Positions 1 to 64,000 of a stretch of DNA of 64,000 nucleotides are shown here, piece after piece; positions within the stretch are counted from its first letter, which is position 1, and each line of letters begins with the position of its first letter. The position numbers were made by a program, and so were the translations under genes. Below the pieces are notes generated by a model that was not told the DNA's origin, did no database searches, and worked only from the letters and a program-made list of their open reading frames with translations. The stretch is from Candidatus Thorarchaeota archaeon (lineage in GTDB: Archaea > Asgardarchaeota > Thorarchaeia > Thorarchaeales > Thorarchaeaceae): contig CP070761.1 in NCBI GenBank assembly GCA_020348985.1, positions 1,553,249 through 1,617,248 on the forward strand. The letters are read 5' to 3'.

Positions 1-1174
1 TGAACTCAGCATAGAATTCGACGGATGTCCTGTCTAGATTCTCAATATCGTCCTTCTGTGTGTGGTATAGCGGGCTAGGGAAAGACACTCCGTAGATCGT
101 GGGAACTCCGGATATCTCGAAGAACCAATGATCACTTCCATATGCGGGAGGTCCGTATTGATTCACATCGCGAGGATTCTTGATGGATTCTACCAATCCT
201 CGAGCGAATTCTTCGAGCTCAAGTGTCGAGACAATGTGATTCTGAGCGTTATATCCAATTGAATCGAGACTAAGAATCACTGCCGCTCTCGATACAATCT
301 CAGGATTGGCTCTAACATAAGCTCTCGAGCCATTAATCCAATAGTAATATGTTGTACCCCCACACTCTTCTGCACCAAAGAACAGAAATCGAACAGTCCT
401 CCTCAGTTGCCCCCCATTTTTCACGTACTCGGACATAAGTCTGGCCAACTCGAGGACGATTGCAGCAGGAGCGCCTCCATCTGCGGCGCTATGGAAATAC
501 GCATCATAGTGAGCACCAATGAATACTTCGTGAGAGGAAAGTTCTTCGCCCTCCAATGAGACCTCAAGGTTTGAAGAAGATGCATTCTCGTCCACTTCGA
601 CTTCTGTTACGATTTTGATTTCTACCTCTCCTCTCTCCATTAGATTAGATAAGAAATCAGCATCTTCCTTCGATATGCTCAGCAGAGGCAATTTCATCTC
701 AGGACCAACTTCGGTTACAACGACCTTCCTCAAATTCCCTTCATCAGGTGAAGCGACGAGGACAGCACCAAGTTTTTGCCTCTGAGCTGAAAAGCAGGTG
801 CGCGCCGGTGATAGGTACAAATGCGGACCCCACGAAGCAAGTCCAACCATGCCCTCTCTCTTCGATGGTTCTTCCTTATCCAAATGATTCAGTCTTACTA
901 GTTTGGACTCGACATCGATGGAGGGAGAGTATGGAAACAGCGCTGATGTGATCTTCTTTCTGACAGGTGAGACGATTTCAACTGCCACTGATTTTGGGTA
1001 CCACCCATATACTTGGAATGGACTCTCGATTATCTCTTTAAAACCAAAGCTTGTCAATTGCTTCTTGATAAACTGACATGCTTGTTTCTCAGCCTTGGAT
1101 CCAGCTAGGCGATACTCGATTCTGGATAGGCCTTCGATGTACTCAAGGATACGATCAGTCGACACGTTCTCCAA
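1..1174 (-). CDS. M28 family Zn-peptidase (3' end runs off the window); paralog of 2849..4657
   Basis: Not in the ORF track. Manual translation from TTG at 1174 gives LENVSTDRILEYIEGLSRIEYRLAGSKAEKQAC...FIGAHYD...DGGAPAAIVLELARL...FLFFGAEE...LSLDS...PPAYGSDHWFFEISG...FPSPLYHTQKDD, the M28 metal-ligand motifs. No signal peptide. Confidence 0.9.
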   Translation of the reverse strand, partial: MENVSTDRILEYIEGLSRIEYRLAGSKAEKQACQFIKKQLTSFGFKEIIESPFQVYGWYPKSVAVEIVSPVRKKITSALFPYSPSIDVESKLVRLNHLDKEEPSKREGMVGLASWGPHLYLSPARTCFSAQRQKLGAVLVASPDEGNLRKVVVTEVGPEMKLPLLSISKEDADFLSNLMERGEVEIKIVTEVEVDENASSSNLEVSLEGEELSSHEVFIGAHYDAYFHSAADGGAPAAIVLELARLMSEYVKNGGQLRRTVRFLFFGAEECGGTTYYYWINGSRAYVRANPEIVSRAAVILSLDSIGYNAQNHIVSTLELEEFARGLVESIKNPRDVNQYGPPAYGSDHWFFEISGVPTIYGVSFPSPLYHTQKDDIENLDRTSVEFYAEF

Positions 1175-1183
1175 TTCTCAGCC

Positions 1184-2488
1184 TCACAGTTTCTTGATGC
1201 CGGCTTCAAGGAGTGCAAAAACTTGCTGTGCCTGATCATCTGAGATGCACAACGGCGGTTGGATTCTTAGTACGTTTTTGTGGACGCCTCCGGTTCCAAC
1301 TAAAACCCCTTCGCCAAACATGTGCTCTGCAAGCGCCTGAGTCTCATCAACTGCCGGTTCTTTGGTTCCTTTGTCTTTAACAAATTCAATGCCAATCATT
1401 AGGCCCAACCCCCGGGCATCGCCCACAATCTCATACTTGTCAATCAATTCCTTCGATGACCGAAGAATCAAATCTCCAACCTTCTTCGAGTTATCTATCA
1501 GGCCCTCTTCTTGGAGGTAGTTGATATTCTCCAATGCTACCGCGCAGCAGACGGGGTTTCCTCCAAAGGTCGAGAAATGATCACCTGACTGAAGACATTG
1601 TACTATCTCATCAGTGTATATTGCTCCTCCAATGGGCATTCCTCCTCCCAATCCTTTCGCCATGGTCATAATATCCGCCTGGATGTCCCAGAGCTCATGA
1701 GCGAACATTGAACCGCATCGACCGAATCCAGTCTGCACTTCGTCAGTGATGTACAGAATTTCATGGTCTGCACATATTTGTCGGACCTTTGGATGGTAGC
1801 CTTCTGGAGGAACGATGATACCACCTTCTCCCATTACAGGTTCTACTATCATGGCAGCAACGTCGCCGGTTGTGTGGTATTTGATAACATCTTTCACTCT
1901 CCGGGCACATTCGAGTCCGCAATCTGGATATTGAAGAGGGCATCTGTAGCAATAAGGTGCGGGCGCGTGAAATACTCCTGGATAGATGGCAAAACTCCCA
2001 AAGCCCACCTTGTATTTTGCTTGACCTGTCAAGGTAAGAGAGAGTCCCAACCTACCGTGGAATGAACCTTCCAGCGCTATGACACCTGATCCTGCCTTTC
2101 CTTTCCAAACTGAATACTTCTTGGCTAGCTTCACGGCTGCCTCCACTGCCTCAGCGCCGCTGTTGCAGAAGAATACCTTTCTGAGATGCTTTGGAGAGAT
2201 TGAGGCTAGTTTCTCCGCTAGTAGCGTCTGTGGAACACTATAGTATAAGCCTGAACAATGAATGAGCTTTCCAAGCTGCTCAGCACCTGCCTCAACAAGA
2301 CGCTGAGGTGAGTGTCCTGCATTAGTTACACTAATCCCACTTAGACAATCTATGTACTCCTTCCCTTCTACATCCTTCAGAATGGCACCAGTGCCCTCTT
2401 GGATGACAACTGGTTTCCTCTTGTAAACAGCGGCCAAGTATTCGTTATCTTTAATCATAATTTCTTTCGAGCTTACCAAAGCTGACAA
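1184..2488 (-). CDS. Class III PLP aminotransferase (omega-amino acid/diamine type)
   Basis: Motifs FFCNSGAEA, GSFHGR, EPVMGEGG, DEVQTGFGR, TMAKGLGGG (PLP Lys), STFGGNP. Confidence 0.93.
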   Translation of the reverse strand: MSALVSSKEIMIKDNEYLAAVYKRKPVVIQEGTGAILKDVEGKEYIDCLSGISVTNAGHSPQRLVEAGAEQLGKLIHCSGLYYSVPQTLLAEKLASISPKHLRKVFFCNSGAEAVEAAVKLAKKYSVWKGKAGSGVIALEGSFHGRLGLSLTLTGQAKYKVGFGSFAIYPGVFHAPAPYCYRCPLQYPDCGLECARRVKDVIKYHTTGDVAAMIVEPVMGEGGIIVPPEGYHPKVRQICADHEILYITDEVQTGFGRCGSMFAHELWDIQADIMTMAKGLGGGMPIGGAIYTDEIVQCLQSGDHFSTFGGNPVCCAVALENINYLQEEGLIDNSKKVGDLILRSSKELIDKYEIVGDARGLGLMIGIEFVKDKGTKEPAVDETQALAEHMFGEGVLVGTGGVHKNVLRIQPPLCISDDQAQQVFALLEAGIKKL

Positions 2489-2547
2489 CTCCCTTTCTAT
2501 CAGTAGAGAATCAAGCTCAGTTCTCTAGAGCAACAGGGATGGCAGTA

Positions 2548-2594
2548 TGAACAATGATAAGAAAGGTCCCAACATACATGTTCAATCTTGAACA
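2548..2594 (-). promoter_or_regulatory. 47-bp operator/promoter element, copy 1 (upstream of aminotransferase-peptidase)
   Basis: Minus strand reads TGTTCA agat TGAACA tgta TGTTGG gacctttcttatcat TGTTCA; same spacing as four other copies. Confidence 0.8.
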
Positions 2595-2744
2595 CGCGAT
2601 GATTGGGACATTCCTCGAAATCGAGTTTTGTGTTGGCTGAGTCAGTCATATCATTGCTCCATTCGTCCAAGGCGGCTCCTTCATTGAAACCCGTACCACA
2701 GAAGACATGTCTATGAGACCTGCCTGAAGGAAGCGCGTGTCTAT

Positions 2745-2791
2745 TGTTCAGCGTTGAACATGTATGTTGGGACCCTTCATATCATTGTTCA
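2745..2791 (+). promoter_or_regulatory. 47-bp operator/promoter element, copy 2 (upstream of second M28 peptidase)
   Basis: TGTTCA gcgt TGAACA tgta TGTTGG gacccttcatatcat TGTTCA; 42/47 identical to the reverse complement of 2548..2594. Confidence 0.8.
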
Positions 2792-2848
2792 CACCCTGTT
2801 GGATTTGCTCTACAGATCACGCGTTGAATTCTGAGGCAATGGTCGGCT

Positions 2849-4657
2849 TTGGAGATTGGTCTGATGAATGTTGAGAAGACTTCGATTGACGAAATCCGCA
2901 AAACGGTCGAATATCTCTGCGACCTCGGTCAGAAGGTTGCTGGCACTGAACCTGAAGTTCAGGCCGCTAATTATCTGCACGAGCGTTTGAGGGAATTTGG
3001 GTTTACACATGTAGAGATGCAGTCATTCGATGTTCATGGTTGGTATCCTCTTTCCTCCTCTGTAAGAATCACTCAACCAATCCAAAAGGAGATTGAATCT
3101 GCTCTGTTCCCACACTGCAAGTCTGAGGAAGTAGAGGGACGTCTTGTGGCTTTCAAGAAGGATGCTGATCCCACATTGTCTCGAAAAGGACTCATTGCCT
3201 ACTCGGAGTGGGGGCCAGATCCATACCTCAGCCCAAGAAGGACTTACTACCATGCAGTGAGACAAGGATATGACGGTCTCATTGTTGCTGCTCCTGATAA
3301 GGGTGACTTTCTCAAGGTTGTTGTACTTGCGATTGGAGGGCTGCTTGAGATACCCGTAGTCTGTATCACAAAAGAAGAAGGTGATTCTCTTTCATCTCTC
3401 ATTGAATCGGAAGAAGTCTCTGTGAACATCAAGACAGAAATCGAGACTTCAGACCAATCGCAGTCCTACAATGTAATGGCAACCCTGGAGGGTGATGGAA
3501 CAGCTGAGCATGAGGTTATAGTGGGTGCACACTACGACTCCTGGTTCCAGGGAGCAGGCGACAATTGCGCTCCTGCTGCCACAGTTCTTGAATTGGCCCG
3601 GCTATTTGGCAGACAGGCTCAGGCAGGAAGACCTCCTAGGAGAACAATCAGGTTTCTATTCTACGGCGCCGAAGAGAGCGGCACGAATGATTTCTACTTC
3701 TGGCTTAATGGGTCAAAGGCGTTTGTCAAAAGCAACCCAGAAATAGTTGCGAGGACTGCTGCTGTTCTCAGCTTGGACTCAACAGGATACACCAGCCCTG
3801 CTAAGGATTACATATACGCCACAGCCGATGTCTTTGAGTTCGCCAAATCCATTCAAGTTGAGCTTGAGCCGACTCTTGAGTTCCAGTACTTAGACCCTCC
3901 AAGTTATGGTAGCGATCATTGGTTCTTTGAACTATCGGGAATCCCTACGATCTATGGCGTGGCATTTCCAAGCCCCCTCTATCACACGCAAAAGGATGAC
4001 CCTGACCACCTTGATTTTCATGCAGTGCACTACTATGCCGAATACATGAAAGAGGCATTGTCATATCTATCTGAAGTTGAACTGCTTCCTATTGACATCT
4101 TCTTACCGTTAAAGAGGTTCGAGCAAATCTTCAAGAAGTATCAGAAGCTGGACGAGAATCCGTTTGACTTCAGTCCAATCCTGGCCAAATTGAGGGTTCT
4201 GATGAAACAGGAATCGAGTACAAGGAGACTTCTCAAAGCTGCATCCAAATCAAGTAATCCTGATACCATCTCGGAACTCAACCAGTTCCTGCTCCGGACA
4301 GCCAACAAGTACAATCAGACTATCGGCTGGATAACACGTCCTCACGAGACCTATGCTTCTAACTACTTGTGCCGACTGGAGATGATAGAAGATATCATCC
4401 ATCTCACAAACTCGGTCAAGAACCTACGCAATATACCCATCTCCAATTTCATGTCAGAAAGAGCAGCACTTTACGATAGCCAATCTGACAATGCTTACAA
4501 CTGGATCCGTATTCACGAGCCTCTTGCGAGAATAGAAGAAGAATGCACTAGGATTCGAAGGGAGATAGAAGAAGAGCTGAAGATGCTCTCATCGATGATT
4601 GACAGCATTTCTGAAGACATTGCAGGATTGACTGAAGAACAGGTATCTAGTCACTGA
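2849..4657 (+). CDS. M28 family Zn-peptidase with PA-like insert and helical C-terminal extension
   Basis: VGAHYD, GAGDN, FYGAEE, LSLDS, GSDHWFF, YHTQKDD; no signal peptide. Confidence 0.9.
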   Translation: MEIGLMNVEKTSIDEIRKTVEYLCDLGQKVAGTEPEVQAANYLHERLREFGFTHVEMQSFDVHGWYPLSSSVRITQPIQKEIESALFPHCKSEEVEGRLVAFKKDADPTLSRKGLIAYSEWGPDPYLSPRRTYYHAVRQGYDGLIVAAPDKGDFLKVVVLAIGGLLEIPVVCITKEEGDSLSSLIESEEVSVNIKTEIETSDQSQSYNVMATLEGDGTAEHEVIVGAHYDSWFQGAGDNCAPAATVLELARLFGRQAQAGRPPRRTIRFLFYGAEESGTNDFYFWLNGSKAFVKSNPEIVARTAAVLSLDSTGYTSPAKDYIYATADVFEFAKSIQVELEPTLEFQYLDPPSYGSDHWFFELSGIPTIYGVAFPSPLYHTQKDDPDHLDFHAVHYYAEYMKEALSYLSEVELLPIDIFLPLKRFEQIFKKYQKLDENPFDFSPILAKLRVLMKQESSTRRLLKAASKSSNPDTISELNQFLLRTANKYNQTIGWITRPHETYASNYLCRLEMIEDIIHLTNSVKNLRNIPISNFMSERAALYDSQSDNAYNWIRIHEPLARIEEECTRIRREIEEELKMLSSMIDSISEDIAGLTEEQVSSH

Positions 4658-4677
4658 GAATGAACAATCGAAAGGAA

Positions 4678-4724
4678 TGTTCATTCGTGTACACTGTTGT
4701 TGGGACTCTTATTATGGGTGTTCA
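4678..4724 (+). promoter_or_regulatory. 47-bp operator/promoter element, copy 3 (upstream of nitrilase-family gene)
   Basis: TGTTCA ttcg TGTACA ctgt TGTTGG gactcttattatggg TGTTCA; extra TGAACA at 4661..4666. Confidence 0.8.
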
Positions 4725-4776
4725 TTCGCGATAAATCATGTAGGACTCGAACTCAGTAACTACAGATTTATGGTAG

Positions 4777-5679
4777 GTGAATCCAAGAATGGAAAGACGT
4801 CTGGGAGTAGCGGGACTCCAGCTTGAGAAAGATCCGTTTGATAGTGACATCAACTTCAAGAAACTGGAGTACATAACTCGGAAGGTCAAGTCTACATTTC
4901 CTTGGGTTGATTTGGTCTTTACTGGAGAACTATACCTCCAGCAATATGGAAGCAGCGATTGGAAAGAGTTTGCTCAACCAATCCCGAATGACATGACAGA
5001 CAGACTGTCTGAAATTGCTCGAGACAACGAGTGCTGGTTTGTACCAGGTTCTTTTTTGGAGAAGGAGAGTGACAAGATATTCAATACCGCACTCGTCTAT
5101 GATCCAAATGGAGACATAGTAGCCAAGTATAGAAAGCTCTATCCTTGGATGCCTTTTGAGGACACAAGTTATGGCACTAGCTTTGTTACATTCGACATTC
5201 CAGGTGTAACGAGGATTGGGATTGTCATATGCTATGATTTGTGGTTTCCTGAGGTTTTCAGGACACTAGCCTGGATGGGTGCCGAGGTAATATTGCAGCC
5301 ATCCGCTACCTATACGCCAGACCGCGCAGCGGAGCTCGTTTTGACTCCAGCTCAGGCAATCATGCATCAATGCTATGTTCTAAACTCGAACGTAATCAGT
5401 GCCATGGGGGGAGGTCTATCTATCTTTGCGGACCCCGAAGGCCGAATCCTACAACAAGTTGGCACACATGAGGAGATTATGACAGAGGTCATCGACTTGG
5501 ATAGGGTTGATTGGATTCGTCAGAATGGATCGTTTGGGATAACTCCCGTGTGGAAGAGCCTAAGAGATTCTCCACTCAGAATGAAGTATCCAGTTTACGA
5601 ACGCTTTGAAGAAGGTGCGATACTCAAGAAGCTAGGGGAAATGAAGGTGCAGAAAAGCATCCGTGAATGGACGGACTAG
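4777..5679 (+). CDS. Carbon-nitrogen hydrolase (nitrilase superfamily amidase)
   Basis: Glu-Lys-Cys triad motifs FTGELY, YRKLYP, VICYDLWFPE. Confidence 0.9.
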   Translation: MNPRMERRLGVAGLQLEKDPFDSDINFKKLEYITRKVKSTFPWVDLVFTGELYLQQYGSSDWKEFAQPIPNDMTDRLSEIARDNECWFVPGSFLEKESDKIFNTALVYDPNGDIVAKYRKLYPWMPFEDTSYGTSFVTFDIPGVTRIGIVICYDLWFPEVFRTLAWMGAEVILQPSATYTPDRAAELVLTPAQAIMHQCYVLNSNVISAMGGGLSIFADPEGRILQQVGTHEEIMTEVIDLDRVDWIRQNGSFGITPVWKSLRDSPLRMKYPVYERFEEGAILKKLGEMKVQKSIREWTD

Positions 5680-5684
5680 ATATC

Positions 5685-6707
5685 ATGAGAAACCCCACTC
5701 AGCAATTCTCTACACCTCTTGGAGTATTGTTCACATTGATTCTAATTCTAATGATTCTTGTATTTCCGCAGCCCAGCACAGGTCAATCTGACCAGAGTGA
5801 CTTGACTGGTATTCAGGTGGCGTTGTATACAGGGGGTCCAACAAGTGAATCCAGCCGCGAATCTCTTTCCAGAATGTTCTCATGGATGAACGCAAGTGTC
5901 ACTGTTCTTTCAGGAAGCGCGATAAGGGAAGGTGAACTCGAGAATTTTGATCTAGTTGTCATTCCTGGAGGATATGCACCTGACTTTATAGACGACATAG
6001 GTGCACGAGGGCTTGACAAGATCAGAGATTTCACTAGTAATGGAGGATCTTTCATCGGAGTATGTGCAGGTGCATACTTCGCTTCAGATTACATAATATG
6101 GCAAGGTATACCGACCGAGTATCGACTAGACCTGTTTGATGGTGCTGCTGTTGGTGCCATTGATCAAATCGCCCCTTGGCCAAACTTCCAGATGTGTACA
6201 ATAAGCATCAACCGCAATTCAATTCGGATTGACCTCTCTTCAGAACCGGCTAACCACACGATCATGTATTTCGGGGGCCCTTATTTCCTGCCAAGTGACC
6301 CCAGTGAAATCGAGATTCTGGCAACTTATGATATCAATGATGAAGCAGCCATGATATCTTTCGAGTATGGTCAAGGTAGAGTGTTTCTATCAGGTCCTCA
6401 TCCTGAATGGGAAGAAGATTCAGACCGAGACAATGCTAGTTGGCCTGATGATTTTGACGACAATGGCTCTGAGTGGAACCTAATGCTTAGCGTGTCACTC
6501 TGGCTAACAGAGAATGTGAACAAACCAAGCATTACCGAATTTCAACTGCCACACCTAGTTGGAGTGGCTTTCTTGGTCGTGGGAGCCATCGGCACTGTCG
6601 CCATATTCATACATGTGTTGAGGAATCGTGTCGACTATAGGAATAAATTCTATCAAAGAGGTCCAGAAACGGCAGATTTGCTGATGTTCACCTTTGTCCA
6701 CTCATGA
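5685..6707 (+). CDS. Membrane-anchored BPL_N-like class I glutamine amidotransferase-fold hydrolase
   Basis: N-terminal hydrophobic signal, VIPGG, GVCAGAY (nucleophile Cys), GPHPE, C-terminal TM. Start set at ATG 5685; the ORF track opens at 5667. Confidence 0.8.
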   Translation: MRNPTQQFSTPLGVLFTLILILMILVFPQPSTGQSDQSDLTGIQVALYTGGPTSESSRESLSRMFSWMNASVTVLSGSAIREGELENFDLVVIPGGYAPDFIDDIGARGLDKIRDFTSNGGSFIGVCAGAYFASDYIIWQGIPTEYRLDLFDGAAVGAIDQIAPWPNFQMCTISINRNSIRIDLSSEPANHTIMYFGGPYFLPSDPSEIEILATYDINDEAAMISFEYGQGRVFLSGPHPEWEEDSDRDNASWPDDFDDNGSEWNLMLSVSLWLTENVNKPSITEFQLPHLVGVAFLVVGAIGTVAIFIHVLRNRVDYRNKFYQRGPETADLLMFTFVHS

Positions 6708-6741
6708 ACAAAGATGTTGGTCGCATTTTAATCGTTGTACA
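6685..6741 (+). promoter_or_regulatory. 47-bp operator/promoter element, copy 4 (6695..6741) plus one extra upstream hexamer; upstream of the ABC operon
   Basis: TGTTCA cctt TGTCCA ctca TGAACA aaga TGTTGG tcgcattttaatcgt TGTACA; 10-bp hexamer period and the same 25-bp spacer to the last hexamer. Confidence 0.75.
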
Positions 6742-6771
6742 TTCATATTATGGTCCAATCCACCGTAGGAT

Positions 6772-8715
6772 GTGATACAAGTGAGAAGACCGAATAACAT
6801 CATCCCGTTCCTTCTCATTGGTCTCTTCTTGGTGTCTATGGTTGCATTTGCGCCTGAAGCCTTTGCGCAAGACGACGGCGAGGACGCCGACGTCAGCATT
6901 GTCGTAGGTATGTTCGAGCAACCGGACTTCTTGGGACCAATGATGGCAGGCACCATAGCCGCCTGGGAGTTTCTCAACTGGATGTATGACCCCCTAGTCC
7001 GCTGGGGAGACGACTGGACTATAAAACCAGGACTGGCTGAGAGCTGGGAATGGGCTGACAACGGTACGCAATTGACATTGCATCTTGTGCAGAATGCAAC
7101 ATGGCATGATGGCACTCCCTTCACTTCAGCTGACGTCAACTTCACACTCTTTACTTGGACCTGGCTAGGTTGGTGGGTTGCGCAAACTCCGCGCATCGAC
7201 CACAGGAATATCAAGACCCCTGATGACCACACAGTCATTCTTAATTTTGTTGAGAGTGGCTATGAGAACATCTATGCGTGGTCTCCGGTGTCTCCATTCT
7301 TCTACTATCGTGAGAGCTACGACGGGACTCCCGTGGAGGTTAACCAGGAGTGTTTCCTCACAGGTCTGACATATGTCCCAATCATACCCAAGCATGAATG
7401 GGATCCCCTCATGTGGCATCACCCTGTTTGGGGACTGGAAGGTTCTGGATATGGTGTTACTCTAGAGAATGGCACCTGGGTATACTATGGATACTGGGAC
7501 TATCTCAATTGGGATGGAATCTCTTGGGGCACAATTCTACCTCCATATAACAGATCTGATATCGGAACTGGTCCATTCATCCTGAAGGAATACGAGGTGG
7601 GCGAATACGCGTATTTCGAGGGTAATGATGACTATCACTGGGGTGCACCTAATATCGACAACTTGACCGTCCTATTCTACACCTCAATCGAAACCATGAC
7701 ACAGGCCGTCAAGGCGGGTGAAATTGATTTCTGTGAGACCACCGCCAATTTCCTTGAGACTGGAGAATTTGGCCCTGAAGTGACTGTCAACGAGCAAAGC
7801 TCACTAGGCTGGGAAGCCTTGTTGATCAATCAGGATTGGATATACGCCAATACTAGTGATGCGTTTGCATTGAGGGAACCTGCAGTCAAGGTGGCAATCA
7901 ATCAAGCAGTCAACAAGTCGAACATAGCCAACATCGCTTATCTCGGACATGCCGTGCCTGCGGACTCTGTGATTCACAGTAAGCTGTATAAATGGTTCAA
8001 TGATGAGCTTGTGACACGCGATGTTGGAATCAGCGAGGCAGAAGCCACTCTCGAGGCTGATGGATGGACTCTGAACACTGAAGGAGTCTATGAAAAGACG
8101 CTAAACGGATCTGTGAAGACACTTGAGTTTACTCTCAAATTCATCACAGGCTCTCCGATTGATCTTAGCATAGCACAGCTAATTGAGGCTAACCTCGAAG
8201 ATGCCGGCTTTGACATAACGCTTCAGGCATTGGACGTCTCTACCTTCACAGCAGACCTATTCGCGTACTCCTTTGACCTAGCGATCTCGTTCTGGTCTCA
8301 AATCGGAGATCCGAACAGCATGGCACAATACATGACTTCAACCAGCTGGATCAACCCGACTGGACTTAACATCCCGAGAGTCGATGAAATCTTCTATGAG
8401 CAGCAGCTCGCTACGGACCTCTTCGAAAGACAGGATCTCATTAATGAGATGCAGCAACTTGTCTATGATGAAGCCAGCATTTGTGTCCTTGTTGAATATG
8501 ATGACATTGAACTCTACAGAAATGACCGATTTGTGTTCACACACACAGATTGGTTGAGCGGCATCCTGTCCATGTGGAACTGGGAATCCTGGCTTGGAGC
8601 CGAGCAAGTAGCACCGCCATCATTTCCAATTTCGATGGAGCTGGCAATTATCGCTGGGGCAGGAGTCATCGTTGTAGTGGTGCTCTTCGTGGTTTGGAGG
8701 TCGAAGAAGGGATAG
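6772..8715 (+). CDS. Peptide/nickel ABC transporter substrate-binding protein (family 5), C-terminally anchored
   Basis: Signal peptide, PGLAESWE, WHDGTPFTSADV, GTGPF, C-terminal TM followed by RSKKG. Confidence 0.92.
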   Translation: MIQVRRPNNIIPFLLIGLFLVSMVAFAPEAFAQDDGEDADVSIVVGMFEQPDFLGPMMAGTIAAWEFLNWMYDPLVRWGDDWTIKPGLAESWEWADNGTQLTLHLVQNATWHDGTPFTSADVNFTLFTWTWLGWWVAQTPRIDHRNIKTPDDHTVILNFVESGYENIYAWSPVSPFFYYRESYDGTPVEVNQECFLTGLTYVPIIPKHEWDPLMWHHPVWGLEGSGYGVTLENGTWVYYGYWDYLNWDGISWGTILPPYNRSDIGTGPFILKEYEVGEYAYFEGNDDYHWGAPNIDNLTVLFYTSIETMTQAVKAGEIDFCETTANFLETGEFGPEVTVNEQSSLGWEALLINQDWIYANTSDAFALREPAVKVAINQAVNKSNIANIAYLGHAVPADSVIHSKLYKWFNDELVTRDVGISEAEATLEADGWTLNTEGVYEKTLNGSVKTLEFTLKFITGSPIDLSIAQLIEANLEDAGFDITLQALDVSTFTADLFAYSFDLAISFWSQIGDPNSMAQYMTSTSWINPTGLNIPRVDEIFYEQQLATDLFERQDLINEMQQLVYDEASICVLVEYDDIELYRNDRFVFTHTDWLSGILSMWNWESWLGAEQVAPPSFPISMELAIIAGAGVIVVVVLFVVWRSKKG

Positions 8716-8734
8716 CAGTCTAAACAGCAGAAGA

Positions 8735-8778
8735 AGAACAGACAGTATTATCTGTCTGTTCTATCTATTCTTTTTCTT
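8735..8778 (+). terminator. Stem-loop after the SBP gene (partial terminator or mRNA stabiliser)
   Basis: Perfect 11-bp stem AGAACAGACAG-tattat-CTGTCTGTTCT (8735..8762) followed by a T-rich tract. Confidence 0.6.
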
Positions 8779-8813
8779 GTGAAGGTTGTCACGTATAGTT
8801 GAGATGACACAAA

Positions 8814-11546
8814 ATGGGATTGAGAGGAACTGTCGTCAAGAGAATAGTCCAAGCTATCATCACAATCTGGATTGCATTGTCGATTGACTTCATATTCTTC
8901 CATATGCTCCCTGGTAATCCTGCATCACTTCTAGCAAGAAATCCGAACATTGCTGAGATAGTGCAAGAGAGAGTCATTCAGGAGTTTGGGCTCGACCAGC
9001 CCATGCACATTCAATATGGTCTGTTCCTCGTAAACTTCATCTCTGGAAATCTTGGTGTTTCATTTCATTTCCTCGTTCCTGTGCAGGACGTAATATACTC
9101 TAGACTGATGAACACGGTACTCCTAATCTTGCCAGCCACAATTCTGTCCATAATAACTGGCATATGGATAGGCAAGAAAGCGGCGTGGAAAAGAGGAGAG
9201 AAACAGGACGTCGTCGGACTTTTCATATCGCTAGTGACCTATTCGATTCCATCATTTTGGCTGTCAATGTTCTTCATTATGATATTCTCGGTCAACCTAC
9301 ACCTGTTTCCATTGACACCATGGAACCCTGCCATAGGGCCCCAAGACACTTTGGGATTCTGGCTGAACTTGTTCTCTCACCTGGTCTTGCCGTGGGCAGT
9401 GCTGTGGATCGCTCTGATTGGTGTGTTTGCACTAATAATGAGAAATGCTCTCTTGGACGTACTGAGCGAGGACTACATGGTAACGGCGAAAGCTAAAGGA
9501 AGAACCGAGAAAGAACAGCTTGACAAGGAAGCTGTCCCAAATGCAATGATCCCAGTTGCGACCATAATTGCTCTCAATATAGGATTCTCAGTTGCTGGCG
9601 CCCTTCAGGTTGAGGTTGTTTTCTCCTACCCTGGAATTGGAAGACTTCTTTGGGACGGCATACTTTACAGGGACTATCCACTGCTGCAGGCTACTTTCTT
9701 CATGATTACGGTGGTAATTGTCGTTGCCAACCTAATAGCGGATTTCCTGTACTATGCCCTAGATCCCAGAATACGAGTAGGATCGGAGGTCGTCATATCA
9801 GAAGTGAAGAATGATTCTACCCTGAGAGGCTTCCTCCAACCTTTACGTCTACTGCTCATCTTTCTCATAATTCTGAATCTTGGAGCGACTATTGCGTATC
9901 CTGCTTTCGTTGGCTTAACCATAGGTCTCAGCGTATTGGCAATTTGTCTGCTGAGGTGGAAGCAGGTTGGGGAGTATATCCTGACACGTCTAAGATCCTA
10001 TTCTCCAGCGCATCTTGGATTCTTGTGGAGGAATTATCGATACAGACTCCTTACTCACCTGTCGCTTCTTGTCCTTTCAGTCAATCTGATGGTTTTCGTT
10101 GCCATTACGATGTCTGGTGTGTACGGTCTTGAGTGGACTCTTTCATGGGGGAGATCGTTCATAGGCATAGGAGGGTTTCCTCCTTCTATTGGTCTTGAAG
10201 GAGCAGCTCACTCAATCATGGTGGGATTATCTTCAATTGCGCATCCAAGCCTCACAATTGCAGCGCTTGCACTTTCTTTGATTGGCGCGATTATGGGGAG
10301 GAGAAGCAAGACAGAAGGGATGCTTAGGCAGTTCATAGCAACTCCAATGGGAAAGTTCGGAACCATGCTTGTTGCATTCTTTGTCGGTCTTGCCATCTAT
10401 GGTGACATACTTGCACCTTATGATCCAGACCAGCAACTCACTGGCCTGCCATACAGGCGGCCAAGCCCCTTGCCTCTTGATCAGCTAGTACTTGTGTCTG
10501 TAGGATTGGGTTTATTATGTCTTGGATTTGCTATCTGGATTATTGCGTACATTAGAAAGAAACCAAATACTCCAAAGCATTTCACCAAATTGCTTGTCAG
10601 CATAGTGATAGCATTCCTGGGGATTCTCTTAGGGTCTTATTCCTACAGCAAAAACCACCTGCCCGGGATTGTGACTTCTATTGCCATCTTTCTTGTCGGC
10701 GTCTTCCTGTTGTTGAAAAATCGTTCCTTTCCAAGGGATTACATCAGTGAACTGAGAGTTTCATATTTGTCATCGATTTCAGAGAGTTTGGTGACTATCG
10801 GTCTCATATCATTCATGTATTCAGCCTTGGTGGTCATAACTGGGAATCCGACCACATACCCAGGCTTTCACATCCTCGGTACAGACCAATTGGGTAGGGA
10901 TGTTTTCAGCCAGATGGTGATTGGAGTGAGAATAACTCTGATTATTGGCTTGGTTGCAACTGTAATCACAATGACCATAGGAACCATGATAGGACTAATT
11001 GCGGGATACTATGGAGGTCTGTCTGATTCGTTTCTCATGAGATTCACAGATGTCTTCTTTGTCATTCCGACCTTGGTGATAATGATCATACTCGCAGCCA
11101 TACTTCCACCCTCAATCTACACACTCATCTTTGTCATCGGAATATTCTCTTGGCCCTCCACAGCAAGAATTGTCCGTGGACAGGTCTTGACCATAAAGGA
11201 ACGCACCTACATTGAACGTGTGCGATCTGTTGGAGGTAGCGATGTCTATATCATGGCTAGACACGTTCTACCAGCCGTTGCCCCGCTTATCGTCGCAAAT
11301 ACAGTGCTTGTCACTGCCTATGCAATCCTTTCGGAGGTCGTCCTGGACTTCTTCGGGTTGGGCGACCCAAACATGATTAGCTGGGGAACAATGCTCTATC
11401 AGGCCTTTGGCGGGGGTGCTATGTCGAGCAATCTATGGTGGCTTGTGTTTCCACCAGGCATAGCAGTAATCGTGCTTCTGATGGGAGTATCAATGATGGG
11501 TTACGCAATGGATGAGATAGCCAATCCAAGACTGAGGAGGAGGTAA
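8814..11546 (+). CDS. Fused DppB+DppC-type ABC permease with additional TM inserts
   Basis: DppB half (PGNPA, FGLDQP, DYMVTAKAKG, DPRIR) and DppC half (LGTDQLGRDV, ARIVRGQ, RHVLP, NPRLRR). Confidence 0.9.
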   Translation: MGLRGTVVKRIVQAIITIWIALSIDFIFFHMLPGNPASLLARNPNIAEIVQERVIQEFGLDQPMHIQYGLFLVNFISGNLGVSFHFLVPVQDVIYSRLMNTVLLILPATILSIITGIWIGKKAAWKRGEKQDVVGLFISLVTYSIPSFWLSMFFIMIFSVNLHLFPLTPWNPAIGPQDTLGFWLNLFSHLVLPWAVLWIALIGVFALIMRNALLDVLSEDYMVTAKAKGRTEKEQLDKEAVPNAMIPVATIIALNIGFSVAGALQVEVVFSYPGIGRLLWDGILYRDYPLLQATFFMITVVIVVANLIADFLYYALDPRIRVGSEVVISEVKNDSTLRGFLQPLRLLLIFLIILNLGATIAYPAFVGLTIGLSVLAICLLRWKQVGEYILTRLRSYSPAHLGFLWRNYRYRLLTHLSLLVLSVNLMVFVAITMSGVYGLEWTLSWGRSFIGIGGFPPSIGLEGAAHSIMVGLSSIAHPSLTIAALALSLIGAIMGRRSKTEGMLRQFIATPMGKFGTMLVAFFVGLAIYGDILAPYDPDQQLTGLPYRRPSPLPLDQLVLVSVGLGLLCLGFAIWIIAYIRKKPNTPKHFTKLLVSIVIAFLGILLGSYSYSKNHLPGIVTSIAIFLVGVFLLLKNRSFPRDYISELRVSYLSSISESLVTIGLISFMYSALVVITGNPTTYPGFHILGTDQLGRDVFSQMVIGVRITLIIGLVATVITMTIGTMIGLIAGYYGGLSDSFLMRFTDVFFVIPTLVIMIILAAILPPSIYTLIFVIGIFSWPSTARIVRGQVLTIKERTYIERVRSVGGSDVYIMARHVLPAVAPLIVANTVLVTAYAILSEVVLDFFGLGDPNMISWGTMLYQAFGGGAMSSNLWWLVFPPGIAVIVLLMGVSMMGYAMDEIANPRLRRR

Positions 11547-11551
11547 GCAAC

Positions 11552-12511
11552 ATGACCGAGGACGTCTTGGAGATAAGAAACCTGTACATTTCGTATCAAA
11601 CTAAGCAAGGAAAAGTTAAGGCTGCCGAAGATGTCAGCTTCAAGATTCGCTGCGGCGACTTCGTTGGTCTTAGTGGGGAGAGTGGATGCGGAAAAACAAC
11701 GACTGCACTGGCGGTTATGCATCTTCTACCAAAAGAAGGGATCGTTGAAGGTGGTGAAATACTCTTCAACGGTAGAAACGTTCTCGAATACAAAGACCAA
11801 GAAGTCCGTGAATACTTGTGGCGCGATGTTTCCATGATCTTTCAAGGTGCCATGAATGCACTTAATCCGGTTCACAAGGTCATCGACCAAATGACAACTG
11901 CCATCCAGATTCACGAGGGTGTGTCTCATGAGGAAGCGAGAGAACGTTCTTTGGAGCTTATAGACTCTGTTGGAATCGATATTGCAAGAGCCGGTGGTTA
12001 CCCTCATGAAATGAGTGGGGGTATGAAACAAAGACTGATGATTGCTCTTGCACTAGTATGCCATCCATCTCTTGTCATAGCAGATGAGCCCACTACCGCA
12101 TTAGACGTAATGGTGCAAGCCCAGATTCTGGAGCTGCTGAAACAACTCAGAAACAGGACCAATCTATCCCTTCTTCTCATCACACATGATTTGTCAGTTA
12201 TTGCTGAAACCTGTGACCACACTATCATTATGTATGCGGGACGAATTGTCGAAATGGGGAGTACTTCGAAGATCTTCAGTGACCCAGAGCATCCCTATAC
12301 AATGAAGCTAATCTCGTCATTCCCAAGTATACTATCAGACAAGGGAATTGACTACATACCAGGAAATCCTCCTGACTTGATCAACCCTCCAAGTGGGTGT
12401 AGGTTCCATCCCAGATGTGATTTCACCATTAATCAATGTAAGGAGAATTCTCCACCGCTAGAAGAACAAGACAATCATCTTGTAGCCTGTTGGAGGAGAA
12501 GTGATATCTAG
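11552..12511 (+). CDS. dppD: Oligopeptide ABC transporter ATP-binding protein (DppD/OppD)
   Basis: GESGCGKT, HEMSGGMKQR, IADEPTTALD, C-terminal CRFHPRC...C...VAC. Confidence 0.92.
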   Translation: MTEDVLEIRNLYISYQTKQGKVKAAEDVSFKIRCGDFVGLSGESGCGKTTTALAVMHLLPKEGIVEGGEILFNGRNVLEYKDQEVREYLWRDVSMIFQGAMNALNPVHKVIDQMTTAIQIHEGVSHEEARERSLELIDSVGIDIARAGGYPHEMSGGMKQRLMIALALVCHPSLVIADEPTTALDVMVQAQILELLKQLRNRTNLSLLLITHDLSVIAETCDHTIIMYAGRIVEMGSTSKIFSDPEHPYTMKLISSFPSILSDKGIDYIPGNPPDLINPPSGCRFHPRCDFTINQCKENSPPLEEQDNHLVACWRRSDI

Positions 12512-13524
12512 TGTCAGATGTCATTCTCGAAGCCAAGGACATTAAGAAATACTTCACAGTAAGAAGTGGACTCCTCGCTACTATTCTTCTCAACAGGGAG
12601 CCAACTTACATTAAAGCTGTGGACGGGGTCGACCTCAGTATCCGAAGAGGTGAGGTCTTCGCCATTGCAGGAGAAAGTGGGTGTGGCAAGACTACAATGG
12701 CGAGGTTGATGGTCCAACTGGAGTTACTGACAGACGGCCAGATATTCTTCGAGGGAGAAGAGGTCTCGAAGATGAATCAATCTGAGTTCAAGCCATATCG
12801 GCGAAGAATACAGATGATCTTCCAGGACCCCTATGGGGCACTCAGTAATAACATGACAATCTCAGAAGTGATAGCAGAACCTCTTAGAATACACAAGATA
12901 TACAGTAGCCCTCAAGAAGAGGAAGAGGCTGTCAGGCAGGCAATGGAGGATGTGGGATTAAGACCAGCAGAGGATTTTGTGGACAGGTTGCCGCACGAAT
13001 TGAGTGGAGGTCAGAGACAACGAGTTGCAGTGGCGGCTGCCCTCGTACTAAAACCAGACCTGTTGATTGCAGATGAGCCCGTTTCAATGCTCGATGTCTC
13101 TATGCGTGGTCAGATTCTCAACCTTCTGTTGGAACTGAGAGACAAGAAGGGAATCACGATCGTGATCATAACACACAACCTTGCTGTTGCCAAGCAGATT
13201 TCTGATCGAATTGCAGTTGCGTATCTTGGGAAGATTGTTGAAATAGGTGACACCAGAACGATCATCGAGAATCCTAAGCATGCCTATACAAAGGCTCTAC
13301 TCTCAGTTGTTCCAGTGCCAGAAATGAACGTTGAGAGAGAGCGAATACTCCTTTCGGGCGAAACTCCGAATCCTGTGAATATCCCACCAGGATGCCGCTT
13401 TCACACTAGATGTCCATTCGGGTCGTCTCGTTGTGAAGTTGATGAACCAGAGCTACGTGAACTTCCTGATGGCAGAAGAGTCGCCTGCTATGATGCACAA
13501 GAAGAAGCGATCTGCCATAGCTAG
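12511..13524 (+). CDS. dppF: Oligopeptide ABC transporter ATP-binding protein (DppF/OppF)
   Basis: GESGCGKT, HELSGGQRQR, ADEPVSMLD, CRFHTRCP. Confidence 0.92.
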   Translation: MSDVILEAKDIKKYFTVRSGLLATILLNREPTYIKAVDGVDLSIRRGEVFAIAGESGCGKTTMARLMVQLELLTDGQIFFEGEEVSKMNQSEFKPYRRRIQMIFQDPYGALSNNMTISEVIAEPLRIHKIYSSPQEEEEAVRQAMEDVGLRPAEDFVDRLPHELSGGQRQRVAVAAALVLKPDLLIADEPVSMLDVSMRGQILNLLLELRDKKGITIVIITHNLAVAKQISDRIAVAYLGKIVEIGDTRTIIENPKHAYTKALLSVVPVPEMNVERERILLSGETPNPVNIPPGCRFHTRCPFGSSRCEVDEPELRELPDGRRVACYDAQEEAICHS

Positions 13525-14658
13525 CTACTTGCTGGGGTACTTGCGTCCAACCTCTCGCGCTTTCGTGAAATGCAATACTGCCGATGCCACACCCTCTTCC
13601 CTGGATATCTCCTCTATCTTTTCGAGGGCTAGGAGTGATCTGAGTAATTTCATGGAAAGGTCCTTCATAGGAGCCGTCCTACTTCTGATTTGAACACGCA
13701 TCATATCTCCGTCGGCAGAGACATTGGACCATTCCCAAAGCCCTAGTGTTCCAATCACTGAGACTGTGCGGTCTACTAGATTGGAGACACTAGACGTGTC
13801 CTTCTCACCATTGATGACGTCGAGTTGTTGTGCATGCTCTCTGATGCTAACAAGCGTCTTGTCACTAATCGGATCCTCTATCGTGTTGGTGACAAGCCAA
13901 TCTAGAAGAGAAGGACTTAGTGTGACGACACCTCGATGACCTGTCTGTGAAGAAAGCCGCTCTCTTCGGTCTCGCCACAACGTGATGACACGTCTGTCTC
14001 TTTCAATCTTCACCTGATTGTACTCATTCTGGTGGATCCACGTGACACTTATCTTGTTGTCAGCTACGATCTCTACATCAAAAGTGAACCCAGCTTCCTC
14101 CCATCCTGCAATCAGCATTATGACAAGTAGCTCAGGTAGCCCCTGAAACATACCTGTTGTGAGGAGAAGTCTCTTCCTCTCGGATGAACATTCAACTGAC
14201 CTAAGGACTCCAACATCTCTAAGGAAGTTCGCATTGGCAACAAGCGATTCGTAATTGTTCTCCCAGAACTCCTCTGGAATTACACCCACACTCATGAGCA
14301 GCTTGGTTTGCTCAATCCCAATCTTCTTGGCCTCCAATGTTAAGTCTCTAACGGAATGGGTGCCTAGACCGCAGCCAGCGCACAGCGATAATAGATTTGA
14401 GCTGACTAGTATCATGTCAGCGGATTGAATGAGGGAATTGTGTAGGCGTGATGTCTTGATGGCATCGCACTCTTCACAATTGGGGAGATCTCTTCTTGTG
14501 CTGTAATGCTTCACAGCTTCTTCAAGAACATCATTGATGCGTCTCGAGTCACTTGAGAGTTCCTTCAAAAGATTCTTGGTGCTGGCGGAGACTGTAGTAT
14601 GTAGATGCACTCTCGGTTCACGAGACCCATTATAGTCATGTGAGTCCATAACATCCAT
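13525..14658 (-). CDS. Putative transcriptional regulator: N-terminal ribbon-helix-helix-like domain, CxxC, two repeated putative sensor domains
   Basis: RVHLHTTV-SASTKNLLKELS-RRINDVLEEAVKHY fits a beta-alpha-alpha RHH pattern. Start set at ATG 14658 (14649 is an alternative) because the upstream ORF extension overlaps motif hexamers. Confidence 0.6.
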   Translation of the reverse strand: MDVMDSHDYNGSREPRVHLHTTVSASTKNLLKELSSDSRRINDVLEEAVKHYSTRRDLPNCEECDAIKTSRLHNSLIQSADMILVSSNLLSLCAGCGLGTHSVRDLTLEAKKIGIEQTKLLMSVGVIPEEFWENNYESLVANANFLRDVGVLRSVECSSERKRLLLTTGMFQGLPELLVIMLIAGWEEAGFTFDVEIVADNKISVTWIHQNEYNQVKIERDRRVITLWRDRRERLSSQTGHRGVVTLSPSLLDWLVTNTIEDPISDKTLVSIREHAQQLDVINGEKDTSSVSNLVDRTVSVIGTLGLWEWSNVSADGDMMRVQIRSRTAPMKDLSMKLLRSLLALEKIEEISREEGVASAVLHFTKAREVGRKYPSK

Positions 14659-14797
14659 GAACAAACCCACCGGTTCGTGTTCAAGACATCTATTCCAGTT
14701 ATAGATTCGTGAACATAAGCATTCCGAAGCAGTGAGGTTTGTTGAATCTTTGAACAAGGTCATGACGAAGTGTCTTTCTCATGTGCACCCTTGTTCA
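14658..14797 (-). promoter_or_regulatory. Cluster of TGWWCA-type hexamers upstream of the candidate regulator
   Basis: Hexamers start at 14658, 14678, 14710, 14751, 14782 (TGTGCA) and 14792. 14710/14751/14792 are 41 bp apart, the first-to-last hexamer spacing of the 47-bp element. Confidence 0.6.
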
Positions 14798-16417
14798 TTC
14801 GTGAAGGTGGTCGCCCATGAGAGTCCCACGAATGAAGAATTTCTCAAATTCACCGTATGAGGCTAATTCTACATATCGAGCAGAATCCGCAATTTCTTCT
14901 GCTATCTCCCTATGAGCTATTGACAACAGCATCTTCTTTGCACCGTCTCCGGCTGCGTTGCCAACTTGAACAACACGATTCGGATCAATGGCGGGCAAGA
15001 GTCCAATGGAGACTGCGCTTTCGGGATTGATGTATGTCCCAAATGCTCCAGCTAGATAGACAGCGTCGATTTCCGTCAATGCAACATCTGCCTCTCTAAT
15101 GAGGATGTGAGTGCCTGCTAGGATTGCGCTCTTGGCAAGTTGGACTTGACGAACATCCTTTTGCGTGAACAATATTCGAGACTCAGAGTCATGCTCCCCC
15201 TTCTCGACAAGGACATAGGACGCCACCGACGGACCTACATGAATGATTCGATTCGACTCCTGCAATCTTCCGTCTTCGTCAAGCAAGCTATGCTTGAGTA
15301 GTTCTGAGACAATATCTACTATTCCCGATCCGCATATTCCTCTGGGTACACCGCCGCCGATTACTTCAATCTCGGCAGGCTGAGAAGGATCATCGATTGT
15401 AACATGTTCAATCGCACCTTCCTGACCTCTCATTCCCTGAGATATCGTAGCCCCTTCGAATGCAGATCCGGCTGCAGCTGAACAGCAAAAGAGCTCACCG
15501 TATTTGGACAACACAATCTCACCATTGGTTCCAATATCAGCACCGAGAACAACATCTTCAGACTGGTCGAGCCTCTGCGAAAGAATGAACGCTACGGTGT
15601 CCCCTCCCACAAATCCAGCGATATTCGGTGAGCAATAGACTTGGGCGGCCGAAACTTGGCCAAGCCCAACAACCTTTGAATCGGCGTTGAATGAATGTTT
15701 CATTGCTGGTTCATATGGGGCAAAGCCTAATGACGAAGTGTCTATTCCCAAGAATAGGTGATGCATTGCTGTGTTACCAACTACGGAGATTCGGCCAACT
15801 GCTTCAGAGGAAACCTGGCCTGCTTCGCATACTTCCTTAATCAGTCCGTCGATCGCTTGAACGACCAAGGACTGAAGACTGGCTGCACCCTCATCATTCT
15901 GTAAGGCATGAGTGATTCTTGTGACTACGTCCTCACCATATTCAATTTGAGGGTTGAGCATAGAAGCGCATCCAATCTGTGCCCCGTCCTTCAAGCCAAG
16001 AAGATAGGCAACAATAGTAGTAGTGCCAAGGTCAATGGCAACGCCATATTCACCGTCGATGGGCGCGTCAATAGCAATCTCATCGGTTGTGATTAGATGT
16101 TCAGCAAGAATCTTACTTCGACCTTCAACACGTGTCAGAATCGCTCTACAATGGGCCTTTGCTGTGTGTTCACAAGCAAGACGAACTCCGCGTCTGATAT
16201 CTTCGCCTTTGAGGTGAAGCGAGTCGATCTTGGTCGGCGATGGTTTGGGCTTAAGTATGATTCTACACTTGCCACATGTTCCTTTGCCTCCGCACTCAGC
16301 CGGTATATGCAAACCCATTCTTCTTGCTGCCTCTAGAAAAGAAGTATTGGAGTCCAAAAGGATTCGTAGCCCTGAAGGCTCGAATACTACTAACCACCTC
16401 TCTTCCAAGAATGTCAC
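14795..16417 (-). CDS. ATP-dependent reductive activator of corrinoid proteins (RACo/DUF4445 ASKHA type with N-terminal 2Fe-2S)
   Basis: CGGKGTCGKC...RLAC ferredoxin domain; DLGTTT, NPQIEYGEDV, GFVGGD, DIGTNGE, AFEG, GICGSG, LAGAFG, GNAAG. Confidence 0.9.
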   Translation of the reverse strand: MTFLEERWLVVFEPSGLRILLDSNTSFLEAARRMGLHIPAECGGKGTCGKCRIILKPKPSPTKIDSLHLKGEDIRRGVRLACEHTAKAHCRAILTRVEGRSKILAEHLITTDEIAIDAPIDGEYGVAIDLGTTTIVAYLLGLKDGAQIGCASMLNPQIEYGEDVVTRITHALQNDEGAASLQSLVVQAIDGLIKEVCEAGQVSSEAVGRISVVGNTAMHHLFLGIDTSSLGFAPYEPAMKHSFNADSKVVGLGQVSAAQVYCSPNIAGFVGGDTVAFILSQRLDQSEDVVLGADIGTNGEIVLSKYGELFCCSAAAGSAFEGATISQGMRGQEGAIEHVTIDDPSQPAEIEVIGGGVPRGICGSGIVDIVSELLKHSLLDEDGRLQESNRIIHVGPSVASYVLVEKGEHDSESRILFTQKDVRQVQLAKSAILAGTHILIREADVALTEIDAVYLAGAFGTYINPESAVSIGLLPAIDPNRVVQVGNAAGDGAKKMLLSIAHREIAEEIADSARYVELASYGEFEKFFIRGTLMGDHLHE

Positions 16418-17323
16418 CTAACTTATCCTGTAACGAGGATGTGTCTTGTCAATGGGGGTTCGAGTTTCAAGCAAAATACCCGATAGCGCTACATCAATCA
16501 TTGCAATAGACGGGTAGACAATTGGTGCATCTTGTACCGGGCCGTACAGGACAAAGTCAGCCCCTAAGACAACAGGCATCAGATTGGATCCGACGAAAGC
16601 AGGCTTTTTCGCTTCATCTCCAAACTTCGGAACCAACCCCCTCCAAGTACTAACAGCATTGTGTGCGCCGCAGCCAACAGGGTATCCTTGTTTTTCTTTG
16701 ATAGTTTGTAGTGCTTTACAAGCTAGGCCTAGAGTGAGTAGGTCTGCAACACCTGTGTCGATGAGCAAGTTTGTGAAACCAGAATTCTTTGCTTTTTTTA
16801 TTAGGGAATCAGCCAATTCAACTCTCTTCGTGGCTGATGCCATGGCTTCTGACGAGAAAGTGAGAAGCACTACATTCTTGAGGCCAGTATCCTGGAACCG
16901 GGAATAGACTTCGCCTGAAGATTCAGGAGTCAGGGAATTCAAAACCACTCTATGAAGAAGACCAGCATCGCTTGCAGCATTCACACCGGCAAGATTGACT
17001 GCTGTTTGGTCTGATCCATCAATCATGAGTGGAGAATCTGTCATGTCGGCTAGCAATCGGATGTATCTGTCGGCTGCCTCTGGAGATATCGCAACGACAT
17101 CTAACATGCTGGGCAATCCGGTCTTTTCAGAAGTCTCCTCCAAATTCTGGAGGACATCCTCTGTTCCCGCTACATCAATTCTGCCCGATTTGGGATCTAA
17201 AACGAGTCTGTCACCTGTGTAGAAAATTGACCCTACTAGGACTGTGGGATTGACACCAGGTTGTCCACCTATCTTTACTCCACCGATTTCAAGTATCTTT
17301 TGTTCGACTTGATATTCGAACAA
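16418..17323 (-). CDS. mtrH: MtrH-like methyl-corrinoid:tetrahydropterin methyltransferase
   Basis: IGGQPG-NPTVLVGSIFY, LIDTGV, GCGAHNA, GADFVLYGP. TTG start at 17323 follows GGAGGTG (ORF track start 17362). No other mtr subunits nearby. Confidence 0.85.
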   Translation of the reverse strand: MFEYQVEQKILEIGGVKIGGQPGVNPTVLVGSIFYTGDRLVLDPKSGRIDVAGTEDVLQNLEETSEKTGLPSMLDVVAISPEAADRYIRLLADMTDSPLMIDGSDQTAVNLAGVNAASDAGLLHRVVLNSLTPESSGEVYSRFQDTGLKNVVLLTFSSEAMASATKRVELADSLIKKAKNSGFTNLLIDTGVADLLTLGLACKALQTIKEKQGYPVGCGAHNAVSTWRGLVPKFGDEAKKPAFVGSNLMPVVLGADFVLYGPVQDAPIVYPSIAMIDVALSGILLETRTPIDKTHPRYRIS

Positions 17324-17372
17324 GGGTCTCACCTCCAATAATGAGCGTCGACGCGACCCCACGTTAGATTGA

Positions 17373-18752
17373 TTAATAGAGGAATCTCACACCGAGGTCC
17401 GCAACCTCTTGCTTCACTCTTTCATATATCTCGTAGCACTCCTTTGAAGGTCTACCGGTCACAGGATCACAGCACTCTTGGAACGTTTTGCCCCTTGGTG
17501 GGTCACCAACCCTGTCAGCAAATCTCGGGATGATTCTCTTTACAATCTCGTTTGCATCATCCCTTGTGATACCAGCAGACGCGTAGGCAACCTCCGAGGC
17601 GAACATTGGCTCAATTGGTGTCAGATAATCTGTGTACTTCCCTCTGGCAACGCCTCCGGTCTCAATTGACCCTCCTGAAGATATTCCGCCAATGAATTCT
17701 GCAGCAAACTCGTAAAGCACCATCTCGGTACAGGGGCCCGCAGCAGTGTAGTTGTAATATAGCGCTGGCACCTGTGTATTCCTTGACACAGCCTGCAGGT
17801 ATTGGCTGGCCACCCAGATTAGCTCTGGTGTGGAACTTGAGGTATACTTGAGGTGGATCGGGAAGCACAGTGTCCAGGATGCGCCAAGGGTCATTATTGC
17901 CATTATGTGAAAAGCCGTGGACGTGATTGCTGTTCCTTCTGCTCCCCCTGCAAAGCCACCATAGATGGGACCATGAATCCCTGCGATTGGAACATTCAGT
18001 GATTGTAGAAGTGCTGCACGATTCAGCAAATCAAAATCTGTCTTTAGCTCAGCAAGCTGAGCAATCATGTATCCGTCTGTCTTCCGTAGTCCAAAATCGG
18101 GATGCAAACCTGAAGCAAGGGCGATAGCGGACTCTGCGGTCCCAATAGCATTCATGATGGGTAGTCCAGGTCGCCCAGCTCTTCTCAAAGCCTCCCGCCC
18201 CAGAACCACAGTTCGTATACTACCCTCGATTTCGAGTGGTGATTTCGCACGAATGCTCATATCGCCGACATTAGCCAGGCAGGGAGTGGTAATCGCGTTT
18301 GCAATCGGTATCAGTTCTGCATAGTTTTGAACAAGTTTCATGAACACGTTCTCACTAGACACAGTTACCCCCCCGGCCCCTGCGAAAATCCATGGTTTCT
18401 CCTTTGACTCTGGCTTCCTTGGTAGCAGAGTTCGTTGTTCCATACCCTCGCCCAGAAGTGCATGGTCAAAGGATGTGTTGATGCTGTCACGAACCTCCTT
18501 CTCTGTGAACGAGATTACTCGTTCAGTGTCCTTGTTGAATACTCCGATCTCGACGATAAGGTCAAAAGCTGCTTTGAATACTGAATCTGCTAGCCCGTCA
18601 TCAGAGGAAATCACGATGTTAGGATCGTACGTGACATCATATTCTTTAACAAGCTCTTGGACTCGCGGAGCAAAGATTCGCAAATCGTAGTCCTTTTCCA
18701 AGCAGGGCTTTCCTTCAAGAGACCTTCGAGTAATCTCCAGTATGTTCAGCAT
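17373..18752 (-). CDS. mtmB: Monomethylamine methyltransferase MtmB family, pyrrolysine-free homolog
   Basis: DDGLADSVFKA, DTERVISF, AGRPG, ELKTD, PIYGGFAGG, AGPCTEM, GKTFQECCD; uninterrupted 459-aa ORF. Confidence 0.88.
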   Translation of the reverse strand: MLNILEITRRSLEGKPCLEKDYDLRIFAPRVQELVKEYDVTYDPNIVISSDDGLADSVFKAAFDLIVEIGVFNKDTERVISFTEKEVRDSINTSFDHALLGEGMEQRTLLPRKPESKEKPWIFAGAGGVTVSSENVFMKLVQNYAELIPIANAITTPCLANVGDMSIRAKSPLEIEGSIRTVVLGREALRRAGRPGLPIMNAIGTAESAIALASGLHPDFGLRKTDGYMIAQLAELKTDFDLLNRAALLQSLNVPIAGIHGPIYGGFAGGAEGTAITSTAFHIMAIMTLGASWTLCFPIHLKYTSSSTPELIWVASQYLQAVSRNTQVPALYYNYTAAGPCTEMVLYEFAAEFIGGISSGGSIETGGVARGKYTDYLTPIEPMFASEVAYASAGITRDDANEIVKRIIPRFADRVGDPPRGKTFQECCDPVTGRPSKECYEIYERVKQEVADLGVRFLY

Positions 18753-18756
18753 TCAC

Positions 18757-19404
18757 TCATCCCTTCCTTTCCTCAATCAGTCTAATTGCTTCACGCACAG
18801 CCTCCGGCGCAGTCTCGGCAAAGCCATCAGCACCAATTTCATCAGCCCATTCCTGGTTAGTTGGGCCGCCGCCAACCATGACAATGAACCTGTCGCGTTT
18901 TCCAGTCTCCTGCAGATAGTCGATGACATCCTTTTGGCCGCCAAGAGTAGAAGTCATGAGAGCTGAGATTGCGATTATGTCGGCATCGATTTTCTCCGCC
19001 TCTTCCACGAACCTTGATGTTGCAACATCGCAGCCGAGGTCGGTCACCGCAAAACCATTAGCAACAAGCATGGCCTTGAGGATGTTCTTCCCAATCTCGT
19101 GAATATCACCACGAACCGTTCCAACCACGACTCTTCCTGCTACAGGTACTTCTTCTTTTGGCATCTTTGGTAGAATCACATCCAAAGCCGCCATCATAGC
19201 TTCTCCGGAAAGCATGAGATTTGTGAGGAATATCTCCATTCGCTCGAACTGCTCACCAACATGTTTGGCCCCTTCGGAAACACCCTTCTCAAGAGCCACC
19301 AAAGGACTGACGCCAGCTTCAAGAGCAGCTTCTGCGTATTGGGTGACTTTCTCAGCATCTCCTTCAATAATGGCTTCTTTCAGTTTGGCAATGTCTTCTG
19401 ACAT
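18757..19404 (-). CDS. Cognate corrinoid protein (MtmC/MttC-like)
   Basis: B12 cap (AIIEGDAE), GDIHEIGKN (DxHxxG), SALMTST, MVGGGP; start set at ATG 19404. Confidence 0.92.
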   Translation of the reverse strand: MSEDIAKLKEAIIEGDAEKVTQYAEAALEAGVSPLVALEKGVSEGAKHVGEQFERMEIFLTNLMLSGEAMMAALDVILPKMPKEEVPVAGRVVVGTVRGDIHEIGKNILKAMLVANGFAVTDLGCDVATSRFVEEAEKIDADIIAISALMTSTLGGQKDVIDYLQETGKRDRFIVMVGGGPTNQEWADEIGADGFAETAPEAVREAIRLIEERKG

Positions 19405-19443
19405 GTTCCTGACATCCATCGAGATAATGAGTAGACATCTGGA

Positions 19444-19490
19444 TGAACAGACACAAAAGCACTCCCAACACCTGTGAACACTCTTGAACA
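19444..19490 (-). promoter_or_regulatory. 47-bp operator/promoter element, copy 5 (upstream of the methyltransferase operon)
   Basis: Minus strand reads TGTTCA agag TGTTCA cagg TGTTGG gagtgcttttgtgtc TGTTCA. Confidence 0.8.
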
Positions 19491-19540
19491 AACTCGTTCT
19501 TCAAGAGTGCAATGTAATCCACAGTGAGTGTTAAATCGGA

Positions 19541-21376
19541 TTACCTAATATCCTTCAATCCGAGTCTCTCGACGGTTTCATCTGTGGGAATTCCATTCTT
19601 GTCCCAGCCGCGCAGCTCATAGAATCTGTCAAGACAGGCCTCAAAATCCGCTCTATCAACGAAAGAACGCATTCCCTCAGCAGGGCCAGAAGCAACTGGC
19701 TGCCAGAATCGTGGAGGGAGTTCATCATCCTTTCTTGAGACACCTTCTCTTACGTTGAATAGCCGAGTAAGGGTCTCTACTCTCTCTGCAAAGACCTTCA
19801 CACTTTCCTCATCGTATTCAAGTCCTGTGGCACCATTAAGCAAGCGAATCTTCTGATTATGGCTTAGAGGCAAGTGGTACGTAAAATGACATACAACAAG
19901 TGAATCTGTCAAGTGTTTCTCGTCCCTAGCCTTTGTCATGGATTCGACCACATCTATCGCTGACGAAATCGGCTTGTCAGTTGTTGATGGCCAACCTCTA
20001 AGGTGACTTGCACCTACTTCAGCAGTTGCATAGGAAAGACCCATCCCCTTCTTTCCTCGAGGGTCCCAAGCAGCCACAGATAGTCCCTTTACATGGACGG
20101 CAAGCTCTTCACTGCCTTTCCCAATTCTTTCAGCTGCTCTCCTCACACCGTTGGCCAAAATGTCACCAATGCCTTCTCTTCCGGCAATCATCTGGAGCAG
20201 TTCCATTGCCGCCGCACCATCGCCGAATCTCATGGAAAAGCCAAGATCATCTTCCGTTATGATGCCCCTTTCGAATGCCTCCATCGCAAACGCCAGAACT
20301 GAACCTGCCGCTATTGTGTCGATGCCGAGATCATCGCAAAGGTGATTGAGTTGGAGAAGGATATACGGATCGCTTATCCCCAGATTGCCACTCAACATAG
20401 CCTCAGTTTCATATTCGGAAGTTACCTCCACAGCCATCTTTGGAGCTCTCGGATCAGCTACCCTGTGAGCATGCGTACACCTCATTATGCACTGGGGACA
20501 TGACAAGTGCTGACCAGAATACCATTCATGCATAGCTTCAGGTTGCACCTTCTCGTTCTCTTCGAAAAAGCTTGTCTGCCAATTTCGTGTGGGAAACTGG
20601 CCACGTTCGTTGGAGACCTCAATAAGAAAAGATGTTCCATACCTCCTGAAGTCAAAATTCCATGCATCAGTGGCCATATCCTTCCATGAAGTAGTCACTT
20701 CACGATTGACTTCACTGATTGCATCGGAATCATATGCTTCAATCATACCAGAACCTCTGACCACAACTGCTTTGAGATTCTTTGACCCCATCACAGCTCC
20801 AGGACCACCTCGGCCTGTTTGATGAGCGAGTTCGGAGCCGGCCGCAGCAATCAGCGACAGATTCTCCCCTGCTGGACCTATGACATACACTATGTGATCG
20901 TCACCAAATCGCTCGCGTAGAATCCTGGTTGAATCGTGAATCCCTCTGCCCCAAAGGTCTTCTGCACTCTCTAGACGCAGAGAGTCATCTTCAAGAACAA
21001 GCACAGTAGGCTTGTCTGCCTTGCCTTTGACGCACAATACATCGTAGCCTGATTTCTTTATTTCCCTTCCCAGGGCGTGTCCACAATGTGAATCTAGGTA
21101 GAGCCCCGTGAGAGGTGACTTGGTCACTAACGTCCACCTGGCTACGCTAGGACCATTTAGCCCTTGCATAGGTCCTGTGAGGAAGAACAGAACATTCTCT
21201 GGCCTAAGGGGGTCGACTCCTGCTTCCAGTTCTCTATACAGTAGGTATGCTCCAAGTCCCTTTCCGCCCAGGAATTGCTCGTAGACACTTGTATCAAGGC
21301 TCTCCTCATTTGTGGATCCTGTTGACAAATCAACCCAAAGGATTTTGCCAGTCCAACATTCATGTGTCATGTCCAA
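19541..21376 (-). CDS. aor: Tungsten-dependent aldehyde:ferredoxin oxidoreductase family protein
   Basis: LGGKGLG, KSPLTG, IGPAGEN, GRGGPGAVMGSKNLKA, CPQCIMRC, EYET, CDDLGIDT, DPRG. Confidence 0.92.
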   Translation of the reverse strand: MDMTHECWTGKILWVDLSTGSTNEESLDTSVYEQFLGGKGLGAYLLYRELEAGVDPLRPENVLFFLTGPMQGLNGPSVARWTLVTKSPLTGLYLDSHCGHALGREIKKSGYDVLCVKGKADKPTVLVLEDDSLRLESAEDLWGRGIHDSTRILRERFGDDHIVYVIGPAGENLSLIAAAGSELAHQTGRGGPGAVMGSKNLKAVVVRGSGMIEAYDSDAISEVNREVTTSWKDMATDAWNFDFRRYGTSFLIEVSNERGQFPTRNWQTSFFEENEKVQPEAMHEWYSGQHLSCPQCIMRCTHAHRVADPRAPKMAVEVTSEYETEAMLSGNLGISDPYILLQLNHLCDDLGIDTIAAGSVLAFAMEAFERGIITEDDLGFSMRFGDGAAAMELLQMIAGREGIGDILANGVRRAAERIGKGSEELAVHVKGLSVAAWDPRGKKGMGLSYATAEVGASHLRGWPSTTDKPISSAIDVVESMTKARDEKHLTDSLVVCHFTYHLPLSHNQKIRLLNGATGLEYDEESVKVFAERVETLTRLFNVREGVSRKDDELPPRFWQPVASGPAEGMRSFVDRADFEACLDRFYELRGWDKNGIPTDETVERLGLKDIR

Positions 21377-21403
21377 TCTCTCCGAATAGAAGGGTCACAT
21401 AGA

Positions 21404-21550
21404 CTATGAAACATCAATCCTTTTGATCTCATCCAGTTCCATGTCCCTCAAGTGAGTCAGTAATGCCATCATCACATCGTGAATGACATTGTTCACAAAC
21501 TCATTCATTGGAACCCTCTTTCCTTTCACATATAGCTCGATTGGAGGCAT
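21404..21550 (-). CDS. Small protein (48 aa) resembling the C-terminal domain of archaeal MobB
   Basis: Manual translation MPPIELYVKGKRVPMNEFVNNVIHDVMMALLTHLRDMELDEIKRIDVS; directly upstream of and co-oriented with aor. Confidence 0.6.
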   Translation of the reverse strand: MPPIELYVKGKRVPMNEFVNNVIHDVMMALLTHLRDMELDEIKRIDVS

Positions 21551-21723
21551 TGAGTGTGTCACCAACCTCAGATGATTGAAGACGGGTTTTTCTCTCTTTG
21601 GATGGGTTTATTTCTCTTCTTACGGGTCGGCAGAAGCCTTGCTTCAAAGCGCCCTCCGAATGGTTAATATACCGCCCCCATTTCAGACCCAGCCACGATA
21701 GAAGACCACTCTAGTAGAGAGGA

Positions 21724-23697
21724 ATGAGAATGGCTGACTCTGTTTCATCAATTCTGTCGCGTAGAACCCAGGAAGGAGAAACCTACGAGCCTATAGGCAG
21801 ACTAGCAGGCATTGGTTCTCTACTTGGAATACTTGCAGCAGCAATTGGGCTGCTGATGAGTGCTGGAACGTCATTGCTTCCAATCCCGTCCATTGGCGCA
21901 CTGATTCTGAGGAACCCCGATCACTACTTTTGGTCAGCAGTGTTCATGGGTGTGCTGGGAGTAAGTGCCTTGTTGCAGGCTTTTGGGTCTAAAGGTCTCA
22001 GAAAATACTTGGACTCAGGATATACGAACATTCTGTTTGCAATTGCAGGGATAGCTCTGGTGACAGCCATCTTCGCAGTACTAGGCGGAATTACACTGTA
22101 TCGGCCACGCCAAGTAGTAGACTATGTCGTAAATCTGATGTCATTGGGAGCCTTCTTTGCGATTACGTGGCAACTGATTTCAATCACTTATGTTGATTCA
22201 ACCGATTCGTGGATAGGATTCCTCGCAGGCATTCTTAATGCTATGTTCGTCCCATTTCTGGCACTTGGACAAGGGCTCAGCTCAACATTCACTTTCCTGG
22301 CGTACTTCGTTCTGTTGCTGGGACAACTATTTGCTCTACTATTCTGGTGGTCGCCAATGAGTATTGTCAGAGAATATGCTCGAAGCACGTCAAAGGCAAA
22401 GTTCGCCTTTGGTTTGGCGGGGCTTTTCTCATTCTTGTATGCTATTGTCCCGATTCTGATAGGACCGTTGTCGATCATAGAGGGCAGTGAAGTCTGGACG
22501 CCTTGGAGCACGATGCTCGACGAAACGCTGTTTGTCACTGACCCTGTCCTTATCTTCGGCCTAATGTCGGTCATGCTATTTTGGGTCATGCTCGGACCAC
22601 GTCTTGGTGCGAGAGAACTCAAGGTCGCACATGTTGGTGAAGACATAGTCAAAGGTGGCCCAAAGTGGTTTATGGCACTCCTTGCTATGATCGGCATTTT
22701 CGCGGCATCTCAGGCAGGGTCCATGGTGGCTGCCGTTGTGCCTAGCTATGGGCTGGCTCTCGCATTGAGTCCTGCTGCGGTTACGTTCATGATGGGCGCC
22801 ATATATGCAGGGCGAACAGACATCATAACCGGACTTCCTCTGGTTGTGCTCGGAGTGATGTTCTTGGTGCATCCGAATGTGCTGTCCATGTTCGTCATTG
22901 TCCCGCTCGTGCTTGTGATAATCACACAAGTCTTCTTGACCGTTGAAACCAGAATCAGAGGCTTCACCGGATTCTCACAGGGAGCTTTGACAGTCATTGC
23001 CACCGTCATCGCATCGGGAATCTTCATCCTATTCCTTTTGGGCGGGTTTGGAAGTGGGCCTGCGGCTATGTGGCCTGTTAACAGATGGTACCCAGTCGCT
23101 TTGATTCCTGGGATCTCTGTTCAAGTTCAGATGGCTACTATTATCACCTTGCCCTTCCTTGCACTGCTGATACGGAATGTATCTCTGGTTGGCTATGCCC
23201 ATGGTCGAGGAATGGCGGGGTCTGACTCCCTGGGTGCTATGAGCATTCTATTTGCTTTTCTGATTCCCATGATTGGTGATCCGACTGCCACTGTTACACA
23301 CAAGGCACTGACCGCGGCATCAATCCTGCTAGCACTCTATGCCATCAGTTTCGTGCTTGTTTTATCCCTGAATCTAAACCTTGCAGGTGAGGTAGAGGAC
23401 ACGGGCAACCCTTACGAAGGGATGTTGATCAGAATGTCTGCTATTGTGGGTATTGCGTTTGGTTCGATTGTTGCCATAATCACAATGGCCACATTCTCTC
23501 AGTTCTACGTACGGCCGGCTGACGCAGCACTTGTGATTACACTACTTGTAACGCTAGTCGTTGGACTAGAGGTTCTTGGTCTGGCTACCTGGCTCATTAC
23601 GGGTGTAAGACTAGGAATGCTGAGAAGCGGCTGGAAGTACGTTTCCGCCGAGGAAGCAGCACGAAGGGCAGAGATGATAGTACCACTGGCAGAATAG
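21724..23697 (+). CDS. Large polytopic membrane protein, unknown function
   Basis: 657-aa ORF that is almost entirely hydrophobic helices. Confidence 0.8.
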   Translation: MRMADSVSSILSRRTQEGETYEPIGRLAGIGSLLGILAAAIGLLMSAGTSLLPIPSIGALILRNPDHYFWSAVFMGVLGVSALLQAFGSKGLRKYLDSGYTNILFAIAGIALVTAIFAVLGGITLYRPRQVVDYVVNLMSLGAFFAITWQLISITYVDSTDSWIGFLAGILNAMFVPFLALGQGLSSTFTFLAYFVLLLGQLFALLFWWSPMSIVREYARSTSKAKFAFGLAGLFSFLYAIVPILIGPLSIIEGSEVWTPWSTMLDETLFVTDPVLIFGLMSVMLFWVMLGPRLGARELKVAHVGEDIVKGGPKWFMALLAMIGIFAASQAGSMVAAVVPSYGLALALSPAAVTFMMGAIYAGRTDIITGLPLVVLGVMFLVHPNVLSMFVIVPLVLVIITQVFLTVETRIRGFTGFSQGALTVIATVIASGIFILFLLGGFGSGPAAMWPVNRWYPVALIPGISVQVQMATIITLPFLALLIRNVSLVGYAHGRGMAGSDSLGAMSILFAFLIPMIGDPTATVTHKALTAASILLALYAISFVLVLSLNLNLAGEVEDTGNPYEGMLIRMSAIVGIAFGSIVAIITMATFSQFYVRPADAALVITLLVTLVVGLEVLGLATWLITGVRLGMLRSGWKYVSAEEAARRAEMIVPLAE

Positions 23698-23812
23698 AGG
23701 GTAGGTGAAGCAGCTCACCTTCACACCGGCGTTTCGTAATAAGCAAAGGTGCCGCATGTGGTCATCAAGAGCACTAATAGGTAGTTCAAGAATAGATTGC
23801 CGGAAGCACTAC

Positions 23813-24565
23813 TCACCACTTGTCATGAACATGCTTCTTCATTATGAAATCATCAACGGCATCAACTGCCAATTGGGGTAGATCAGTTATGACACCGTCA
23901 ACCCCCATCATCAATTGCTCGGTAATCAGCTCTTCATCGTTTATTGACCACGGATAGACCTTCAGACCAGCTTCGTGCGATGATTTGACGAGCTCCTCTG
24001 TCACAAGCCAGAAGAGGGGGTTAACTGCATTTGCGTGAAGATTGCCTGCATACTTGGCCAGTTGGTCTATCTCAGTAGAAACCAAGACTGCTGTCACTGC
24101 ATCATCATTCAGGGCTCTGATGATACCCAAGCTGGGGTGATTGAACGATGAGAAGATGACTTGATCAAGCATGTCGGTTTCAATGACCAAGTTGACCGCT
24201 GCCTCTTCGATGCCAGTGGCCTTCAACTCAATGTTGACACCAAATCGTCCGCGAGCAAATCTCAAGACTTCCTCGAGGAGTGGAACCTTTTCACCACACC
24301 CTGCATCGAGGTTGAAAAGAACATCCAGGGTTGTCTCATCTACATTCCCGACCCCGTCTGTGGTTCTTGAGAGCTCTCTGTCGTGCATACAGACAAGGTA
24401 TCCATCCGATGTACTCCAAACATCAGTTTCTATCATGTCTACGCCCATTTGCCAAGCAACTCGAAAAGACTTCATCGTATTCTCAGGTGCATGCCCTGCG
24501 GCACCCCTATGTCCAATCACAATGATTTCTCTCAGACCCTCATCTCCAAGATATCCAAGTTTCAA
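23813..24565 (-). CDS. Glycerophosphodiester phosphodiesterase
   Basis: GHRGA, PENT, IETDV, HD, NIELK, GVDGVITD. Confidence 0.92.
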   Translation of the reverse strand: MKLGYLGDEGLREIIVIGHRGAAGHAPENTMKSFRVAWQMGVDMIETDVWSTSDGYLVCMHDRELSRTTDGVGNVDETTLDVLFNLDAGCGEKVPLLEEVLRFARGRFGVNIELKATGIEEAAVNLVIETDMLDQVIFSSFNHPSLGIIRALNDDAVTAVLVSTEIDQLAKYAGNLHANAVNPLFWLVTEELVKSSHEAGLKVYPWSINDEELITEQLMMGVDGVITDLPQLAVDAVDDFIMKKHVHDKW

Positions 24566-24584
24566 AGCATCACGGGGCTGTTAT

Positions 24585-24890
24585 TCAATCATCAGGTCGA
24601 GCAAGACCAGTTCCGCCGCACCGCGGACAGGTTTCCGTGCCCTCTATTCCCTTTATCCTTCCTGACCCGCCGCAGTAGTAGCAGTCAGCTGAAGGGACGT
24701 CGAGTGATTTGTCAAAACCCTTGGCTACCGCGCTTCCTAGGCCAATCAGAACAGCGGCTATGAACATAGTCACAAGGGACACAATGTAAAACTCCGCAAT
24801 CGGATAAAGTATGAAAGCTGCAGCTAGGAACAAGAAGACTCCAGAGATAGCCAATAGGAGACCTTTCCTTGCCCGATCCATAGGAAACAC
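24585..24890 (-). CDS. Small 2-TM protein with DnaJ-type CxxCxGxG zinc finger
   Basis: Two TM helices, then CYYCGGSG...CPRCGGTG. Confidence 0.8.
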   Translation of the reverse strand: MFPMDRARKGLLLAISGVFLFLAAAFILYPIAEFYIVSLVTMFIAAVLIGLGSAVAKGFDKSLDVPSADCYYCGGSGRIKGIEGTETCPRCGGTGLARPDD

Positions 24891-25042
24891 CTTGATTGCG
24901 GCTGGAGTGATTTCCGAAGCCGACCCTTCAGGTAGAATCGCAGGCGACTCTCAACCCGCCTATGCTAAATACATTACGGCAGTGGATTTGATTGATGTCC
25001 CTAAGAGAGAACTCAAAAACAATTCAACTCCGCTTCATTAAG

Positions 25043-25234
25043 GTGAACACAATTCCCGTAGTCATTGACCATACTTGTTGCACAGGCTGCGGGGACTGTG
25101 TCAAATCCTGTAGATACGGTGTCTTCGAAAAACTCGACGAGACTCCGGAAGTCGCCCATATTCAGTTTTGTAAAGATTGCGGAACTTGCGTTGAGGATTG
25201 CCCAACCCAATGCATTTCCTTCCGAAATGACTAG
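25043..25234 (+). CDS. 2x[4Fe-4S] ferredoxin
   Basis: CTGCGDCVKSC and CKDCGTCVEDCP; GTG start at 25043 preferred (ORF track 24992). Confidence 0.85.
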   Translation: MNTIPVVIDHTCCTGCGDCVKSCRYGVFEKLDETPEVAHIQFCKDCGTCVEDCPTQCISFRND

Positions 25235-25371
25235 GTACAAAGGCTCCTAGAACGAAGGAAAGAGTATAGGTTTCACTTTAAAGAGAAGTGTGAAACACAT
25301 CGTGATAACATTCAAAGACAAGAGATAATAGAATATGAGAGTCTGTAGAGCGTTAGCGGACTGGAAGGACA

Positions 25372-26289
25372 ATGTCAACAAAGGACTTGTTTACGAAGTA
25401 CACTCAGCTGTACCAGAAGGGGCGTGCTAGAGAGATTGTTCCTGAAGGACCCTTCGTACGTCAACTCACCGACGTTCCAAGGCAAGGACTCGACCTTGCG
25501 CTCTTCTTCAAGGCAAAGAGAGTGAAGAACACAAGGCAGATTCACATCGGCGACCCAGTACCACCCGTAGTTGCCAGAGAAGAGGGTTTCTTGGAAACAG
25601 ATGATAATACCTTCCTCAGCCGGACACTATTGTCAGAATTCAGGACGGTGGATTATCTCAAGGCAGTGATATCGGCTGGCAAAAGACTTGAGGAGACCCG
25701 CGAGAGAGTCCAGTTTCTCAAAACCTGTCAAAGGATTATCGATGTTCTCCTCAGAAAAGCAAGAAACGTGGTGCACCTGGGCGATTTCGAGCCTTTTAGA
25801 TTTGACAGGCGTGTGTTTACCATAGAGGAGTACCTGAGCAAGAGAACCAAACTCGACAAGGTGGCAATTGAAGCCGCTTCAATCTCCTTTCATGTAGCTG
25901 AGCCCGACTACATTCTGATGCCTACTGGGGAGATCATAGTCTTCAACGACACATATAGCGTGCCTCATGGTGTGTTCTACTTTGCAGGTGGAATAGGATA
26001 CACATTCGACCAAGCCGAGGGTGCCGCTAGCGAGGAAAGGGTCTTCAGGTCTCAAGAAGACCTGAGTCTGCACGGAATTGACAGCGCTTACCTTGAGGGC
26101 ATGATGCTCAGTGTAACTGAGGATTTCCAGACCAGAGTTCACTCCATAATCTATGCAGATGTATGGAAGAAGGTCAAGTCACGTCCTATCGGAGTTAACT
26201 TTGGAGAGCAACTTCTCATTAAGGCAGACCCTGGTAGCGAGATTTGGATGGGTGTATTCGAGATATACCTCGCCCCGCCTAGAACATGA
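25372..26289 (+). CDS. Hypothetical protein
   Basis: 305-aa ORF with ATG start; no recognisable motif. Confidence 0.7.
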   Translation: MSTKDLFTKYTQLYQKGRAREIVPEGPFVRQLTDVPRQGLDLALFFKAKRVKNTRQIHIGDPVPPVVAREEGFLETDDNTFLSRTLLSEFRTVDYLKAVISAGKRLEETRERVQFLKTCQRIIDVLLRKARNVVHLGDFEPFRFDRRVFTIEEYLSKRTKLDKVAIEAASISFHVAEPDYILMPTGEIIVFNDTYSVPHGVFYFAGGIGYTFDQAEGAASEERVFRSQEDLSLHGIDSAYLEGMMLSVTEDFQTRVHSIIYADVWKKVKSRPIGVNFGEQLLIKADPGSEIWMGVFEIYLAPPRT

Positions 26290-27868
26290 TGGGGTCAAAG
26301 GCATCGATAGCAATTAGGACTGCTCTGAAAGCATAGATTCTGAACGTGTAGGTAATCGGAACATCGCTATGATTCTCAAGTAACGAGATTAATTCATCTA
26401 TTGAGCCGTCGCCAAAACCCGACACGAGTCCTGGTAGAGACTCGATTGTAATATTTTGAACCCCGTTGCCGCTGGCAATCATTATGTCTCCTGCAAGCTG
26501 AGCCAATGTTGTGTAGACAAGGTTCAGCCTTCCAAAGACATCAGTTATGTTTCCAGCCTGAGCAATGCGCATTTCCCAAGTGCCTTCAAGCCCACCTATT
26601 GTCGAAGAATAGGAATGTACAAGGTATTCTCCGACATCGCCGTCCATTTCATGAGAGAAGAACGAGCGACTGCATCGTACCTGTATGGTGTCCCATAGAG
26701 ACAAGCTCTCAACAGTTAGGGCATTTGACTTCATGAAGATCGTGTCAAGGTCTTGATAGTCATCAAGAATGAATGGATCTACGAGAATCCCTGTAGTGAA
26801 CCCGAACGATTCGGCTGATTCAGCGAGAAGCTCGGATTCATACAGAATAACTGAATCATCGATTGAATCGAAGGTGTTTCTCATGAGTCCCGAGAACCCT
26901 GCGATGTTGATTTGCCGAGCTTGACTCATCAAGTACTGCCATTCATTCAGGGACAGAGTCATGTCATATAGAACCCTGTGGGAGATTTGTGATCTATTGC
27001 ATTCGTCAATGACTGCATGTAGAACCTCTGTTGAGTTTTTCAACTCGTCAAAGACATCTTGAATCAGAAGTGTGGTTCCCAGATTCGCAGAATCAGCTTC
27101 TACGATATGCGGACGACTGGGTGACAGGACAATTGTGCAGGGAATTTGGGAATCATTGAGAACTGAGAACCAATCGGTAAGACGGAGCCAAGCCGCAGAC
27201 TCGGCCACATTCAGTCTGAAGCTCAAACCAAGGCTGTTGTTTGAGACCGATTTCACTATCTCAGTGGTAGGGCTGAATTCAGTGTATGGAAACTCAAAGT
27301 CAGACAAGGGTACATCAAGTGTGATTTCCGGGATGGCTCCTGGATGCGCAGATGCGATTGGAGTCTGACCCATTATGACTATAGAAATCGGAAAGAGAAG
27401 CCCAATTACGTTCAGAAAGATGAGCCAGGCTACTCCCTTCCGACCAAGTTCTCTCTTTGACCCTGGGATCCTGAAACGGCCGACTATAACTACAATCGCG
27501 CCGCAAAAAGCGTTGGCTAGCAGAACAATTATGAACCCTCTGACCAATGATGACAGTACGCCTAGAATGAGCACTGAAATGAGCATTATTATGAAAGGGA
27601 ATATTGCCGCGCGTTTCTCATTATAGCCCCTTAGAAGAATGGGTATGATGACAATCAATGGGATCACATATAGGGCCAACGGAAGAGATTCTAGAAATCC
27701 ATTCCGAGCGAGAGTCATTCGCACACTAATCGAAATCACGGTATATATGATAAGAAGCACGTCGAATAGAAGCACGGACAAAACAAACCGATGTAATAGC
27801 AAATCCAGTCTTCGGTCTGATTCTATACGAATTCTTGCGGATTCACGTGATGATTGTATCAGCTCCAT
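26279..27868 (-). CDS. Membrane protein with about 5 N-terminal TMs and a large extracytoplasmic domain
   Basis: 529-aa ORF; hydrophobic N-terminal third, acidic remainder with N-x-S/T sequons. Confidence 0.75.
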   Translation of the reverse strand: MELIQSSRESARIRIESDRRLDLLLHRFVLSVLLFDVLLIIYTVISISVRMTLARNGFLESLPLALYVIPLIVIIPILLRGYNEKRAAIFPFIIMLISVLILGVLSSLVRGFIIVLLANAFCGAIVVIVGRFRIPGSKRELGRKGVAWLIFLNVIGLLFPISIVIMGQTPIASAHPGAIPEITLDVPLSDFEFPYTEFSPTTEIVKSVSNNSLGLSFRLNVAESAAWLRLTDWFSVLNDSQIPCTIVLSPSRPHIVEADSANLGTTLLIQDVFDELKNSTEVLHAVIDECNRSQISHRVLYDMTLSLNEWQYLMSQARQINIAGFSGLMRNTFDSIDDSVILYESELLAESAESFGFTTGILVDPFILDDYQDLDTIFMKSNALTVESLSLWDTIQVRCSRSFFSHEMDGDVGEYLVHSYSSTIGGLEGTWEMRIAQAGNITDVFGRLNLVYTTLAQLAGDIMIASGNGVQNITIESLPGLVSGFGDGSIDELISLLENHSDVPITYTFRIYAFRAVLIAIDAFDPIMF

Positions 27869-27912
27869 CTCAGTCTTGCGAGCCTAGTGCGTGTTGATAA
27901 ACCTCTTGACTA

Positions 27913-29190
27913 GTGTCCAGACTTGAGACATTCACTGATGGACCGGCAGGAACAAGAAGAGGTGCCTTGAAGGACAGTGTGGTGGAATCCATGTACGATG
28001 TTGTCGTTGTAGGAGCAGGACCGGCTGGCTCTACGGCGGCAATGTACCTAGCCAAGATGGGTTTCGATGTCTGCCTCATCGATAGACAGCAATTCCCGAG
28101 AGACAAGCCGTGTGGTGGCGGCTTTGGCCTGGAACTCCTTAATGAGTTTCCTTGGCTGGGAAGAAGGTCGGATGAATTTCTCTCGGTTATCTGCAAGAGA
28201 GGAGTGGCTCATTCCCCGAACAGAGTTCATACATTGAAGTCTGATGTAGATCTCGCAGTTGCCCAAAGAACGGACTTCGACAAAGCAATTTATGAATCAG
28301 CACTGGAGCACGGCGCAGACATTCACACACCTCACAGAGTGAAAAACATCTCAACAAGGAACCACAGCGTTCTAGTGTCCACAGCAAGAGGTAAGCAATT
28401 CGAGACTCGAGTTTTGGTTGGCGCTGATGGCGTCAACAGTCTTGTTGTCCGTGAATTGGGTTTGCAGAGCAGATGGCCAAAAGGGTCTACAGTCCCGTGC
28501 AACGTCGTAGAAATTCCGGCGAAGATTAGCCAGATAATCGACCTATACGGAGAAGAAAGGGAGTACCACTTCTTTGCAGATGTTGGTGGTCTCCCTGGCT
28601 ACGGATGGATATTCCCGAAAAAAGAAACTGTGAATGTCGGCATGGGAGCTATAGATACACACTCTGCAGGCCTGCCTCGCAAGTTCAGAGCATTCATCCG
28701 AATGCTTCAGAGAGATGGATATCTAATGGAGAAAGTCGATTTGACAGGAGTCCAAGGTGGTCTTGTTCCCATCAAAGGGCCGATTTCTAGGACGTATGCA
28801 AACCGCTGCCTGCTAGTGGGCGATTCAGCCGGAATGGTCAATCCCTTGACTGGAGGAGGAATCGCTCTAGCAATGAGAGCGGCTAAAATAGCGGCCTCCA
28901 CGCTTGAGACAAGCCTTGAGAATGACTCTCTTTCCGAGCAGCATCTCTCTGTGTATCAAAGGAAATGGACCAGCGATTTCGGAAGCAAAATGCGGACTCT
29001 GCTTCTGGCCCAGAGAGTCGCTACTTCGAGCATACTTGACTTGCTGTTCGTAATAGCCAGTCGAGATGAGGTAATCACAGAGATGGTTGGGAGCTCATTC
29101 TCAGAGGCATCTGAACCATCGTTTGATGTGTTCAGTCTCGCAATCCGAGCTGCATTGGTCTGTATCCGAAGTGCCTTCCATATGGGCTAG
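27913..29190 (+). CDS. Geranylgeranyl reductase family FAD oxidoreductase
   Basis: VVGAGPAGS, RDKPCGG, GADG, GYGWIFPK, GDSAG, NPLTGGGI; true start may be ATG 27991. Confidence 0.9.
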   Translation: MSRLETFTDGPAGTRRGALKDSVVESMYDVVVVGAGPAGSTAAMYLAKMGFDVCLIDRQQFPRDKPCGGGFGLELLNEFPWLGRRSDEFLSVICKRGVAHSPNRVHTLKSDVDLAVAQRTDFDKAIYESALEHGADIHTPHRVKNISTRNHSVLVSTARGKQFETRVLVGADGVNSLVVRELGLQSRWPKGSTVPCNVVEIPAKISQIIDLYGEEREYHFFADVGGLPGYGWIFPKKETVNVGMGAIDTHSAGLPRKFRAFIRMLQRDGYLMEKVDLTGVQGGLVPIKGPISRTYANRCLLVGDSAGMVNPLTGGGIALAMRAAKIAASTLETSLENDSLSEQHLSVYQRKWTSDFGSKMRTLLLAQRVATSSILDLLFVIASRDEVITEMVGSSFSEASEPSFDVFSLAIRAALVCIRSAFHMG

Positions 29191-29217
29191 GACAGCTGAC
29201 TAGAACACCCAAGGTGA

Positions 29218-29778
29218 CTAGTCAGCAGAATCGAGCGCGTCCGTTTCAAGACCTTCAATTAGACAATGGATATCAGGTCGTCCCAGAAGCTTCCGTCGGG
29301 TTTCAGATAGATTATTGATTACACACGAAATACCAACGCATGTTGCACCAAGCTTCTCAAGGACCTTCAGCAATGCTAGAACAGTTGTTCCCTGAATGAG
29401 CCAATCATCGACAATGGCAACACGATCTCCGGGATCAATTGATTCCGTGACGAGCGCCAATCGCCTGTCAGCTAGCCTACTAACGGGCAGCCATTCAACT
29501 CCACGTTTGTAATCCTCCGGAAGATATGCTATAGACCTTGCAGGGACAATTCCACAGCCAAGGTAGTACGCAATTGCACTCCCCAGAGCCAACCCCCGCT
29601 GTTCGATTCCGATGACTTTGTTTGGCTTGAGTTCAAGCAGTGGTTTCGCTAACGCGACAACTGCTTCGTGAAATACCGTAGGGTGCTCAATCAGTCGGCT
29701 AATATCAATGACCGCCTTTCCGGGTTCAGGCCAGTCGTTTATCACTTCAACGTATTCGCGGAAGTCTATGTCTGTCAT
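29218..29778 (-). CDS. apt: Adenine phosphoribosyltransferase-like (type I PRTase)
   Basis: DWPEPG...DIS, GIEQRG, PRPP loop VAIVDDWLIQGTT. Confidence 0.75.
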   Translation of the reverse strand: MTDIDFREYVEVINDWPEPGKAVIDISRLIEHPTVFHEAVVALAKPLLELKPNKVIGIEQRGLALGSAIAYYLGCGIVPARSIAYLPEDYKRGVEWLPVSRLADRRLALVTESIDPGDRVAIVDDWLIQGTTVLALLKVLEKLGATCVGISCVINNLSETRRKLLGRPDIHCLIEGLETDALDSAD

Positions 29779-29985
29779 TGCTTTCCCAAACAGTTGTCGC
29801 CGAAAGCGTGAGATATACCTTTCTGTGCCGCTGGACTCTATAGAGCAGTCTTTGGGCCCCTTGCTCCCGTTGGCTCAATTTGGTAGGCTTCGGGGTCGGC
29901 CCGGGACTCTTAGGCGAATGGAAGCTCCACGAAACAGTTATGAATCAAGTCCATATTCGCAATCCGTACACGACATGGAGAGGGC

Positions 29986-31251
29986 TTGACTCTGATAGTC
30001 CCAGGCACTACAGTTTCAGTGACCTTGTCACCTGGCTTTGTTGAGATAAGGGATAAGGGCATTGTGAAGAAGAAGATTCTCACGAAGAACAAATCATTCG
30101 AGACTGTGCTGGAGGAAGTTGAGAGCTACTTCAATTACATTGGGAGACGCCTAGCACCTGGATTGTTGAAGGATGTCATGATTAGGATTGGTGTTCCACA
30201 AGTGAAGCTGATTGTGGATGAAAAGGAGCCCGTGTCTATCAAGAAGGAAGAACCCAAACCAAAAGAGCCCAAGGCCTCACCAAGGGTTCCTTCAGAACCA
30301 AAAGTGGAAAAGCCTCCTGCACTGGCTCAACCCGAAGCCAAGCCTGAGATCAAGGCAACACTTGAGGACCAGGAGCTCCTGGATATTGAGTCGGCTTTGT
30401 CGGTGGTAGAATCCTTGAGCGATTCATTCATGACACCCGCAGACATTGGGAATGGAATCCCCGCAGCTCCACCAGAAATTCGCATCGATGTTAAGGGTGC
30501 TGAGGAGATAGCTGCGTCAGTGGGGACACGTCCTACTGTCCCGGAAGTTTCAGCAGTAGCGACTAAGGATGACGTTGCTGATGCAGAAACCATCACGCCG
30601 GCTGAGACTGCTGTTGAAGATGCACCATTGGGGTCGTTTGATCCTGTTCAAGCACTAGAGGAGGCAACTCCAGCCCATGTTGTGAAACCACTAGTGGATC
30701 AGAAGGCAATTATCCTGGGTGAGGAAAACGTCGGAAAAGCAAGTCTGATCAAAGGTGCTACGTTGGGTTCGATTCTAACAGAAGACTTGTCCTCGCCATA
30801 CATCCATGACCGAGTCTTCGAACTCACTAACCATCGTGTCAAGCTTCATGTTTGGTCATTTGACGAAGCCTCTCAGCTAAAGGTGCCACGAGCTGAATTC
30901 TACTCCGACACGGGTGTAGTGATAATTGTCTATTCAGCCGCCGATAGATGGAGTTTCCAGAGCATTGACTTCTGGCTGAAAGAGGCGCTGGTTACTCTTG
31001 ACGCTGTACCTCCACTTGTGATTGTCGGCAACAAATCGGATTTGAGAGACGCAGCAACTCCTGGCCAGCAGCCGGTTTCCAAGGATGAGGGATTCAAACT
31101 GGCGGAAGAGCTAGCAAAGTCACATGGTGGTAACGGCAAGCTGCATCCAGTAGCGTTCATCGAGACTTCCTGCGAAACAGGGGAGGGAGTAGAGGATGTG
31201 TTCAAAACCGCCGCGGAGCTCTCTTTGCGATCCCGGCCGCCTGCAGAATAG
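29986..31251 (+). CDS. Ras/Rab-like small GTPase domain (degenerate G1/G3) fused to an N-terminal domain by a P/E/A-rich linker
   Basis: GEENVGKASL, LHVWSFDE, VIIVYS, VGNKSDL, FIETSCETGEGVEDVF. Confidence 0.82.
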   Translation: MTLIVPGTTVSVTLSPGFVEIRDKGIVKKKILTKNKSFETVLEEVESYFNYIGRRLAPGLLKDVMIRIGVPQVKLIVDEKEPVSIKKEEPKPKEPKASPRVPSEPKVEKPPALAQPEAKPEIKATLEDQELLDIESALSVVESLSDSFMTPADIGNGIPAAPPEIRIDVKGAEEIAASVGTRPTVPEVSAVATKDDVADAETITPAETAVEDAPLGSFDPVQALEEATPAHVVKPLVDQKAIILGEENVGKASLIKGATLGSILTEDLSSPYIHDRVFELTNHRVKLHVWSFDEASQLKVPRAEFYSDTGVVIIVYSAADRWSFQSIDFWLKEALVTLDAVPPLVIVGNKSDLRDAATPGQQPVSKDEGFKLAEELAKSHGGNGKLHPVAFIETSCETGEGVEDVFKTAAELSLRSRPPAE

Positions 31252-31420
31252 AGGACTTCTTGCATATGGGCGGAGCAATGTTTTATCTTATCTGAATCCA
31301 TTGACACTATGCAGGCTGTCGGACTGATTAGCAGAGATGCTAACCACTGGGAACAGTCAAATAGTGCCCCCACACATCCCGAATTGACGCACCATATCCA
31401 ATACGACGACGACGGCCTAA

Positions 31421-31738
31421 GTGGTGATTAGCACGGTAGAGTATTGTGAGAGCTGTGGCAAGGAAGCAGAACCCCCAGTTCCGGCCAGGAGGCTCGAAGA
31501 GAGCTTCGCAAACGACGAGAGGAGAAGACTCTGCCTTTGCTTGGATTGTTTCGGAAAGCGCTTCAAGGTTGTCACAAAGAAGAGATCGGGCTATGGTGGC
31601 ACAATATACGAGTTGGAGGACAAGCCGAGTCCTCGGTTCGGCATTGGAAGTAAGACATTCTCTTGCTTGAGATGCGAGTGGGTTGCGTGGACAGACGAGG
31701 GACTGGCAATTCACACACGAAAGAAACACCAATCTTGA
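31421..31738 (+). CDS. Small Zn-finger protein
   Basis: CESC...CLCLDC and C-terminal CLRC...HTRKKH (C2H2-like). Confidence 0.75.
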   Translation: MVISTVEYCESCGKEAEPPVPARRLEESFANDERRRLCLCLDCFGKRFKVVTKKRSGYGGTIYELEDKPSPRFGIGSKTFSCLRCEWVAWTDEGLAIHTRKKHQS

Positions 31739-31748
31739 GACAATCAAT

Positions 31749-32399
31749 TCATTGATTGATGGCATATCTGTCTGGTTCTTTTACGATTTCATGTCCGTGG
31801 ACACTGATGCCCTGAACCTTTCTAGCTGCATTCTCGAGCATCCCCATCCTGTAGGCCGCCGTCCGAGGACCAAGACCATGAAGCCAGTCAAGACGGGACA
31901 TGTCTAGTCGGTCATTCTGAGAGAAGTAGACGCGCAGGTCTGATGCTATCGAGTTTGTCCGATCAAACATTGCAGCCGTAAGTCCGGCGCTAGGTGCGCC
32001 GAAAGCAAGAAGTATCCAGATTGGAATCAGTTGGTCGTTCCCAAAGAAGTCAAAGAATAGCACGAATCCGGAAAGCATCGGCTGAAGTAGAGATAGTAAA
32101 ACCAGCCCTAGTGCCAGATGTTGGGATGCATCATCACTACCTAGGCCCGCCACACCAATGATGTCTTGCTCAGGGGGAAACAAGTATATCAAGACCCCGC
32201 CTGAGGCGATGCCGACCGCAAACGCCGATGACAACAAGTAGAAGGGATAGGCGAACGCATGGTCCATCCAGATCTGTGGGAAGCTTATCAGTGACTGCGC
32301 CACAAGAGTGGCGGATATGACGACTGCTCCTACAATGAAACCAGGCCAACTGAAGAATTCATACCTTCTAGTCATGATGTCTCCATTCATGTCAGCCAT
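31749..32399 (-). CDS. Membrane protein (about 4 TM), unknown function
   Basis: 216-aa ORF with hydrophobic segments. Confidence 0.72.
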   Translation of the reverse strand: MADMNGDIMTRRYEFFSWPGFIVGAVVISATLVAQSLISFPQIWMDHAFAYPFYLLSSAFAVGIASGGVLIYLFPPEQDIIGVAGLGSDDASQHLALGLVLLSLLQPMLSGFVLFFDFFGNDQLIPIWILLAFGAPSAGLTAAMFDRTNSIASDLRVYFSQNDRLDMSRLDWLHGLGPRTAAYRMGMLENAARKVQGISVHGHEIVKEPDRYAINQ

Positions 32400-32547
32400 C
32401 TATTTCGCGATCCGTCAGAATATTCTATGCCCAGATAACTCACATTCTGAGATAAAGCTTGTCCCGTCGGACGACCTGTATGAAGCCAGTAGTACAATCT
32501 TCGTTTCTTAGAAAGTGCAATTTATAACATAATTACAGAAAACTGAC

Positions 32548-33276
32548 GTGCCACAGTACAATGTGGAGAGGGAGTACTTGGACGCAAACACAATCATCGA
32601 CCTTCAATCTGTTTCTCGGATTTATGAGATGGGCGAGATCAAAGTTCACGCATTGAGAGGTGTGTCACTTGAGGTCAAGCGCGGTGAGGCCATCGGTATC
32701 ATGGGACCGAGTGGGTCAGGCAAGACAACGTTGCTGAACCTCATCGGAGCTCTCGATCGTCCTTCCTCAGGACGAGTCTTCATCGATAACGTTGACATCA
32801 CCAATATGAACGAACAAGAGCTAACGGTTGTAAGGAGAGACAAGATCTCGTTTGTGTTCCAGTTCTTCAACTTGCTACCGGTACTGAGCGCGAGAGAGAA
32901 CGTGGAGCTTCCGCTTCTGATTGCTGGAGTCGAAGAAGACACCAGAGTGTCGCGTGTGAATCACCTTTTGGAGCTTGTAGGACTCACCGACCGAGCAGAC
33001 CATCGGCCAGATGAACTAAGCGGCGGAGAGCAGCAACGAGTCGCAATCGCACGAGCACTAGCCAAACCACATGGTTCCGCGAGCTCAGTTGTGGTCTTGG
33101 CCGACGAGCCAACGGGAGACCTAGACACGACCACTGGCGAAGAGGTCATGCAAGTACTCATTGATCTTACACGAGGAGAAGGTGGCACTCTGATAGTTGT
33201 CACACATGACCCAGATGTGGGAGAGAGGATGGACAGAGTCTACACTATGAGAGATGGGCAGATCACGAATTCGTAA
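32548..33276 (+). CDS. ABC ATP-binding protein, LolD/MacB type
   Basis: GPSGSGKT, FVFQFFNL, ELSGGEQQRVAIARAL, ADEPTGDLD, VTHD. Confidence 0.92.
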   Translation: MPQYNVEREYLDANTIIDLQSVSRIYEMGEIKVHALRGVSLEVKRGEAIGIMGPSGSGKTTLLNLIGALDRPSSGRVFIDNVDITNMNEQELTVVRRDKISFVFQFFNLLPVLSARENVELPLLIAGVEEDTRVSRVNHLLELVGLTDRADHRPDELSGGEQQRVAIARALAKPHGSASSVVVLADEPTGDLDTTTGEEVMQVLIDLTRGEGGTLIVVTHDPDVGERMDRVYTMRDGQITNS

Positions 33277-33291
33277 AGAGAGGAAAACACA

Positions 33292-36099
33292 TTGGCAGCA
33301 GTACCAGTTGGCTATGAGGCATTTCACAGCCTCCGCAGAAAAGTTGTGACTCTAGTCTGTTTTCTGTTGGCATCAGGGATGGCAATGGGCATTGCTGTGT
33401 ATGTTGATTCTACCTCGGTTCACGAATGGAACCGATTGACTGATATCGGGCCCATAGCCATGACTATTGACGTCGATGGCTATCGCCCGACGGATGTAGC
33501 AAGTGTATTGGAAATACCATCTGTCGAGAAAGCCGCGACAATCGAAGCACGATGGATTGATCTATACCCGATTGACGCGGTACCTGACGACTACTATTAC
33601 TACTACTATGGTGGAGGAAGAGCAGTCGCCTTCGATAGTGAATATCTGGAAGCCTTTCCTTCAGTCTACCAAATTGTTGAGGGGAGATTCCCTGAGAATC
33701 ATAGTGAGATAGCACTTGAACTAGAAATTGCTGAGTCGTATGACCACAGTGTTGGGGAATTGCTCAACGTATCGACCATGGCTTACATCGACTACGATTG
33801 GCAGCCGTACTATCAGGTCATGGAGATTGTGGGACTGTTCCGGACGCCAACTTCAGGTCTCATTCAAGACCCCTGGGATTGGTACTACTATTCGGATTTC
33901 GGAATAGGAATCTTCTGGCCTGGTGCATTTCCAGACGACGGAGATGAGCGGACTTCAATCCACGTTGATGTCGACAGATCTGCGATTACTCCGTTCGACG
34001 CGAGAGGGTCTCTAACATTCATTCTGAGCATCGAAGAGCTGATTCGAGAACTCGACCCAGGATACTCACCTCAAACACCGTGGTCCAGATTCCAAGTAAA
34101 TGGTCTGTTGTCCCGAGGAATTGTCGAATTCACAGAGTGGCAGTCTGCTACACGCTTTGGGCAATTGACGCGGGCAGCAGGTATTATCCTGTTGGCAGGC
34201 CTTGTCATGTTCCTCGCCATAAGGCACAACGTGAATGAAAGACGATATGAAGCAAACATGTTGGTCTCAAGAGGGGCATCCAAGGGTGCAGTCGACGGCA
34301 TTGTGAATAGAGAGATTGGAATTCTATCGTTACCCGGGCTCTTGATAGGTCTGGGTGTGGGCATCTTGTTGAGTAGGATTGCCATTGCGTCGACAGGATT
34401 CATGGAGTTCGACATGGCACGCCTCATTGGGGAACCGTTTCTGATTACTCTTGATTCGCTTGTTCTTGCAATAGTCATTGGTGTAGCAGTTCCGATAGGA
34501 TCTCTCCTCTCTTATCGGATTGTATACTCGACAAGGAAACCAGTCGAAGAACAAACCGGCAAATTAGCCAAAATCGCAAAGGGGCTTCATCTGATTCGTT
34601 GGGATGTTCTTGTACTCGTTCTCACGAGTTTTCTTGTGTTCGCGCTCTTCTCTAGTGGTTCTGCAATCCAACTCAATCCATTGCTTTCTCTTCTACTTGA
34701 CGTTGCACCGCTCGCGCTTTTTCTTGCGGTCGCGTCTCTCTCAATTAAGGGGCTCAGGCGTGGCGCTGGGCTAATATCAAGGGGTATGAAGAGAGTTGTG
34801 GGACATGTACCTTCGATTATTGGCATAAGGAGAATTGGAAAAGGTGCATCATCCGCTGGAGCAGTGGCGATTGTGATGGTTCTCGCCATGAGTACAGCCT
34901 GGAGTTTCTCCGTACTGGGATCATCCCTTCCTCCGACGAAGATTAGCCATGCGCGTTTTGCGTTTGGCGGGGATGTTGTGTTTCATCTAGATGACACACA
35001 GAACTCCAGCTGGAATACGTTTCTCGATAACGTGACTTCTGATATTGACACCCAGGCTGCAGCATTGGTTTCCGTTTCGCAAATGTACCTTTCCGCTTCA
35101 GGAGGAGACAATGTTGACGCAGTCGCCATGAATCCTCTTGAGTATAGAAACGTTGGATATGACTATCTTGGGTCAATGCTGAACGATTCAGCCCTAGGCA
35201 ATAGTCTAGAGGAGCTCAACTCTAATCCAGAAGGAGCCATAATCACTCAGGACATTGCAGATAGCTATGGACTTGTTGCAGGAGATTCATTCCGAGCTTT
35301 CATTGATACAGGCCTTGAGCAAATTGTCTTTACTTTCACTGTCATTTCAGTGCACGTCGGTCTCTCAAACTGCCTGTTCCTTGAGTCTGGTAACGACGCC
35401 CCAACTTGGTGGTGGAGTTTCGTCCAAGTTGGTGCTCGTGTAATCTGGGTGAACAAGAACTTCCTAAGTGCTCAAATTGATCTCATAGAAGCTGCTGACA
35501 GTGTGGTCTGCGTTCGGACCAGGCACGGAGCAAATGGAACGAACATAGCTATGAGAGTCCTTGATCAGGGGGGGACACAGGTTGTCAGAGTTGAGCAATG
35601 GAACACTGTAACAAAAGAATTGGCAGAATACATGACTATCGCGAGCTACCGCATGGACAGAGCGGTCGACAATATGCTTCTCTTCACAATGGTAGGAGTC
35701 GTGTTTGGAGCATTCACAGTCTATGCAGCCGAAGGACTCCGTGAGAAACGAAGAGAGATCGCATTGATGCGATCGATGGGGGCAGGTACTCCCTTGGTTG
35801 TCAGATCACAGATTGCAGAGATGCTCGTACTTCTCATCGTCAGTGTGTTGCTCCTATTCGGATATGGACCGCTTTCATTCTCCATTACGCTTCTCACCTA
35901 TCCCACTTCGTATTACTACTACCCGGTATCAGTCTTTCCAGTTATCCCTTGGGTCTCTATGTTTTCGATTCTCTTCCTCTTCATTCTCTCAATCCTGGCA
36001 TATACGGTAGTTGTTTCGATCATGGGCTCTAGAGTCATACTTCATGATGCACTCAATGCTGCATGGGCCGAAGCGGGTCCGTATGGAGGTGACCTCTAA
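33292..36099 (+). CDS. FtsX/MacB-family ABC permease, duplicated architecture
   Basis: Two FtsX repeats (ERRYEANMLVSRGAS; REIALMRSMGA) with large extracellular loops. Confidence 0.88.
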   Translation: MAAVPVGYEAFHSLRRKVVTLVCFLLASGMAMGIAVYVDSTSVHEWNRLTDIGPIAMTIDVDGYRPTDVASVLEIPSVEKAATIEARWIDLYPIDAVPDDYYYYYYGGGRAVAFDSEYLEAFPSVYQIVEGRFPENHSEIALELEIAESYDHSVGELLNVSTMAYIDYDWQPYYQVMEIVGLFRTPTSGLIQDPWDWYYYSDFGIGIFWPGAFPDDGDERTSIHVDVDRSAITPFDARGSLTFILSIEELIRELDPGYSPQTPWSRFQVNGLLSRGIVEFTEWQSATRFGQLTRAAGIILLAGLVMFLAIRHNVNERRYEANMLVSRGASKGAVDGIVNREIGILSLPGLLIGLGVGILLSRIAIASTGFMEFDMARLIGEPFLITLDSLVLAIVIGVAVPIGSLLSYRIVYSTRKPVEEQTGKLAKIAKGLHLIRWDVLVLVLTSFLVFALFSSGSAIQLNPLLSLLLDVAPLALFLAVASLSIKGLRRGAGLISRGMKRVVGHVPSIIGIRRIGKGASSAGAVAIVMVLAMSTAWSFSVLGSSLPPTKISHARFAFGGDVVFHLDDTQNSSWNTFLDNVTSDIDTQAAALVSVSQMYLSASGGDNVDAVAMNPLEYRNVGYDYLGSMLNDSALGNSLEELNSNPEGAIITQDIADSYGLVAGDSFRAFIDTGLEQIVFTFTVISVHVGLSNCLFLESGNDAPTWWWSFVQVGARVIWVNKNFLSAQIDLIEAADSVVCVRTRHGANGTNIAMRVLDQGGTQVVRVEQWNTVTKELAEYMTIASYRMDRAVDNMLLFTMVGVVFGAFTVYAAEGLREKRREIALMRSMGAGTPLVVRSQIAEMLVLLIVSVLLLFGYGPLSFSITLLTYPTSYYYYPVSVFPVIPWVSMFSILFLFILSILAYTVVVSIMGSRVILHDALNAAWAEAGPYGGDL

Positions 36100-38931
36100 A
36101 TGTTCCTGCTTTCAAGACTTTTGTCAAGGGCACCTCAAGTCATGGCGACATTCTTGATCTTTTCATTGGCTTCAGGCATTCTAGGAGGAATTCTCTTCTA
36201 CATGGACAGTGTAGGTCCTGATGTCTTCGCTGATATGACTGAAGACGTACCTGTGGACATGGAGATACATTTCACTTACCAGTTCTATCGCCAGAACGAA
36301 ACGACCGTCGCGGACGTCATGGCAGTAGTTCATGAGCAAGACGCCGTGATTGCGGCCGAGAATGTTAAAGTAGTAGAGTACTGGGATTGGTCGGAAGAGG
36401 AGTGGTACTATGACTGGGGATATATCATGGGAATGGACATGGCCGTGTTTGAGACCTTCCCAGACGTCATTCAGGCATCAGAAGATGCGCCTCCGCTGAC
36501 ATCCAGTACATGCTACGTGGAAAAGGGGACGCTTGTTCGTAGGGGATTGAGTATTGGTGACAATTTCACTGTGACGGCAGAGTCTTATCTGTACAATGGA
36601 ACACATGTTGAGGTCACCAGGGAGTTTGAGATTACTGGTACATTTGAGACAGAAATGTTCAGGGACTACTATTGGGACATTGGTGACGTCACACTCCTAA
36701 GAATGATAACCTCAACAGAGGGCATAAATGAGAATTTCGGTGACTTGGGTGGTGGGGAATGGCAGGGGATCTCTGACAGAATATGGGTTGGATTTGATCA
36801 CGATGCTGTTCTCCAGGCAGATCCAAGTATTGCCGCCGAGAACCTCGATAATGCTAGAAAACGAATCGAGCAGGCAGTCTTACCGTATGCCGTGGTGGGA
36901 TGGAGTGGATTTGGACTACTAGACTCCGTAATCGAATATCAGTCCTGGTCCATTATGATGAGAGTAATAGCACTCTCGTTTTCTGTGCCTAGCATCGTAA
37001 TGGGAATCATGCTGATTCAGTACAACACAAAGCTGCTTGAGGACGAAAGAAGACGAAATGTTGGAACGATAAAGACACGTGGGTCTTCAGGATGGCAAGC
37101 CTTCAGATGGGTACTTAGCAGTGCTTTACTTGTAGGCGTCCTAGGCAGCACAGGTGCAATTGCAGTGGGTGCCCTCTCAGCGTTGGTCTCGGGCACTGTG
37201 AGAACTCTGTTGACTTTCGATCTTTCAAGGCTCTCAGAATTCTCCCTATTCCTGTCCCCCGAAGCCCTTGCCATTGTATTCTCTTTCTCATTCGTCGTTG
37301 GACTGCTTGTTTCGCTCCCTCCTGCGGTCAAGGCTCTTCTAATGACTCCGACAGAAGCTCACAGTGAGATAGAAAGAGAAGTGCTTCTAGGCAAAGAGAA
37401 TCTTGGGAATGTCGGCATAGACATTGCAGCCACTATTCTCTCAGGATATGCACTGATGCCTATGTTCATGATCCTAAGCTACCCCTACTACTCATTGATA
37501 TCAGTCGTCTACATGTTGGCGACCATGTTACCTTTCTTCGTTGTCTTCATGGTGGCCGCAGCTCGGTTGTTGTCTCGACCTATGTCAGCTATCAAGGCAA
37601 AGGTCCTTGACAGATTCAGAAGAATGCCACTTGTCGTTGGCTCAAGACTGATGTCTCGGTCTGTGACTTTGTTCAAGAAGAGTGAAGCAATGGGGGCTAT
37701 GTTTGTTGCCATGGTCTTCGCGGCAGGCATGTTCTCCTCCATTTCGGCGACGACAGCCTACACGCATACTGAGGAGTTGTTCTACTTCCAAGTAGGCGGG
37801 GACATTTCGGTCAATGTGAAGTCCGCCGCGACAAACATAACAATTGACCTGCTCTCAAGCGTTACAGAAGTCCCTGGTATTGCGGAAGCTAGCGGAATGT
37901 TTGAGATAACAGCATACATGGGCTACTATCAAGCCTACTCCTATGGGGCATCGCGCTTGTTCCAAAACGTCTCAGTTACGGTGTTCGGCGTTCAACCAGA
38001 ACTCTGGATAGACACAGGATATTGGCTGCCCTACTTCACTTATGAAGACAGCCCTTTGAATTCACTATCTGCCGTTTCGTCAAGCAATGCGACAATCCTC
38101 ACGGACTTCAAGCCGCTAGATCACTACGCCATGAACAATCTGGGTCAAATCTACCCAGTCTACTCCAGCTCCGCAACGCTGTATTTTGCTGGTTACAACG
38201 GAACATGGGTGAATGACGTTACAATACAGGATGTTGTTTCCAGCACACTGGAAGACTATGGAGTCAACTACCTCCCAGGAGAGCTCAATGCACAAAGATT
38301 CGTTGTCATGAATTTGGAATATCTTCACGAGGTCTATAATACGACACGCATAAGCAAGATCAATGTCAAACTGGAAGCCGGAGCAAACTACACCTCAGTC
38401 ATTCAAGAATTGTGGGCCCTTTCGCCCTCCAGTTTTTCGTCAATTGAGTGTGCTAGACTGGGAATTGAGGGCTCATTGGACACCAGGGCGAGTCAGACCG
38501 TATACGGTGTGTACACACTCAACATGGTTTTCTCGCTGATGTTCCTCACAATGGGAATGACACTTGTTGCGACTATTAGGATTAGAAATCTGAGAAAGCA
38601 GCTCTCAGTTCTGAGGGCTTTGGGCGCTGACCGAAGATCTCTGGTTGTACCTATTCTGATTGATGTGTCAGTTGGCATCATCATTGCGGCGTTGATAGGC
38701 ACGATAATTGGCGTTCTCCTAACTGTCTTGATCATCAACATACCATTGGCATTCATTGGTACCTCTACGGCAAGTTTGTGGACCAGGCTGCCGGTATTCA
38801 TGGTAGTTCCAGGATTCCTTGTAGTTGGAGTAATTGCAGCCAGTTTTCTCTTCTCGTTAGGATCAACATATGTTGTGACGGCTCGTAATCTAAGGAAAAA
38901 CATAGCCGAAGAAATACAATACTTGGAGTGA
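36100..38931 (+). CDS. FtsX/MacB-family ABC permease, duplicated architecture
   Basis: ERRRNVGTIKTRGSS and KQLSVLRALGA repeats; adjacent to the previous permease. Confidence 0.88.
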   Translation: MFLLSRLLSRAPQVMATFLIFSLASGILGGILFYMDSVGPDVFADMTEDVPVDMEIHFTYQFYRQNETTVADVMAVVHEQDAVIAAENVKVVEYWDWSEEEWYYDWGYIMGMDMAVFETFPDVIQASEDAPPLTSSTCYVEKGTLVRRGLSIGDNFTVTAESYLYNGTHVEVTREFEITGTFETEMFRDYYWDIGDVTLLRMITSTEGINENFGDLGGGEWQGISDRIWVGFDHDAVLQADPSIAAENLDNARKRIEQAVLPYAVVGWSGFGLLDSVIEYQSWSIMMRVIALSFSVPSIVMGIMLIQYNTKLLEDERRRNVGTIKTRGSSGWQAFRWVLSSALLVGVLGSTGAIAVGALSALVSGTVRTLLTFDLSRLSEFSLFLSPEALAIVFSFSFVVGLLVSLPPAVKALLMTPTEAHSEIEREVLLGKENLGNVGIDIAATILSGYALMPMFMILSYPYYSLISVVYMLATMLPFFVVFMVAAARLLSRPMSAIKAKVLDRFRRMPLVVGSRLMSRSVTLFKKSEAMGAMFVAMVFAAGMFSSISATTAYTHTEELFYFQVGGDISVNVKSAATNITIDLLSSVTEVPGIAEASGMFEITAYMGYYQAYSYGASRLFQNVSVTVFGVQPELWIDTGYWLPYFTYEDSPLNSLSAVSSSNATILTDFKPLDHYAMNNLGQIYPVYSSSATLYFAGYNGTWVNDVTIQDVVSSTLEDYGVNYLPGELNAQRFVVMNLEYLHEVYNTTRISKINVKLEAGANYTSVIQELWALSPSSFSSIECARLGIEGSLDTRASQTVYGVYTLNMVFSLMFLTMGMTLVATIRIRNLRKQLSVLRALGADRRSLVVPILIDVSVGIIIAALIGTIIGVLLTVLIINIPLAFIGTSTASLWTRLPVFMVVPGFLVVGVIAASFLFSLGSTYVVTARNLRKNIAEEIQYLE

Positions 38932-39818
38932 CAGAAATGACAGAGAACCTTGAACAAGTCGCAAAGGAACACAAGCTTGTGATTCGGGACCTGATGAAGG
39001 TCTATCGTAGAGGATTGAAGGAGGTTATTGCCCTCAGGGGTCTTGACTTTGAAGTAAGGCCCAGGGAGTTCCTTTCGATCGTGGGTCCAAGTGGTTCCGG
39101 TAAGTCAACACTACTGAAACTTATCGGTGCTCTTGATAAGCCAACAGCGGGAACGATACTCTACGACGGATTCAGTGTTACGCTGCTGGACGACCGCAGA
39201 TCCATGATGTATCGTAGACAGAAGGTCGGCTTTGTATGGCAAACGGGAAACTTGGTGCCGGGGTTGACAGCTTTGAAGAATGTCTTGCTGCCAATGAGAC
39301 TTGCAGGAGCACCGAAGAAGGCGGCAGAAAAGAGAGCCCGAATGCTTCTCAGGGTGATGGGTCTTGAGAAGAGGATGACACATCGGCCGCATCAGCTTAG
39401 CGGTGGGGAGAACCAGAGAGTCGCGATCTGTGTAGCTCTTGCGAACAATCCTGAGCTCCTGTTGGCGGATGAGATAACGGGCGAGCTTGACACGGAAACA
39501 ACCCAAATGGTCATGGACACTCTGAAGAAGACTAACGAGGAGTTCGATACAACCATTGTCAATGTAACTCACAACCCGCGGGTTGCAGAGTATGCTGATC
39601 GAGTCTTACACATTCGTGATGGTTTGATTGAGGGACAAAAACACGTTCTCTACGGCGACATTACCGAGATAGATGCGAAGGGCCGGATGGTGATTCCAGA
39701 GACTGTAAGACGATTGGCAGGCATTGGAAAGAGAGTTGTCCTGAAAGTCACTTCGGATGGGATCCTGGTCAGCTCCCTGCGAACCGATGAAGATGAGGTC
39801 TCGGCAGGATCCAAGTAG
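38928..39818 (+). CDS. ABC ATP-binding protein with C-terminal AbrB/SpoVT-like domain
   Basis: GPSGSGKS, LSGGENQR, ADEITGELD; tail IDAKGRMVIPETVRRLAGI...VVLKVTSDGILV. Confidence 0.88.
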   Translation: MTEMTENLEQVAKEHKLVIRDLMKVYRRGLKEVIALRGLDFEVRPREFLSIVGPSGSGKSTLLKLIGALDKPTAGTILYDGFSVTLLDDRRSMMYRRQKVGFVWQTGNLVPGLTALKNVLLPMRLAGAPKKAAEKRARMLLRVMGLEKRMTHRPHQLSGGENQRVAICVALANNPELLLADEITGELDTETTQMVMDTLKKTNEEFDTTIVNVTHNPRVAEYADRVLHIRDGLIEGQKHVLYGDITEIDAKGRMVIPETVRRLAGIGKRVVLKVTSDGILVSSLRTDEDEVSAGSK

Positions 39819-39893
39819 CGAAAAAAGGCCCCTTCAGGGCAATTGGGGCAACGTCTATATTACCGCCCAAAGCTTGACTTGTTGGTCAATAAA

Positions 39894-40133
39894 ATGTCAG
39901 CAACTTCCATGCCATGGTCATTCTATGCAATCATAGTGACATTCGCCATTTTCTTCTTCAGTCTTAACGTGTACATCGCAACTGTGCTTCTTGCTCATCC
40001 TTGGGCAAGTCCGTATTGGCTGATAGGCGTTGTAGGTGGGTTGATTGGACTCATTTTTTCATATCGGATGGTTCGTATTCATCAGAGGGAGCTGATTGAT
40101 AGAAAGAAGATGCAGGAAACTGAAACAGCCTGA
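39894..40133 (+). CDS. Small 2-TM membrane protein
   Basis: ATG 39894 (MSATSMPW...); two hydrophobic helices and a charged tail. Confidence 0.7.
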   Translation: MSATSMPWSFYAIIVTFAIFFFSLNVYIATVLLAHPWASPYWLIGVVGGLIGLIFSYRMVRIHQRELIDRKKMQETETA

Positions 40134-40153
40134 TTGACTTGTGAGTTCCTGCC

Positions 40154-41461
40154 TCAAGGATAAATCCTGCTTACGGTACGTGGGAAGGGAATACAGTCCC
40201 GAATGTGTTCGAGCTCAAGCATCCACGTCATAAGCCGATCCATCCCTACTCCGAATCCAGAGTGCTGGACACTGCCATATCTGCGGATGTCGATATACCA
40301 CTTGTACTTCTCTGGGTCGTCTCCAATCCTGTTGAGGTTGTCAATGATGAGCTGGGCATCAGTTTCCCGCTCGCTACCACCAATCATTTCTCCATAACCC
40401 TGGGGAGCCAGCAAATCATCATTCTTGTAGGTCCGAGGATCGTCCTCATTGTTTTTCATGTAGAAACTCTTGATTTCCTTAGGATAGTACTCTATGAACA
40501 AGAACTTCTCTCGATCATCGGTCAGAATATGCTCAGCTTCGGTCCTGAGGTCTTCGCCCCATTCGATCTTCAATCCTTCACTTTGACAAACATCTATTGC
40601 TTCCGTATATGTCATCCTGTCAAACGGAGGATTGACCACCAATAGACGGTCTCTATCTACCCCCAACTCGGTGAGCTCATCCACTCTGTTGTTTGCTACT
40701 GAATGACACATGAAGCTGATGAGCTCCTCTTGACGCTTGAGGTTGCATTCGTGATCACACCACGCCTCCTCGACCTCAAGATGCCAGTACTCCGTGAGAT
40801 GCTTGCGTGTCCTAGACTTCTCTGCTCTAAAAGACGGAGCCAAGATGAACACCTTCTCCATGGCGAAGAGCTGAGGTTCGAGGTGCATCTGACTTGTCTG
40901 AGTAAGGTAGACCTTTCTCCCAAAGTACTCAACTTCGAAAAGCTCCGCACCTTCCTCGCCCATTGTAGATACGAACATCGGAGAGGTGGTCTCATAGAAG
41001 CCCTCTTTCCTGAGGTATTCTCTGGCAGAACTGAACACTTCGTCTCGAATCTTCAGAACGTTCGTGAGCTTGCGCGATCTCATCCACAGGTGTCGATTGT
41101 CATTCAGGAACTCGGTGCTTTGGTTCTCGGTTATCGGGAACTCCTCTGCGAAATGCAATATTCTGATTTCCTCAATCTGTACTTCGAAGCCACCCTCAGC
41201 TCTAGGATCAGCCTTCACAGTCCCCTTCATCGAGACAAGAGACTCGATCAGCATTCTCTGTACATCGGCGTAAACATCTTCACCCACTGCTTTGGGCTTT
41301 GCAACGGTCTGAACGACGCCTGTAGGGTCACGTAGAAGGATAAAGACCATCTTCTTCTGCTTGCGGATTCGATGAACCCAGCCGCGGAGCATGACCGTCT
41401 TTCCTTCCATTTCACCCTTGAGCACGTCACCCACGTGGATGTACTTCATTCTAAGCACCAT
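40154..41461 (-). CDS. asnS: Asparagine--tRNA ligase
   Basis: OB fold (LRGWVHRIR, LRDPTG), EEGAELF, YLTQTSQ, FRAEKSRTRKHLTEYW, GEMIGGSERE, YGSVQHSGFG, PFPR. Confidence 0.92.
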   Translation of the reverse strand: MVLRMKYIHVGDVLKGEMEGKTVMLRGWVHRIRKQKKMVFILLRDPTGVVQTVAKPKAVGEDVYADVQRMLIESLVSMKGTVKADPRAEGGFEVQIEEIRILHFAEEFPITENQSTEFLNDNRHLWMRSRKLTNVLKIRDEVFSSAREYLRKEGFYETTSPMFVSTMGEEGAELFEVEYFGRKVYLTQTSQMHLEPQLFAMEKVFILAPSFRAEKSRTRKHLTEYWHLEVEEAWCDHECNLKRQEELISFMCHSVANNRVDELTELGVDRDRLLVVNPPFDRMTYTEAIDVCQSEGLKIEWGEDLRTEAEHILTDDREKFLFIEYYPKEIKSFYMKNNEDDPRTYKNDDLLAPQGYGEMIGGSERETDAQLIIDNLNRIGDDPEKYKWYIDIRRYGSVQHSGFGVGMDRLMTWMLELEHIRDCIPFPRTVSRIYP

Positions 41462-41592
41462 AATACTAGCATCAACGAATTGAAGTTGAGCTGAAATGCC
41501 CAGCCAAGGACTGGATAAAAGGCTGACGGAGCCCTCAGACTAGAGAATCTGCGGGACGGTCTGCAATACATGCTGACCTTGGGCTCCCATGT

Positions 41593-43512
41593 CTACCTGT
41601 ATCTGAAGTACCAGACTGCAAACACTATCAACAAGGCGCATCCAGCTACAGCCGCAATGAACAAGCCATAAGTGATAATGGTGGGCGGAGTCACAACGAC
41701 CATCACAGAGGCCCTTGCTGAATTGCCTCCCAAGTCGTACACTGTGAGCACAACGAAGTGTGCTCCTTCAGACAGACCTGCGAAATCAAACTCGATTGTT
41801 TCAGAAGTCCAGTCGCTTTCTTCGACTAGGAATCCATCAACAGTGATGTTGTATGAGAGCATGAAGTCGTCATGGGCAGTCCAGTTCCGCATCACGCTAC
41901 TCGCCCCACGTACATAATAGACAGTCGAGGGGACGTACGAGAAGACAGGAGCAGTGTTGTCAGTCTTTACAGTGACAGTAACGTTGTCAAATGCAGCATT
42001 GCCACTGGTATCGTTTGCCATGAAGGTGTACACATGAACTCCTATTTCCAAGATGCCCAGTCCGATCTCAACAAATGGGGCTTCGGGGTCAAGTTCACCC
42101 TCATAGACCAATTCGCCGTCGAGAGATACATTGTATTTGTTCAGGTTGTCATCTGTAACATTCCATCTCAAGGCGTGGCCTGTCTCGGTGTAGAAGAAGT
42201 CGATGTCGTCGGGCCCTTCGATGACAGGAAAAACATCCTCATAGATTCTTAGCTCTATGATATCCTCTGCGATGTTTCCGTTCTGGTCGGAAGCGACAAG
42301 CTTGATTTCATAGACACCAATTGCGGTGCCAGTGACATTAAACGTATACTCGAAAGTCGAGTTAGTCCATGCCAGAGTTGTATTGCGTACTTGGTCAATG
42401 AACACTTCAATACCACTTGGGTGTTCGTCGTAGAGTTGCCATGTGACAGTTATGTTCTCAGTGTCAAAGAGAAACTCTTGGTCTCCAGGACTGGTGAGAA
42501 CCGGATCTCTAATGTCTGCGGACACCACCGTTAGATTGTATGAGTAGTTTCCAAGTCCAATCGGTAGGCCTGCATAGCGTACAGTCCAGTTTATGAAATC
42601 AACCGGCAAGTCGAGAAACATCGCGGTTCCATTGGACGGAGTGTCTTGGGATTCTATGAGAGTTCCGTTGTAGTATGTGACATTTACTTGAGCACCTGCT
42701 ATAGGATCGAGTGAAGTCTCGTAGTATGTAAACACTTCGAGATCATAGTAGTCAGGGTCGCCGCTAATCGGGCCAATTGTCTGGTGTACTAGCTTAAGTG
42801 TTCCATCAGAGACAAAGTCGCCCTGATCGACTACCGTGCCGGTATAGCTTCCCTGCATCACTGTAACATAGTAAGTGTAGTTTCCTTCGGTGATATTCAT
42901 GAACGTTGCAGTCCCGTTTCCATCAACTAGCACTTCGTCCCAAGTGGTGTTGGTGTCACGACTATAGACTGTGAAGTTCAAACCTTCAGCGGGATTTCCA
43001 TCAATGTCAGTAACAGTGGCGTTGAAGTCGTCGTCGTTGTTTTCCCAATCAAGGTTTCCGAGCTCGTATGACGTAAAGACCTCAGGACCATCAGACACCA
43101 GCATTCCGTCTTCATGGACACTAGGATCCTGACTCCAAGTCACATTCCAGATGTATGTGCCTTGAGGAACATTGTAGAAGACCGCCGAGCCATCTCCACC
43201 TATGGTGAGCTCTGAATCATATAGAGTCAAGTCAGTGGCATTGTAGAGAGACACATTGGCCTGAGCAACAATGTGAGTGTGATTCCTAACGAAGAATATG
43301 AAATCGTCATCATTGAATCCATAATCAGTTGGAGGATTCACATAGTTGAAAGTCTCATTTGTCACCACAAGATCTGTCGCAGCTAGAACCGGGGTCGGCT
43401 CGAGGATTCTGAGTTCCGCTGCAGGATTCTCCGTTGCTAAGAAGGGAGTCAGAGCACTGCCCAGAAACAGCAACACTACGACAATTGAAATTGCGCGCTT
43501 TGCGGTGTTCAT
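41593..43512 (-). CDS. Secreted beta-sandwich repeat surface glycoprotein with C-terminal TM anchor
   Basis: Signal peptide, repeated Ig-like units (W...D...Y...G.Y/H......D..GN), many N-x-S/T, terminal TM followed by RYR. Confidence 0.85.
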   Translation of the reverse strand: MNTAKRAISIVVVLLFLGSALTPFLATENPAAELRILEPTPVLAATDLVVTNETFNYVNPPTDYGFNDDDFIFFVRNHTHIVAQANVSLYNATDLTLYDSELTIGGDGSAVFYNVPQGTYIWNVTWSQDPSVHEDGMLVSDGPEVFTSYELGNLDWENNDDDFNATVTDIDGNPAEGLNFTVYSRDTNTTWDEVLVDGNGTATFMNITEGNYTYYVTVMQGSYTGTVVDQGDFVSDGTLKLVHQTIGPISGDPDYYDLEVFTYYETSLDPIAGAQVNVTYYNGTLIESQDTPSNGTAMFLDLPVDFINWTVRYAGLPIGLGNYSYNLTVVSADIRDPVLTSPGDQEFLFDTENITVTWQLYDEHPSGIEVFIDQVRNTTLAWTNSTFEYTFNVTGTAIGVYEIKLVASDQNGNIAEDIIELRIYEDVFPVIEGPDDIDFFYTETGHALRWNVTDDNLNKYNVSLDGELVYEGELDPEAPFVEIGLGILEIGVHVYTFMANDTSGNAAFDNVTVTVKTDNTAPVFSYVPSTVYYVRGASSVMRNWTAHDDFMLSYNITVDGFLVEESDWTSETIEFDFAGLSEGAHFVVLTVYDLGGNSARASVMVVVTPPTIITYGLFIAAVAGCALLIVFAVWYFRYR

Positions 43513-43698
43513 CCAAAGTCACACTCATTGCCTGAAATGGTCTACTGCATGACCATCTCGCGACTTGGCGCGTCGAACCTCCACCTCTCATAAAAGGGTT
43601 TTCATAGTCCAAGTGGAGTATCATGCTAACACCGATGGTGTTCATCAACCCATTCCTGAAGCATGTCCGTAATTGTTGCACCAACTGTACCGTCACTC

Positions 43699-43880
43699 CT
43701 ACCTCGATGTTCGAATGAGCAGCTTGACGAAAGGGATTATCATGAAGTCCCACTCTGTTTTCAAACGTTCGCCTGTATCGCGGAACCCCATCCTTAGCCA
43801 GAAGCCGTAAGACTTCCATGGCACCCCTTGTGCATTCTCAGTTGTGTCAGTTTCTATGCGTGTCAGCCCAGAACCACGGC
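43699..43880 (-). pseudogene. GNAT acetyltransferase C-terminal remnant
   Basis: Manual translation GLTRIETDTTENAQGVPWKSYGFWLRMGFRDTGERLKTEWDFMIIPFVKLL* matches the GNAT FWxxxGF motif. No in-frame start codon or GNAT-like sequence upstream. Confidence 0.6.
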
Positions 43881-44040
43881 CAACGAAGAAACGACACCAC
43901 GATCTGAACCTTCTATGGCTTGATCCTTTGCCGAGATTCAGAGTGTATGAAGGATGATCAGATAAGTATCTGCCATCGCGTATCTCGCCAGACCGTCTCT
44001 GTACCTGAACTTCCGTCCAAGTCAGCTTCGAAGGGTGTAA

Positions 44041-44184
44041 TCAGACCAAGAAGTTGCCAACAAAATGTACAGCAATAATCGCTGCGAACACACATATCCA
44101 GCAGAAGGGAAAACCTAGCTTCACTGGGCAGTTTCCACATAATCCAGATTTCTTTGCCTTCTCGATGTTTTTGGACTCAGTCAT
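44041..44184 (-). CDS. Small membrane peptide (47 aa) with two CxxC motifs
   Basis: MTESKNIEKAKKSGLCGNCPVKLGFPFCWICVFAAIIAVHFVGNFLV; AGGAG upstream of the ATG. Confidence 0.55.
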   Translation of the reverse strand: MTESKNIEKAKKSGLCGNCPVKLGFPFCWICVFAAIIAVHFVGNFLV

Positions 44185-44595
44185 AGCTCTTAATCTCCTA
44201 GAAGCGCATCTGTCCAAGTATGCTTTGAATGTCCATATGTATATTTCGATTCTTAACTAGTGATTAACACTTAGTTACAAACAGAACCTATCGGGTTTCA
44301 ATCATGAGGCCGAGGTGCTTTGGAGATTTCAAATGGTAACTTAATGAGACACGTACTCATATTAGCAGCATTGCTCTAATCAAGTAGATATCTCGAAAGG
44401 CACTGGCGCTTTCATATACTGAACACAGGAACTATCAGAATGTACGAGCTTTGCGATCTATCTGACAAGGGCAGACTTCGATGATCCTGTAACCGTCACT
44501 CCGTCATCTGATGTTCTGAGTTAGGTATTTGATGCAAAACAATAAAATGTCGCCGCGAGAAAATCGGTGTTTACGAAACTTGGGAGAGAAGCGGA

Positions 44596-45780
44596 TTGTT
44601 CAGCGCCCCGGCTAGAATGTTGAAAGCTTTTCTTGATGGACTCCATCCAGACCTGTCGCGGACATTTCTGCCTTGGATTATAAAACATCCGAGATACTTG
44701 AAAGCGGCAATTCCTTTGGCCCACTCGTTCCGGGAGGCTACCAAGAGGCGTGATCAGCTCAGGTCTGAGAAGCTTAGAATACCTCCGGTTCTGATCCTGT
44801 CAGTAACTTCAAGCTGTAATCTACGCTGTGTGGGGTGCTATGCAGCCGCAACAGGAACAGTTTCACAAGAATCTCAACGAGAACCACACAAAGAAAACCA
44901 TCAATTAGATTTGGACAAGTGGCGATCGGTTCTAAATGAGGCCAGACAACTAGGCGTCTTTGGCTTCATAATAGCAGGTGGCGAACCATTCCTGTATCAG
45001 GGGATTCTTGAACTATGTATGGAATTCAAGGACAGATTCTTTCTCATAGTTACAAACGGTACCACGATGAATGAGTCACACTTCAAGCTTCTAAGACGGG
45101 TATCGAATGTTGCAATGATAATCAGCCTGGAAGGAGACGCCTCAGCCACTGACAGCCGCCGAGGGCCTGGTGTTTACAAGAGAATCATGTCATCTTTCAA
45201 ACGACTCTGGGCCATTGGAGTCTTGACGGGATTCTCAGCGACGGTGACTCGTGAGAACTTCGAGTATTGGGCTGATACTGAATCACTTCACCGATTGTGG
45301 AAGAAAGGACTCAGAATAGGTGTCTTCATAGAGTACATCCCTAGCAACAATGGAAACGATGGGACTCGTCAGTCGCTTTCACCATGTTCGGATGAGGGTC
45401 TCATGCTCAATCAAGAAGAAAGAGCGAGATTCCGCTACCACGTAATCCAATATCGGGAGAACAACCCGATGGTGGTCATACATTCCCCAAATGATGAGAA
45501 GTACTACGGTGGATGTGTGTCAGCAGGGCAAGGATTCGCCCATGTGACTCCATCAGGAGACGTGACAGCATGTCCCGTCTCCAACCTGGCGACTCACAGT
45601 CTGCGAAACAGCAGTTTGCGAGAAGCGCTTGCCAGTCCACTCTTCATTGAAATTCGAAAGAACGGTCACCTTCTCGAGGATCACGATCTTCCTTGTGCCC
45701 TACTATCACATGAGGACGAAGTAATGGCCTTGGCTAGGTCTGTGGGTGCATATCGGACTGACACGAGAGAGCCTGTGTAA
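44596..45780 (+). CDS. Radical SAM protein with SPASM/twitch-like C-terminus
   Basis: CNLRCVGCY, GGEP, TNGT, ISLEG, GGCVSAG...G.VTACP...C. Confidence 0.9.
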   Translation: MFSAPARMLKAFLDGLHPDLSRTFLPWIIKHPRYLKAAIPLAHSFREATKRRDQLRSEKLRIPPVLILSVTSSCNLRCVGCYAAATGTVSQESQREPHKENHQLDLDKWRSVLNEARQLGVFGFIIAGGEPFLYQGILELCMEFKDRFFLIVTNGTTMNESHFKLLRRVSNVAMIISLEGDASATDSRRGPGVYKRIMSSFKRLWAIGVLTGFSATVTRENFEYWADTESLHRLWKKGLRIGVFIEYIPSNNGNDGTRQSLSPCSDEGLMLNQEERARFRYHVIQYRENNPMVVIHSPNDEKYYGGCVSAGQGFAHVTPSGDVTACPVSNLATHSLRNSSLREALASPLFIEIRKNGHLLEDHDLPCALLSHEDEVMALARSVGAYRTDTREPV

Positions 45781-45788
45781 AGAAAGGC

Positions 45789-46307
45789 TCACGCGCTCTC
45801 ATGAGTGTGAGGATACTCGTGGTCCAGTTTGTGGAGTCGTTCGTATACGTGCTTAATGTTGTTCCAACAGCCCGGACGTCTGTAGACGATGGCGAACTCA
45901 TCTGCTTTGTGTGCGAACTTCTCCCAGAAGCCAATCAGAGCAATCGCTGTGGTTTCAGGCATAAAGTCTATCTCTATGAACCTCTTCCTAACTAGGGTGC
46001 TCAGTCCGTCGAAGTATGACCCAACTCGAGTGAATTTGGCAAATGAATCAGGATTTGCCTCCGGCCCATACTTGGCAAAGAAATCTTCAACACTGCTATA
46101 GCTGTATGTCTGGACCTCGTTCATGTCCTTGATGAATTCCTTGTCGTATAGTAGCCTGTGGAACTCCAGGAATATCCCCAGTCTCCTTGCCCTAGTGAAT
46201 CGCCTAATCGTGTTGAGAGTGGCAATAATGCCAATGATTACACTGGCCAATCCAAGTATTGAGGATACGGCTGTCAAGTCTATCTGCAATTGCCAGCACC
46301 GACACAA
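45789..46307 (-). CDS. N-terminally anchored hypothetical protein (DUF4760-like)
   Basis: One TM, then FFAKYGPE...YFDGLSTLVRK; start uncertain. Confidence 0.6.
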   Translation of the reverse strand: MCRCWQLQIDLTAVSSILGLASVIIGIIATLNTIRRFTRARRLGIFLEFHRLLYDKEFIKDMNEVQTYSYSSVEDFFAKYGPEANPDSFAKFTRVGSYFDGLSTLVRKRFIEIDFMPETTAIALIGFWEKFAHKADEFAIVYRRPGCWNNIKHVYERLHKLDHEYPHTHESA

Positions 46308-46393
46308 TCAATCCCTACTGCCATTAAAATCCTACGTGTCAAACAGAAGAGAAATCCTCCGCAATCCTTGCTCGAAAGCCATATGACTTATCA

Positions 46394-46669
46394 ATGCCAA
46401 TTCCTAGACCCCTCAATGGAAGCAGAATGATGCAAGAAGAGAGAGAAGAAAGCAAGCGGAAGAAGGCGGTAATGAAGATCAAGGGAGCCGTTCGTGCTTT
46501 CGATGACCATTGTCTGTGGCGAACACGCTTGGACTTCTTGTGTGATGAGTGCAATGGGAGAATGAGACCTGGTGGGCATTTTAAGACGAAGATAGGCACT
46601 CGAGAGTATCAGTTCTGCAAAGAAGAATGCATGGAAGCCTATGTTGCCAAGCATGGTCAAGCCAACTAG
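46394..46669 (+). CDS. Small TRASH/YHS-like metal-binding protein
   Basis: CDEC...YQFCKEECMEAY. Confidence 0.6.
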   Translation: MPIPRPLNGSRMMQEEREESKRKKAVMKIKGAVRAFDDHCLWRTRLDFLCDECNGRMRPGGHFKTKIGTREYQFCKEECMEAYVAKHGQAN

Positions 46670-46680
46670 AGACGCTCTGT

Positions 46681-47220
46681 TCATTCTTCACTCTCATTCT
46701 TTGGCTCTGTAGATTGAGCAATCCACGGCCTCAGTCTCGGAAGCCACCTTGGTACATTCGCCAAATACTGCTTGTACTCTTCACCAAATCTCTCAAGAAG
46801 CTCGGGCTCCTCCTGCTTGATGAATAGGATGTGGTTCCCAAGGAATAGGGCAACAAAAAGCAGGAAGAGTGGAACCGATCCAAAGAGCACTGCCTCTCCG
46901 AGTACGGTGAAAAGGACCCCGACGACCATGGGGTTTCTGACATGTCTGTAAATCCCTTCTATCACGAGGTACTTCGGTGGGTCCCATGGAGCCGCAGACC
47001 CTTCACCAACCTTTGCTAGAAGATAGGTTGTTACAACAAGAAGAGCTACTCCAATGCTAAGAAGCAGTACAGCAGCGGCCGTTGCCAGAACATTGAGAGG
47101 GTACTCAAGTATCCAAGAGAAGTTCATAGGGATGTAGAATAGCAAGATAAGAAATGGAACTAGGAAGACGCCTAGAAAGGGTTCGAAGACAAAGCCCTTT
47201 ACATACCGGAGAGCACCCAT
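46681..47220 (-). CDS. Isoprenylcysteine carboxyl methyltransferase/PEMT family membrane protein
   Basis: LVIEGIYRHVRNPM, EEPELLERFGEEYKQY...VPRWLP. Confidence 0.88.
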   Translation of the reverse strand: MGALRYVKGFVFEPFLGVFLVPFLILLFYIPMNFSWILEYPLNVLATAAAVLLLSIGVALLVVTTYLLAKVGEGSAAPWDPPKYLVIEGIYRHVRNPMVVGVLFTVLGEAVLFGSVPLFLLFVALFLGNHILFIKQEEPELLERFGEEYKQYLANVPRWLPRLRPWIAQSTEPKNESEE

Positions 47221-47229
47221 TAGGAATCC

Positions 47230-47430
47230 TCACTCCAGCTTCTTCTTGTACCCCAGTCTTTTCAGAAACGGATCTGGTATACACCAATCCGTGAAACTTG
47301 ATTGGACCAGAAGGAAACCCATCACAAAGACAAGGATTATTCCGATTTCAAAGTGCACCCAAACTGCAATGGCGGCGAAGGCCAAGACCATGACCCCCTG
47401 AACTAGTGCTCTAGCGTTTTCTAAGTACAA
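47230..47430 (-). CDS. Small membrane protein (DUF2892/YgaP-like)
   Basis: Two TMs, then QSSFTDWCIP..FLKRLG. Confidence 0.7.
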   Translation of the reverse strand: MYLENARALVQGVMVLAFAAIAVWVHFEIGIILVFVMGFLLVQSSFTDWCIPDPFLKRLGYKKKLE

Positions 47431-47559
47431 CGGTCACACCTTGTTAAAGGCAAGCCAACACAAATGGTCCTCTTAAGGACACTGATGAGTAGCGATGATT
47501 CGTGTTCGCTGCGTCCGTAGGCCGATGCTTATTAGAGGGCCATTCATTGTGATGGCTTT

Positions 47560-48771
47560 ATGGATGTCACGAGAATTAGGAGTGATTTCCCAATCCTCCA
47601 GAAGGAGATCAAAGGCAAGCCAATAATCTACATGGACTCTGCTTGCATGTCCCTGAAGCCAAAACAAGTCATAGACGCGATGTTGGAATATTACGAGGAG
47701 TTTCCAGCCTGTGCAGGCCGCAGCATCCACAAGCTTAGCCACTGGGTTGAGGAGTCAAGAAGAAACGCAAGAGATGAAATGAAGCAGTTCATCGGAGCGA
47801 AGAAATCTGAGGAAGTCGTTTTCACGCGGAACACGACAGAGGGCATGAATCTCGTATTGAATTCCTTTCCGTTAGGTCCAGGCGATAAAATCCTGACTAC
47901 AGACAGAGAACACAACTCCAGTCTCGTCCCGTCTCAGCTTATTGCCAAGCGAAAGGGGGCAGAACATCATGTTGTGCTGTCCAATTCTGACTACACCTTC
48001 AACATGGATAACTTCCTGGGGGCAATGACTCCCGATGTCAAACTGATTTCCTTCGTCTATTCATCAAATCTGGATGGCTATACTCTGCCAGTCAACGAGA
48101 TCATTGGGGCTGCGCATGACAATGACACGATGGTCCTACTCGATGCAGCTCAGACAGCCCCCCATCACAAGCTTGATGTGAGAAAATTGGATGTTGACTT
48201 TTTGGCGCTTTCTGGTCACAAGATGTTGGGTCCAACAGGAACTGGAGTCCTCTATGTCAAGGAAGAGCACTACGATGTTCTCGAGCCGTTCATGGTTGGT
48301 GGAGACACTGTAGATTGGAGTACTTATGATAATCACAAGTTCTTGGACCCACCTGAGAGGTTTGAGGCAGGACTCCAGAATTATGCTAGCGAATTGGGAC
48401 TTGCGGCAGCCGCCAAGTATCTGAGGAAGATTGGCCTGGACAAGATAGAGCGTCATGAGCAGAAGCTCAATCGAATTGTCAATGATGGATTCAGTGAGAT
48501 TGAGAATATGCACTTCGTGGGTGTTAAGAATCCGGATCAAAGAGGGGGGATTACGGCCTTCAATCTGGGGAGACTGAATTGCCATGATGTAGCGATGATT
48601 ATGAATCGGAACTACGGAGTAATGGTCCGTTCGGGACAGCATTGTGTTCATTCATGGTTCGCAGCTCGTGGCATCGAAGGGAGTGTCCGGTCATCGCTGT
48701 ATTTGTATAATACTGGCGAAGAAGCTGCGGTTCTTGTAGAAGCCGCGAAGGAGATTGCAAAGCTGCATTGA
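47560..48771 (+). CDS. Cysteine desulfurase-like class V aminotransferase (SufS group)
   Basis: IRSDFPIL, FTRNTTEG, EHNS, DAAQ, SGHKMLGPTG, FEAG, RSGQHC. Confidence 0.9.
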   Translation: MDVTRIRSDFPILQKEIKGKPIIYMDSACMSLKPKQVIDAMLEYYEEFPACAGRSIHKLSHWVEESRRNARDEMKQFIGAKKSEEVVFTRNTTEGMNLVLNSFPLGPGDKILTTDREHNSSLVPSQLIAKRKGAEHHVVLSNSDYTFNMDNFLGAMTPDVKLISFVYSSNLDGYTLPVNEIIGAAHDNDTMVLLDAAQTAPHHKLDVRKLDVDFLALSGHKMLGPTGTGVLYVKEEHYDVLEPFMVGGDTVDWSTYDNHKFLDPPERFEAGLQNYASELGLAAAAKYLRKIGLDKIERHEQKLNRIVNDGFSEIENMHFVGVKNPDQRGGITAFNLGRLNCHDVAMIMNRNYGVMVRSGQHCVHSWFAARGIEGSVRSSLYLYNTGEEAAVLVEAAKEIAKLH

Positions 48772-48784
48772 AGTCGGTGATTTC

Positions 48785-49111
48785 ATGATGTGGACCCTCG
48801 CACACGCGTGCGCAGTTGTTGTCATAGTCTCACTCTATGCGAGGTATCCCGACTACGGACGCGCACTCTGGCACTGCCTGAGACGCTACTCAACTCTTCG
48901 ACCCTGCGACATTGATTTTCATGACAAAGCGAGAGCCACCCTTACGAGCATGTGCATGAGGGTCAACATACGAGTGGCGCGAATTGTCCACCGCAATTTC
49001 GAAGTGGTTTCGGTCTTTTCGGTAATTCTATTCGTGGTGTTTCTTTGGAACCTTCTTTGGGGAATAGTCCAGATTGTTTGGTTCTTTGTCAGTACGGGAG
49101 TTCTCTTGTGA
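48785..49111 (+). CDS. Small membrane protein, unknown function
   Basis: Hydrophobic ends around a CLRR..LRPCD segment. Confidence 0.55.
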   Translation: MMWTLAHACAVVVIVSLYARYPDYGRALWHCLRRYSTLRPCDIDFHDKARATLTSMCMRVNIRVARIVHRNFEVVSVFSVILFVVFLWNLLWGIVQIVWFFVSTGVLL

Positions 49112-49153
49112 ATGACTTCCTTCACACTCCTTGTTTCTTGATTCAGAAGCAGC

Positions 49154-49924
49154 ATGAGTACCAGAAAGTCTAAAATGCCAAAACTTGAGCTTCGTTCATC
49201 GGTGTGCGCGTGGAAAATGGGAGTCAGAAGACTTGCTGTTCTAACTTTGTTGCTCATGATCTTGTTGGTTAATACGAGTGGCACTGTCGCGTGCAAGCTA
49301 CAGACTTCTCCGAATGAATCGCACGCGGCGAATGCGATTTGGCTCGAGTTATCAGACACATCGATTGGGATTGTTGGCGCGAGAGTAAACTTGACAGTCT
49401 GGTTGAACACCTCGATGACCAGTTATGCATGGCAAGTGATATTGCACTTGAATTCAACCTACTTCAATGTCACAAAAGCTGGTTACACTGACGGAAATAG
49501 AAGTGCATTCTTCTCGGACCATTCTTCGATGTCAGTCTCTCCAGTGGTCAATAATGAAGTGGGCGTTGTTCTCTGTGGAGAGACTTTGCTTGGCGTGGAT
49601 GAGAGGGAGCCAGGTTTTGGGAGCCTGCTATGGGTTGAGCTGAATCTCACGACAATGACACCACAAAGTCACCTCGACTTCAGCTTATCACAACCCTACG
49701 GAATCGATACTTTTGTACTGAATCCGTACTCCGAGACTATTCCGATGGATATTGTCGAAGGAGCAACGATATCTGTTGGAGTTGATACCGTAACCACAAC
49801 CACCACTACAACGACTACCACGACGCCTATGGTTGACACAATGACAGTACTCGTTGTCGTGGGTGGCGCGATTGCGGTATGTGCTCTGTTAATCGCTCGA
49901 AGAAGGAGGGATTCAGATGAATAG
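49154..49924 (+). CDS. Membrane-anchored cohesin-like protein
   Basis: Signal peptide (likely start ATG 49217); cohesin-like strands VNLTVWLN, YAWQVILHLNSTYFNV, GFGSLLWVELNL; poly-Thr linker; TM followed by RRRR. Confidence 0.7.
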   Translation: MSTRKSKMPKLELRSSVCAWKMGVRRLAVLTLLLMILLVNTSGTVACKLQTSPNESHAANAIWLELSDTSIGIVGARVNLTVWLNTSMTSYAWQVILHLNSTYFNVTKAGYTDGNRSAFFSDHSSMSVSPVVNNEVGVVLCGETLLGVDEREPGFGSLLWVELNLTTMTPQSHLDFSLSQPYGIDTFVLNPYSETIPMDIVEGATISVGVDTVTTTTTTTTTTTPMVDTMTVLVVVGGAIAVCALLIARRRRDSDE

Positions 49925-52667
49925 TATGAAAGCAAAGACGATGTTTGTAATGGCTATGCTTCTCATCACAACTATTCCTGTTAGTACATTCAGGTCAGGT
50001 TCCACAGAGGAAGACCTCCTGAATGCAAACAGTGTGTCCTCTGTAGGCACTGGCAAGGACGTGCTGATTGTTAGTGACCCTCTGAAATACGCATATTTCG
50101 GCTTGTATAGACCCACTGCTTTCAGTATTGAGATTCTGAATCTGCTGAATAGAACGGTTCTGTGGGCGTCAAGCTATTCGCAGCCCAATGAAACGTCAAT
50201 TATTCTCTTCAGTGAACCTGGAGATTCATACGCGGGATTCGTGCGAGACTGGTTGGTAGGAGGAGGATACTCCTCCGACAACATAGCCAATCAGACTTCA
50301 GCGAATGTAGAGGAGTTCTCGCCAGATTACTATGAGGACACAGACCTTGTAATCTATTGGAATACCTTCGGATACGATTCATCAAATGTGGTAGATTCAG
50401 GTACTCCGATAATCACCATATCTGCAATGCAAACAGATGAAATGGGTATTGGGACCGGCATTGTAACCGTGAGTGACAGCAACGACACATTCCACGTTGT
50501 TGACACTGGCTATTATCCAACCGAGAGCTACACCCTAGGCCCGTTGATACTGGATGATAGCTACTCCTTCCAAGCCACGGAGGCACTGGCTGCAGGAGAC
50601 GTTCTCATAGTTTCAGAAGTTGAGAGTGTGACTACTGAAGTAGAGATGTCCATGGTCCAGAACGTTACGGTTCAGTCTGATGGCAGTTCAGACATGTCCT
50701 TTGGCATTACAATACCAGATTCGCCTCTTGCTGACACTCTGCGTGAAGCATTCTTCGAGGATGCTTCGAATCTGGATCAGGACGTCGAATACGGTGTGCC
50801 GGAAAACAGGTCAATCTTGGAGGAATCGAAGATTGAGGATACCATAAGTGACGTTGCCCTGAAGGGTGACGTTAGTGACGGTGATGGAGTGGTTGATTCA
50901 GAAGATCTAGAGCTTATTTCTGCCAGTGTTGGGTATGCTATCGGTGATGAGGCCTGGAATCCAAATCTAGATCTAAACCTAGACGGCAAGATTGACATTA
51001 GAGACCTTGCCATTGCTGCACACAACTACGGCAAGACAGTGAATAACACCGGGAGTCTGTATGTCTCTGGATACTACAACGGAGAACCGGTCAATTGTAC
51101 AGACGTCTATTATCGAGGACCAGAGGGATCAACACAGACAAACATCTCTGGTTCCGGTCATGTCTGGTACCATCTTCTTCCAGGCAACTACTCCGTCTTC
51201 GGAACCTTCAATGGTACAGAAGAGCTAGTTGAAGTAACAATCAATCCGAAAGAAGTCACCTATGCGCAACTCGATTTCGGCGGGACTCCTCCACCTATTG
51301 CTCAACAGACTGTTGAGCCAGTAAGAGCTGCTCTACACGAGGGCATCTCCATGGAACAGCTAATACTTCTTGGTTTTGATGTCAGCATTACTGACTCCAA
51401 CACAATCCCGTGGAGTACAAACAACAATACCATTGTCTCTCTGGCGGGTCAGTCCCTACAGCTTGCTGATCTTATCGTATATCCAGAATGGCAGATAAGA
51501 GTCGGTCCTGTCGACGATGACTCCATTTCCATGGCGGCAGAGTTCATATTCACAAAGATTCAATACATGATGTTGATGCTGCAGTCACTTCCAGGGGACC
51601 AGGTCTACAAATTTGACTGGCAAATAGGATTCGACTTGCCTGCTGGAAGCACTCTTCTTAATCCGGCGGGACTTGATGGACTGAATTGGACTATTGATTT
51701 TGGCGAAGGCACGATCATTCAGGCGAATGTTTCCGTCATCTCAGGAAGAGTCGTGGTCGAGGAATCGCTAGTGGTTAGTGAAGGAAACATTACAGCCACC
51801 GAGTCCTATCTCATCGACGCATTTGGACAGTACAGGATGTTCTCAATCAACTACACCTATACTGGAGGCTTCTACCAAGCCGCTGGAAGAGAGATCGATG
51901 TGCAAAGTGATTGGTCCAAGACCTGGACACGAACAATCGCTCCAGGAAGTTTCCAGAAACGAATCAGTATGGGTCCTGCTTCACTGACTTTGAAGGCTAT
52001 TCCTACGTTGACTGTGAATTTCTTCCTGGGGTGGGAAAGAAAATGGAGTTGGTCTGGATACAAGCTGCAATGGTTTCAGTCATGGATGAAGGTGACTCCA
52101 TCAATAAGAGTTGAGGCATCTGCCGATGTTACACTTCAGTACACTCTAAGAAAATCCTACACATTTTGGACTTGGTCTACAAGGTTCACTTTCTGGGCCG
52201 GCTCTGTACTTGTCTGGGCGAACCTGAAACTCACTGTAACTGGCAGTGTGGAGCTGACCGCCTACGGACGGATATCGGTTTCAACGTGGGCAGAAGCGAA
52301 AGCCTGGTACAAAGCAGGGGTACGATGGGAGAACGGATGGAGTCCAATATGGGAAAGCGGGAGACAAGCAACCTATGGTAGGCCTACAGTAACAGGTTCG
52401 GTAGGCGTAAGTATCACTCCAGCAGTTTCATGCAGGTTGGCCTTCCTGCTATACGACGTGGGAGGTCCATTTGTTGAGGCTGTCGCATACGCACCGATTT
52501 CAATTGATTACTTCACTAATCAGGCAAACACATGGTCGATTCAACTGAAGCTTAAAATCAACGTCGGGGTAACACTGGCGGGATGGATTAAGAAGATCAT
52601 AAAAGTGGGCGAATACTCGAGGACTGTTGCAGATTTCCTCCTGATGTCTTGGCAAGGCACCTGGTAG
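49917..52667 (+). CDS. Secreted multidomain protein with an internal type I dockerin and a beta-rich, Trp-rich C-terminal domain
   Basis: Signal peptide; duplicated Ca loops GDVSDGDGVVDSEDL...DLNLDGKIDIRDL..AAHNYG (about 50865..51032); no C-terminal TM. Confidence 0.8.
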   Translation: MNSMKAKTMFVMAMLLITTIPVSTFRSGSTEEDLLNANSVSSVGTGKDVLIVSDPLKYAYFGLYRPTAFSIEILNLLNRTVLWASSYSQPNETSIILFSEPGDSYAGFVRDWLVGGGYSSDNIANQTSANVEEFSPDYYEDTDLVIYWNTFGYDSSNVVDSGTPIITISAMQTDEMGIGTGIVTVSDSNDTFHVVDTGYYPTESYTLGPLILDDSYSFQATEALAAGDVLIVSEVESVTTEVEMSMVQNVTVQSDGSSDMSFGITIPDSPLADTLREAFFEDASNLDQDVEYGVPENRSILEESKIEDTISDVALKGDVSDGDGVVDSEDLELISASVGYAIGDEAWNPNLDLNLDGKIDIRDLAIAAHNYGKTVNNTGSLYVSGYYNGEPVNCTDVYYRGPEGSTQTNISGSGHVWYHLLPGNYSVFGTFNGTEELVEVTINPKEVTYAQLDFGGTPPPIAQQTVEPVRAALHEGISMEQLILLGFDVSITDSNTIPWSTNNNTIVSLAGQSLQLADLIVYPEWQIRVGPVDDDSISMAAEFIFTKIQYMMLMLQSLPGDQVYKFDWQIGFDLPAGSTLLNPAGLDGLNWTIDFGEGTIIQANVSVISGRVVVEESLVVSEGNITATESYLIDAFGQYRMFSINYTYTGGFYQAAGREIDVQSDWSKTWTRTIAPGSFQKRISMGPASLTLKAIPTLTVNFFLGWERKWSWSGYKLQWFQSWMKVTPSIRVEASADVTLQYTLRKSYTFWTWSTRFTFWAGSVLVWANLKLTVTGSVELTAYGRISVSTWAEAKAWYKAGVRWENGWSPIWESGRQATYGRPTVTGSVGVSITPAVSCRLAFLLYDVGGPFVEAVAYAPISIDYFTNQANTWSIQLKLKINVGVTLAGWIKKIIKVGEYSRTVADFLLMSWQGTW

Positions 52668-52700
52668 CAAATGCTGTGATCCTCTGTAGCTTGATGCCTT

Positions 52701-52835
52701 GCTCCTGACTATCTTAGGATAATCATTCTTATGGGTGGCCTTGCAGCAATTGGGGTTGTGCTTGGAGTGAGGAAAGCCAGGACGCGCAGGAGACCGAGTT
52801 CCAAGATTCGTGGACTGCAAGAAGAGCTCTTGTGA
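52701..52835 (+). pseudogene. Orphan membrane-anchor/tail remnant
   Basis: Translates APDYLRIIILMGGLAAIGVVLGVRKARTRRRPSSKIRGLQEELL*. In frame with 49917..52667 but behind three stops (52665, 52677, 52692). Confidence 0.5.
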
Positions 52836-52910
52836 GGATGTGGACAAACGAAGATTCCCGGTCACGAGGCGTCTAGGAGCTGGTCAATGACATCCGTTCA
52901 GGCACAGTCG

Positions 52911-55900
52911 TCATGAGCTGTCCAGCAACTGGTCGACGATGTCCATCCTCATCTTGTATCCAGGTTTCCGCTTCTTCCTCCCGACCACAACAATGACTGC
53001 GACGAATCCTATACCTCCAAGCAGAAGCGCAAGCATGAAGTAGTCAGGCGGAGCAACGTCGATTGCGATTAGCTGGCCAGAAACTCCGAACAGCGAAAGG
53101 TGAGTGACTTGTGCCCATATACAGCCTGCATAACTCTCACCATATATCTCAACATTTGTGGTGTTCTGACCGAGTGAGATTACCCAGTCCAGGTCCTCTG
53201 AGAGCTTGATCCATTGTTCATCTTCAGTATCGTAGTAGTAGATGCTCAATGAGGTTTCGTTTATGTCGCCCAAGTCACCTAGCTGTCCATCATTAGTAAG
53301 GTCAAGGTCAGAGACTCTGTAATAGATTTGAATCAGAGCAGACTCGAAGACATCTTGAGCTGTATCGTATAGAGTGATAGTCACATCCAGATACTTGTGC
53401 AAGGACACTTCACCCTCAACTAGACCCGTGGAATATACCAACTCGTGTGGTGTTGTGGATGCATCATACTTCACTATCTGAACACTTGGTCTAGCAAGTC
53501 CACTTAGTTGGACCAAGAGAGTAGCATCTAGTGTTTTTAGAGTGTCAATCTCGTTAATCAAGAAACTATAATGATACGTTTCATTATCAGTGATTACGGA
53601 CTTTTGATAGTCCAACGCTATCATATTGGGTAGTATCGTGAAGTTTCTACCTCTTAGGATTTGCAAAACTGAGTAGACATCCTCTGGGAATGCTTGAGAG
53701 AGCATTACTACTGTCTGGGGATTTGACCAAACACCATATCTCGTAGCTATCTCATGAGAATCGGGTTCCATCATATCGGTCAGAACACTGCCAGTATCAC
53801 CTAGAAGATCGTAGACCAATCCTCCTACTGTAGAACTCTCAGACTCCGGCCTGCCAATAAGGACAATGTATTGTGAGTCACTATAGAGCGAAGTTAGGTC
53901 ACCAATTGAAACAATGGTTACGTCTGCATAATCTCTGAGTTTTTCTGCAAACAGGATTGTGTCATTGTAGTCCTCTGGGTCATGTGCGAGAATTATCGGA
54001 CCCCTCCAGGGGCTAAATGTGTCAGGATCCTCATTATCAGGAACACCATCGAAATCTGAATCAACATTCCATGGATTGCTGCCCCATTCCAACTCGACAC
54101 CATCCAGAATACCATCCCCGTCTGTATCATTGTTCAATGCATCTAACCAATAGGCGACCTCAAGACTGTCTGATACGCCATCACTATCAGAATCACTGTT
54201 TAGGGGATTGGTGCCAATGAACCATTCATAACTGTCACTTAGTCCATCACTATCGCTATCTCCCCCTAGAGGATTCGTACTCCTGCTGTATTCATCTCCA
54301 TCCAGAGAAAGGTCACCATCAGAATCTGCATGAAGTAGACTAGTGTTGTACTGGTACTCTAAAGCATCACTTGCGCCATCATAGTCGCTGTCAGCGCTGA
54401 GAGGATTTGAATTAAGCAGAAACTCCTCTAAGTCTGATAGAGTATCAAAATCTGAATCCGCCATTGCTGGGTTACTCCCAAAGGTCATTTCTAACCCATC
54501 ACCCAGGCTGTCACCATCTGAATCCCAGAGTGTCAAGCTAGATCCAGATGATGATTGCATGTAAGAAGCACTTAGTGTCGATGGTGCGAGGTGCGGACTA
54601 AACGTAGGCGGGATATATGTTTCACCGGGATTGTTTGCTTTCCACCATTCTTGGTGGTCAGAAACGCCATCCAAATCTGTATCTGAAGTGCTAGGATTGG
54701 ACCCAAGTGAGAATTCAAGGAAATCATCCAGACCATCTAGGTCCGAGTCATTCATCAAATGGTTGCTGTGCACTCTGAAGGTTTCTTGTCCGTGAGTGAA
54801 GTTGACAGAGATAACCCAACCATCGATTTCCTGAATGTTTGTCAATCCATCGTTGTCCCAATCTGGATTCGTATCTAGTAGTAGTTCAGACGACAAAGTA
54901 ACATTTTGCGAGAACTTCCAAATCCTTGAGGTTGATGGAGTACCAAGATCAATCCAATCCAAGACATAGATACTCTTGTCAGGAGCTACCGCCAACTGAT
55001 GGGTCTCACTACCAAGAACATATGTTCCAGTTGTGAAATTCGTTATTCCATTTCCGTAGAACCGAAATGCAGTATCCTCAACTCCATTCGGATAGAATTT
55101 CTGGACACACATTCCATCTGAGAGTTCACCTAGAACATACACGTAACCATCTGAGTCCACATCGACATCAAGAATTGAAACGTAGTTCTCAGACAGTGTG
55201 CCTAGGAATGCGCCATCCGAGAGTCTCATCTTGATGACTCTATCCGGTTTACTATAGGAGAAATGCCTATCACATAGATAGACAATACCGTATTTCTCGT
55301 CTACTGCCATGCTTGTAATCCAATCAGTTTCATCATCTGCTGGACCTCTATTGCCATACGTCGCCAAAACAGAACCATCAGAGCCGTATTTTCGAAATCC
55401 ACCTATCTGGTCATCCCCTGTATCTCTCACTGCTGCATAGATAACTCCATCATCACCAAAATCAAGATCCGTTATGTTCTTGTTGAGTATTGGACTCCAG
55501 CTCCCAGGATTCGTTATTGTACCATTCAAGTTGAATCTGAAAATAGGACTGCTGAATAGCGGACTAACCTGAGTGTAAAGCCAGTCATTTGAGTCATCTA
55601 CAGCCATTGCCACAAGTCGAGCGCCAGAAGGTAGAAAGGTCATGTTGTTGAAGACTGACTCTTGTGGAAGAGTAACCCGCGTGAGATTTGAATCATACTT
55701 CCGAATTGTGTTGTTACCACTAACTGAGTCTAGTATTCCGTTTGCATATACATAGCCATACTCGTCCACACAAATGTCGCTTATCTTGTTGTTAGTTCCG
55801 TCCATTGTCCAGTCAACGAACTTGCCCTCATAGTATACTCCTGATCCGTACCAAACATATGCTGAATCAAGAATCCCATCTCCATTGGTGTCATTTGATC

Positions 55901-58900
55901 TTGGGTTCGTATTACTTTCGTACTCTGTAAAGTCATCAAGACCATCTCCATCTGTTTCATTAAGGAGCGGATTCGAAGTCACATGAGTGGAGAAGGGAAG
56001 AGAAGTATTACCCATGTAATCGAAGCTTATAATCCAACCAGTGATTTCTAGATAGTCGCTTAACCCATCTTGATCTGTATCGATATTATTTGGATCTGTG
56101 CCACAGACTAGTTCGAATTTGTCGTTCAACTTGTCATTGTCTGTATCGATACTTGCTGGATCAGTTCCAATTTCAATCTCATATTTATCATTGAGTCCAT
56201 CTGAGTCGGTGTCGTATCTCCATATGTTAGAGACTCCCATAGATGCTTCTCTGGTGTTGTTAAGTCCATCAACATCAAAGTCGTTCGCAATAAGACCCCA
56301 TTTGAGAAACTCGTCAAAGGAAGCAGGAAACACATCAAAGTAGATTTGAGTCAGGAAAGGGGAATACGCCGAGGAATAACTAGGAAGAACTGAGATAGTT
56401 GGATCATAATGCCAACAATCCCAAGTGTCGAGCCATTCGTGATACCAGACACTCCAAGTTTTGTAGAAGGAGTACAATCCGATTGTAACTGGGTAATTTG
56501 CCATAGCTATGGGTGCGCCAATGCTCTGAGTCTGAGACCACTCTTGTTGAATCCAAGCAGGATTACTTTGCGTAGCAGTCCCTAAATATGTCCAAATCGG
56601 ATCCAGATCTGGCCATGTCGGCATGTACGTCTGAATATTAGTTGTGTTGTGAGCAAAATTAAACGCCTGCCAATAGAAGTGATTTAGATCGCTAGTGGCA
56701 ATCCAAAAATGAGGCATGCACCAACTATCCAGAAAATACGTGTTGAGATATGTGCCATATGCACTTATTCGTCCTAGTAGTCTACATGTTAAGAGAATTC
56801 CGTCACCAGCCGTCAGACCATTGTTCTCGAAATCCATGAAGGTTGGATCTATGTCCAGAATTCTGCTAGACGGCCACATCGCAACAATTTGGTGAGGGCG
56901 TCCATAAATAGCGTTGATGAAGAACTCCTTGATTGCATCACTCACACCGATATTGTCCTTTCCACACCATCCTAGGATCTCATCGATCAACATGAAAATT
57001 CCAGCCAAACCAAACGTGAAGAACGTAGCCCAGGTGGTCAACAATGGTGCGATGATAACATCCCAAAGAAAGGTAACAATACCCCATATTGCTCCATACT
57101 CTTGTCCGCCGGCTCCACCGATAGCATCTGCGATTTCCCAAGCGGCCCAGATTGTTAATCCAAGAGCGATTGCAGCAACAACTATCTCAATAATAACATC
57201 GAATTTGCCAATCTTACTCACCCAACCTGACGCTTTGCTCGCACCTTTTGCCACCTTCGCCATTTGATGTAGAGTTCTCACTCTATGGAATTTCCTACCA
57301 GCTTCTGTGAATGAATCGAAAATGCGCTGCAAACCGCGGAAATAAGAAGGAACATCTGGCAGAAGCAAGAAGGACTCAATACCTAAATCCACCCATTGTC
57401 CAACATTTTGCGAGACGAATTCCATGTCTGATATTCGATCTATTGGGAATCCTCGTGGGGTTCCGTCGACTACTGTCGCACTCCGTTCAGTAGAAAACCA
57501 CATCAGCGTCATTGTGACTATCCAATACGTGACTTCATCATCTAGACCCCAACTAACAATATGGTCAACGATTTCAGTTATAGAAAGTGCTTCATAGCTG
57601 GTCGTGTTATAGTAATTCATCTTCAGTGTCTTCATGACGGATGGGGCAAGGCTTGTCAGATCTATACTACTGTGACCATCCGTTCCGAATGAAACACCTG
57701 ACATGTCTACAACTCTTGAATGGTCCTCAATAATCACAGTAATAGGAAGAATCATGTCCTGAGATATTGAACTCAATGCAGAGGGTAACATATCACTACC
57801 CAGCGAAGATAACGCGTCGAATTGAGATTGGAATGTCCTTACATCGCTTTCAACGGTTATATTGTTGTCCATGAGAAGTGGTTGCAGGTCTGAAACTGTG
57901 TTTGAAGAGTTTTTCATGTAATAATAGTCAAACAGCAATGAAGCTCCAATCGTCATGTCAGTATTTGTGCTATTATAGAAGATACCAATTTCTGAACTTG
58001 TGCTCTCTTCCAATTTAAGTCCAGTAAATTTGAACGGTTCAGTGTAGGTGACCAGTTCAATCAGATTAGGAATCGGCTCAAGAGACTCTATTTCAAAGAT
58101 AGATAATAGCGCAATATCAGGAGTTGAAACTAGATTGCCCCTTCCATCCATTGCAACGTAGTTCCCCAAATAATCGGTCAAATAGCATGCCGGCCACCAG
58201 GCAATCCTTTGGTTGAACGTTTCTCTCTCGCCGATTGTAGAGCTGTTGAAAAAGAGTGTACCATTGTCTGAAACTGATAGATAATTCCCATTAATCAGTT
58301 TTAGAGCAACCTCACTTTCTGATAGATAACACAACTGAAGAGCACCTTGAATTCCCTCACTAGCTGTAACTGATGCAACACCTTCGTTACCGACACTAAG
58401 ATACTTCCAATTCTGCCTGAACAAGAGAGCATTGGGGATGAAGTCTGTATAGCCATGAACGCTCCACACTAATTCGGTCTGGAATGTGACACTCGTTGAA
58501 GCTAGACCTGGGTAGTAAACAATACCACTGAATGCTACAACTTCGCCATTGTCAATTACTGGAGAAAGACGGAGCCGCATTCCAGAAGAGGTTGGGACGA
58601 TTCCTTGCTCTTGTAGAGCATCCTCACTTGGGATTGTGTCAGTAATAATCTCAAGATAGGGGATGAGGATTATGTCGTCTTTGGAATTGTCCAAGTCCGT
58701 CATTGTACTCTCGTTGTCCCAGTCTGGCCAATCCCAGGTCTGGTATAGTAACCTGAGATGCAATGGGTCCTCGGGTACAATCTGGAACTCCGCATAGAGC
58801 GGCATTGAGTTCGTGTTTACTACAATTGAAAACTTATCATTCACCTCTGAATACGCAAACGGTGAAACATCAAATGCATCGTTAACACCGTCGCCATCAT

Positions 58901-59408
58901 TGTCAAAGTCCCATCCATTCTTAATTCCATCATTGTCAGAATCCACATGTACTCCATCTGGAACGCCGTCACAGTCTGTATCAACTTCAAATGAATCACA
59001 AAGGCCATCATCATTTGAATCGGGATTGCGGGGGTCCAAGTCATTGTATACCTCAAAATCGTCAGTTAGGAGATCAACATCCGTATCATTGCTTTGTGGA
59101 TTAGTGCCTATGACAGCTTCAACAAGGTCAGGTAATGAATCTGCATCAGAATCGGTAAGATTAGCAGCCGGAGTGACCTCAAGCAATGATATTACAAGTT
59201 CTTTGAGAGAACCTGGCGTTCGAGGAGGATCACCTTCAGCGACCCTTCTTACAAGTTGATTTGGATTCGTGATTACAGGGGGAGAATCACGGGAATCCCG
59301 GACTGGAATGTATTGATTGTCTGTGGCCCGCTTGATATCACATCCAACGAACAAAAATATGAAAATCAAGCATGCAATGGCGAGCTTTAATCTTCTCAGG
59401 TCTCTCAC
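52911..59408 (-). CDS. Giant (2165 aa) single-pass surface protein: TSP3-like Ca-binding repeats, fascin-like trefoil segment, hydrophobic helical bundle, NHL-like propeller, GPS-like juxtamembrane domain
   Basis: Signal peptide; many DSDxDGLxDxxE...TNP repeats; GNYLSV...IGERETF; AVD/DVDSDGYVYV repeats; VTHLSLF; TM followed by RKKRK. Confidence 0.88.
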   Translation of the reverse strand: MRDLRRLKLAIACLIFIFLFVGCDIKRATDNQYIPVRDSRDSPPVITNPNQLVRRVAEGDPPRTPGSLKELVISLLEVTPAANLTDSDADSLPDLVEAVIGTNPQSNDTDVDLLTDDFEVYNDLDPRNPDSNDDGLCDSFEVDTDCDGVPDGVHVDSDNDGIKNGWDFDNDGDGVNDAFDVSPFAYSEVNDKFSIVVNTNSMPLYAEFQIVPEDPLHLRLLYQTWDWPDWDNESTMTDLDNSKDDIILIPYLEIITDTIPSEDALQEQGIVPTSSGMRLRLSPVIDNGEVVAFSGIVYYPGLASTSVTFQTELVWSVHGYTDFIPNALLFRQNWKYLSVGNEGVASVTASEGIQGALQLCYLSESEVALKLINGNYLSVSDNGTLFFNSSTIGERETFNQRIAWWPACYLTDYLGNYVAMDGRGNLVSTPDIALLSIFEIESLEPIPNLIELVTYTEPFKFTGLKLEESTSSEIGIFYNSTNTDMTIGASLLFDYYYMKNSSNTVSDLQPLLMDNNITVESDVRTFQSQFDALSSLGSDMLPSALSSISQDMILPITVIIEDHSRVVDMSGVSFGTDGHSSIDLTSLAPSVMKTLKMNYYNTTSYEALSITEIVDHIVSWGLDDEVTYWIVTMTLMWFSTERSATVVDGTPRGFPIDRISDMEFVSQNVGQWVDLGIESFLLLPDVPSYFRGLQRIFDSFTEAGRKFHRVRTLHQMAKVAKGASKASGWVSKIGKFDVIIEIVVAAIALGLTIWAAWEIADAIGGAGGQEYGAIWGIVTFLWDVIIAPLLTTWATFFTFGLAGIFMLIDEILGWCGKDNIGVSDAIKEFFINAIYGRPHQIVAMWPSSRILDIDPTFMDFENNGLTAGDGILLTCRLLGRISAYGTYLNTYFLDSWCMPHFWIATSDLNHFYWQAFNFAHNTTNIQTYMPTWPDLDPIWTYLGTATQSNPAWIQQEWSQTQSIGAPIAMANYPVTIGLYSFYKTWSVWYHEWLDTWDCWHYDPTISVLPSYSSAYSPFLTQIYFDVFPASFDEFLKWGLIANDFDVDGLNNTREASMGVSNIWRYDTDSDGLNDKYEIEIGTDPASIDTDNDKLNDKFELVCGTDPNNIDTDQDGLSDYLEITGWIISFDYMGNTSLPFSTHVTSNPLLNETDGDGLDDFTEYESNTNPRSNDTNGDGILDSAYVWYGSGVYYEGKFVDWTMDGTNNKISDICVDEYGYVYANGILDSVSGNNTIRKYDSNLTRVTLPQESVFNNMTFLPSGARLVAMAVDDSNDWLYTQVSPLFSSPIFRFNLNGTITNPGSWSPILNKNITDLDFGDDGVIYAAVRDTGDDQIGGFRKYGSDGSVLATYGNRGPADDETDWITSMAVDEKYGIVYLCDRHFSYSKPDRVIKMRLSDGAFLGTLSENYVSILDVDVDSDGYVYVLGELSDGMCVQKFYPNGVEDTAFRFYGNGITNFTTGTYVLGSETHQLAVAPDKSIYVLDWIDLGTPSTSRIWKFSQNVTLSSELLLDTNPDWDNDGLTNIQEIDGWVISVNFTHGQETFRVHSNHLMNDSDLDGLDDFLEFSLGSNPSTSDTDLDGVSDHQEWWKANNPGETYIPPTFSPHLAPSTLSASYMQSSSGSSLTLWDSDGDSLGDGLEMTFGSNPAMADSDFDTLSDLEEFLLNSNPLSADSDYDGASDALEYQYNTSLLHADSDGDLSLDGDEYSRSTNPLGGDSDSDGLSDSYEWFIGTNPLNSDSDSDGVSDSLEVAYWLDALNNDTDGDGILDGVELEWGSNPWNVDSDFDGVPDNEDPDTFSPWRGPIILAHDPEDYNDTILFAEKLRDYADVTIVSIGDLTSLYSDSQYIVLIGRPESESSTVGGLVYDLLGDTGSVLTDMMEPDSHEIATRYGVWSNPQTVVMLSQAFPEDVYSVLQILRGRNFTILPNMIALDYQKSVITDNETYHYSFLINEIDTLKTLDATLLVQLSGLARPSVQIVKYDASTTPHELVYSTGLVEGEVSLHKYLDVTITLYDTAQDVFESALIQIYYRVSDLDLTNDGQLGDLGDINETSLSIYYYDTEDEQWIKLSEDLDWVISLGQNTTNVEIYGESYAGCIWAQVTHLSLFGVSGQLIAIDVAPPDYFMLALLLGGIGFVAVIVVVGRKKRKPGYKMRMDIVDQLLDSS

Positions 59409-59508
59409 CTACTATTTTCCATGAGTGAAAAGGGAACCACGCGAACGAGATGCGAGTAGCACCGCATCTTAAATCATCTTCGAATTTTTCAGCCATGCAG
59501 TGATGAGG

Positions 59509-62500
59509 TCATGAGCTGTCGAGCAGTTGGTCGACGATGTCCATCTTGACCTTACGTCCAATCGTTCGACCCTTCCTTCTCCTTGCTACCGCAACCACCG
59601 CTGCTAGTCCTGCCGCTCCAAATAGCAGCACATACAAAAGGTAATTAGGCGGCTCCACTGGGATTCCGATTAGCTGTCCTGCAACTGCGAATAGCGAGAG
59701 ATGCGTTACTCGCGCCCAGACGAATCCTGCATATCTTTCTCCATAGAGCTCCACGTTTGTCGTGTTCTGGCCAAGGTCGACGACCCAGTCCAAGTCCTCT
59801 GAGAGCTTGATCCATTCACCAGCTGATGTATCATAGTAATACAGGCAAAGTGAGGTCTCATTTATGTCTCCCATGTCACCCAATTGGCTATCACCAGTGA
59901 GGTCAATGTCGGACTCTCTGTAGTAGATTATGATCCATGCGGAATCGAACACGTTGAAAGCCGTATCATACAGAGTCAGACCAACATCCAAATACCTGCC
60001 TAGAGATACATCGTTTTCTGCCAGACCCGTTGCATGTGTCAGCTGATTCGGAGTTGTGGTCTCATTGTATCGGCTGATTGCTATTGCAGGTCGGGCTCGC
60101 CCGCTAAGTACGATGATCACTGACGCATCCGTTGCCTTGACCGTGTCAATTTCGTTGACAAGGGCGGCGTATGCTACGGTCTGATTATCAACTACTGCGT
60201 AGGAGTTGAATTCTATCATGGTTCGATCAGACAGGATCGATAAATTCCATCCTCTCAGTATGGTGAGAACTGGATACACATCTGTGGAAAAGGCAGAGGA
60301 CATGATGACAACTGTCTGTGGATCGTTCCAGTAGCCATATCTTGTTGCCACCTCGTGGGAGTTGTTCTCCATCATATCATCAAGAACGCTACCCGTGTCA
60401 TCAAGCATGTCGTACGTAAGCCGTTCGAGACCGTAGCTGCTCGGATCAGGCCGACCTACGAGCACAATGTACTGGTGATCTGTATAGCCGTCAAGAAACT
60501 CCTGGAGTGTGACTACGGTTACGTCGACGTGCTCGCTCAATTCTTGCACAAACTCGAGCGTGTGGGTTGTCGGATCTTCACCATAGACCAGAATGACTTG
60601 GCCATCCCATGTAGTGAATGTGTCAGGGTCGATGCTATCGGGGATGCCATCCCAGTCCGTATCGTTGCTTAGTGGATTGCTACCGTATTGCAATTCAAGC
60701 CCGTCTGGAATTCCGTCGAAATCTGTATCGTTGTTCAGCGGGTCCAGGAACAATGAAAGCTCCACGTCGTCATCAGCGCCATCTCCATCTGAATCAGCCA
60801 ACGTTGGATTCAATGACAAGAATAATTCAAACCCGTCTAGAAGATTATCTCCGTCGCTATCACCTTCACTCACATTGCTTCCCACGTGGTACTCCGTACC
60901 ATCAAGACCGAGATCGCCATCTGAGTCCGGGTCAAGAAGGCTCGAGTTGCCATCGAATTCCTGACCGTCCAGAGCTCCATCTCCATCAGAGTCGTTGCTT
61001 CTCGGATTAGAATTCAGCAAGAACTCGGTCATATCTGAAAGACCATCTGCGTCAGAGTCAGGATTGACAGGAGAACTGCCGTAAGTGAGCTCAATGCTAT
61101 CGCTAAGCAAGTCTCCGTCTGTATCCCACATGGTCAGATTGGGTCCAGCCGGAGTCCATTGCATGTGGTTCGAATAGATTGAAGAAGAAACGACGAAGGC
61201 ACTCTGAATCGGTGGAACATAGATTTCGCCTGGATGTGTTGTCAGCCACCACTCTTCGAAATCGGACACACCATCTTCGTCAGTATCGGGAGAACGAGGA
61301 TTAGATCCCAGTGTAAACTCCAGAGTATCGTTGAGTCCGTCGCAATCAGTGTCTTTCACCATCGGATCACTTGTGACATTGAAGGTTGTTCTTGCGCTAG
61401 CGAAGTCAACCGTGATTTCCCAACCGTCCGTCTCCTGAATGTTGGTTAATCCGTCATCATCCCAGTCTGGATCGTTTTCGGGTATCACTTCTGAAGAATA
61501 CTGGAAATTCTGCGAGAATCTCCAAATCCTTGATGTCGAGGGGTCTCCGGCACTGAGAAACGCGATAACGTAAATACTCCCGTCGGGCGATGTGCATAAC
61601 CTATTTGCACCAGTGAGAGTGTGCGTGCCATTTCCATTGAATCGGAAATCCACATCTTCGAAGCCGCCAGGGGCATATCTTCTGACATGAGATCCGAGAG
61701 TAGAATCGGAAGACATCGCATACAGATATCCACTATCATCAACCTCCAAATCTTGCATGTAGACACTGTATCCAAACTCTAGGATATTGACGTGGGACCC
61801 ATCAGACATGTCCAATACATGCAGCCTGAAACCCTTAGAATATGATATTTCCTGGTCAAACACGTAGATGAGTCCATGCATCTCGTCTACTGCAATACCC
61901 CAAGGACTATCAAACTCCTCTGTGCCCGGACCGACTACGCCCCAAGAATTCAGGAGGGCTCCGCTTGAGTTATACTTCTTGACAATCGGAGTACTATATC
62001 CCAAATGATAGATATCCCCATTCTGACCGATAACAAATTGCTCTCCGCTAGCGGTGGAGATTGGAGTCCAGGAATCAGGGTTGATTGCTGAACCGTCCAA
62101 GTTGAACCTGTAGAGTGCATTGGTTGTAGAATACGCCTTGTGAATGTACATCCAATCATTGCTATCGTCAATACCAATGTACACAGGCATTTCGGAATTT
62201 GACCAGCACGTCAAGTTGACAAGATATGAACCGGTCGGCTGTTCAATAATGTTAAAGGATGGGTCATACTTTCTTACTGTTCCATTGTCGTTGGGCAATC
62301 CAAGGAATCCTGATGCATACAGATATCCGTCTTCATCAGTACAGACGTCATACACATACTGCTGATGATGAGCAGTATAGTCAGGCATTATCCAGTCGAT
62401 TGAGCCTTCATAGGCCGCAGTTGCGCTCATTCTGTAAGCTGGCATGTCCGGATACCCATCGCCGTTAGTATCATTCGAGTTGGGGTTTGTGTTGCCAAGG

Positions 62501-64000
62501 TACTCTTGGAGATCGTCAATTCCATCCCCGTCTGAATCATTGTACTTGGGATCCGAAGTCACGCGTATTTGAAATGGCAATGTCACGTTGCCCAGATAGT
62601 CGAAATCTATGACCCAGCCGGATGTCTCTCTGAAATCATTTAGTCCATCTTCATCCGAATCTGCGGATGTCGCATTCGTGGAATACACGTGTTCATACCA
62701 ATCACTGACTCCATCTCCATCAGAGTCCGCGAGAGTTGGATCCAATCCCTTGTCAATCTCATACTTATCGTTCAGTTGATCTCCATCAGTATCGTAGTCC
62801 CATTGTGACGTTCCATAGGCAGCCTCCAGTGCGGCATCGAGACCGTCACCATCACTGTCGACAAGTGTCATGGGAGAGAAATCTAGAAAGCCATTAAGTG
62901 TCGTCGGGAAGACATCGAAGTAGAGCCAAGTGTTATGGGCATATCCAGTCCCGTTGATGAGTTCTTCAGATTCCTCTATAGGGGATGGGTCGCCTCCAAA
63001 TAGCTTGCTCACATGATACCAAAAGTTCCTGCGCTGCGTCACGAGCCAGATCTTGTAGAGTGAACATATCGAGACATCTACAGGGTAATTTGACATAGCC
63101 AGCGTAGGTCTGAGGGAGGCTGAAAGCTCGAATTCGCACGAAACCTCCCGCCACCAAGTCATGTCATAGGCAGGATCCTGAAACGCATTATAGATTGCAG
63201 AAGGTATCCAGTCCAATTGGAGTGCATGAATCCATGAGGCTGTGTCAGGGCTCCAACCCCACCATGGACGCCATCTAGGTGGGCCAGTCATGATGATCAA
63301 AGGCTTACACCATGAAAGCGACAAATAGTGATCCTCATCTACTTCCCACAAGTCGTTCTTCCAATCCACCGCTCTCACTCTTCCTTCAACTTTGACAGAG
63401 AGATGTATCCAATCGCCAGCATTGAGACCATTGTTGTCAGAGAACGTAGGAGTCGGACCTTCCGTGATTACAGAATACGGGGCCATCTGCAAGGCCAATT
63501 GAGGTTGACCATAGAATGCCAGCGTCGCATACTCTGCAAGTTTCTGTGTCCAGCCATATTTGATGTCGGTAATGATGAACACTATGAGAAGCGCCCATCC
63601 AAGTACGGGAACAAAGGCCATGGCAAACTCAATCACTCCTATCATGTACACGCCGATGAAAGTAGAGACAAGGGCGTACGTCAAACCGATGACCCTTCCT
63701 CTTTCTCCGCCTATAGCGTTGGCTATCGATACACCAGCCCAAATGGACATTCCAATATCAATAGCAATCTCCAACACTATCAAAGCCTTTCCAAAGTGCT
63801 TGAAGTACTTGAGGCTCTTCAGAGAGGCTTGAGCAGCCTTGACTGTCTTTGAGATCCTGTTTATCAGATTCGCTACCTTTCCCATTTGATTGAACCATTC
63901 AGCCTTCAACACGTAGCAAACTCGGGAGATTGACCAGCCGCTTCTTTTTGCCGCTAGGTAGTAATCACTCATGATGTTCTTCACTGAGAGAAACCTCAGA
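59509..64000 (-). CDS. Giant surface protein paralog (5' part outside the window)
   Basis: Frame stays open to the window edge; collinear with 52911..59408; same C-terminus MDIVDQLLDSS. Confidence 0.88.
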   Translation of the reverse strand, partial: LRFLSVKNIMSDYYLAAKRSGWSISRVCYVLKAEWFNQMGKVANLINRISKTVKAAQASLKSLKYFKHFGKALIVLEIAIDIGMSIWAGVSIANAIGGERGRVIGLTYALVSTFIGVYMIGVIEFAMAFVPVLGWALLIVFIITDIKYGWTQKLAEYATLAFYGQPQLALQMAPYSVITEGPTPTFSDNNGLNAGDWIHLSVKVEGRVRAVDWKNDLWEVDEDHYLSLSWCKPLIIMTGPPRWRPWWGWSPDTASWIHALQLDWIPSAIYNAFQDPAYDMTWWREVSCEFELSASLRPTLAMSNYPVDVSICSLYKIWLVTQRRNFWYHVSKLFGGDPSPIEESEELINGTGYAHNTWLYFDVFPTTLNGFLDFSPMTLVDSDGDGLDAALEAAYGTSQWDYDTDGDQLNDKYEIDKGLDPTLADSDGDGVSDWYEHVYSTNATSADSDEDGLNDFRETSGWVIDFDYLGNVTLPFQIRVTSDPKYNDSDGDGIDDLQEYLGNTNPNSNDTNGDGYPDMPAYRMSATAAYEGSIDWIMPDYTAHHQQYVYDVCTDEDGYLYASGFLGLPNDNGTVRKYDPSFNIIEQPTGSYLVNLTCWSNSEMPVYIGIDDSNDWMYIHKAYSTTNALYRFNLDGSAINPDSWTPISTASGEQFVIGQNGDIYHLGYSTPIVKKYNSSGALLNSWGVVGPGTEEFDSPWGIAVDEMHGLIYVFDQEISYSKGFRLHVLDMSDGSHVNILEFGYSVYMQDLEVDDSGYLYAMSSDSTLGSHVRRYAPGGFEDVDFRFNGNGTHTLTGANRLCTSPDGSIYVIAFLSAGDPSTSRIWRFSQNFQYSSEVIPENDPDWDDDGLTNIQETDGWEITVDFASARTTFNVTSDPMVKDTDCDGLNDTLEFTLGSNPRSPDTDEDGVSDFEEWWLTTHPGEIYVPPIQSAFVVSSSIYSNHMQWTPAGPNLTMWDTDGDLLSDSIELTYGSSPVNPDSDADGLSDMTEFLLNSNPRSNDSDGDGALDGQEFDGNSSLLDPDSDGDLGLDGTEYHVGSNVSEGDSDGDNLLDGFELFLSLNPTLADSDGDGADDDVELSLFLDPLNNDTDFDGIPDGLELQYGSNPLSNDTDWDGIPDSIDPDTFTTWDGQVILVYGEDPTTHTLEFVQELSEHVDVTVVTLQEFLDGYTDHQYIVLVGRPDPSSYGLERLTYDMLDDTGSVLDDMMENNSHEVATRYGYWNDPQTVVIMSSAFSTDVYPVLTILRGWNLSILSDRTMIEFNSYAVVDNQTVAYAALVNEIDTVKATDASVIIVLSGRARPAIAISRYNETTTPNQLTHATGLAENDVSLGRYLDVGLTLYDTAFNVFDSAWIIIYYRESDIDLTGDSQLGDMGDINETSLCLYYYDTSAGEWIKLSEDLDWVVDLGQNTTNVELYGERYAGFVWARVTHLSLFAVAGQLIGIPVEPPNYLLYVLLFGAAGLAAVVAVARRRKGRTIGRKVKMDIVDQLLDSS

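Follow-up and report, generated by a model that had tools for sequence, protein, structure and literature searches.

The window, that is, the whole stretch of DNA analysed (64,000 nucleotides), begins with a group of hydrolase, transport and methyl-transfer genes interspersed with copies of a 47-bp element. Positions below refer to the window unless stated otherwise.

Genome (G000) positions 1551271-1552572, left of the window: M20 ArgE/DapE-family deacylase, following the 590-aa M28 gene
1..1174, minus strand: M28 peptidase paralogue (Pfam PF04389), cut by the window edge (full length 590 aa)
1184..2488, minus: class-III (omega) aminotransferase family protein (PF00202 at 5.8e-114), first gene of an aminotransferase-M28-M20 operon
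2548..2594, minus: 47-bp element, exact, before the aminotransferase operon
2745..2791, plus: 47-bp element, exact, before the 602-aa M28 gene; mirror copy (inverted repeat) of 2548..2594
2864..4657, plus: M28 peptidase of the PA-domain type (PF04389 at 6.3e-33), cytoplasmic
4678..4724, plus: 47-bp element, exact, before the CN-hydrolase and surface-hydrolase genes
4777..5679, plus: nitrilase-superfamily amidase (CN-hydrolase; PF00795 at 1.7e-32)
5667..6707, plus: surface-anchored class-I glutamine-amidotransferase-like hydrolase (GATase1/BPL_N type; PF09825)
6695..6741, plus: 47-bp element, degenerate (4 mismatches), before the binding-protein gene
6772..13524, plus: Dpp/Opp-type ABC importer of four genes, namely
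6772-8715, plus: anchored SBP_bac_5 binding protein
8814-11546, plus: fused DppB/C permease
11552-12511 and 12511-13524, plus: two oligo_HPY ATPases
13525..14658, minus: putative regulator (377 aa), previously unannotated
14710..14797, no strand assigned: set of three TGWWCA hexamers at 41-bp intervals, upstream of the regulator gene
14795..16417, minus: RACo/RamA-type corrinoid reductive activase with an N-terminal 2Fe-2S domain (PF14574, PF17651, PF00111; AcsV-like)
16418..17362, minus: MtrH/MtgA-type methylcorrinoid:pterin methyltransferase (PF02007 at 2.3e-69)
17373..18752, minus: pyrrolysine-free MtmB homologue, a substrate:corrinoid methyltransferase (PF05369 at 4.5e-95), with no in-frame stop
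18757..~19419, minus: cognate corrinoid (B12-binding) protein (PF02310, PF02607), with DxHxxG at residue 129 of the long ORF
19444..19490, minus: 47-bp element, exact, before the corrinoid-MtmB-MtrH-RACo operon
19541..21376, minus: aldehyde:ferredoxin oxidoreductase (AOR; PF01314, PF02730), a neighbour of the system

As the M28 gene at the left end is cut by the window edge and the M20 gene follows outside, the locus runs about 2 kb beyond coordinate 1. The M20 deacylase scores 285.6 bits with TIGR01910 (cut-off 217.6). Two M28 peptidases, an amidase and an omega-aminotransferase family gene, as described in an earlier sequence-only reading, are all present. The M28 ORF at 2849-4657 encodes 602 aa, but a start at residue 6 (Atlas record) gives about 597 aa and position 2864; its nearest solved structures are the 2ek8 aminopeptidase and glutamate carboxypeptidase II. 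The M28 paralogue at the left end has no hydrophobic segment. For the CN-hydrolase, the nearest solved structure is the Nit2 omega-amidase, and Glu51, Lys120 and Cys152 were read by eye. The aminotransferase is closest to P. horikoshii 7vno among solved structures, with PuuE also among its solved relatives. Of the transamination proposed earlier, the conserved class-III gene stands, while the reaction is less certain, since the family contains amino-acid racemases as well as GABA, ornithine and putrescine aminotransferases.

The surface hydrolase and the binding protein each have a signal peptide and an anchor, while the other hydrolases are cytoplasmic. In the surface hydrolase these are seen as hydrophobic ends (the anchor being C-terminal), with a Ser/Thr-rich stalk in orthologues, across which the Cys in GVCAGA and an H-P-E motif are kept. 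Its model (AF2, pLDDT 95) has Pdx2, HisH and gamma-glutamyl peptidase 1 as best Foldseek matches, so that the Cys-hydrolase assignment made earlier is upheld by a conserved Cys-His-Glu triad and triad-glutaminase fold.

The importer is indeed of the Dpp/Opp type. Among solved structures, its binding protein is as close to NikA-type nickel/metallophore binders as to peptide binders, with weak scores throughout. The locus might accordingly serve metal supply, with a NikA/CntA-like system importing nickel, cobalt or a metallophore, the hydrolases and aminotransferase recycling the chelator, and cobalt providing the link to MtmB; the top NCBIfam and PDB matches of the binding protein and the first permease half are to nickel or opine-metallophore systems. 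We consider this highly improbable, as these scores lie far below the family cut-offs (142.8 bits versus 393 for NikA) and resemble those of peptide binders. Nik/Cnt loci are not known to feature a triad amidohydrolase outside the cell or a set of four amidohydrolases in the cytoplasm. In addition, the gene set is accessory, the two other genomes of the genus being without it, which would be odd for basic metal supply.

The full corrinoid methyl-transfer chain proposed earlier is found in one operon (corrinoid protein, MtmB, MtrH, RACo). The corrinoid protein scores 216.8 with TIGR02370 (cut-off 215.3); the probable start codon is that of Met25, downstream of the element. MtmB, the only one in the genome, matches M. 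barkeri MtmB at E 1e-67, with Pyl202 aligned to Met200. The motif GRPGLPIMN or a near variant, always with Met, makes up the 40 commonest motif variants, covering 75 of 113 MtmB homologues. The MtrH-like protein is one of four MtrH paralogues in the genome and reaches 277.5 bits with an NCBIfam MtrH-family subfamily model (cut-off 287).

The 47-bp element and the putative regulator

Five transcription units are preceded by a copy of the element (TGTTCA-N4-TGNNCA-N4-TGTTGGGA-N13-TGTTCA), of which four in the window are exact and one is degenerate. A search allowing up to 5 mismatches found no further site elsewhere in the 3.16-Mb genome, and the 4 matches compare with 0.03 expected from shuffles. 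In the whole genomes of five relatives, 13 of 13 element matches lie in the locus, with 0 control matches. A similarly degenerate copy precedes the binding-protein gene in four relatives (L022, L031, L032, L033), and a copy precedes the corrinoid gene in all relatives examined. That the genes share a motif had been noticed previously; this motif is now seen to be confined to the locus.

The 377-aa protein, which belongs to the regulon and is its putative regulator, resembles RHH proteins at its N-terminus (RVHLHTT..) and contains two alpha/beta domains and a CxxC that is invariant; it has no Pfam or NCBIfam match. Among 5.8 billion proteins it is represented by 30 clusters, and all organism-named ones are Asgard MAGs labelled Thorarchaeota or Promethearchaeota. 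Its model (AF2, pLDDT 76) gives weak H-NOX/Bet3-like matches (Z 6.3-7.4), with the RHH strand poorly modelled. We infer that this RHH-type protein would bind the element at its four TGTTCA-like repeats, which are in phase with one another and lie on either side of a TATA-like stretch, probably as a repressor released by the substrate. The hexamers upstream of its own gene are possibly an autoregulatory site; of the genome's 10 TGWWCA-N35-TGWWCA sites, 6 fall within the locus.

Distribution among relatives

Element, regulator and regulon genes are found again in four other genera of the family. The core set consists of the class-III aminotransferase, two M28 peptidases of about 600 aa, the M20 deacylase, often the CN-hydrolase, the surface hydrolase, the Dpp-type importer and the regulator. 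Gene order varies among genera while the element stays constant. In genera g11, g12 and g16 there is synteny of the aminotransferase, M28, GATase-like, SBP5-ABC, corrinoid, MtmB and regulator genes; g9 and g13 have the core locus without corrinoid/MtmB, and of these two only g9 yielded the regulator. The regulator occurs in all 16 family genomes with an MtmB orthologue and in G334, and G312 shows a weak match to its N-terminal part. In 15 of those 16 genomes the regulator and MtmB are neighbours, the exception (G358) having a truncated MtmB match 41 bp from the regulator. Lack of synteny in relatives had been named as grounds for rejecting the sequence-only reading; the motif-sharing genes form one syntenic and, by their operators, co-regulated unit in relatives, so that such a lack is not what was found.

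The methyl-transfer genes are less uniform. The corrinoid gene and non-Pyl MtmB always come with their own element copy and are therefore regarded as a separate, element-controlled transcription unit, which most carriers have and at least one lacks. Only in the present genome do MtrH and RACo adjoin this unit, and in relatives they lie elsewhere, with another corrinoid gene; their orthologues occur in 50 of 86 genomes (this one included), versus 16 of 85 relatives for MtmB. As part of the system, the chain thus stands for corrinoid/MtmB, but MtrH and RACo are a general module. G334 has the regulator, importer, surface hydrolase, aminotransferase, M28 and CN-hydrolase but no corrinoid/MtmB, so the hydrolytic core works without demethylation, which is an add-on to an amide-catabolic core and not the centre of the regulon.

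This distribution also allows for two separate functions, where the core would degrade a gamma-glutamyl or N-acyl amino compound that is not methylated (for example small peptides, or amides of the murein or osmolyte type) and corrinoid/MtmB, inserted later, would demethylate a separate quaternary amine such as choline, sharing only the regulator or the location. Besides G334 and the separate element copy, it is favoured by distant MtmB homologues (35-38% identical) in Bathyarchaeia, which are without regulon neighbours (closer homologues exist there too), and by the substrates known for non-Pyl MtmB, namely free QMA and choline (PMC13044021). We nevertheless find it rather unlikely, as both parts are under the same element in every genome examined, the regulator gene adjoins MtmB and not the hydrolases, and a betaine/choline-type transporter is absent from the locus. 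Moreover, a second, 65%-identical MtmB paralogue (in G372) again lies among an amino-acid-type ABC importer and amidohydrolases (an M24 creatinase/prolidase-like enzyme, a CN-hydrolase and M20).

A proposed catabolic pathway

Judged from sequence, the gene set with its one shared putative operator is a real co-regulated catabolic regulon of a Thorarchaeota-type Asgard archaeon, now with confirmed gene content and stronger support than could be given earlier, and it points to harvest of a methylated, amide-linked compound. Our preferred explanation, to which we assign a probability of about 0.6, is a lineage-specific, single-regulator regulon of Thorarchaeota-type Asgards that would catabolise an extracellular, amide-linked N-methylated amino compound. 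It builds on observed gene families, catalytic motifs, topology, operator specificity, synteny and C1 enzymes.

We infer the following order of steps. Outside the cell, the membrane-anchored triad glutaminase-like enzyme would cut a side-chain amide bond, gamma-glutamyl or other, and the product would be taken up by the Dpp-type ABC system together with the anchored SBP5. In the cytoplasm, peptide or N-acyl parts would be removed by the two M28 peptidases, the ArgE/DapE-type M20 deacylase and, often, the CN-hydrolase. Pyl-free MtmB would then methylate its corrinoid protein, most likely drawing on an N-methyl group that is quaternary or activated in some other way, and RACo would hold the corrinoid in the active Co(I) state. 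H4MPT or H4F would accept the methyl group from the MtrH-like enzyme and bring it into the Wood-Ljungdahl pathway, and the class-III aminotransferase would act on an amino group carried by the carbon skeleton. The substrate classes suggested earlier (methyl-lysine peptides or N-methyl/acyl polyamines) are guesses.

Methyl harvest of this kind is plausible. As expected earlier, no McrA was found in the genome, and neither was PylS, whereas Mch, Mer, ACS (CdhC) and FTHFS are present, so that non-methanogenic methyl entry into the Wood-Ljungdahl methyl branch is feasible.

The sequence-only reading had gone further, proposing that methyl-lysine or an N-methyl polyamine is fully demethylated, transaminated to an aldehyde and oxidised by the adjacent AOR. 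In its favour, a class-III aminotransferase is a conserved member, AOR adjoins the locus in this genome, and AOR homologues adjoin distant MtmB paralogues in another Asgard family (L028). We judge the scheme as a whole very unlikely. AOR lacks the motif, as had been recognised, with no element copy in its promoter region (21377-21723); it is absent from all orthologous loci of relatives and is one of nine paralogues in the genome, which leaves the step from amine to aldehyde to AOR unsupported. Demethylation to a primary amine is weakened too, with one MtmB only and no Pyl system. The demethylation known for tertiary, secondary and primary methylamines proceeds by Pyl enzymes, and no precedent is known for one Pyl-free enzyme proceeding stepwise to the primary amine. 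The only characterised non-Pyl MtmB (MtqB) prefers quaternary amines, demethylating tetramethylammonium and choline with only small or trace activity on monomethylamine (PMC13044021).

Comparison with known systems

The regulon resembles several known systems in part. Gamma-glutamyl amine catabolism by the Puu pathway of E. coli employs the C26 hydrolase PuuD and the class-III aminotransferase PuuE. The shared pairing of a class-I-amidotransferase-fold Cys hydrolase with a class-III aminotransferase is a lead only; in the regulon the hydrolase is extracellular, and the locus is without gamma-glutamyl ligase, oxidase and aldehyde dehydrogenase.

The MtgB/MtgC/MtgA-type systems (MttB superfamily) for glycine betaine, proline betaine and carnitine follow the same logic, with a Pyl-free methyltransferase, a corrinoid protein, a methylcorrinoid:pterin methyltransferase and a RamA/RACo activase, and they too feed the Wood-Ljungdahl pathway in non-methanogens. 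The MtrH-like protein of the regulon matches the MtgA model at 6.5e-57. The first methyltransferase, however, belongs to the MtmB family in the regulon and to MttB in these systems, which are usually linked to betaine-type transporters rather than to a Dpp-type importer accompanied by surface and cytoplasmic amidohydrolases.

MtqB/MtqC of Methanococcoides methylutens, a tetramethylammonium/choline:corrinoid methyltransferase of the non-Pyl MtmB type (PMC13044021, 2026), likewise combines an MtmB-family enzyme lacking pyrrolysine with an adjacent cognate corrinoid protein, and non-Pyl MtmB homologues were noted in Asgard archaea in the same work. MtqBC passes the methyl group to coenzyme M via MtbA in a methanogen, while the regulon has an MtrH-like partner and no Mcr, and a pterin acceptor would be expected. 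The regulon has a peptide-type importer, peptidases and a putative RHH regulator of its own, none of which has been described for MtqBC.

Non-methanogenic methylotrophy, on a methylated substrate of unspecified identity, has been predicted for other Asgards, namely Sifarchaeia/Jordarchaeia (PMC9723677) and Atabeyarchaeia/Freyarchaeia (PMC11291895). Term searches of these two papers found methyltransferases listed, but no description of this regulon, of its operator and regulator or of a link to a peptide-type importer and amidohydrolases. As described there, these Asgards are like the host of the regulon in being Mcr-free and in having methyltransferase/corrinoid genes, MtrH homologues and Wood-Ljungdahl enzymes.

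A shared element and its candidate regulator

The genome under study, that of Candidatus Thorarchaeota archaeon, is a single contig of 3.16 Mb with a marker completeness of 86%. Pfam and NCBIfam scans confirmed all gene families that had been named in the sequence-only reading of the locus. They comprise two M28 peptidases, a class-III aminotransferase, a CN-hydrolase, a BPL_N/GATase1-like protein with a signal peptide and a C-terminal anchor (the surface hydrolase, 5667-6707(+)), and an importer made up of an SBP_bac_5 binding protein, a fused DppB-DppC permease and two oligo_HPY ATPases. The methyl side is represented by a RACo activase, an MtrH-like protein, an MtmB homologue, a B12-binding corrinoid protein with a DxHxxG motif, and an AOR. 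The left M28 gene is interrupted by the window edge; at full length it encodes 590 aa and is followed by the gene for an M20 (ArgE/DapE family) deacylase.

Five transcription units are preceded by a 47-bp element, a putative operator that reads TGTTCA-N4-TGNNCA-N4-TGTTGGGA-N13-TGTTCA:

2548-2594, reverse strand, exact copy of the element
2745-2791, forward strand, exact copy of the element
4678-4724, forward strand, exact copy of the element
19444-19490, reverse strand, exact copy of the element
6695-6741, forward strand, copy with 4 mismatches, before the binding-protein gene

A shorter form of the pattern was observed 4 times against 0.03 expected from shuffles, and the whole genome contains no further copy of the element at up to 5 mismatches. 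With the looser pattern TGWWCA-N35-TGWWCA there are 10 sites genome-wide, 6 of them in the locus, and these 6 include two overlapping sites upstream of the regulator gene. Within the element, repeats of the TGTT type begin at positions 1, 11, 21 and 42, which puts them all on the same face of the helix. The A/T-rich stretch that they flank occupies the position expected of an archaeal TATA box, which fits an operator that would overlap the core promoter. The start of the corrinoid gene is most likely Met25, which lies 3' of its element. AOR had been described as lacking the motif, and indeed its promoter region carries no copy. Across five relatives searched genome-wide, the element occurs 13 times, in every case inside the orthologous locus, while the reversed pattern, used as a control in the same genomes, gave 0 matches.

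The Pfam-less gene at 13525-14658(-) is a member of the system and encodes the putative regulator, a candidate RHH-type protein of 377 aa. Its N-terminus consists of an invariant RVHLHTT followed, in the AF2 model, by helices at residues 25-34 and 41-54, the strand region having a pLDDT <70. Neither the Pfam search nor Foldseek (below E 1e-3) returned a match for this protein. VIA-align gave middling matches of domain 1 to H-NOX, Bet3 and BcsD-like proteins (Z 6.3-7.4) and generic ferredoxin-like matches of domain 2; a V4R-like reading is not established. The family comprises 30 clusters in 5.8 billion proteins, none with a functional name, and all clusters with an organism name come from Asgard MAGs labelled Thorarchaeota or Promethearchaeota.

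Distribution of the locus among relatives

In a survey based on GTDB species genomes, orthologous loci were found in related genera, so that the lack of synteny that would have refuted the proposed pathway was not observed. Three other genera of the family (g11, g12 and g16) have the aminotransferase, M28, the GATase-like protein, the binding protein with permease and ATPases, the corrinoid protein, MtmB and the regulator. Two more (g9 and g13) have the core locus without corrinoid protein and MtmB, and of these two only g9 yielded the regulator. The genes are ordered and oriented differently from genus to genus, and yet the element, with 0-3 mismatches, precedes the same units. The permease fusion (8814-11546(+), 910 aa, with a long hydrophobic linker region between its DppB-like and DppC-like parts) is kept in all orthologous loci.

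An MtmB orthologue of at least 70% identity occurs in 16 of 85 family genomes. The regulator is present in the same 16 genomes and in G334, and G312 gives a weak match to its N-terminus. In 15 of the 16 the regulator gene is next to MtmB, the exception being G358, where 41 bp separate it from a truncated MtmB match. Since MtmB, the binding protein and the regulator are absent from both other genomes of the same genus, the regulon is an accessory trait. A rearranged copy in decay is suggested by the closed 2.58 Mb genome G368, where the locus is split within the second ATPase gene (residues 1-103 at 2.09 Mb, residues 92-328 at 0.707 Mb, the halves being 1.39 Mb apart) and the regulator gene has in-frame TGA and TAG codons.

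The hydrolytic and import components can be separated from the methyl-transfer components. In G334, which is 85% complete, the regulator, ATPases, permease, binding protein, surface hydrolase, aminotransferase, M28 and CN-hydrolase are all present, while no MtmB was found and the corrinoid/MtmB genes are missing from the slot that they occupy in other genomes; the hydrolytic and import core is therefore able to exist alone. The genes adjacent to the regulator in G334 were considered as a substitute for MtmB and are unrelated to it (an MBL-fold hydrolase, a ketopantoate hydroxymethyltransferase and a P-type ATPase).

Of the methyl-transfer chain, the corrinoid protein and MtmB form a distinct unit under its own copy of the element. 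The MtrH and RACo genes adjoin MtmB only in the genome under study; relatives keep the orthologous pair at another place in the genome, beside a different corrinoid gene. Orthologues of this pair are found in 50 of 86 family genomes, counting the one under study. At three loci of relatives (L037, L038 and L039) MtrH, RACo and a corrinoid gene form a conserved trio away from the locus.

The weakest part of the earlier proposal is its last steps, in which a fully demethylated primary amine would be transaminated to an aldehyde that AOR oxidises. The AOR gene has no element, does not occur in any orthologous locus and has eight paralogues in the genome, nine copies in all. Among the loci compared, AOR and MtmB occur together at one other place, in another Asgard family (L028, G001:C3), where two distant MtmB paralogues with corrinoid and RACo-like genes are interleaved with two AOR homologues. 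Divergent from AOR is the gene for a 657-aa protein (21724-23697(+)) that lacks a Pfam match, has 12 or more hydrophobic segments and may be an uncharacterised transporter. A glycerophosphodiester phosphodiesterase, an enzyme that in principle frees choline from glycerophosphocholine, is encoded 2.4 kb off the locus (23813-24565(-)); it was considered as a choline-releasing member and rejected, having no element and no synteny in relatives.

Extracellular cleavage, import and cytoplasmic hydrolysis

The surface hydrolase has the features of a class-I (triad) glutamine amidotransferase, namely the nucleophile-elbow Cys, the His-x-Glu pair and the fold. Its GVCAGA and GPHPE motifs are kept in nine orthologues and in almost all of 62 remote homologues, among which His204 and Glu206 are nearly invariant. 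The AF2 model (pLDDT 95) matches Pdx2 and HisH in Foldseek at E 1e-9 to 1e-10, with TM 0.74-0.83 by target, and the structures that it resembles most are those of triad glutaminases (Pdx2, HisH, PurQ) and of gamma-glutamyl peptidase 1. These resemblances point to an enzyme that would split a gamma-glutamyl or similar amide bond outside the cell. Members of the wider family are secreted, and some of them carry T9SS tails or dockerins; a literature search on secreted BPL_N-type enzymes returned nothing useful.

The importer is of the Dpp/Opp/Nik (PepT) type, with SBP_bac_5, two BPD_transp_1 domains and two ATPases with an oligo_HPY C-terminus. Matches of the binding protein to solved structures are weak and mixed, including NikA as well as peptide binders, and do not discriminate between ligands. 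Among the cytoplasmic enzymes, the CN-hydrolase (PF00795, 113.2 bits) is nearest to the Nit2 omega-amidase and has a putative Glu51-Lys120-Cys152 triad, located by eye in the sequence. The M20 protein, whose gene lies immediately beyond the left window edge, scores above the cut-off of TIGR01910, the model for ArgE/DapE deacylases (285.6 bits against 217.6). The M28 proteins resemble PA-domain aminopeptidases and, more distantly, glutamate carboxypeptidase II, and a protein-atlas search with them returned nothing but uncharacterised PA-domain M28 clusters. The aminotransferase is nearest to an archaeal class-III enzyme, in whose family there are aminotransferases for GABA, ornithine and putrescine as well as amino-acid racemases. 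Salvage of folate or pterin polyglutamates was considered from the C26-like, GCPII-like and CPG2-like families, each of which includes folate hydrolases that release glutamate, and was set aside, family resemblance being its sole ground.

The pyrrolysine-free MtmB and a possible methyl donor

The MtmB homologue scores 319.5 bits with PF05369 (cut-off 25) and aligns to M. barkeri MtmB (1l2q) over residues 9-457 with E 1.1e-67. It is encoded by an open frame without a stop and without an in-frame UAG, the pyrrolysine codon. In the HMMER alignment Pyl202 of the M. barkeri enzyme corresponds to Met200, after which 4 residues are inserted; the counterparts of its Glu229 and Glu259 are Met and Ile, and that of its Glu205 is a Glu. 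Among 113 homologues with at least 45% identity, the 40 commonest motif variants, which account for 75 of the homologues, all read GRPGLPIMN or nearly so and all have this Met; MAGs of Asgard archaea, Bathyarchaeia and Thermoplasmatota are among the matches labelled with an organism. PylS was not found in this one contig of 86% completeness, the best PylS_Cterm match having 20.5 bits against a cut-off of 178.

This is the only MtmB of the genome, which also has one Pyl-free MttB and four MtrH paralogues. The sole MttB-family gene lies outside the window (G000:C1:3048942-3050339) and is an open frame without a stop, and therefore Pyl-free; the three other MtrH paralogues are at 0.472 Mb and 2.52 Mb. 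The MtrH-like protein of the locus scores 234 bits with PF02007, 277.5 against a cut-off of 287 with an NCBIfam MtrH-family subfamily, and 193 against 550 with MtgA. The genome had been expected to lack mcr and to possess C1 pterin enzymes, and this is what we see: McrA was not found, whereas Mch, Mer, CdhC and FTHFS were. As enzymes of both H4MPT (Mch, Mer) and H4F (FTHFS) are present, either pterin branch could receive the methyl groups.

An MtmB paralogue (65% identical) with its own corrinoid gene occurs at L023 (G372:C37), beside a LIV-type ABC importer, a creatinase/prolidase-like M24 protein, DUF3830, a luciferase-like oxidoreductase, a CN-hydrolase and M20. The 47-bp element is absent there, and the locus may represent a related route for a different methylated amino compound. 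A Bathyarchaeia MtmB homologue adjoins an APC amino-acid permease. The recurrence of amino-acid-type importers and amidohydrolases near MtmB weakly supports a methylated, amino-acid-like donor.

We conclude that these genes form a true regulon, which very probably serves as a single catabolic system. On the best reading, an extracellular amide-linked compound is imported and hydrolysed stepwise, and the Pyl-free MtmB system takes up a methyl group. According to the main rival explanation, the methyl module acts on a separate small quaternary amine. The only non-Pyl MtmB with a demonstrated function is MtqB, reported in 2026, which removes methyl groups from tetramethylammonium and choline and, to a small extent, from monomethylamine (PMC13044021); the arrangement of the present locus, a Pyl-free MtmB homologue with an adjoining cognate corrinoid protein, is MtqB-like. 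A more far-reaching reading holds that the Met-for-Pyl MtmB clade, widespread in uncultivated archaea, acts on an N-methylated or N-trimethylated amino acid that is set free in the cell once a gamma-glutamyl or N-acyl conjugate has been imported and cleaved; this is a tentative proposal, to which we give roughly three chances in ten.

If true, it would add a substrate class new to corrinoid methyltransferases, and Thorarchaeia would couple the scavenging of necromass or osmolytes directly to the feeding of methyl groups into the Wood-Ljungdahl pathway, with a private RHH/sensor protein in control. Should the link hold, some Asgard archaea would obtain C1 units from complex methylated nitrogen compounds and not from free methylamines, and in sediments they would be competitors of methylotrophic methanogens for the precursors of methane. 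Genomes of Asgard archaea, Bathyarchaeia and Thermoplasmatota commonly encode Pyl-free MtmB homologues, and the regulon offers a conserved, bench-ready context for the Asgard enzymes: a binding protein, a surface hydrolase, amidohydrolases and a putative regulator with a defined operator.

Mcr-free methylotrophy has already been predicted for Asgard archaea (PMC9723677, PMC11291895); the searched passages of these two papers make no mention of the regulon, its operator and regulator or the link to a peptide-type importer. The locus would be a rare archaeal case, conserved across genera, of operator, putative regulator and regulon fully defined together.

Follow-up and report, generated by a model that had tools for sequence, protein, structure and literature searches.

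The window analysed here, 64,000 nucleotides from a Candidatus Thorarchaeota archaeon (positions counted from its first letter), contains five transcription units for peptide and methylamine utilisation. Unit 1 (2..2458, minus strand) comprises a class-III aminotransferase gene (1184-2458) and the gene for M28 peptidase a (2-1174), which runs past the window edge, and unit 2 (2864..4657, plus strand) encodes M28 peptidase b. Unit 3 (4789..6707, plus strand) encodes a carbon-nitrogen hydrolase and a BPL_N/DJ-1-like protein. Unit 4 (6772..13524, plus strand) specifies an Opp/Dpp-type ABC importer, consisting of an SBP_bac_5 binding protein, a fused double permease, and two ATPases. Unit 5 (14795..19404, minus strand) carries a corrinoid protein (Cor), an MtmB-like methyltransferase with no in-frame stop, an MtrH-like protein, and a RACo activator. 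A gene for a 377-aa protein, the candidate cognate regulator, is located at 13525..14658 on the minus strand. No copy of the element described below accompanies the AFOR gene (19541-21376), which lies outside the conserved island; we therefore place the regulon at about 2-19.5 kb, with AFOR excluded.

The original prediction described five copies of a 47-bp element, all in sense orientation and each upstream of a transcription unit, with a box spacing of 10-10-21 bp and no further complete copy in the window. A pattern search of the window recovered all five at exactly those coordinates and in that orientation, each in front of a gene start, with zero mismatches and with the same spacing, and allowing three mismatches added no match (0.01 expected from shuffled sequences). 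Copy 1 (2548..2594, minus strand) lies 5' of the aminotransferase/M28a unit (ATG at 2458), copy 2 (2745..2791, plus strand) 5' of the M28b gene (ATG at 2864), and copy 3 (4678..4724, plus strand) 5' of the hydrolase/BPL_N-like unit (ATG at 4789). Copy 4 (6695..6741, plus strand) precedes the importer unit and overlaps the final codons of the preceding ORF; a fifth TGTTCA lies in phase at 6685, 10 bp upstream of the 6695 site, extending this copy to 6685..6741. Copy 5 (19444..19490, minus strand) precedes unit 5, with the Cor ATG (19404) at a distance of 39 nt. The start codon ATG follows the element by 39-89 nt at four of the five sites; at the binding-protein site the start is uncertain, with a GTG ~30 nt downstream. 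Copies 1 and 2 together form a 50-nt inverted repeat (88% complementary), and the spacer of copy 3 is similar to that of the aminotransferase-class element in relatives.

Each element consists of four hexamers (TGTWCA, TGWWCA, TGTTNG, and TGTWCA) with centres at 0, 10, 20, and 41 bp, so that all four face the same side of the DNA helix. Three hexamers precede a TT.WWATC tract (element positions 31-39), and the fourth follows directly after it. Across 20 sites, box 2 reads TGAACA in eight, TGTTCA in eight, and TGTACA in four. Boxes 1 and 4 are never TGAACA, indicating that recognition is not simply two-fold symmetric. The intergenic DNA of the locus contains 12.3 TGWWCA hexamers per kb, as compared with 1.23 per kb genome-wide.

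The motif is not scattered over the genome (3,157,342 bp). No other site was found with four or fewer mismatches at the 24 specified positions, and a PWM built from 15 sites, all taken from other genomes, scored the five copies at 36.7-57.1 bits and the best other genome position at -0.4. Thus, by both searches, only these five gene fronts carry the element. Among 61 related genomes, 23 matches were detected in seven, all within the orthologous island, while the reversed-pattern control gave one match. When 185,579 species genomes were scanned using a relaxed pattern, 39 exact matches appeared in 18 Thorarchaeota-type MAGs, along with one stray bacterial match, against a chance expectation of ~0.3 by our own arithmetic (equal base frequencies, 596 Gb, both strands).

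The expectation that the element is kept upstream of orthologous genes was borne out, despite the rearranged loci, by all 39 matches in the Thorarchaeota-type MAGs: each is in sense orientation, 30-137 nt upstream of an orthologue (Cor, 15; aminotransferase, 13; M28b, 7; SBP, 4). The Cor gene starts 38-44 nt past the element at 14 of the 15 Cor sites in relatives, as judged by the start of the blastx alignment, and the Cor ATG lies 39-41 nt downstream at the four sites examined. The box columns hold ~1.6-1.8 bits of information, and the spacers and flanks hold ~0. Gene order and orientation are shuffled among the genomes, and each unit retains its element. At the SBP site of one relative (G028), box 1 is shifted by exactly one helical turn, which indicates that phase is kept rather than sequence continuity.

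Two explanations that do not involve transcription factor binding bear on these data. The repeats could be recombination or mobile-element sites, that is, cassette boundaries at which modules are shuffled. The element-bounded modules are indeed rearranged and inverted among genomes, and the inverted repeat made up of copies 1 and 2 points the same way. Nevertheless, all copies run in the sense direction and keep a fixed short distance upstream of the start codon (~38-44 nt for nearly all Cor genes), no copy is found at the 3' end of a module, no conserved recombinase or transposase gene is present in the loci, and the internal spacers differ by promoter class, with the phased boxes alone kept. 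We consider this explanation very improbable; recombination between element copies may occur as a side effect. An action of the element as RNA, through a 5'-leader structure or a riboswitch-like signal, would fit the sense orientation, and boxes 1 and 2 could pair as a 6-bp hairpin in some copies. These two boxes form a perfect inverted repeat at just five of the 20 sites, however, with no compensatory changes and no Rfam family match, and the 10-bp phasing and the one-turn-displaced variant are features of a DNA face. An RNA signal is the least credible of all the explanations considered here and is most improbable. The sequence comparisons instead support the element as the cis-regulatory site of a small local regulon, and the five units as one peptide and methylamine utilisation island under shared control.

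The original prediction also placed a weak TATA-like tract in the N15 spacer. The tract was found to be conserved (consensus TT.WWATC), but its likeness to the TATA boxes of the tRNA promoters of this genome is weak. Forms found at these promoters, such as CTTATATC and TTAATATC, are similar to it, and a TATA PWM derived from the tRNA promoters has its best position at 31-35 in 10 of 20 sites; the scores, 1.5-6.4 bits, do not rise above those of random windows, for which the 95th percentile is 7.5. Box 3 takes up the stretch that directly precedes the tract, with no clear purine-rich BRE. In an archaeal core promoter, the BRE/TATA region lies ~25 bp upstream of the TSS, with 22-27 nt from the TATA box to the TSS. 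The promoter geometry around the element is a prediction.

The 377-aa protein encoded in the island has a ribbon-helix-helix (RHH)-like N-terminus, an invariant CxxC, a putative H-NOX/Bet3-like middle, and a ferredoxin-like C-terminus, the latter two resembling sensor/oligomerisation domains. It matched no Pfam family and no PDB sequence, and no Pfam RHH family was found at E-values up to 10 with whole proteins and 25 N-terminal domains. Its homologues number just 34 among 5.8 billion proteins, all from Thorarchaeota/Promethearchaeota MAGs. The gene is present in six of the seven element-bearing genomes and in none of 53 others, except for one weak hit with 20% identity; this co-occurrence is confounded, since the island itself occurs either whole or not at all.

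The most conserved part of the protein is its N-terminal 57 residues. The model of residues 8-64 consists of an extended segment and two helices (18-27 and 34-47), with modest confidence (mean pLDDT 68). Approximately 45 of its best 50 structural matches (VIA) are RHH DNA-binding domains, including CdbA, SvtR, PutA-RHH, omega, NikR, Arc, and AmrZ, with individually weak scores (Z 3-5) over the whole domain. The top Foldseek matches are likewise RHH domains, with TM scores of 0.57-0.64 and E-values above 1. RHH domains, which comprise a beta-strand and two helices in ~45 residues and form obligate intertwined dimers, are characterised by a strand of alternating polar and hydrophobic residues and a G-x-S/T-type turn before helix 2. 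The alignments of the regulator contain an invariant strand, R-V-H-L-H-T-T, and a turn, G-E-S-G-R-I-N, which we take to be this signature. The N-terminus thus models as an RHH DNA-binding domain at the level of the fold.

The middle domain (~80-215) gave no Pfam match. Its fold matches to BcsD (Z 7.8), Bet3 (Z 7.5), Thorarchaeota TRAPPC3 (Z 6.9), and H-NOX (Z 6.4-6.6) span 115-130 residues and all lie below the caution line of Z 8. Structural neighbours in the atlas include HNOB proteins, as well as HTH regulators in which a similar domain occurs. Residues 288-370 are ferredoxin-like, matching generic folds of this class at Z 9-10.

Upstream of the regulator gene lies a phased array of five TGTTCA/TGAACA hexamers (14658..14797, minus strand) with spacings of 41, 41, 32, and 20 bp. 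Its boxes overlap both a TTAT tract and the start codon, whose A falls in the last box. In an alignment of six genomes, the three proximal boxes appear as invariant blocks, TTATGTTCAC - 25/26 bp - TGAACA - 14/15 bp - TGTKCATG(start), and the sequence around them is variable. This array suggests an autoregulatory signature. The box spacings follow a phase-tolerant rule of 10, 20/21, 31/32, 41, and 51 bp.

From the sequences and the domain models, we consider it probable that operator and core promoter are combined in the 47-bp element and that the autoregulated RHH protein of the island binds there, probably as a repressor. RHH repressors such as Arc, CopG, omega, MetJ, and NikR bind as dimers to short, often pseudo-symmetric subsites, cooperatively and in tandem arrays, and autoregulation is common among them. 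Each hexamer here would be the subsite for one dimer of the 377-aa protein, and several dimers binding cooperatively would coat the promoter from approximately -60 to -15, bracketing the TATA/BRE region. In the absence of an effector, the access of TBP, TFB, and RNA polymerase would most likely be blocked. A substrate brought in from outside, or else a peptide/methylamine pathway intermediate, would act as the effector and free the protein from the DNA, and all five units would be turned on together. The regulator would control itself through the differently spaced, still phased array, the last box of which overlaps its own start codon. We infer physical binding, its stoichiometry, the sign of regulation, the transcription start sites (TSSs), and the effector from these features.

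The sign of regulation is the part for which a competing view deserves the most weight. The RHH protein could be mainly an activator that binds boxes 1-3 upstream of a weak TATA/BRE and, like Ptr2 or TFB-RF1, recruits TBP/TFB, with box 4 modulating the response or providing a ligand-dependent switch between activation and repression. The location of three of the four boxes upstream of the tract, the weakness of the tract relative to tRNA-promoter TATA boxes, and the presence of box 3 in place of a clear purine-rich BRE are consistent with activation. On the other hand, the invariant box 4 falls after the TATA-like tract and before the expected TSS, and archaeal regulators bound in that interval typically repress (MDR1, LrpA, Phr, and TrmB). 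Furthermore, the array over the TTAT tract and the start codon of the regulator gene fits autorepression, and RHH regulators are mostly repressors. An activating role thus seems unlikely, and we favour repression.

As for the identity of the binder, the element might serve as the operator-promoter of a different regulator encoded elsewhere, with the 377-aa protein as one more regulated product of the island, such as a sensor or scaffold. DNA binding by this protein is a prediction, with the RHH assignment made at the fold level only, and this leaves some room for such a factor. Against it, the islands in the seven genomes showed no other conserved regulatory-type gene, and the element and the 377-aa protein share the same narrow, patchy distribution. 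An unlinked factor must also have been co-transferred or have pre-existed in five genera, and it would be useless in sister genomes. We regard this explanation as quite improbable. A single cognate regulator for all five units is plausible, with the 377-aa protein as the concrete candidate and, on the basis of sequence and model, the most likely binder of the element. A more far-reaching proposal, which we hold tentatively and just short of an even chance, is that the protein represents a Thorarchaeota-specific one-component family, built of an RHH head, a CxxC, an H-NOX/V4R-like sensor, and a ferredoxin-like domain, that binds as multiple dimers to phased hexamers sandwiching a TATA box, and thereby switches a horizontally mobile catabolic island for peptides and N-methylamines on and off as one unit.

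Among prokaryotes, the mostly uncultured Asgard archaea are most closely related to eukaryotes; to our knowledge, experiments have so far revealed almost nothing about their gene-specific transcription regulation. The element and its candidate regulator would be among the first concrete regulator-operator pairs proposed for this group and, if the multi-dimer, one-component proposal is true, the first defined triad of transcription factor, operator, and regulon. The phase-tolerant spacing would then imply wrapping or looping of the DNA by an oligomer, possibly with dual repressor/activator behaviour. The regulon is open to fully in vitro testing with a four-box 47-bp DNA and the recombinantly expressible 377-aa candidate; the autoregulatory operator with its other spacing offers an internal control, and ~40 natural sequence variants are at hand. 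Co-regulation would join an unusual, pyrrolysine-free MtmB-type methyltransferase module with the peptidases, the aminotransferase, and the Opp-type importer as one pathway. This narrows the search for the methylated substrate, since the effector of the regulator should be that substrate or its product.

The proposed logic is shared with characterised archaeal regulators: sites overlapping or downstream of BRE/TATA repress (MDR1, LrpA, Phr, TrmB/TrmBL1, and SurR), and upstream sites activate (Ptr2 and TFB-RF1). These regulators likewise act on local regulons for sugars, amino acids, or metals, each including the corresponding ABC transporter. The proteins are of the wHTH, Lrp, or TrmB type, none being RHH, and they recognise different motifs (TATCAC-N5-GTGATA in the case of TrmBL1); we know of none characterised in Asgard archaea. 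Archaeal RHH DNA binders include SvtR (SIRV1), ORF56 (pRN1), and E73 (SSV-RH), and SvtR ranks third among all structural hits to the N-terminal model (Z 4.8, with an rmsd of 2.3 over 45 residues). In contrast to the candidate, these three are minimal mobile-element proteins of ~55 aa without sensor domains, and we know of no catabolic operon under their control.

NikR resembles the candidate in layout only, with an RHH head joined to a ligand-sensing/oligomerisation domain; the N-terminal model matches it at Z 4.4, with no sequence similarity. The half-sites of its operator, GTATGA-N16-TCATAC, are about two helical turns apart, a gap like that between boxes 3 and 4 (N15). NikR differs in having no H-NOX/Bet3-like domain, which the middle domain of the candidate resembles (Z 6.4-7.8), and its C-domain, an ACT-like metal-binding tetramerisation domain with His/Cys nickel ligands, is not among the listed structural matches of residues 288-370. 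It uses two subsites per promoter, whereas four or more are present here, and the regulated genes here make nickel an unlikely effector. Close parallels in operator design are Arc, CopG, omega, and MetJ, repressors of a type that the N-terminal model matches. They likewise recognise short, partly pseudo-symmetric subsites of 6-8 bp in direct or inverted repeats, assemble as cooperative dimers on one DNA face over a promoter-overlapping operator, and are frequently autoregulated. Those proteins are small (45-105 aa), of bacterial, plasmid, or phage origin, and without sensor domains, whereas the candidate is a 377-aa one-component regulator on an archaeal chromosome with no sequence-level family match, and its predicted operator brackets an archaeal TATA-like tract with a 10-10-21 bp spacing.

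The 47-bp four-box element had been noted at five positions in the window, 2548–2594(−), 2745–2791(+), 4678–4724(+), 6695–6741(+), and 19444–19490(−), and we obtained a zero-mismatch pattern match at each. Its claimed absence from the rest of the window held with up to three mismatches allowed (shuffles predict 0.01 matches). A scan of the whole source genome, a single 3.16-Mb contig, with up to four of the 24 specified positions differing returned just the five known sites, indicating that the motif is not scattered. Scored with a position weight matrix built from 15 sites of other genomes only, the five sites reached 36.7–57.1 bits, versus −0.4 for the best other position. All five copies are sense-oriented, each upstream of a transcription unit encoding a class-III aminotransferase with an M28 peptidase (M28a); a second M28 peptidase (M28b); a CN-hydrolase with a BPL_N/DJ-1-like protein; an Opp/Dpp-type ABC importer; or a corrinoid protein, an MtmB-like methyltransferase, MtrH, and RACo. 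Because copies 1 and 2 form an inverted repeat (88%) and copy 3 carries a spacer of the aminotransferase class, the arrangement points to probable local promoter duplication and reshuffling with regulon coverage kept. The gene immediately upstream of element 5 (19541–21376, −), for an aldehyde:ferredoxin oxidoreductase, has no element and lies outside the relatives' islands, as we call this peptide/methylamine gene cluster; it is adjoined by a 657-aa ORF (21724–23697, +) with no Pfam match.

The expected conservation upstream of orthologues was borne out. The pattern, with up to three mismatches, occurred in 6 of 60 relatives, which belong to five genera of the same family and carry two to five copies each, and its matches clustered on the island-bearing contigs except for one three-mismatch match on another contig (G005); the reversed pattern, used as a control, gave one match overall. 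The element was not found by this search in the two same-genus genomes. The fetched loci of the relatives contain the same gene set, but its order and orientation differ; the aminotransferase, M28b, ABC binding protein (SBP), and corrinoid units are nevertheless always headed by the element. A relaxed exact pattern was run over 185,579 species-representative genomes, 596 Gb in all, in which it would match ~0.3 times by chance (estimated for equal base frequencies). It recovered 32 stretches: 31 come from MAGs bearing a Thorarchaeota, Promethearchaeota, or Hermodarchaeota label, and the remaining one belongs to a Chitinophagaceae bacterium. The scan also brought up a closed chromosome, CP070658.1. 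All 39 distinct Asgard matches are in the sense orientation and directly upstream of an orthologue (corrinoid protein 15, aminotransferase 13, M28b 7, SBP 4). At corrinoid-class sites the coding alignment starts 38–44 nt past the element, with one exception, and the ATG lies 39–41 nt past it in the four genomes examined. Set beside this placement, the idea that the elements are recombination sites is disfavoured.

Within the family, MtmB-like orthologues were confined to element-bearing genomes; sought in element-less genomes as a test of dispensability, none was found among the 36 family genomes searched. Given this confinement, the island, element, and regulator gene form an accessory package with a patchy distribution. 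The whole island, including the regulator and MtmB-like genes, was not found in the same-genus genomes G001 and G002 (98% and 88% complete), and five other genera of the family carry it, a pattern that suggests either horizontal transfer or repeated loss. The MtmB-family homologue of the window (17373–18752, −) is an uninterrupted 459-aa ORF with zero in-frame stops and therefore has no pyrrolysine codon; orthologues at 70–78% identity occurred in element-bearing family genomes only, and homologues at 31–35% identity in five genomes of other Asgard families. In the ABC permease (8814–11546, +), two BPD_transp_1 domains (OppB-OppC type) are joined in one 910-aa protein, a fusion kept in all related islands at 889–918 aa. 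In one relative's locus (L025, G022:C40), the SBP and M28b genes are each split into two ORFs (11367–13309, 14460–16370). Frameshifts, pseudogenes, or assembly errors might explain the splits; both genes have an intact upstream element. In the relatives' loci L025–L030, the BPL_N/DJ-1-like gene lacks a sense-oriented element of its own and runs divergently from the aminotransferase or M28b unit. As boxes 1 and 2 of the neighbour's element lie ~55–95 nt upstream of its start, one operator may be shared by the divergent promoters.

In an alignment of 20 sites, information was concentrated in the four hexamers and in a TT.WWATC tract at positions 31–39 between boxes 3 and 4, the flanks and spacers being nearly devoid of it. 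Box 1 reads TGTTCA (13 sites), TGTACA (5), or TGTCCA (2), and box 4 TGTTCA (15) or TGTACA (5). Box 2 is TGAACA (8), TGTTCA (8), or TGTACA (4), and since its two most frequent forms are used equally it is orientation-indifferent. Box 3 is TGTTGG in 12 sites and TGTT plus two variable bases in the others. An RNA hairpin was rejected, as boxes 1 and 2 are complementary in just 5 of the 20 sites, and an Rfam search of window positions 1–24000 gave no match; that the element acts as an RNA leader is disfavoured. The box centres, at 0, 10, 20, and 41 bp, fall on the same helix face. Upstream of the SBP gene in one relative (L027, G028:C90, 11600–11670, −), box 1 is shifted by one extra helical turn, giving TGTTCA-N14-TGAACA-N4-TGTTCG-N15-TGTACA with centres at 0, 20, 30, and 51, a variant that the fixed-spacing search missed, and the window's SBP copy has an extra in-phase box 10 bp upstream. 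Selection thus keeps the boxes in helical phase and does not require strict contiguity. Spacer signatures are specific to each promoter class and conserved between genomes, which indicates that the four classes are old and that their shared box layout reflects functional constraint, not recent duplication.

The T/A tract resembles the TATA boxes of tRNA promoters in the genome, for example CTTATATC, TTAATATC, and TTTAAATC. A matrix trained on 20 tRNA-gene upstream regions scored the tract no higher than random windows and is too weak to confirm a TATA box; its best position fell at 31–35 in 10 of the 20 sites. On sequence grounds, the tract's identity as a TATA box is likely but weak. If it is one, a TSS ~15 nt past box 4 is expected; box 4 itself would then occupy about −20 to −15, and the BRE position would be overlapped by box 3. 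The 3.16-Mb contig includes 13,100 N, and ARAGORN detected no more than 21 tRNA genes in it; two tRNA-Ala genes (2218040, 2456458) have identical 70-nt upstream regions. Either this is a scaffolded or incomplete assembly, or introns occur in many tRNAs.

The candidate regulator is a 377-aa protein encoded by a function-unknown gene (13525–14658, −) that the islands conserve and that mostly runs convergent to the adjacent genes. The gene is present in six of the seven element-bearing genomes, the seventh island being on an 11.5-kb contig that ends within it, and in none of 53 other genomes barring one 20%-identity match. The species-genome scan yielded 8-kb stretches, 11 of which carry the gene. 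Next to this co-occurrence, binding of the element by an unlinked regulator is disfavoured. The distant relative (G047:C33:20940–21686, −; 20% identity, E = 3.7e-6) belongs to a different Asgard family, sits within an open frame of 650 aa, and may represent a longer paralogous architecture; the nearest Atlas structural clusters are likewise ~650 aa. A search of 5.8 billion clustered proteins gave only 34 homologues of the regulator; every one comes from an Asgard MAG and carries a hypothetical annotation. Neither the whole proteins nor 25 N-terminal domains matched Pfam (E up to 10), and sequence-profile searches of the PDB gave no match.

The N-terminus is the most conserved part of the protein, with an invariant strand R-V-H-L-H-T-T, a helix, a G-E-S-G-R-I-N turn, a second helix, and an invariant CxxC. 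For a model of residues 8–64 (pLDDT 68), ribbon-helix-helix (RHH) DNA-binding domains made up ~45 of the top 50 structural matches (Z 3–5, full domain); Foldseek gave the same ranking without significance. A homodimer prediction for this domain scored 0.39, the mark being 0.42, and counts neither for nor against a dimer. For the whole-protein model (pLDDT 75), Foldseek gave no match at E ≤ 0.001, the top rows being de novo designs. In this model, residues ~80–215 resemble the H-NOX/Bet3/BcsD fold (Z 6.4–7.8) and residues 288–370 form a ferredoxin-like domain (Z 9–10). Among the Atlas neighbours are HNOB proteins and HTH regulators that have a similar domain. All of these matches are no more than suggestive. 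An internal duplication of the alpha/beta halves was unsupported at the sequence-profile level (hhalign 84–210 versus 245–370, probability 0.2).

Upstream of the regulator gene, at its presumed autoregulatory site, six genomes share TTATGTTCAC, 25/26 bp, TGAACA, 14/15 bp, and TGT(T/G)CATG, which ends in the ATG start codon; these three blocks are invariant within an otherwise variable alignment. Two further boxes lie upstream in the window, making an array of five whose successive spacings (41, 41, 32, and 20 bp) are all close to helical-turn multiples. TGWWCA hexamers are ten-fold enriched in island intergenic DNA (12.3/kb versus 1.23/kb genome-wide).

We conclude that the element would constitute an operator array fused to a core promoter, most likely bound by the modelled protein as an autoregulated RHH one-component regulator. 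One dimer per hexamer would bind cooperatively on one DNA face. Repression is distinctly favoured over activation, because an invariant box separates the TATA-like tract from the expected TSS, the boxes at the regulator gene itself overlap a TTAT tract and the start codon, and most RHH proteins are repressors. The weak TATA/BRE would also agree with an activator or dual mode, the less probable reading. Presumably the imported substrate, or a pathway intermediate, acts as the effector. The gene content, comprising the Opp-type importer, M28 peptidases (M20 also in relatives), CN-hydrolase, omega-aminotransferase, and pyrrolysine-free MtmB-like methyltransferase with corrinoid protein, MtrH, and RACo, together with a polysaccharide deacetylase and SDR in relatives, suggests a peptide-like or N-methylated amine compound.

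Full-text literature searches (Thorarchaeota with ribbon-helix-helix; Asgard promoter/TATA/TSS) returned nothing relevant. Arc, CopG, omega, and MetJ use tandem-subsite operators, to which the element is functionally similar. In layout, the candidate regulator and element resemble NikR, which combines an RHH head with a regulatory domain and recognises half-sites two turns apart. At the sequence level, the regulator belongs to none of the described RHH families. The way its domains are combined is new, as are the archaeal TATA-bracketing geometry and the restriction to Asgard.

Follow-up and report, generated by a model that had tools for sequence, protein, structure and literature searches.

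A 377-residue Thorarchaeota protein very probably serves a 19-kb catabolic gene island as its dedicated, autoregulated transcription factor

A catabolic gene island with its own 47-bp promoter element

The window analysed here is a stretch of 64,000 nucleotides from a 3.16-Mb Candidatus Thorarchaeota genome, and it contains a 19-kb gene island with predicted functions in amine and peptide catabolism. A run of genes on the minus strand encodes an aldehyde:ferredoxin oxidoreductase, a corrinoid protein, an MtmB homologue without an in-frame stop, an MtrH-like methyltransferase and a RACo-type activator, and is ended by the gene for a 377-residue protein, the putative regulator described in this study. 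Tail-to-tail with this gene lies a plus-strand run encoding an M28 peptidase, a CN-hydrolase, a GATase-like protein, a family-5 solute-binding protein, a fused permease and two ATPases. A gene for a class-III aminotransferase is positioned divergently at the far end of the island. A Pfam scan of the island ORFs of at least 150 aa revealed no DNA-binding domain in the other conserved genes.

The motif TGTTCA-N4-TGWWCA-N25-TGTTCA (47 bp) occurs four times in the 3.16-Mb genome. All four copies are located within 17 kb of the regulator gene and each of them points at a transcription unit, namely the class-III aminotransferase gene (2548–2594, minus strand), the M28 peptidase gene (2745–2791, plus strand), the CN-hydrolase/GATase-like/ABC transporter genes (4678–4724, plus strand) and the operon for the corrinoid protein, the MtmB-like protein, MtrH and RACo (19444–19490, minus strand). 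Between the second and the last box a third box, TGTTGG or TGTTGC, continues the 10-bp period, and a TATA-like segment rich in T and A comes after it; from TGTTGG to the final box the start-to-start distance is 21 bp. A degenerate fifth element (6685–6741, plus strand) precedes the solute-binding protein gene and consists of TGTTCA, TGTCCA, TGAACA and TGTTGG at a 10-bp period, an AT-rich segment and a final TGTACA. In other genomes, the element before the peptidase gene is found in conserved pairs about 1.9 kb apart. The element before the corrinoid gene is present in 14 of the 14 related loci having that gene, with invariant boxes and variable spacers.

The putative regulator gene and its product

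On the basis of the open reading frame and of 27 homologues, the regulator gene was placed at 13525–14658 on the minus strand, coding for 377 amino acids plus the stop codon. The open frame as such extends from 13525 to 14763 and is 35 codons longer at its N-terminal end than the homologues. All 27 homologues found start at the position of the ATG at 14658–14656, and an in-frame TGTTC-ATG/GTG is present in 15 of 16 related loci; because these two observations fix the ATG, the product has 377 residues, and the 35-codon extension up to 14763 was rejected as coding sequence. No coding sequence lies in the 137 bp that separate this start from the end of the upstream RACo/RamA gene (stop codon at 14795). 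The named homologues all come from metagenome-assembled genomes (MAGs) of Thorarchaeota/Promethearchaeota.

None of the 27 family members was matched by a Pfam model, even at E<5. NCBIfam and PHROGs gave no significant match to the whole protein or to its N-terminus, and PDB sequence searches with whole-family and N-terminal profiles returned zero matches at E≤10. The description of the protein is taken from conserved residues and from a full-length AF2 model (pLDDT 75.8). A ribbon-helix-helix (RHH)-like module (residues 14–56; 14491–14619, minus strand) is composed of the strand RVHLHTTVS, helix A, a GxxGRIN turn and helix B. A CxxC motif (C61 and C64; 14467–14478, minus strand) marks its junction with domain 1 (residues 62–215; 14014–14475, minus strand), which structure comparison describes as a two-layer alpha/beta domain resembling Bet3/TRAPPC3, V4R and H-NOX proteins. 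Domain 2 (residues 249–367; 13558–13914, minus strand) combines, according to the AF2 elements, helices with a beta-beta-alpha-beta-beta plait.

The beta-alpha-alpha pattern that the first-pass annotation had noticed at the N-terminus was borne out by these data. Among the 27 homologues the pattern reads RVHLHTT(V/I)S, helix, GxxGRIN, helix, with R16, H18, L19, H20, T21 and T22 invariant, and the model is extended at residues 16–22 and helical at 25–34 and 41–54. Likewise, the CxxC motif reported there is real: C61 and C64 are invariant in the 27 homologues, and the motif is nearly invariant in the wider family including Bathyarchaeia. The same annotation had proposed two similar alpha/beta units. 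This holds for the model, in which the blocks 80–207 and 249–366 have an equal order of elements (three helices, two strands, one helix, two strands) and are joined by a long helix (210–238), but not for the sequence profiles (hhalign E 0.3, over 19 columns only). A tandem duplication of domain 1 and domain 2 is thus not claimable from sequence.

Conserved boxes in the promoter of the regulator gene

Upstream of the regulator gene the minus strand carries the hexamers TGAACA (14797), TGCACA (14787, degenerate), TGTTCA (14756), TGTTCA (14715), TGAACA (14683) and TGTTCA (14663). Six TGWWCA-type hexamers within 140 bp, as initially noted for this region, are hence confirmed as five strict boxes and one degenerate box, and the spacing of 41 bp claimed for three of them is correct for both 14797 to 14756 and 14756 to 14715. 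The pattern TGWWCA-N35-TGWWCA has six matches in the window compared to 0.18 expected. In the whole 3.16-Mb genome there is a single place with five strict TGTTCA/TGAACA boxes inside 140 bp (a Poisson model predicts about 0.011), so that the upstream region of the regulator gene is its densest cluster of strict boxes.

Comparison of 16 related loci from five other genera, whose proteins are 42–63% identical, revealed the arrangement CTTA-TGTTCA-N25-TGAACA-N15-TGTTC-ATG in all 16 promoters. The conserved boxes are the proximal triple at 0/32/52 (14715, 14683, 14663) and not the 41-bp series. Box 1 (14710–14715, minus strand) is a TGTTCA following CTTA, and the block TTA-TGTTCA-C is invariant in the 16 aligned promoters. 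Box 2 (TGAACA; 14678–14683, minus strand) follows box 1 by 31–32 bp in all loci. Box 3 (TGTTCA; 14658–14663, minus strand) is conserved as well and its final base is the A of the start codon; TGTTC(A/G)TG stands in frame with RVHLHTT in 15 of the 16 related loci and in the window. A ribosome binding site of the GAGGTGA type lies between the last two boxes in the 16 loci. The distal boxes form a degenerate copy of the 47-bp element (14751–14797, minus strand) with boxes at 0, 10 and 41, in which the third box TGTTGG is missing and the RACo/RamA stop codon falls inside the first box. This copy is particular to the gene order of the window genome.

The N-terminal module

The fold assignment of residues 14–56 as RHH is less firmly supported than the regulator role discussed below, and several approaches point to it. 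The order strand-helix-turn-helix over about 45 residues is present in the full-length AF2 model. Structural neighbours of residues 12–62 in the Atlas are CopG/RHH_1, Antitox_RHH and VapB (TM 0.55–0.68). Using hhalign, 41 N-termini of the family were compared with 21 Asgard RHH_1 domains, and 46 columns aligned in register (P 3e-4, probability 40%); with a thinner alignment only helix B was recovered (probability 7%). Hints below threshold came from NCBIfam and PHROGs, with the BfmA N-terminus at E 0.011 and an Arc-like repressor at E 0.055. Furthermore, some sources name the Bathyarchaeia relatives described below RelB/DinJ antitoxin, which is an RHH class.

Other searches did not extend this link. 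The Pfam model RHH_1 (PF01402) was run against the own genome at E≤10; 48 candidates were scored and none of the eight matches listed lies at the regulator gene. A family profile search gave close relatives only among the best 120 matches listed. A search started from a short relative, P0043, led to a small family that Pfam does not connect with RHH_1; this subfamily has retained the RHH module and domain 1 and is without the CxxC motif. An AF2 model of residues 8–69 alone consisted of one long helix (pTM 0.34) and was discarded as uninformative. If the module folds as an RHH, R16, H18, H20 and T22 would face the DNA, and these residues are invariant, as are the boxes.

The putative sensor domains

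For domain 1 the predicted structure suggests a place in the Bet3/H-NOX class, with matches of middling strength (Z about 8). In the model, its four helices and a four-stranded sheet form two layers. Alignment to Bet3/TRAPPC3 structures by VIA-align gave Z 7.4–8.4 over 122–146 aligned residues (rmsd 3.4–4.5 Å, 12–14% identity), the best superpositions reaching Z 8.2–8.4 over 139–144 residues, and H-NOX was matched with Z 7.7. In the wide VIA search, the list of which is dominated by generic plaits matching domain 2, domain 1 scored Z 6.3–7.4. Its Atlas neighbours are HNOB and archaeal proteins consisting of RHH_1 plus a like domain. A Foldseek search of the predicted model, proposed as a check in the first-pass annotation, listed the Thorarchaeota TRAPPC3 structure 7yh3 for domain 1 (probability 0.93) but returned nothing at E≤0.001 with the whole model.

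The matches listed for domain 2 are generic ferredoxin-like plaits, the best at Z 9–10 over 76–94 residues. The initial, tentative assignment of both repeats as V4R/Bet3-like is thus backed for domain 1 alone (Z 7.7–8.4). No match to Pfam V4R (PF02830) or HNOB was obtained at E<5 in any of the 27 members. V4R proteins and Thorarchaeota TRAPPC3 bind zinc, and in PoxR and Thor-TRAPPC3 a four-cysteine site tethers the sheet and a helix (PMC10933270). Such a site was not found in domain 1 of the 27 homologues: apart from C61 and C64 at the N-terminal edge of the domain, no cysteine is invariant.

Co-occurrence of regulator gene and element in Thorarchaeia

We compared 87 Thorarchaeia genomes, with a reversed-pattern motif as control, which had 0 matches in every genome. 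The regulator protein is encoded in 19 genomes and the element is present in 21; both were found in 18 genomes from five genera, neither in 65, the motif alone in three and a gene fragment alone in one. The expected association of gene and motif, suggested earlier as a check, thus stands apart from these few exceptions. Those with the motif alone (G028, G070 and G072) are MAGs with 85, 62 and 87% completeness, and they contain only copies of the peptidase/hydrolase type, as expected if the contig bearing the regulator gene is missing. The fragment (G002) is a 147-aa open frame comprising the RHH-CxxC part only. Fisher's exact test gave p = 1e-14, a value that is overstated because the genomes are related, and the co-occurrence as such does not single out the regulator among the genes of the island, all of which travel as a group.

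The regulator gene adjoins the corrinoid/MtmB-like pair and Opp-type ABC genes in 15 of the 16 loci taken from five other genera, and is usually convergent with the pair and placed after the ABC genes; the remaining locus (L024) has the regulator gene beside ABC genes only. None of the 65 genomes without gene and motif contains the full element. The short pattern TGTTCA-N4-TGWWCA (16 bp), which is uninformative alone, occurred in the 87 genomes at about control level where the gene is absent, and gave no sign of a hidden wider regulon.

A distant family in Bathyarchaeia

An exhaustive search detected distant relatives that share (V/I)HLHTTI(T/S), GSCxxC and domain 1. The largest group is a Bathyarchaeia protein of 643–648 aa, for which 48 loci were collected from genome assemblies. 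Upstream of these genes TGAACA is present in 48 of 48 loci and TGTACA in 47 of 48; the pair is spaced by N14/15 and its second box abuts a canonical TTTAAAAG TATA box. In essentially all loci the regulator gene is preceded by a GDH-like gene, a long-form Glu/Leu/Phe/Val dehydrogenase. Before this adjacent gene stands a second hexamer pair, which brackets the TATA-like sequence TTTCTATAT in 29 of the 43 loci with enough upstream sequence. Across phyla the same hexamer family thus accompanies the same beta-strand while the regulated genes differ; no other finding speaks as strongly for the boxes being read by the protein itself.

Proposed role of the regulator and alternative explanations

Judged by comparison of genomes, the 377-residue protein is very probably a dedicated, self-regulating transcription factor of the 19-kb island. 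The first-pass annotation had put it forward as a candidate ligand-sensing regulator of the locus. Its role as a dedicated, autoregulated factor is strongly supported by the comparative evidence: the element is restricted to the locus, gene and element co-occur, the boxes in the own promoter are conserved, and related boxes precede the Bathyarchaeia genes. As to its mode of action, we consider it reasonably likely that the protein is a one-component transcription factor dedicated to the island, acting by ligand-relieved repression that includes autorepression.

In such a mechanism, each N-terminal RHH dimer would read one TG(T/A)(T/A)CA hexamer through the strand R-V-H-L-H-T-T, and the near-palindromic TG-WW-CA box would suit one two-fold symmetric RHH dimer. 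The C-terminal domains would join dimers into a higher oligomer, so that several boxes on one face of the DNA are bound together; the periods of 10 bp, and of 20–21 bp across the TATA-like segment, would place the dimers on one DNA face. Occupancy would bracket the TATA/BRE region of five promoters, those before the genes for the aminotransferase, the M28 peptidase, the CN-hydrolase with the ABC importer and the solute-binding protein and that of the corrinoid/MtmB-like methyltransferase operon, and would also cover the own promoter of the regulator gene with its transcription start region and start codon. Repression, including autorepression, would be the default state. A small molecule related to the imported substrates, e.g. 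a methylated amine or an amino-acid derivative, may bind to domain 1 and alter how far apart the RHH feet stand or how they oligomerise, whereupon the DNA would be released. The CxxC motif, paired across the dimer, would most likely form a four-cysteine metal site that locks the hinge between RHH module and sensor.

We propose repression because a box follows the TATA-like segment and because the boxes in the own promoter lie over the start region and the start codon. The same protein could also read the same boxes as a ligand-dependent activator or dual regulator that recruits or stabilises TBP/TFB on weak promoters. The 47-bp element has three boxes upstream of a weak, non-canonical TATA-like segment, and the island promoters are without the canonical TTTAAAAG box of the Bathyarchaeia promoters. 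Boxes upstream of TATA are the layout seen for archaeal activators and could equally serve activation here. Nevertheless, one box is always located directly downstream of the TATA-like segment, boxes of the own promoter overlie the predicted transcription start region as well as the start codon, and the Bathyarchaeia boxes abut or bracket the TATA box, all of which is typical of repression. We regard activation as unlikely.

Slightly less probable still is a regulator that senses redox state or a metal through the CxxC motif (by a disulfide, a zinc ion or an Fe-S cluster spanning the dimer) and not a substrate of the pathway. A precedent is MsvR, a regulator that joins an HTH to V4R and whose cysteines switch its binding to DNA (PMC3729527), and the strong conservation of the CxxC motif, invariant in Thorarchaeia and nearly so in the wider family, as well as a regulated operon encoding oxygen-sensitive corrinoid chemistry with the RACo reductive activator, would agree with it. 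Such sensing would leave two large sensor-type domains without a role, and in the P0043 subfamily the RHH module and domain 1 occur without CxxC. Moreover, the uptake and catabolic genes that make up the regulon are of a kind usually induced by substrate.

Very improbable is the alternative that a factor encoded elsewhere reads the arrays and that the protein, without binding DNA, assists the corrinoid methyltransferase system, for instance in cofactor, metal or redox matters: the tight linkage to the corrinoid/MtmB-like pair and the lack of a match to any curated RHH model would fit it, but conserved boxes overlap the own start codon in two phyla, the Bathyarchaeia relatives keep the boxes although linked to the GDH-like gene and not to methyltransferases, the full element is missing from the 65 genomes without gene and motif, the 16-bp pattern stays at control level where the gene is absent, and the RHH_1 profile-profile match spans the whole domain.

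The protein may be the founding member of an undescribed archaeal one-component family with the order RHH, CxxC and Bet3/V4R/H-NOX-like sensor, which occurs in Thorarchaeia and Bathyarchaeia and reads TATA-bracketing pairs of TG(T/A)(T/A)CA. We lean slightly towards this wider view.

Significance and comparison with known systems

To our knowledge, hardly anything has been learned about how individual genes are controlled at the level of transcription in Asgard archaea, most of which resist cultivation. Here the candidate regulator, its operator grammar, its regulon and its autoregulation are all readable from sequence, and the proposal can be tested with recombinant protein and synthetic DNA. 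The regulon includes a pyrrolysine-free MtmB homologue, and an effector of the regulator would point directly to its substrate; so far, MtqB is the sole non-Pyl MtmB with a demonstrated function and acts on tetramethylammonium and choline (PMC13044021). If true, our interpretation would provide the first concrete, testable cellular role for an Asgard Bet3/TRAPPC3-like domain, i.e. small-molecule sensing in transcription control. The fold class of the sensor is thought to be the source of the eukaryotic TRAPP subunits involved in vesicle tethering, and a ligand-sensing role in Asgard archaea would bear on that history. Ligand binding by Asgard TRAPP/V4R proteins was also proposed by the authors of the 7yh3 structure (PMC10933270).

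By analogy, the nearest known system in working principle is NikR, and the nearest in sensor fold are the V4R regulators MsvR and PoxR. NikR combines an RHH with a C-terminal ACT-like regulatory domain, and its tetramer recognizes two half-sites about two helical turns apart. Similarly, the Thorarchaeia protein has an N-terminal RHH-type module followed by predicted ligand-binding, oligomerising alpha/beta domains, its boxes are 20–21 bp apart start to start on one DNA face (in the own promoters of Thorarchaeia and Bathyarchaeia and in the GDH-like promoter), and as a repressor it would control an uptake locus in response to a metabolite or a metal. It differs in that there is no sequence match and NikR is not among the fold matches listed, in that the sensor consists of a Bet3/H-NOX-like domain and a second plait instead of a single ACT domain, and in the extra boxes at a 10-bp period within an archaeal TATA-dependent promoter.

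Like MsvR and PoxR/XylR/DmpR, which couple a V4R sensor domain to DNA-binding or AAA+ modules, the protein appears to be a transcription factor with an input domain of the V4R/Bet3/H-NOX fold class. MsvR controls its own expression and depends on cysteines (PMC3729527); it binds DNA by an HTH, whereas the module of our protein is RHH-like, and in contrast to the V4R regulators Pfam V4R is not matched and no conserved cysteines are found inside domain 1. Compared to Thor-TRAPPC3 and Bet3, domain 1 is fused to an RHH-like module, is without the four-cysteine zinc site and shows no sign of a trafficking role.

With the short RHH repressors CopG, Arc, MetJ, archaeal CdrS and viral SvtR/AvtR the N-terminus shares an alternating-polar strand and a Gly-x-Ser/Thr/Asn-type turn before helix B, and the system shares short tandem or inverted boxes together with cooperative binding of several dimers and autoregulation, both predicted for the protein studied here. 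These repressors comprise 45–100 aa and are devoid of sensor domains or, like MetJ, rely on a small corepressor, whereas about 310 aa form putative sensor domains in the Thorarchaeia protein. A full-text literature search for ribbon-helix-helix and V4R together gave a census paper only, and a description of the architecture was not found. The same order of an RHH followed by a sensor domain is seen in predicted models of archaeal 'CopG-like' proteins of about 190–200 aa, mostly from Methanobacteriota; 70–96% of their members have an N-terminal RHH_1, and their Atlas models align to residues 76–210 with TM 0.63–0.64, yet they are without the second domain of the regulator.

Gene order around the regulator

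In the window, the TGA stop codon of the RACo-type activator gene (14795-14797) doubles as the opening triplet of a TGAACA box. In the other genomes the regulator gene constitutes a separate, convergent unit without adjoining RACo or MtrH genes, which means that the gene order in the window genome is rearranged.

Relatives and truncated copies of the regulator

In Bathyarchaeia, a gene for a long-form Glu/Leu/Phe/Val dehydrogenase (588 aa) precedes the 643-648-aa regulator relative in essentially all fetched loci (L048-L102). Each of the two genes has a TGWACA-N14/15-TGAACA pair at its promoter's TATA box, as exemplified by L051 (4067-4093 and 5933-5958). This points to a small, separate regulon belonging to the same regulator family.

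The Thorarchaeia genome G002 lacks the island and the 47-bp element and retains a 147-aa open frame that, of the whole regulator, comprises just the RHH-CxxC part (L107; G002:C123:1518-1694). This frame could represent either a remnant of the gene or a short paralogue. The database fragments P0037 and P0044 look like decayed copies of a similar kind.

Other genes of the window

Three ORFs adjoining the island, encoding 657 aa (21724-23697, plus strand), 305 aa (25372-26289, plus strand) and 529 aa (26279-27868, minus strand), had no Pfam match. Two adjacent, very large minus-strand ORFs (52911-63984; 2165 aa and >1491 aa) have in common many short repeats, which are rich in CCATC..CCATC..GA.TC with 66-bp periods, and are near-identical at their 3′ ends (70 nt, 76% identity). 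Their products resemble giant repeat proteins that are paralogues of each other.

The MtmB homologue (17373-18752, minus strand; 459 aa) contains no in-frame stop and is 70-80% identical across genera, against 42-63% for the far less conserved regulator. MtqB, whose substrates are tetramethylammonium and choline, is the only non-Pyl MtmB of known function (PMC13044021).
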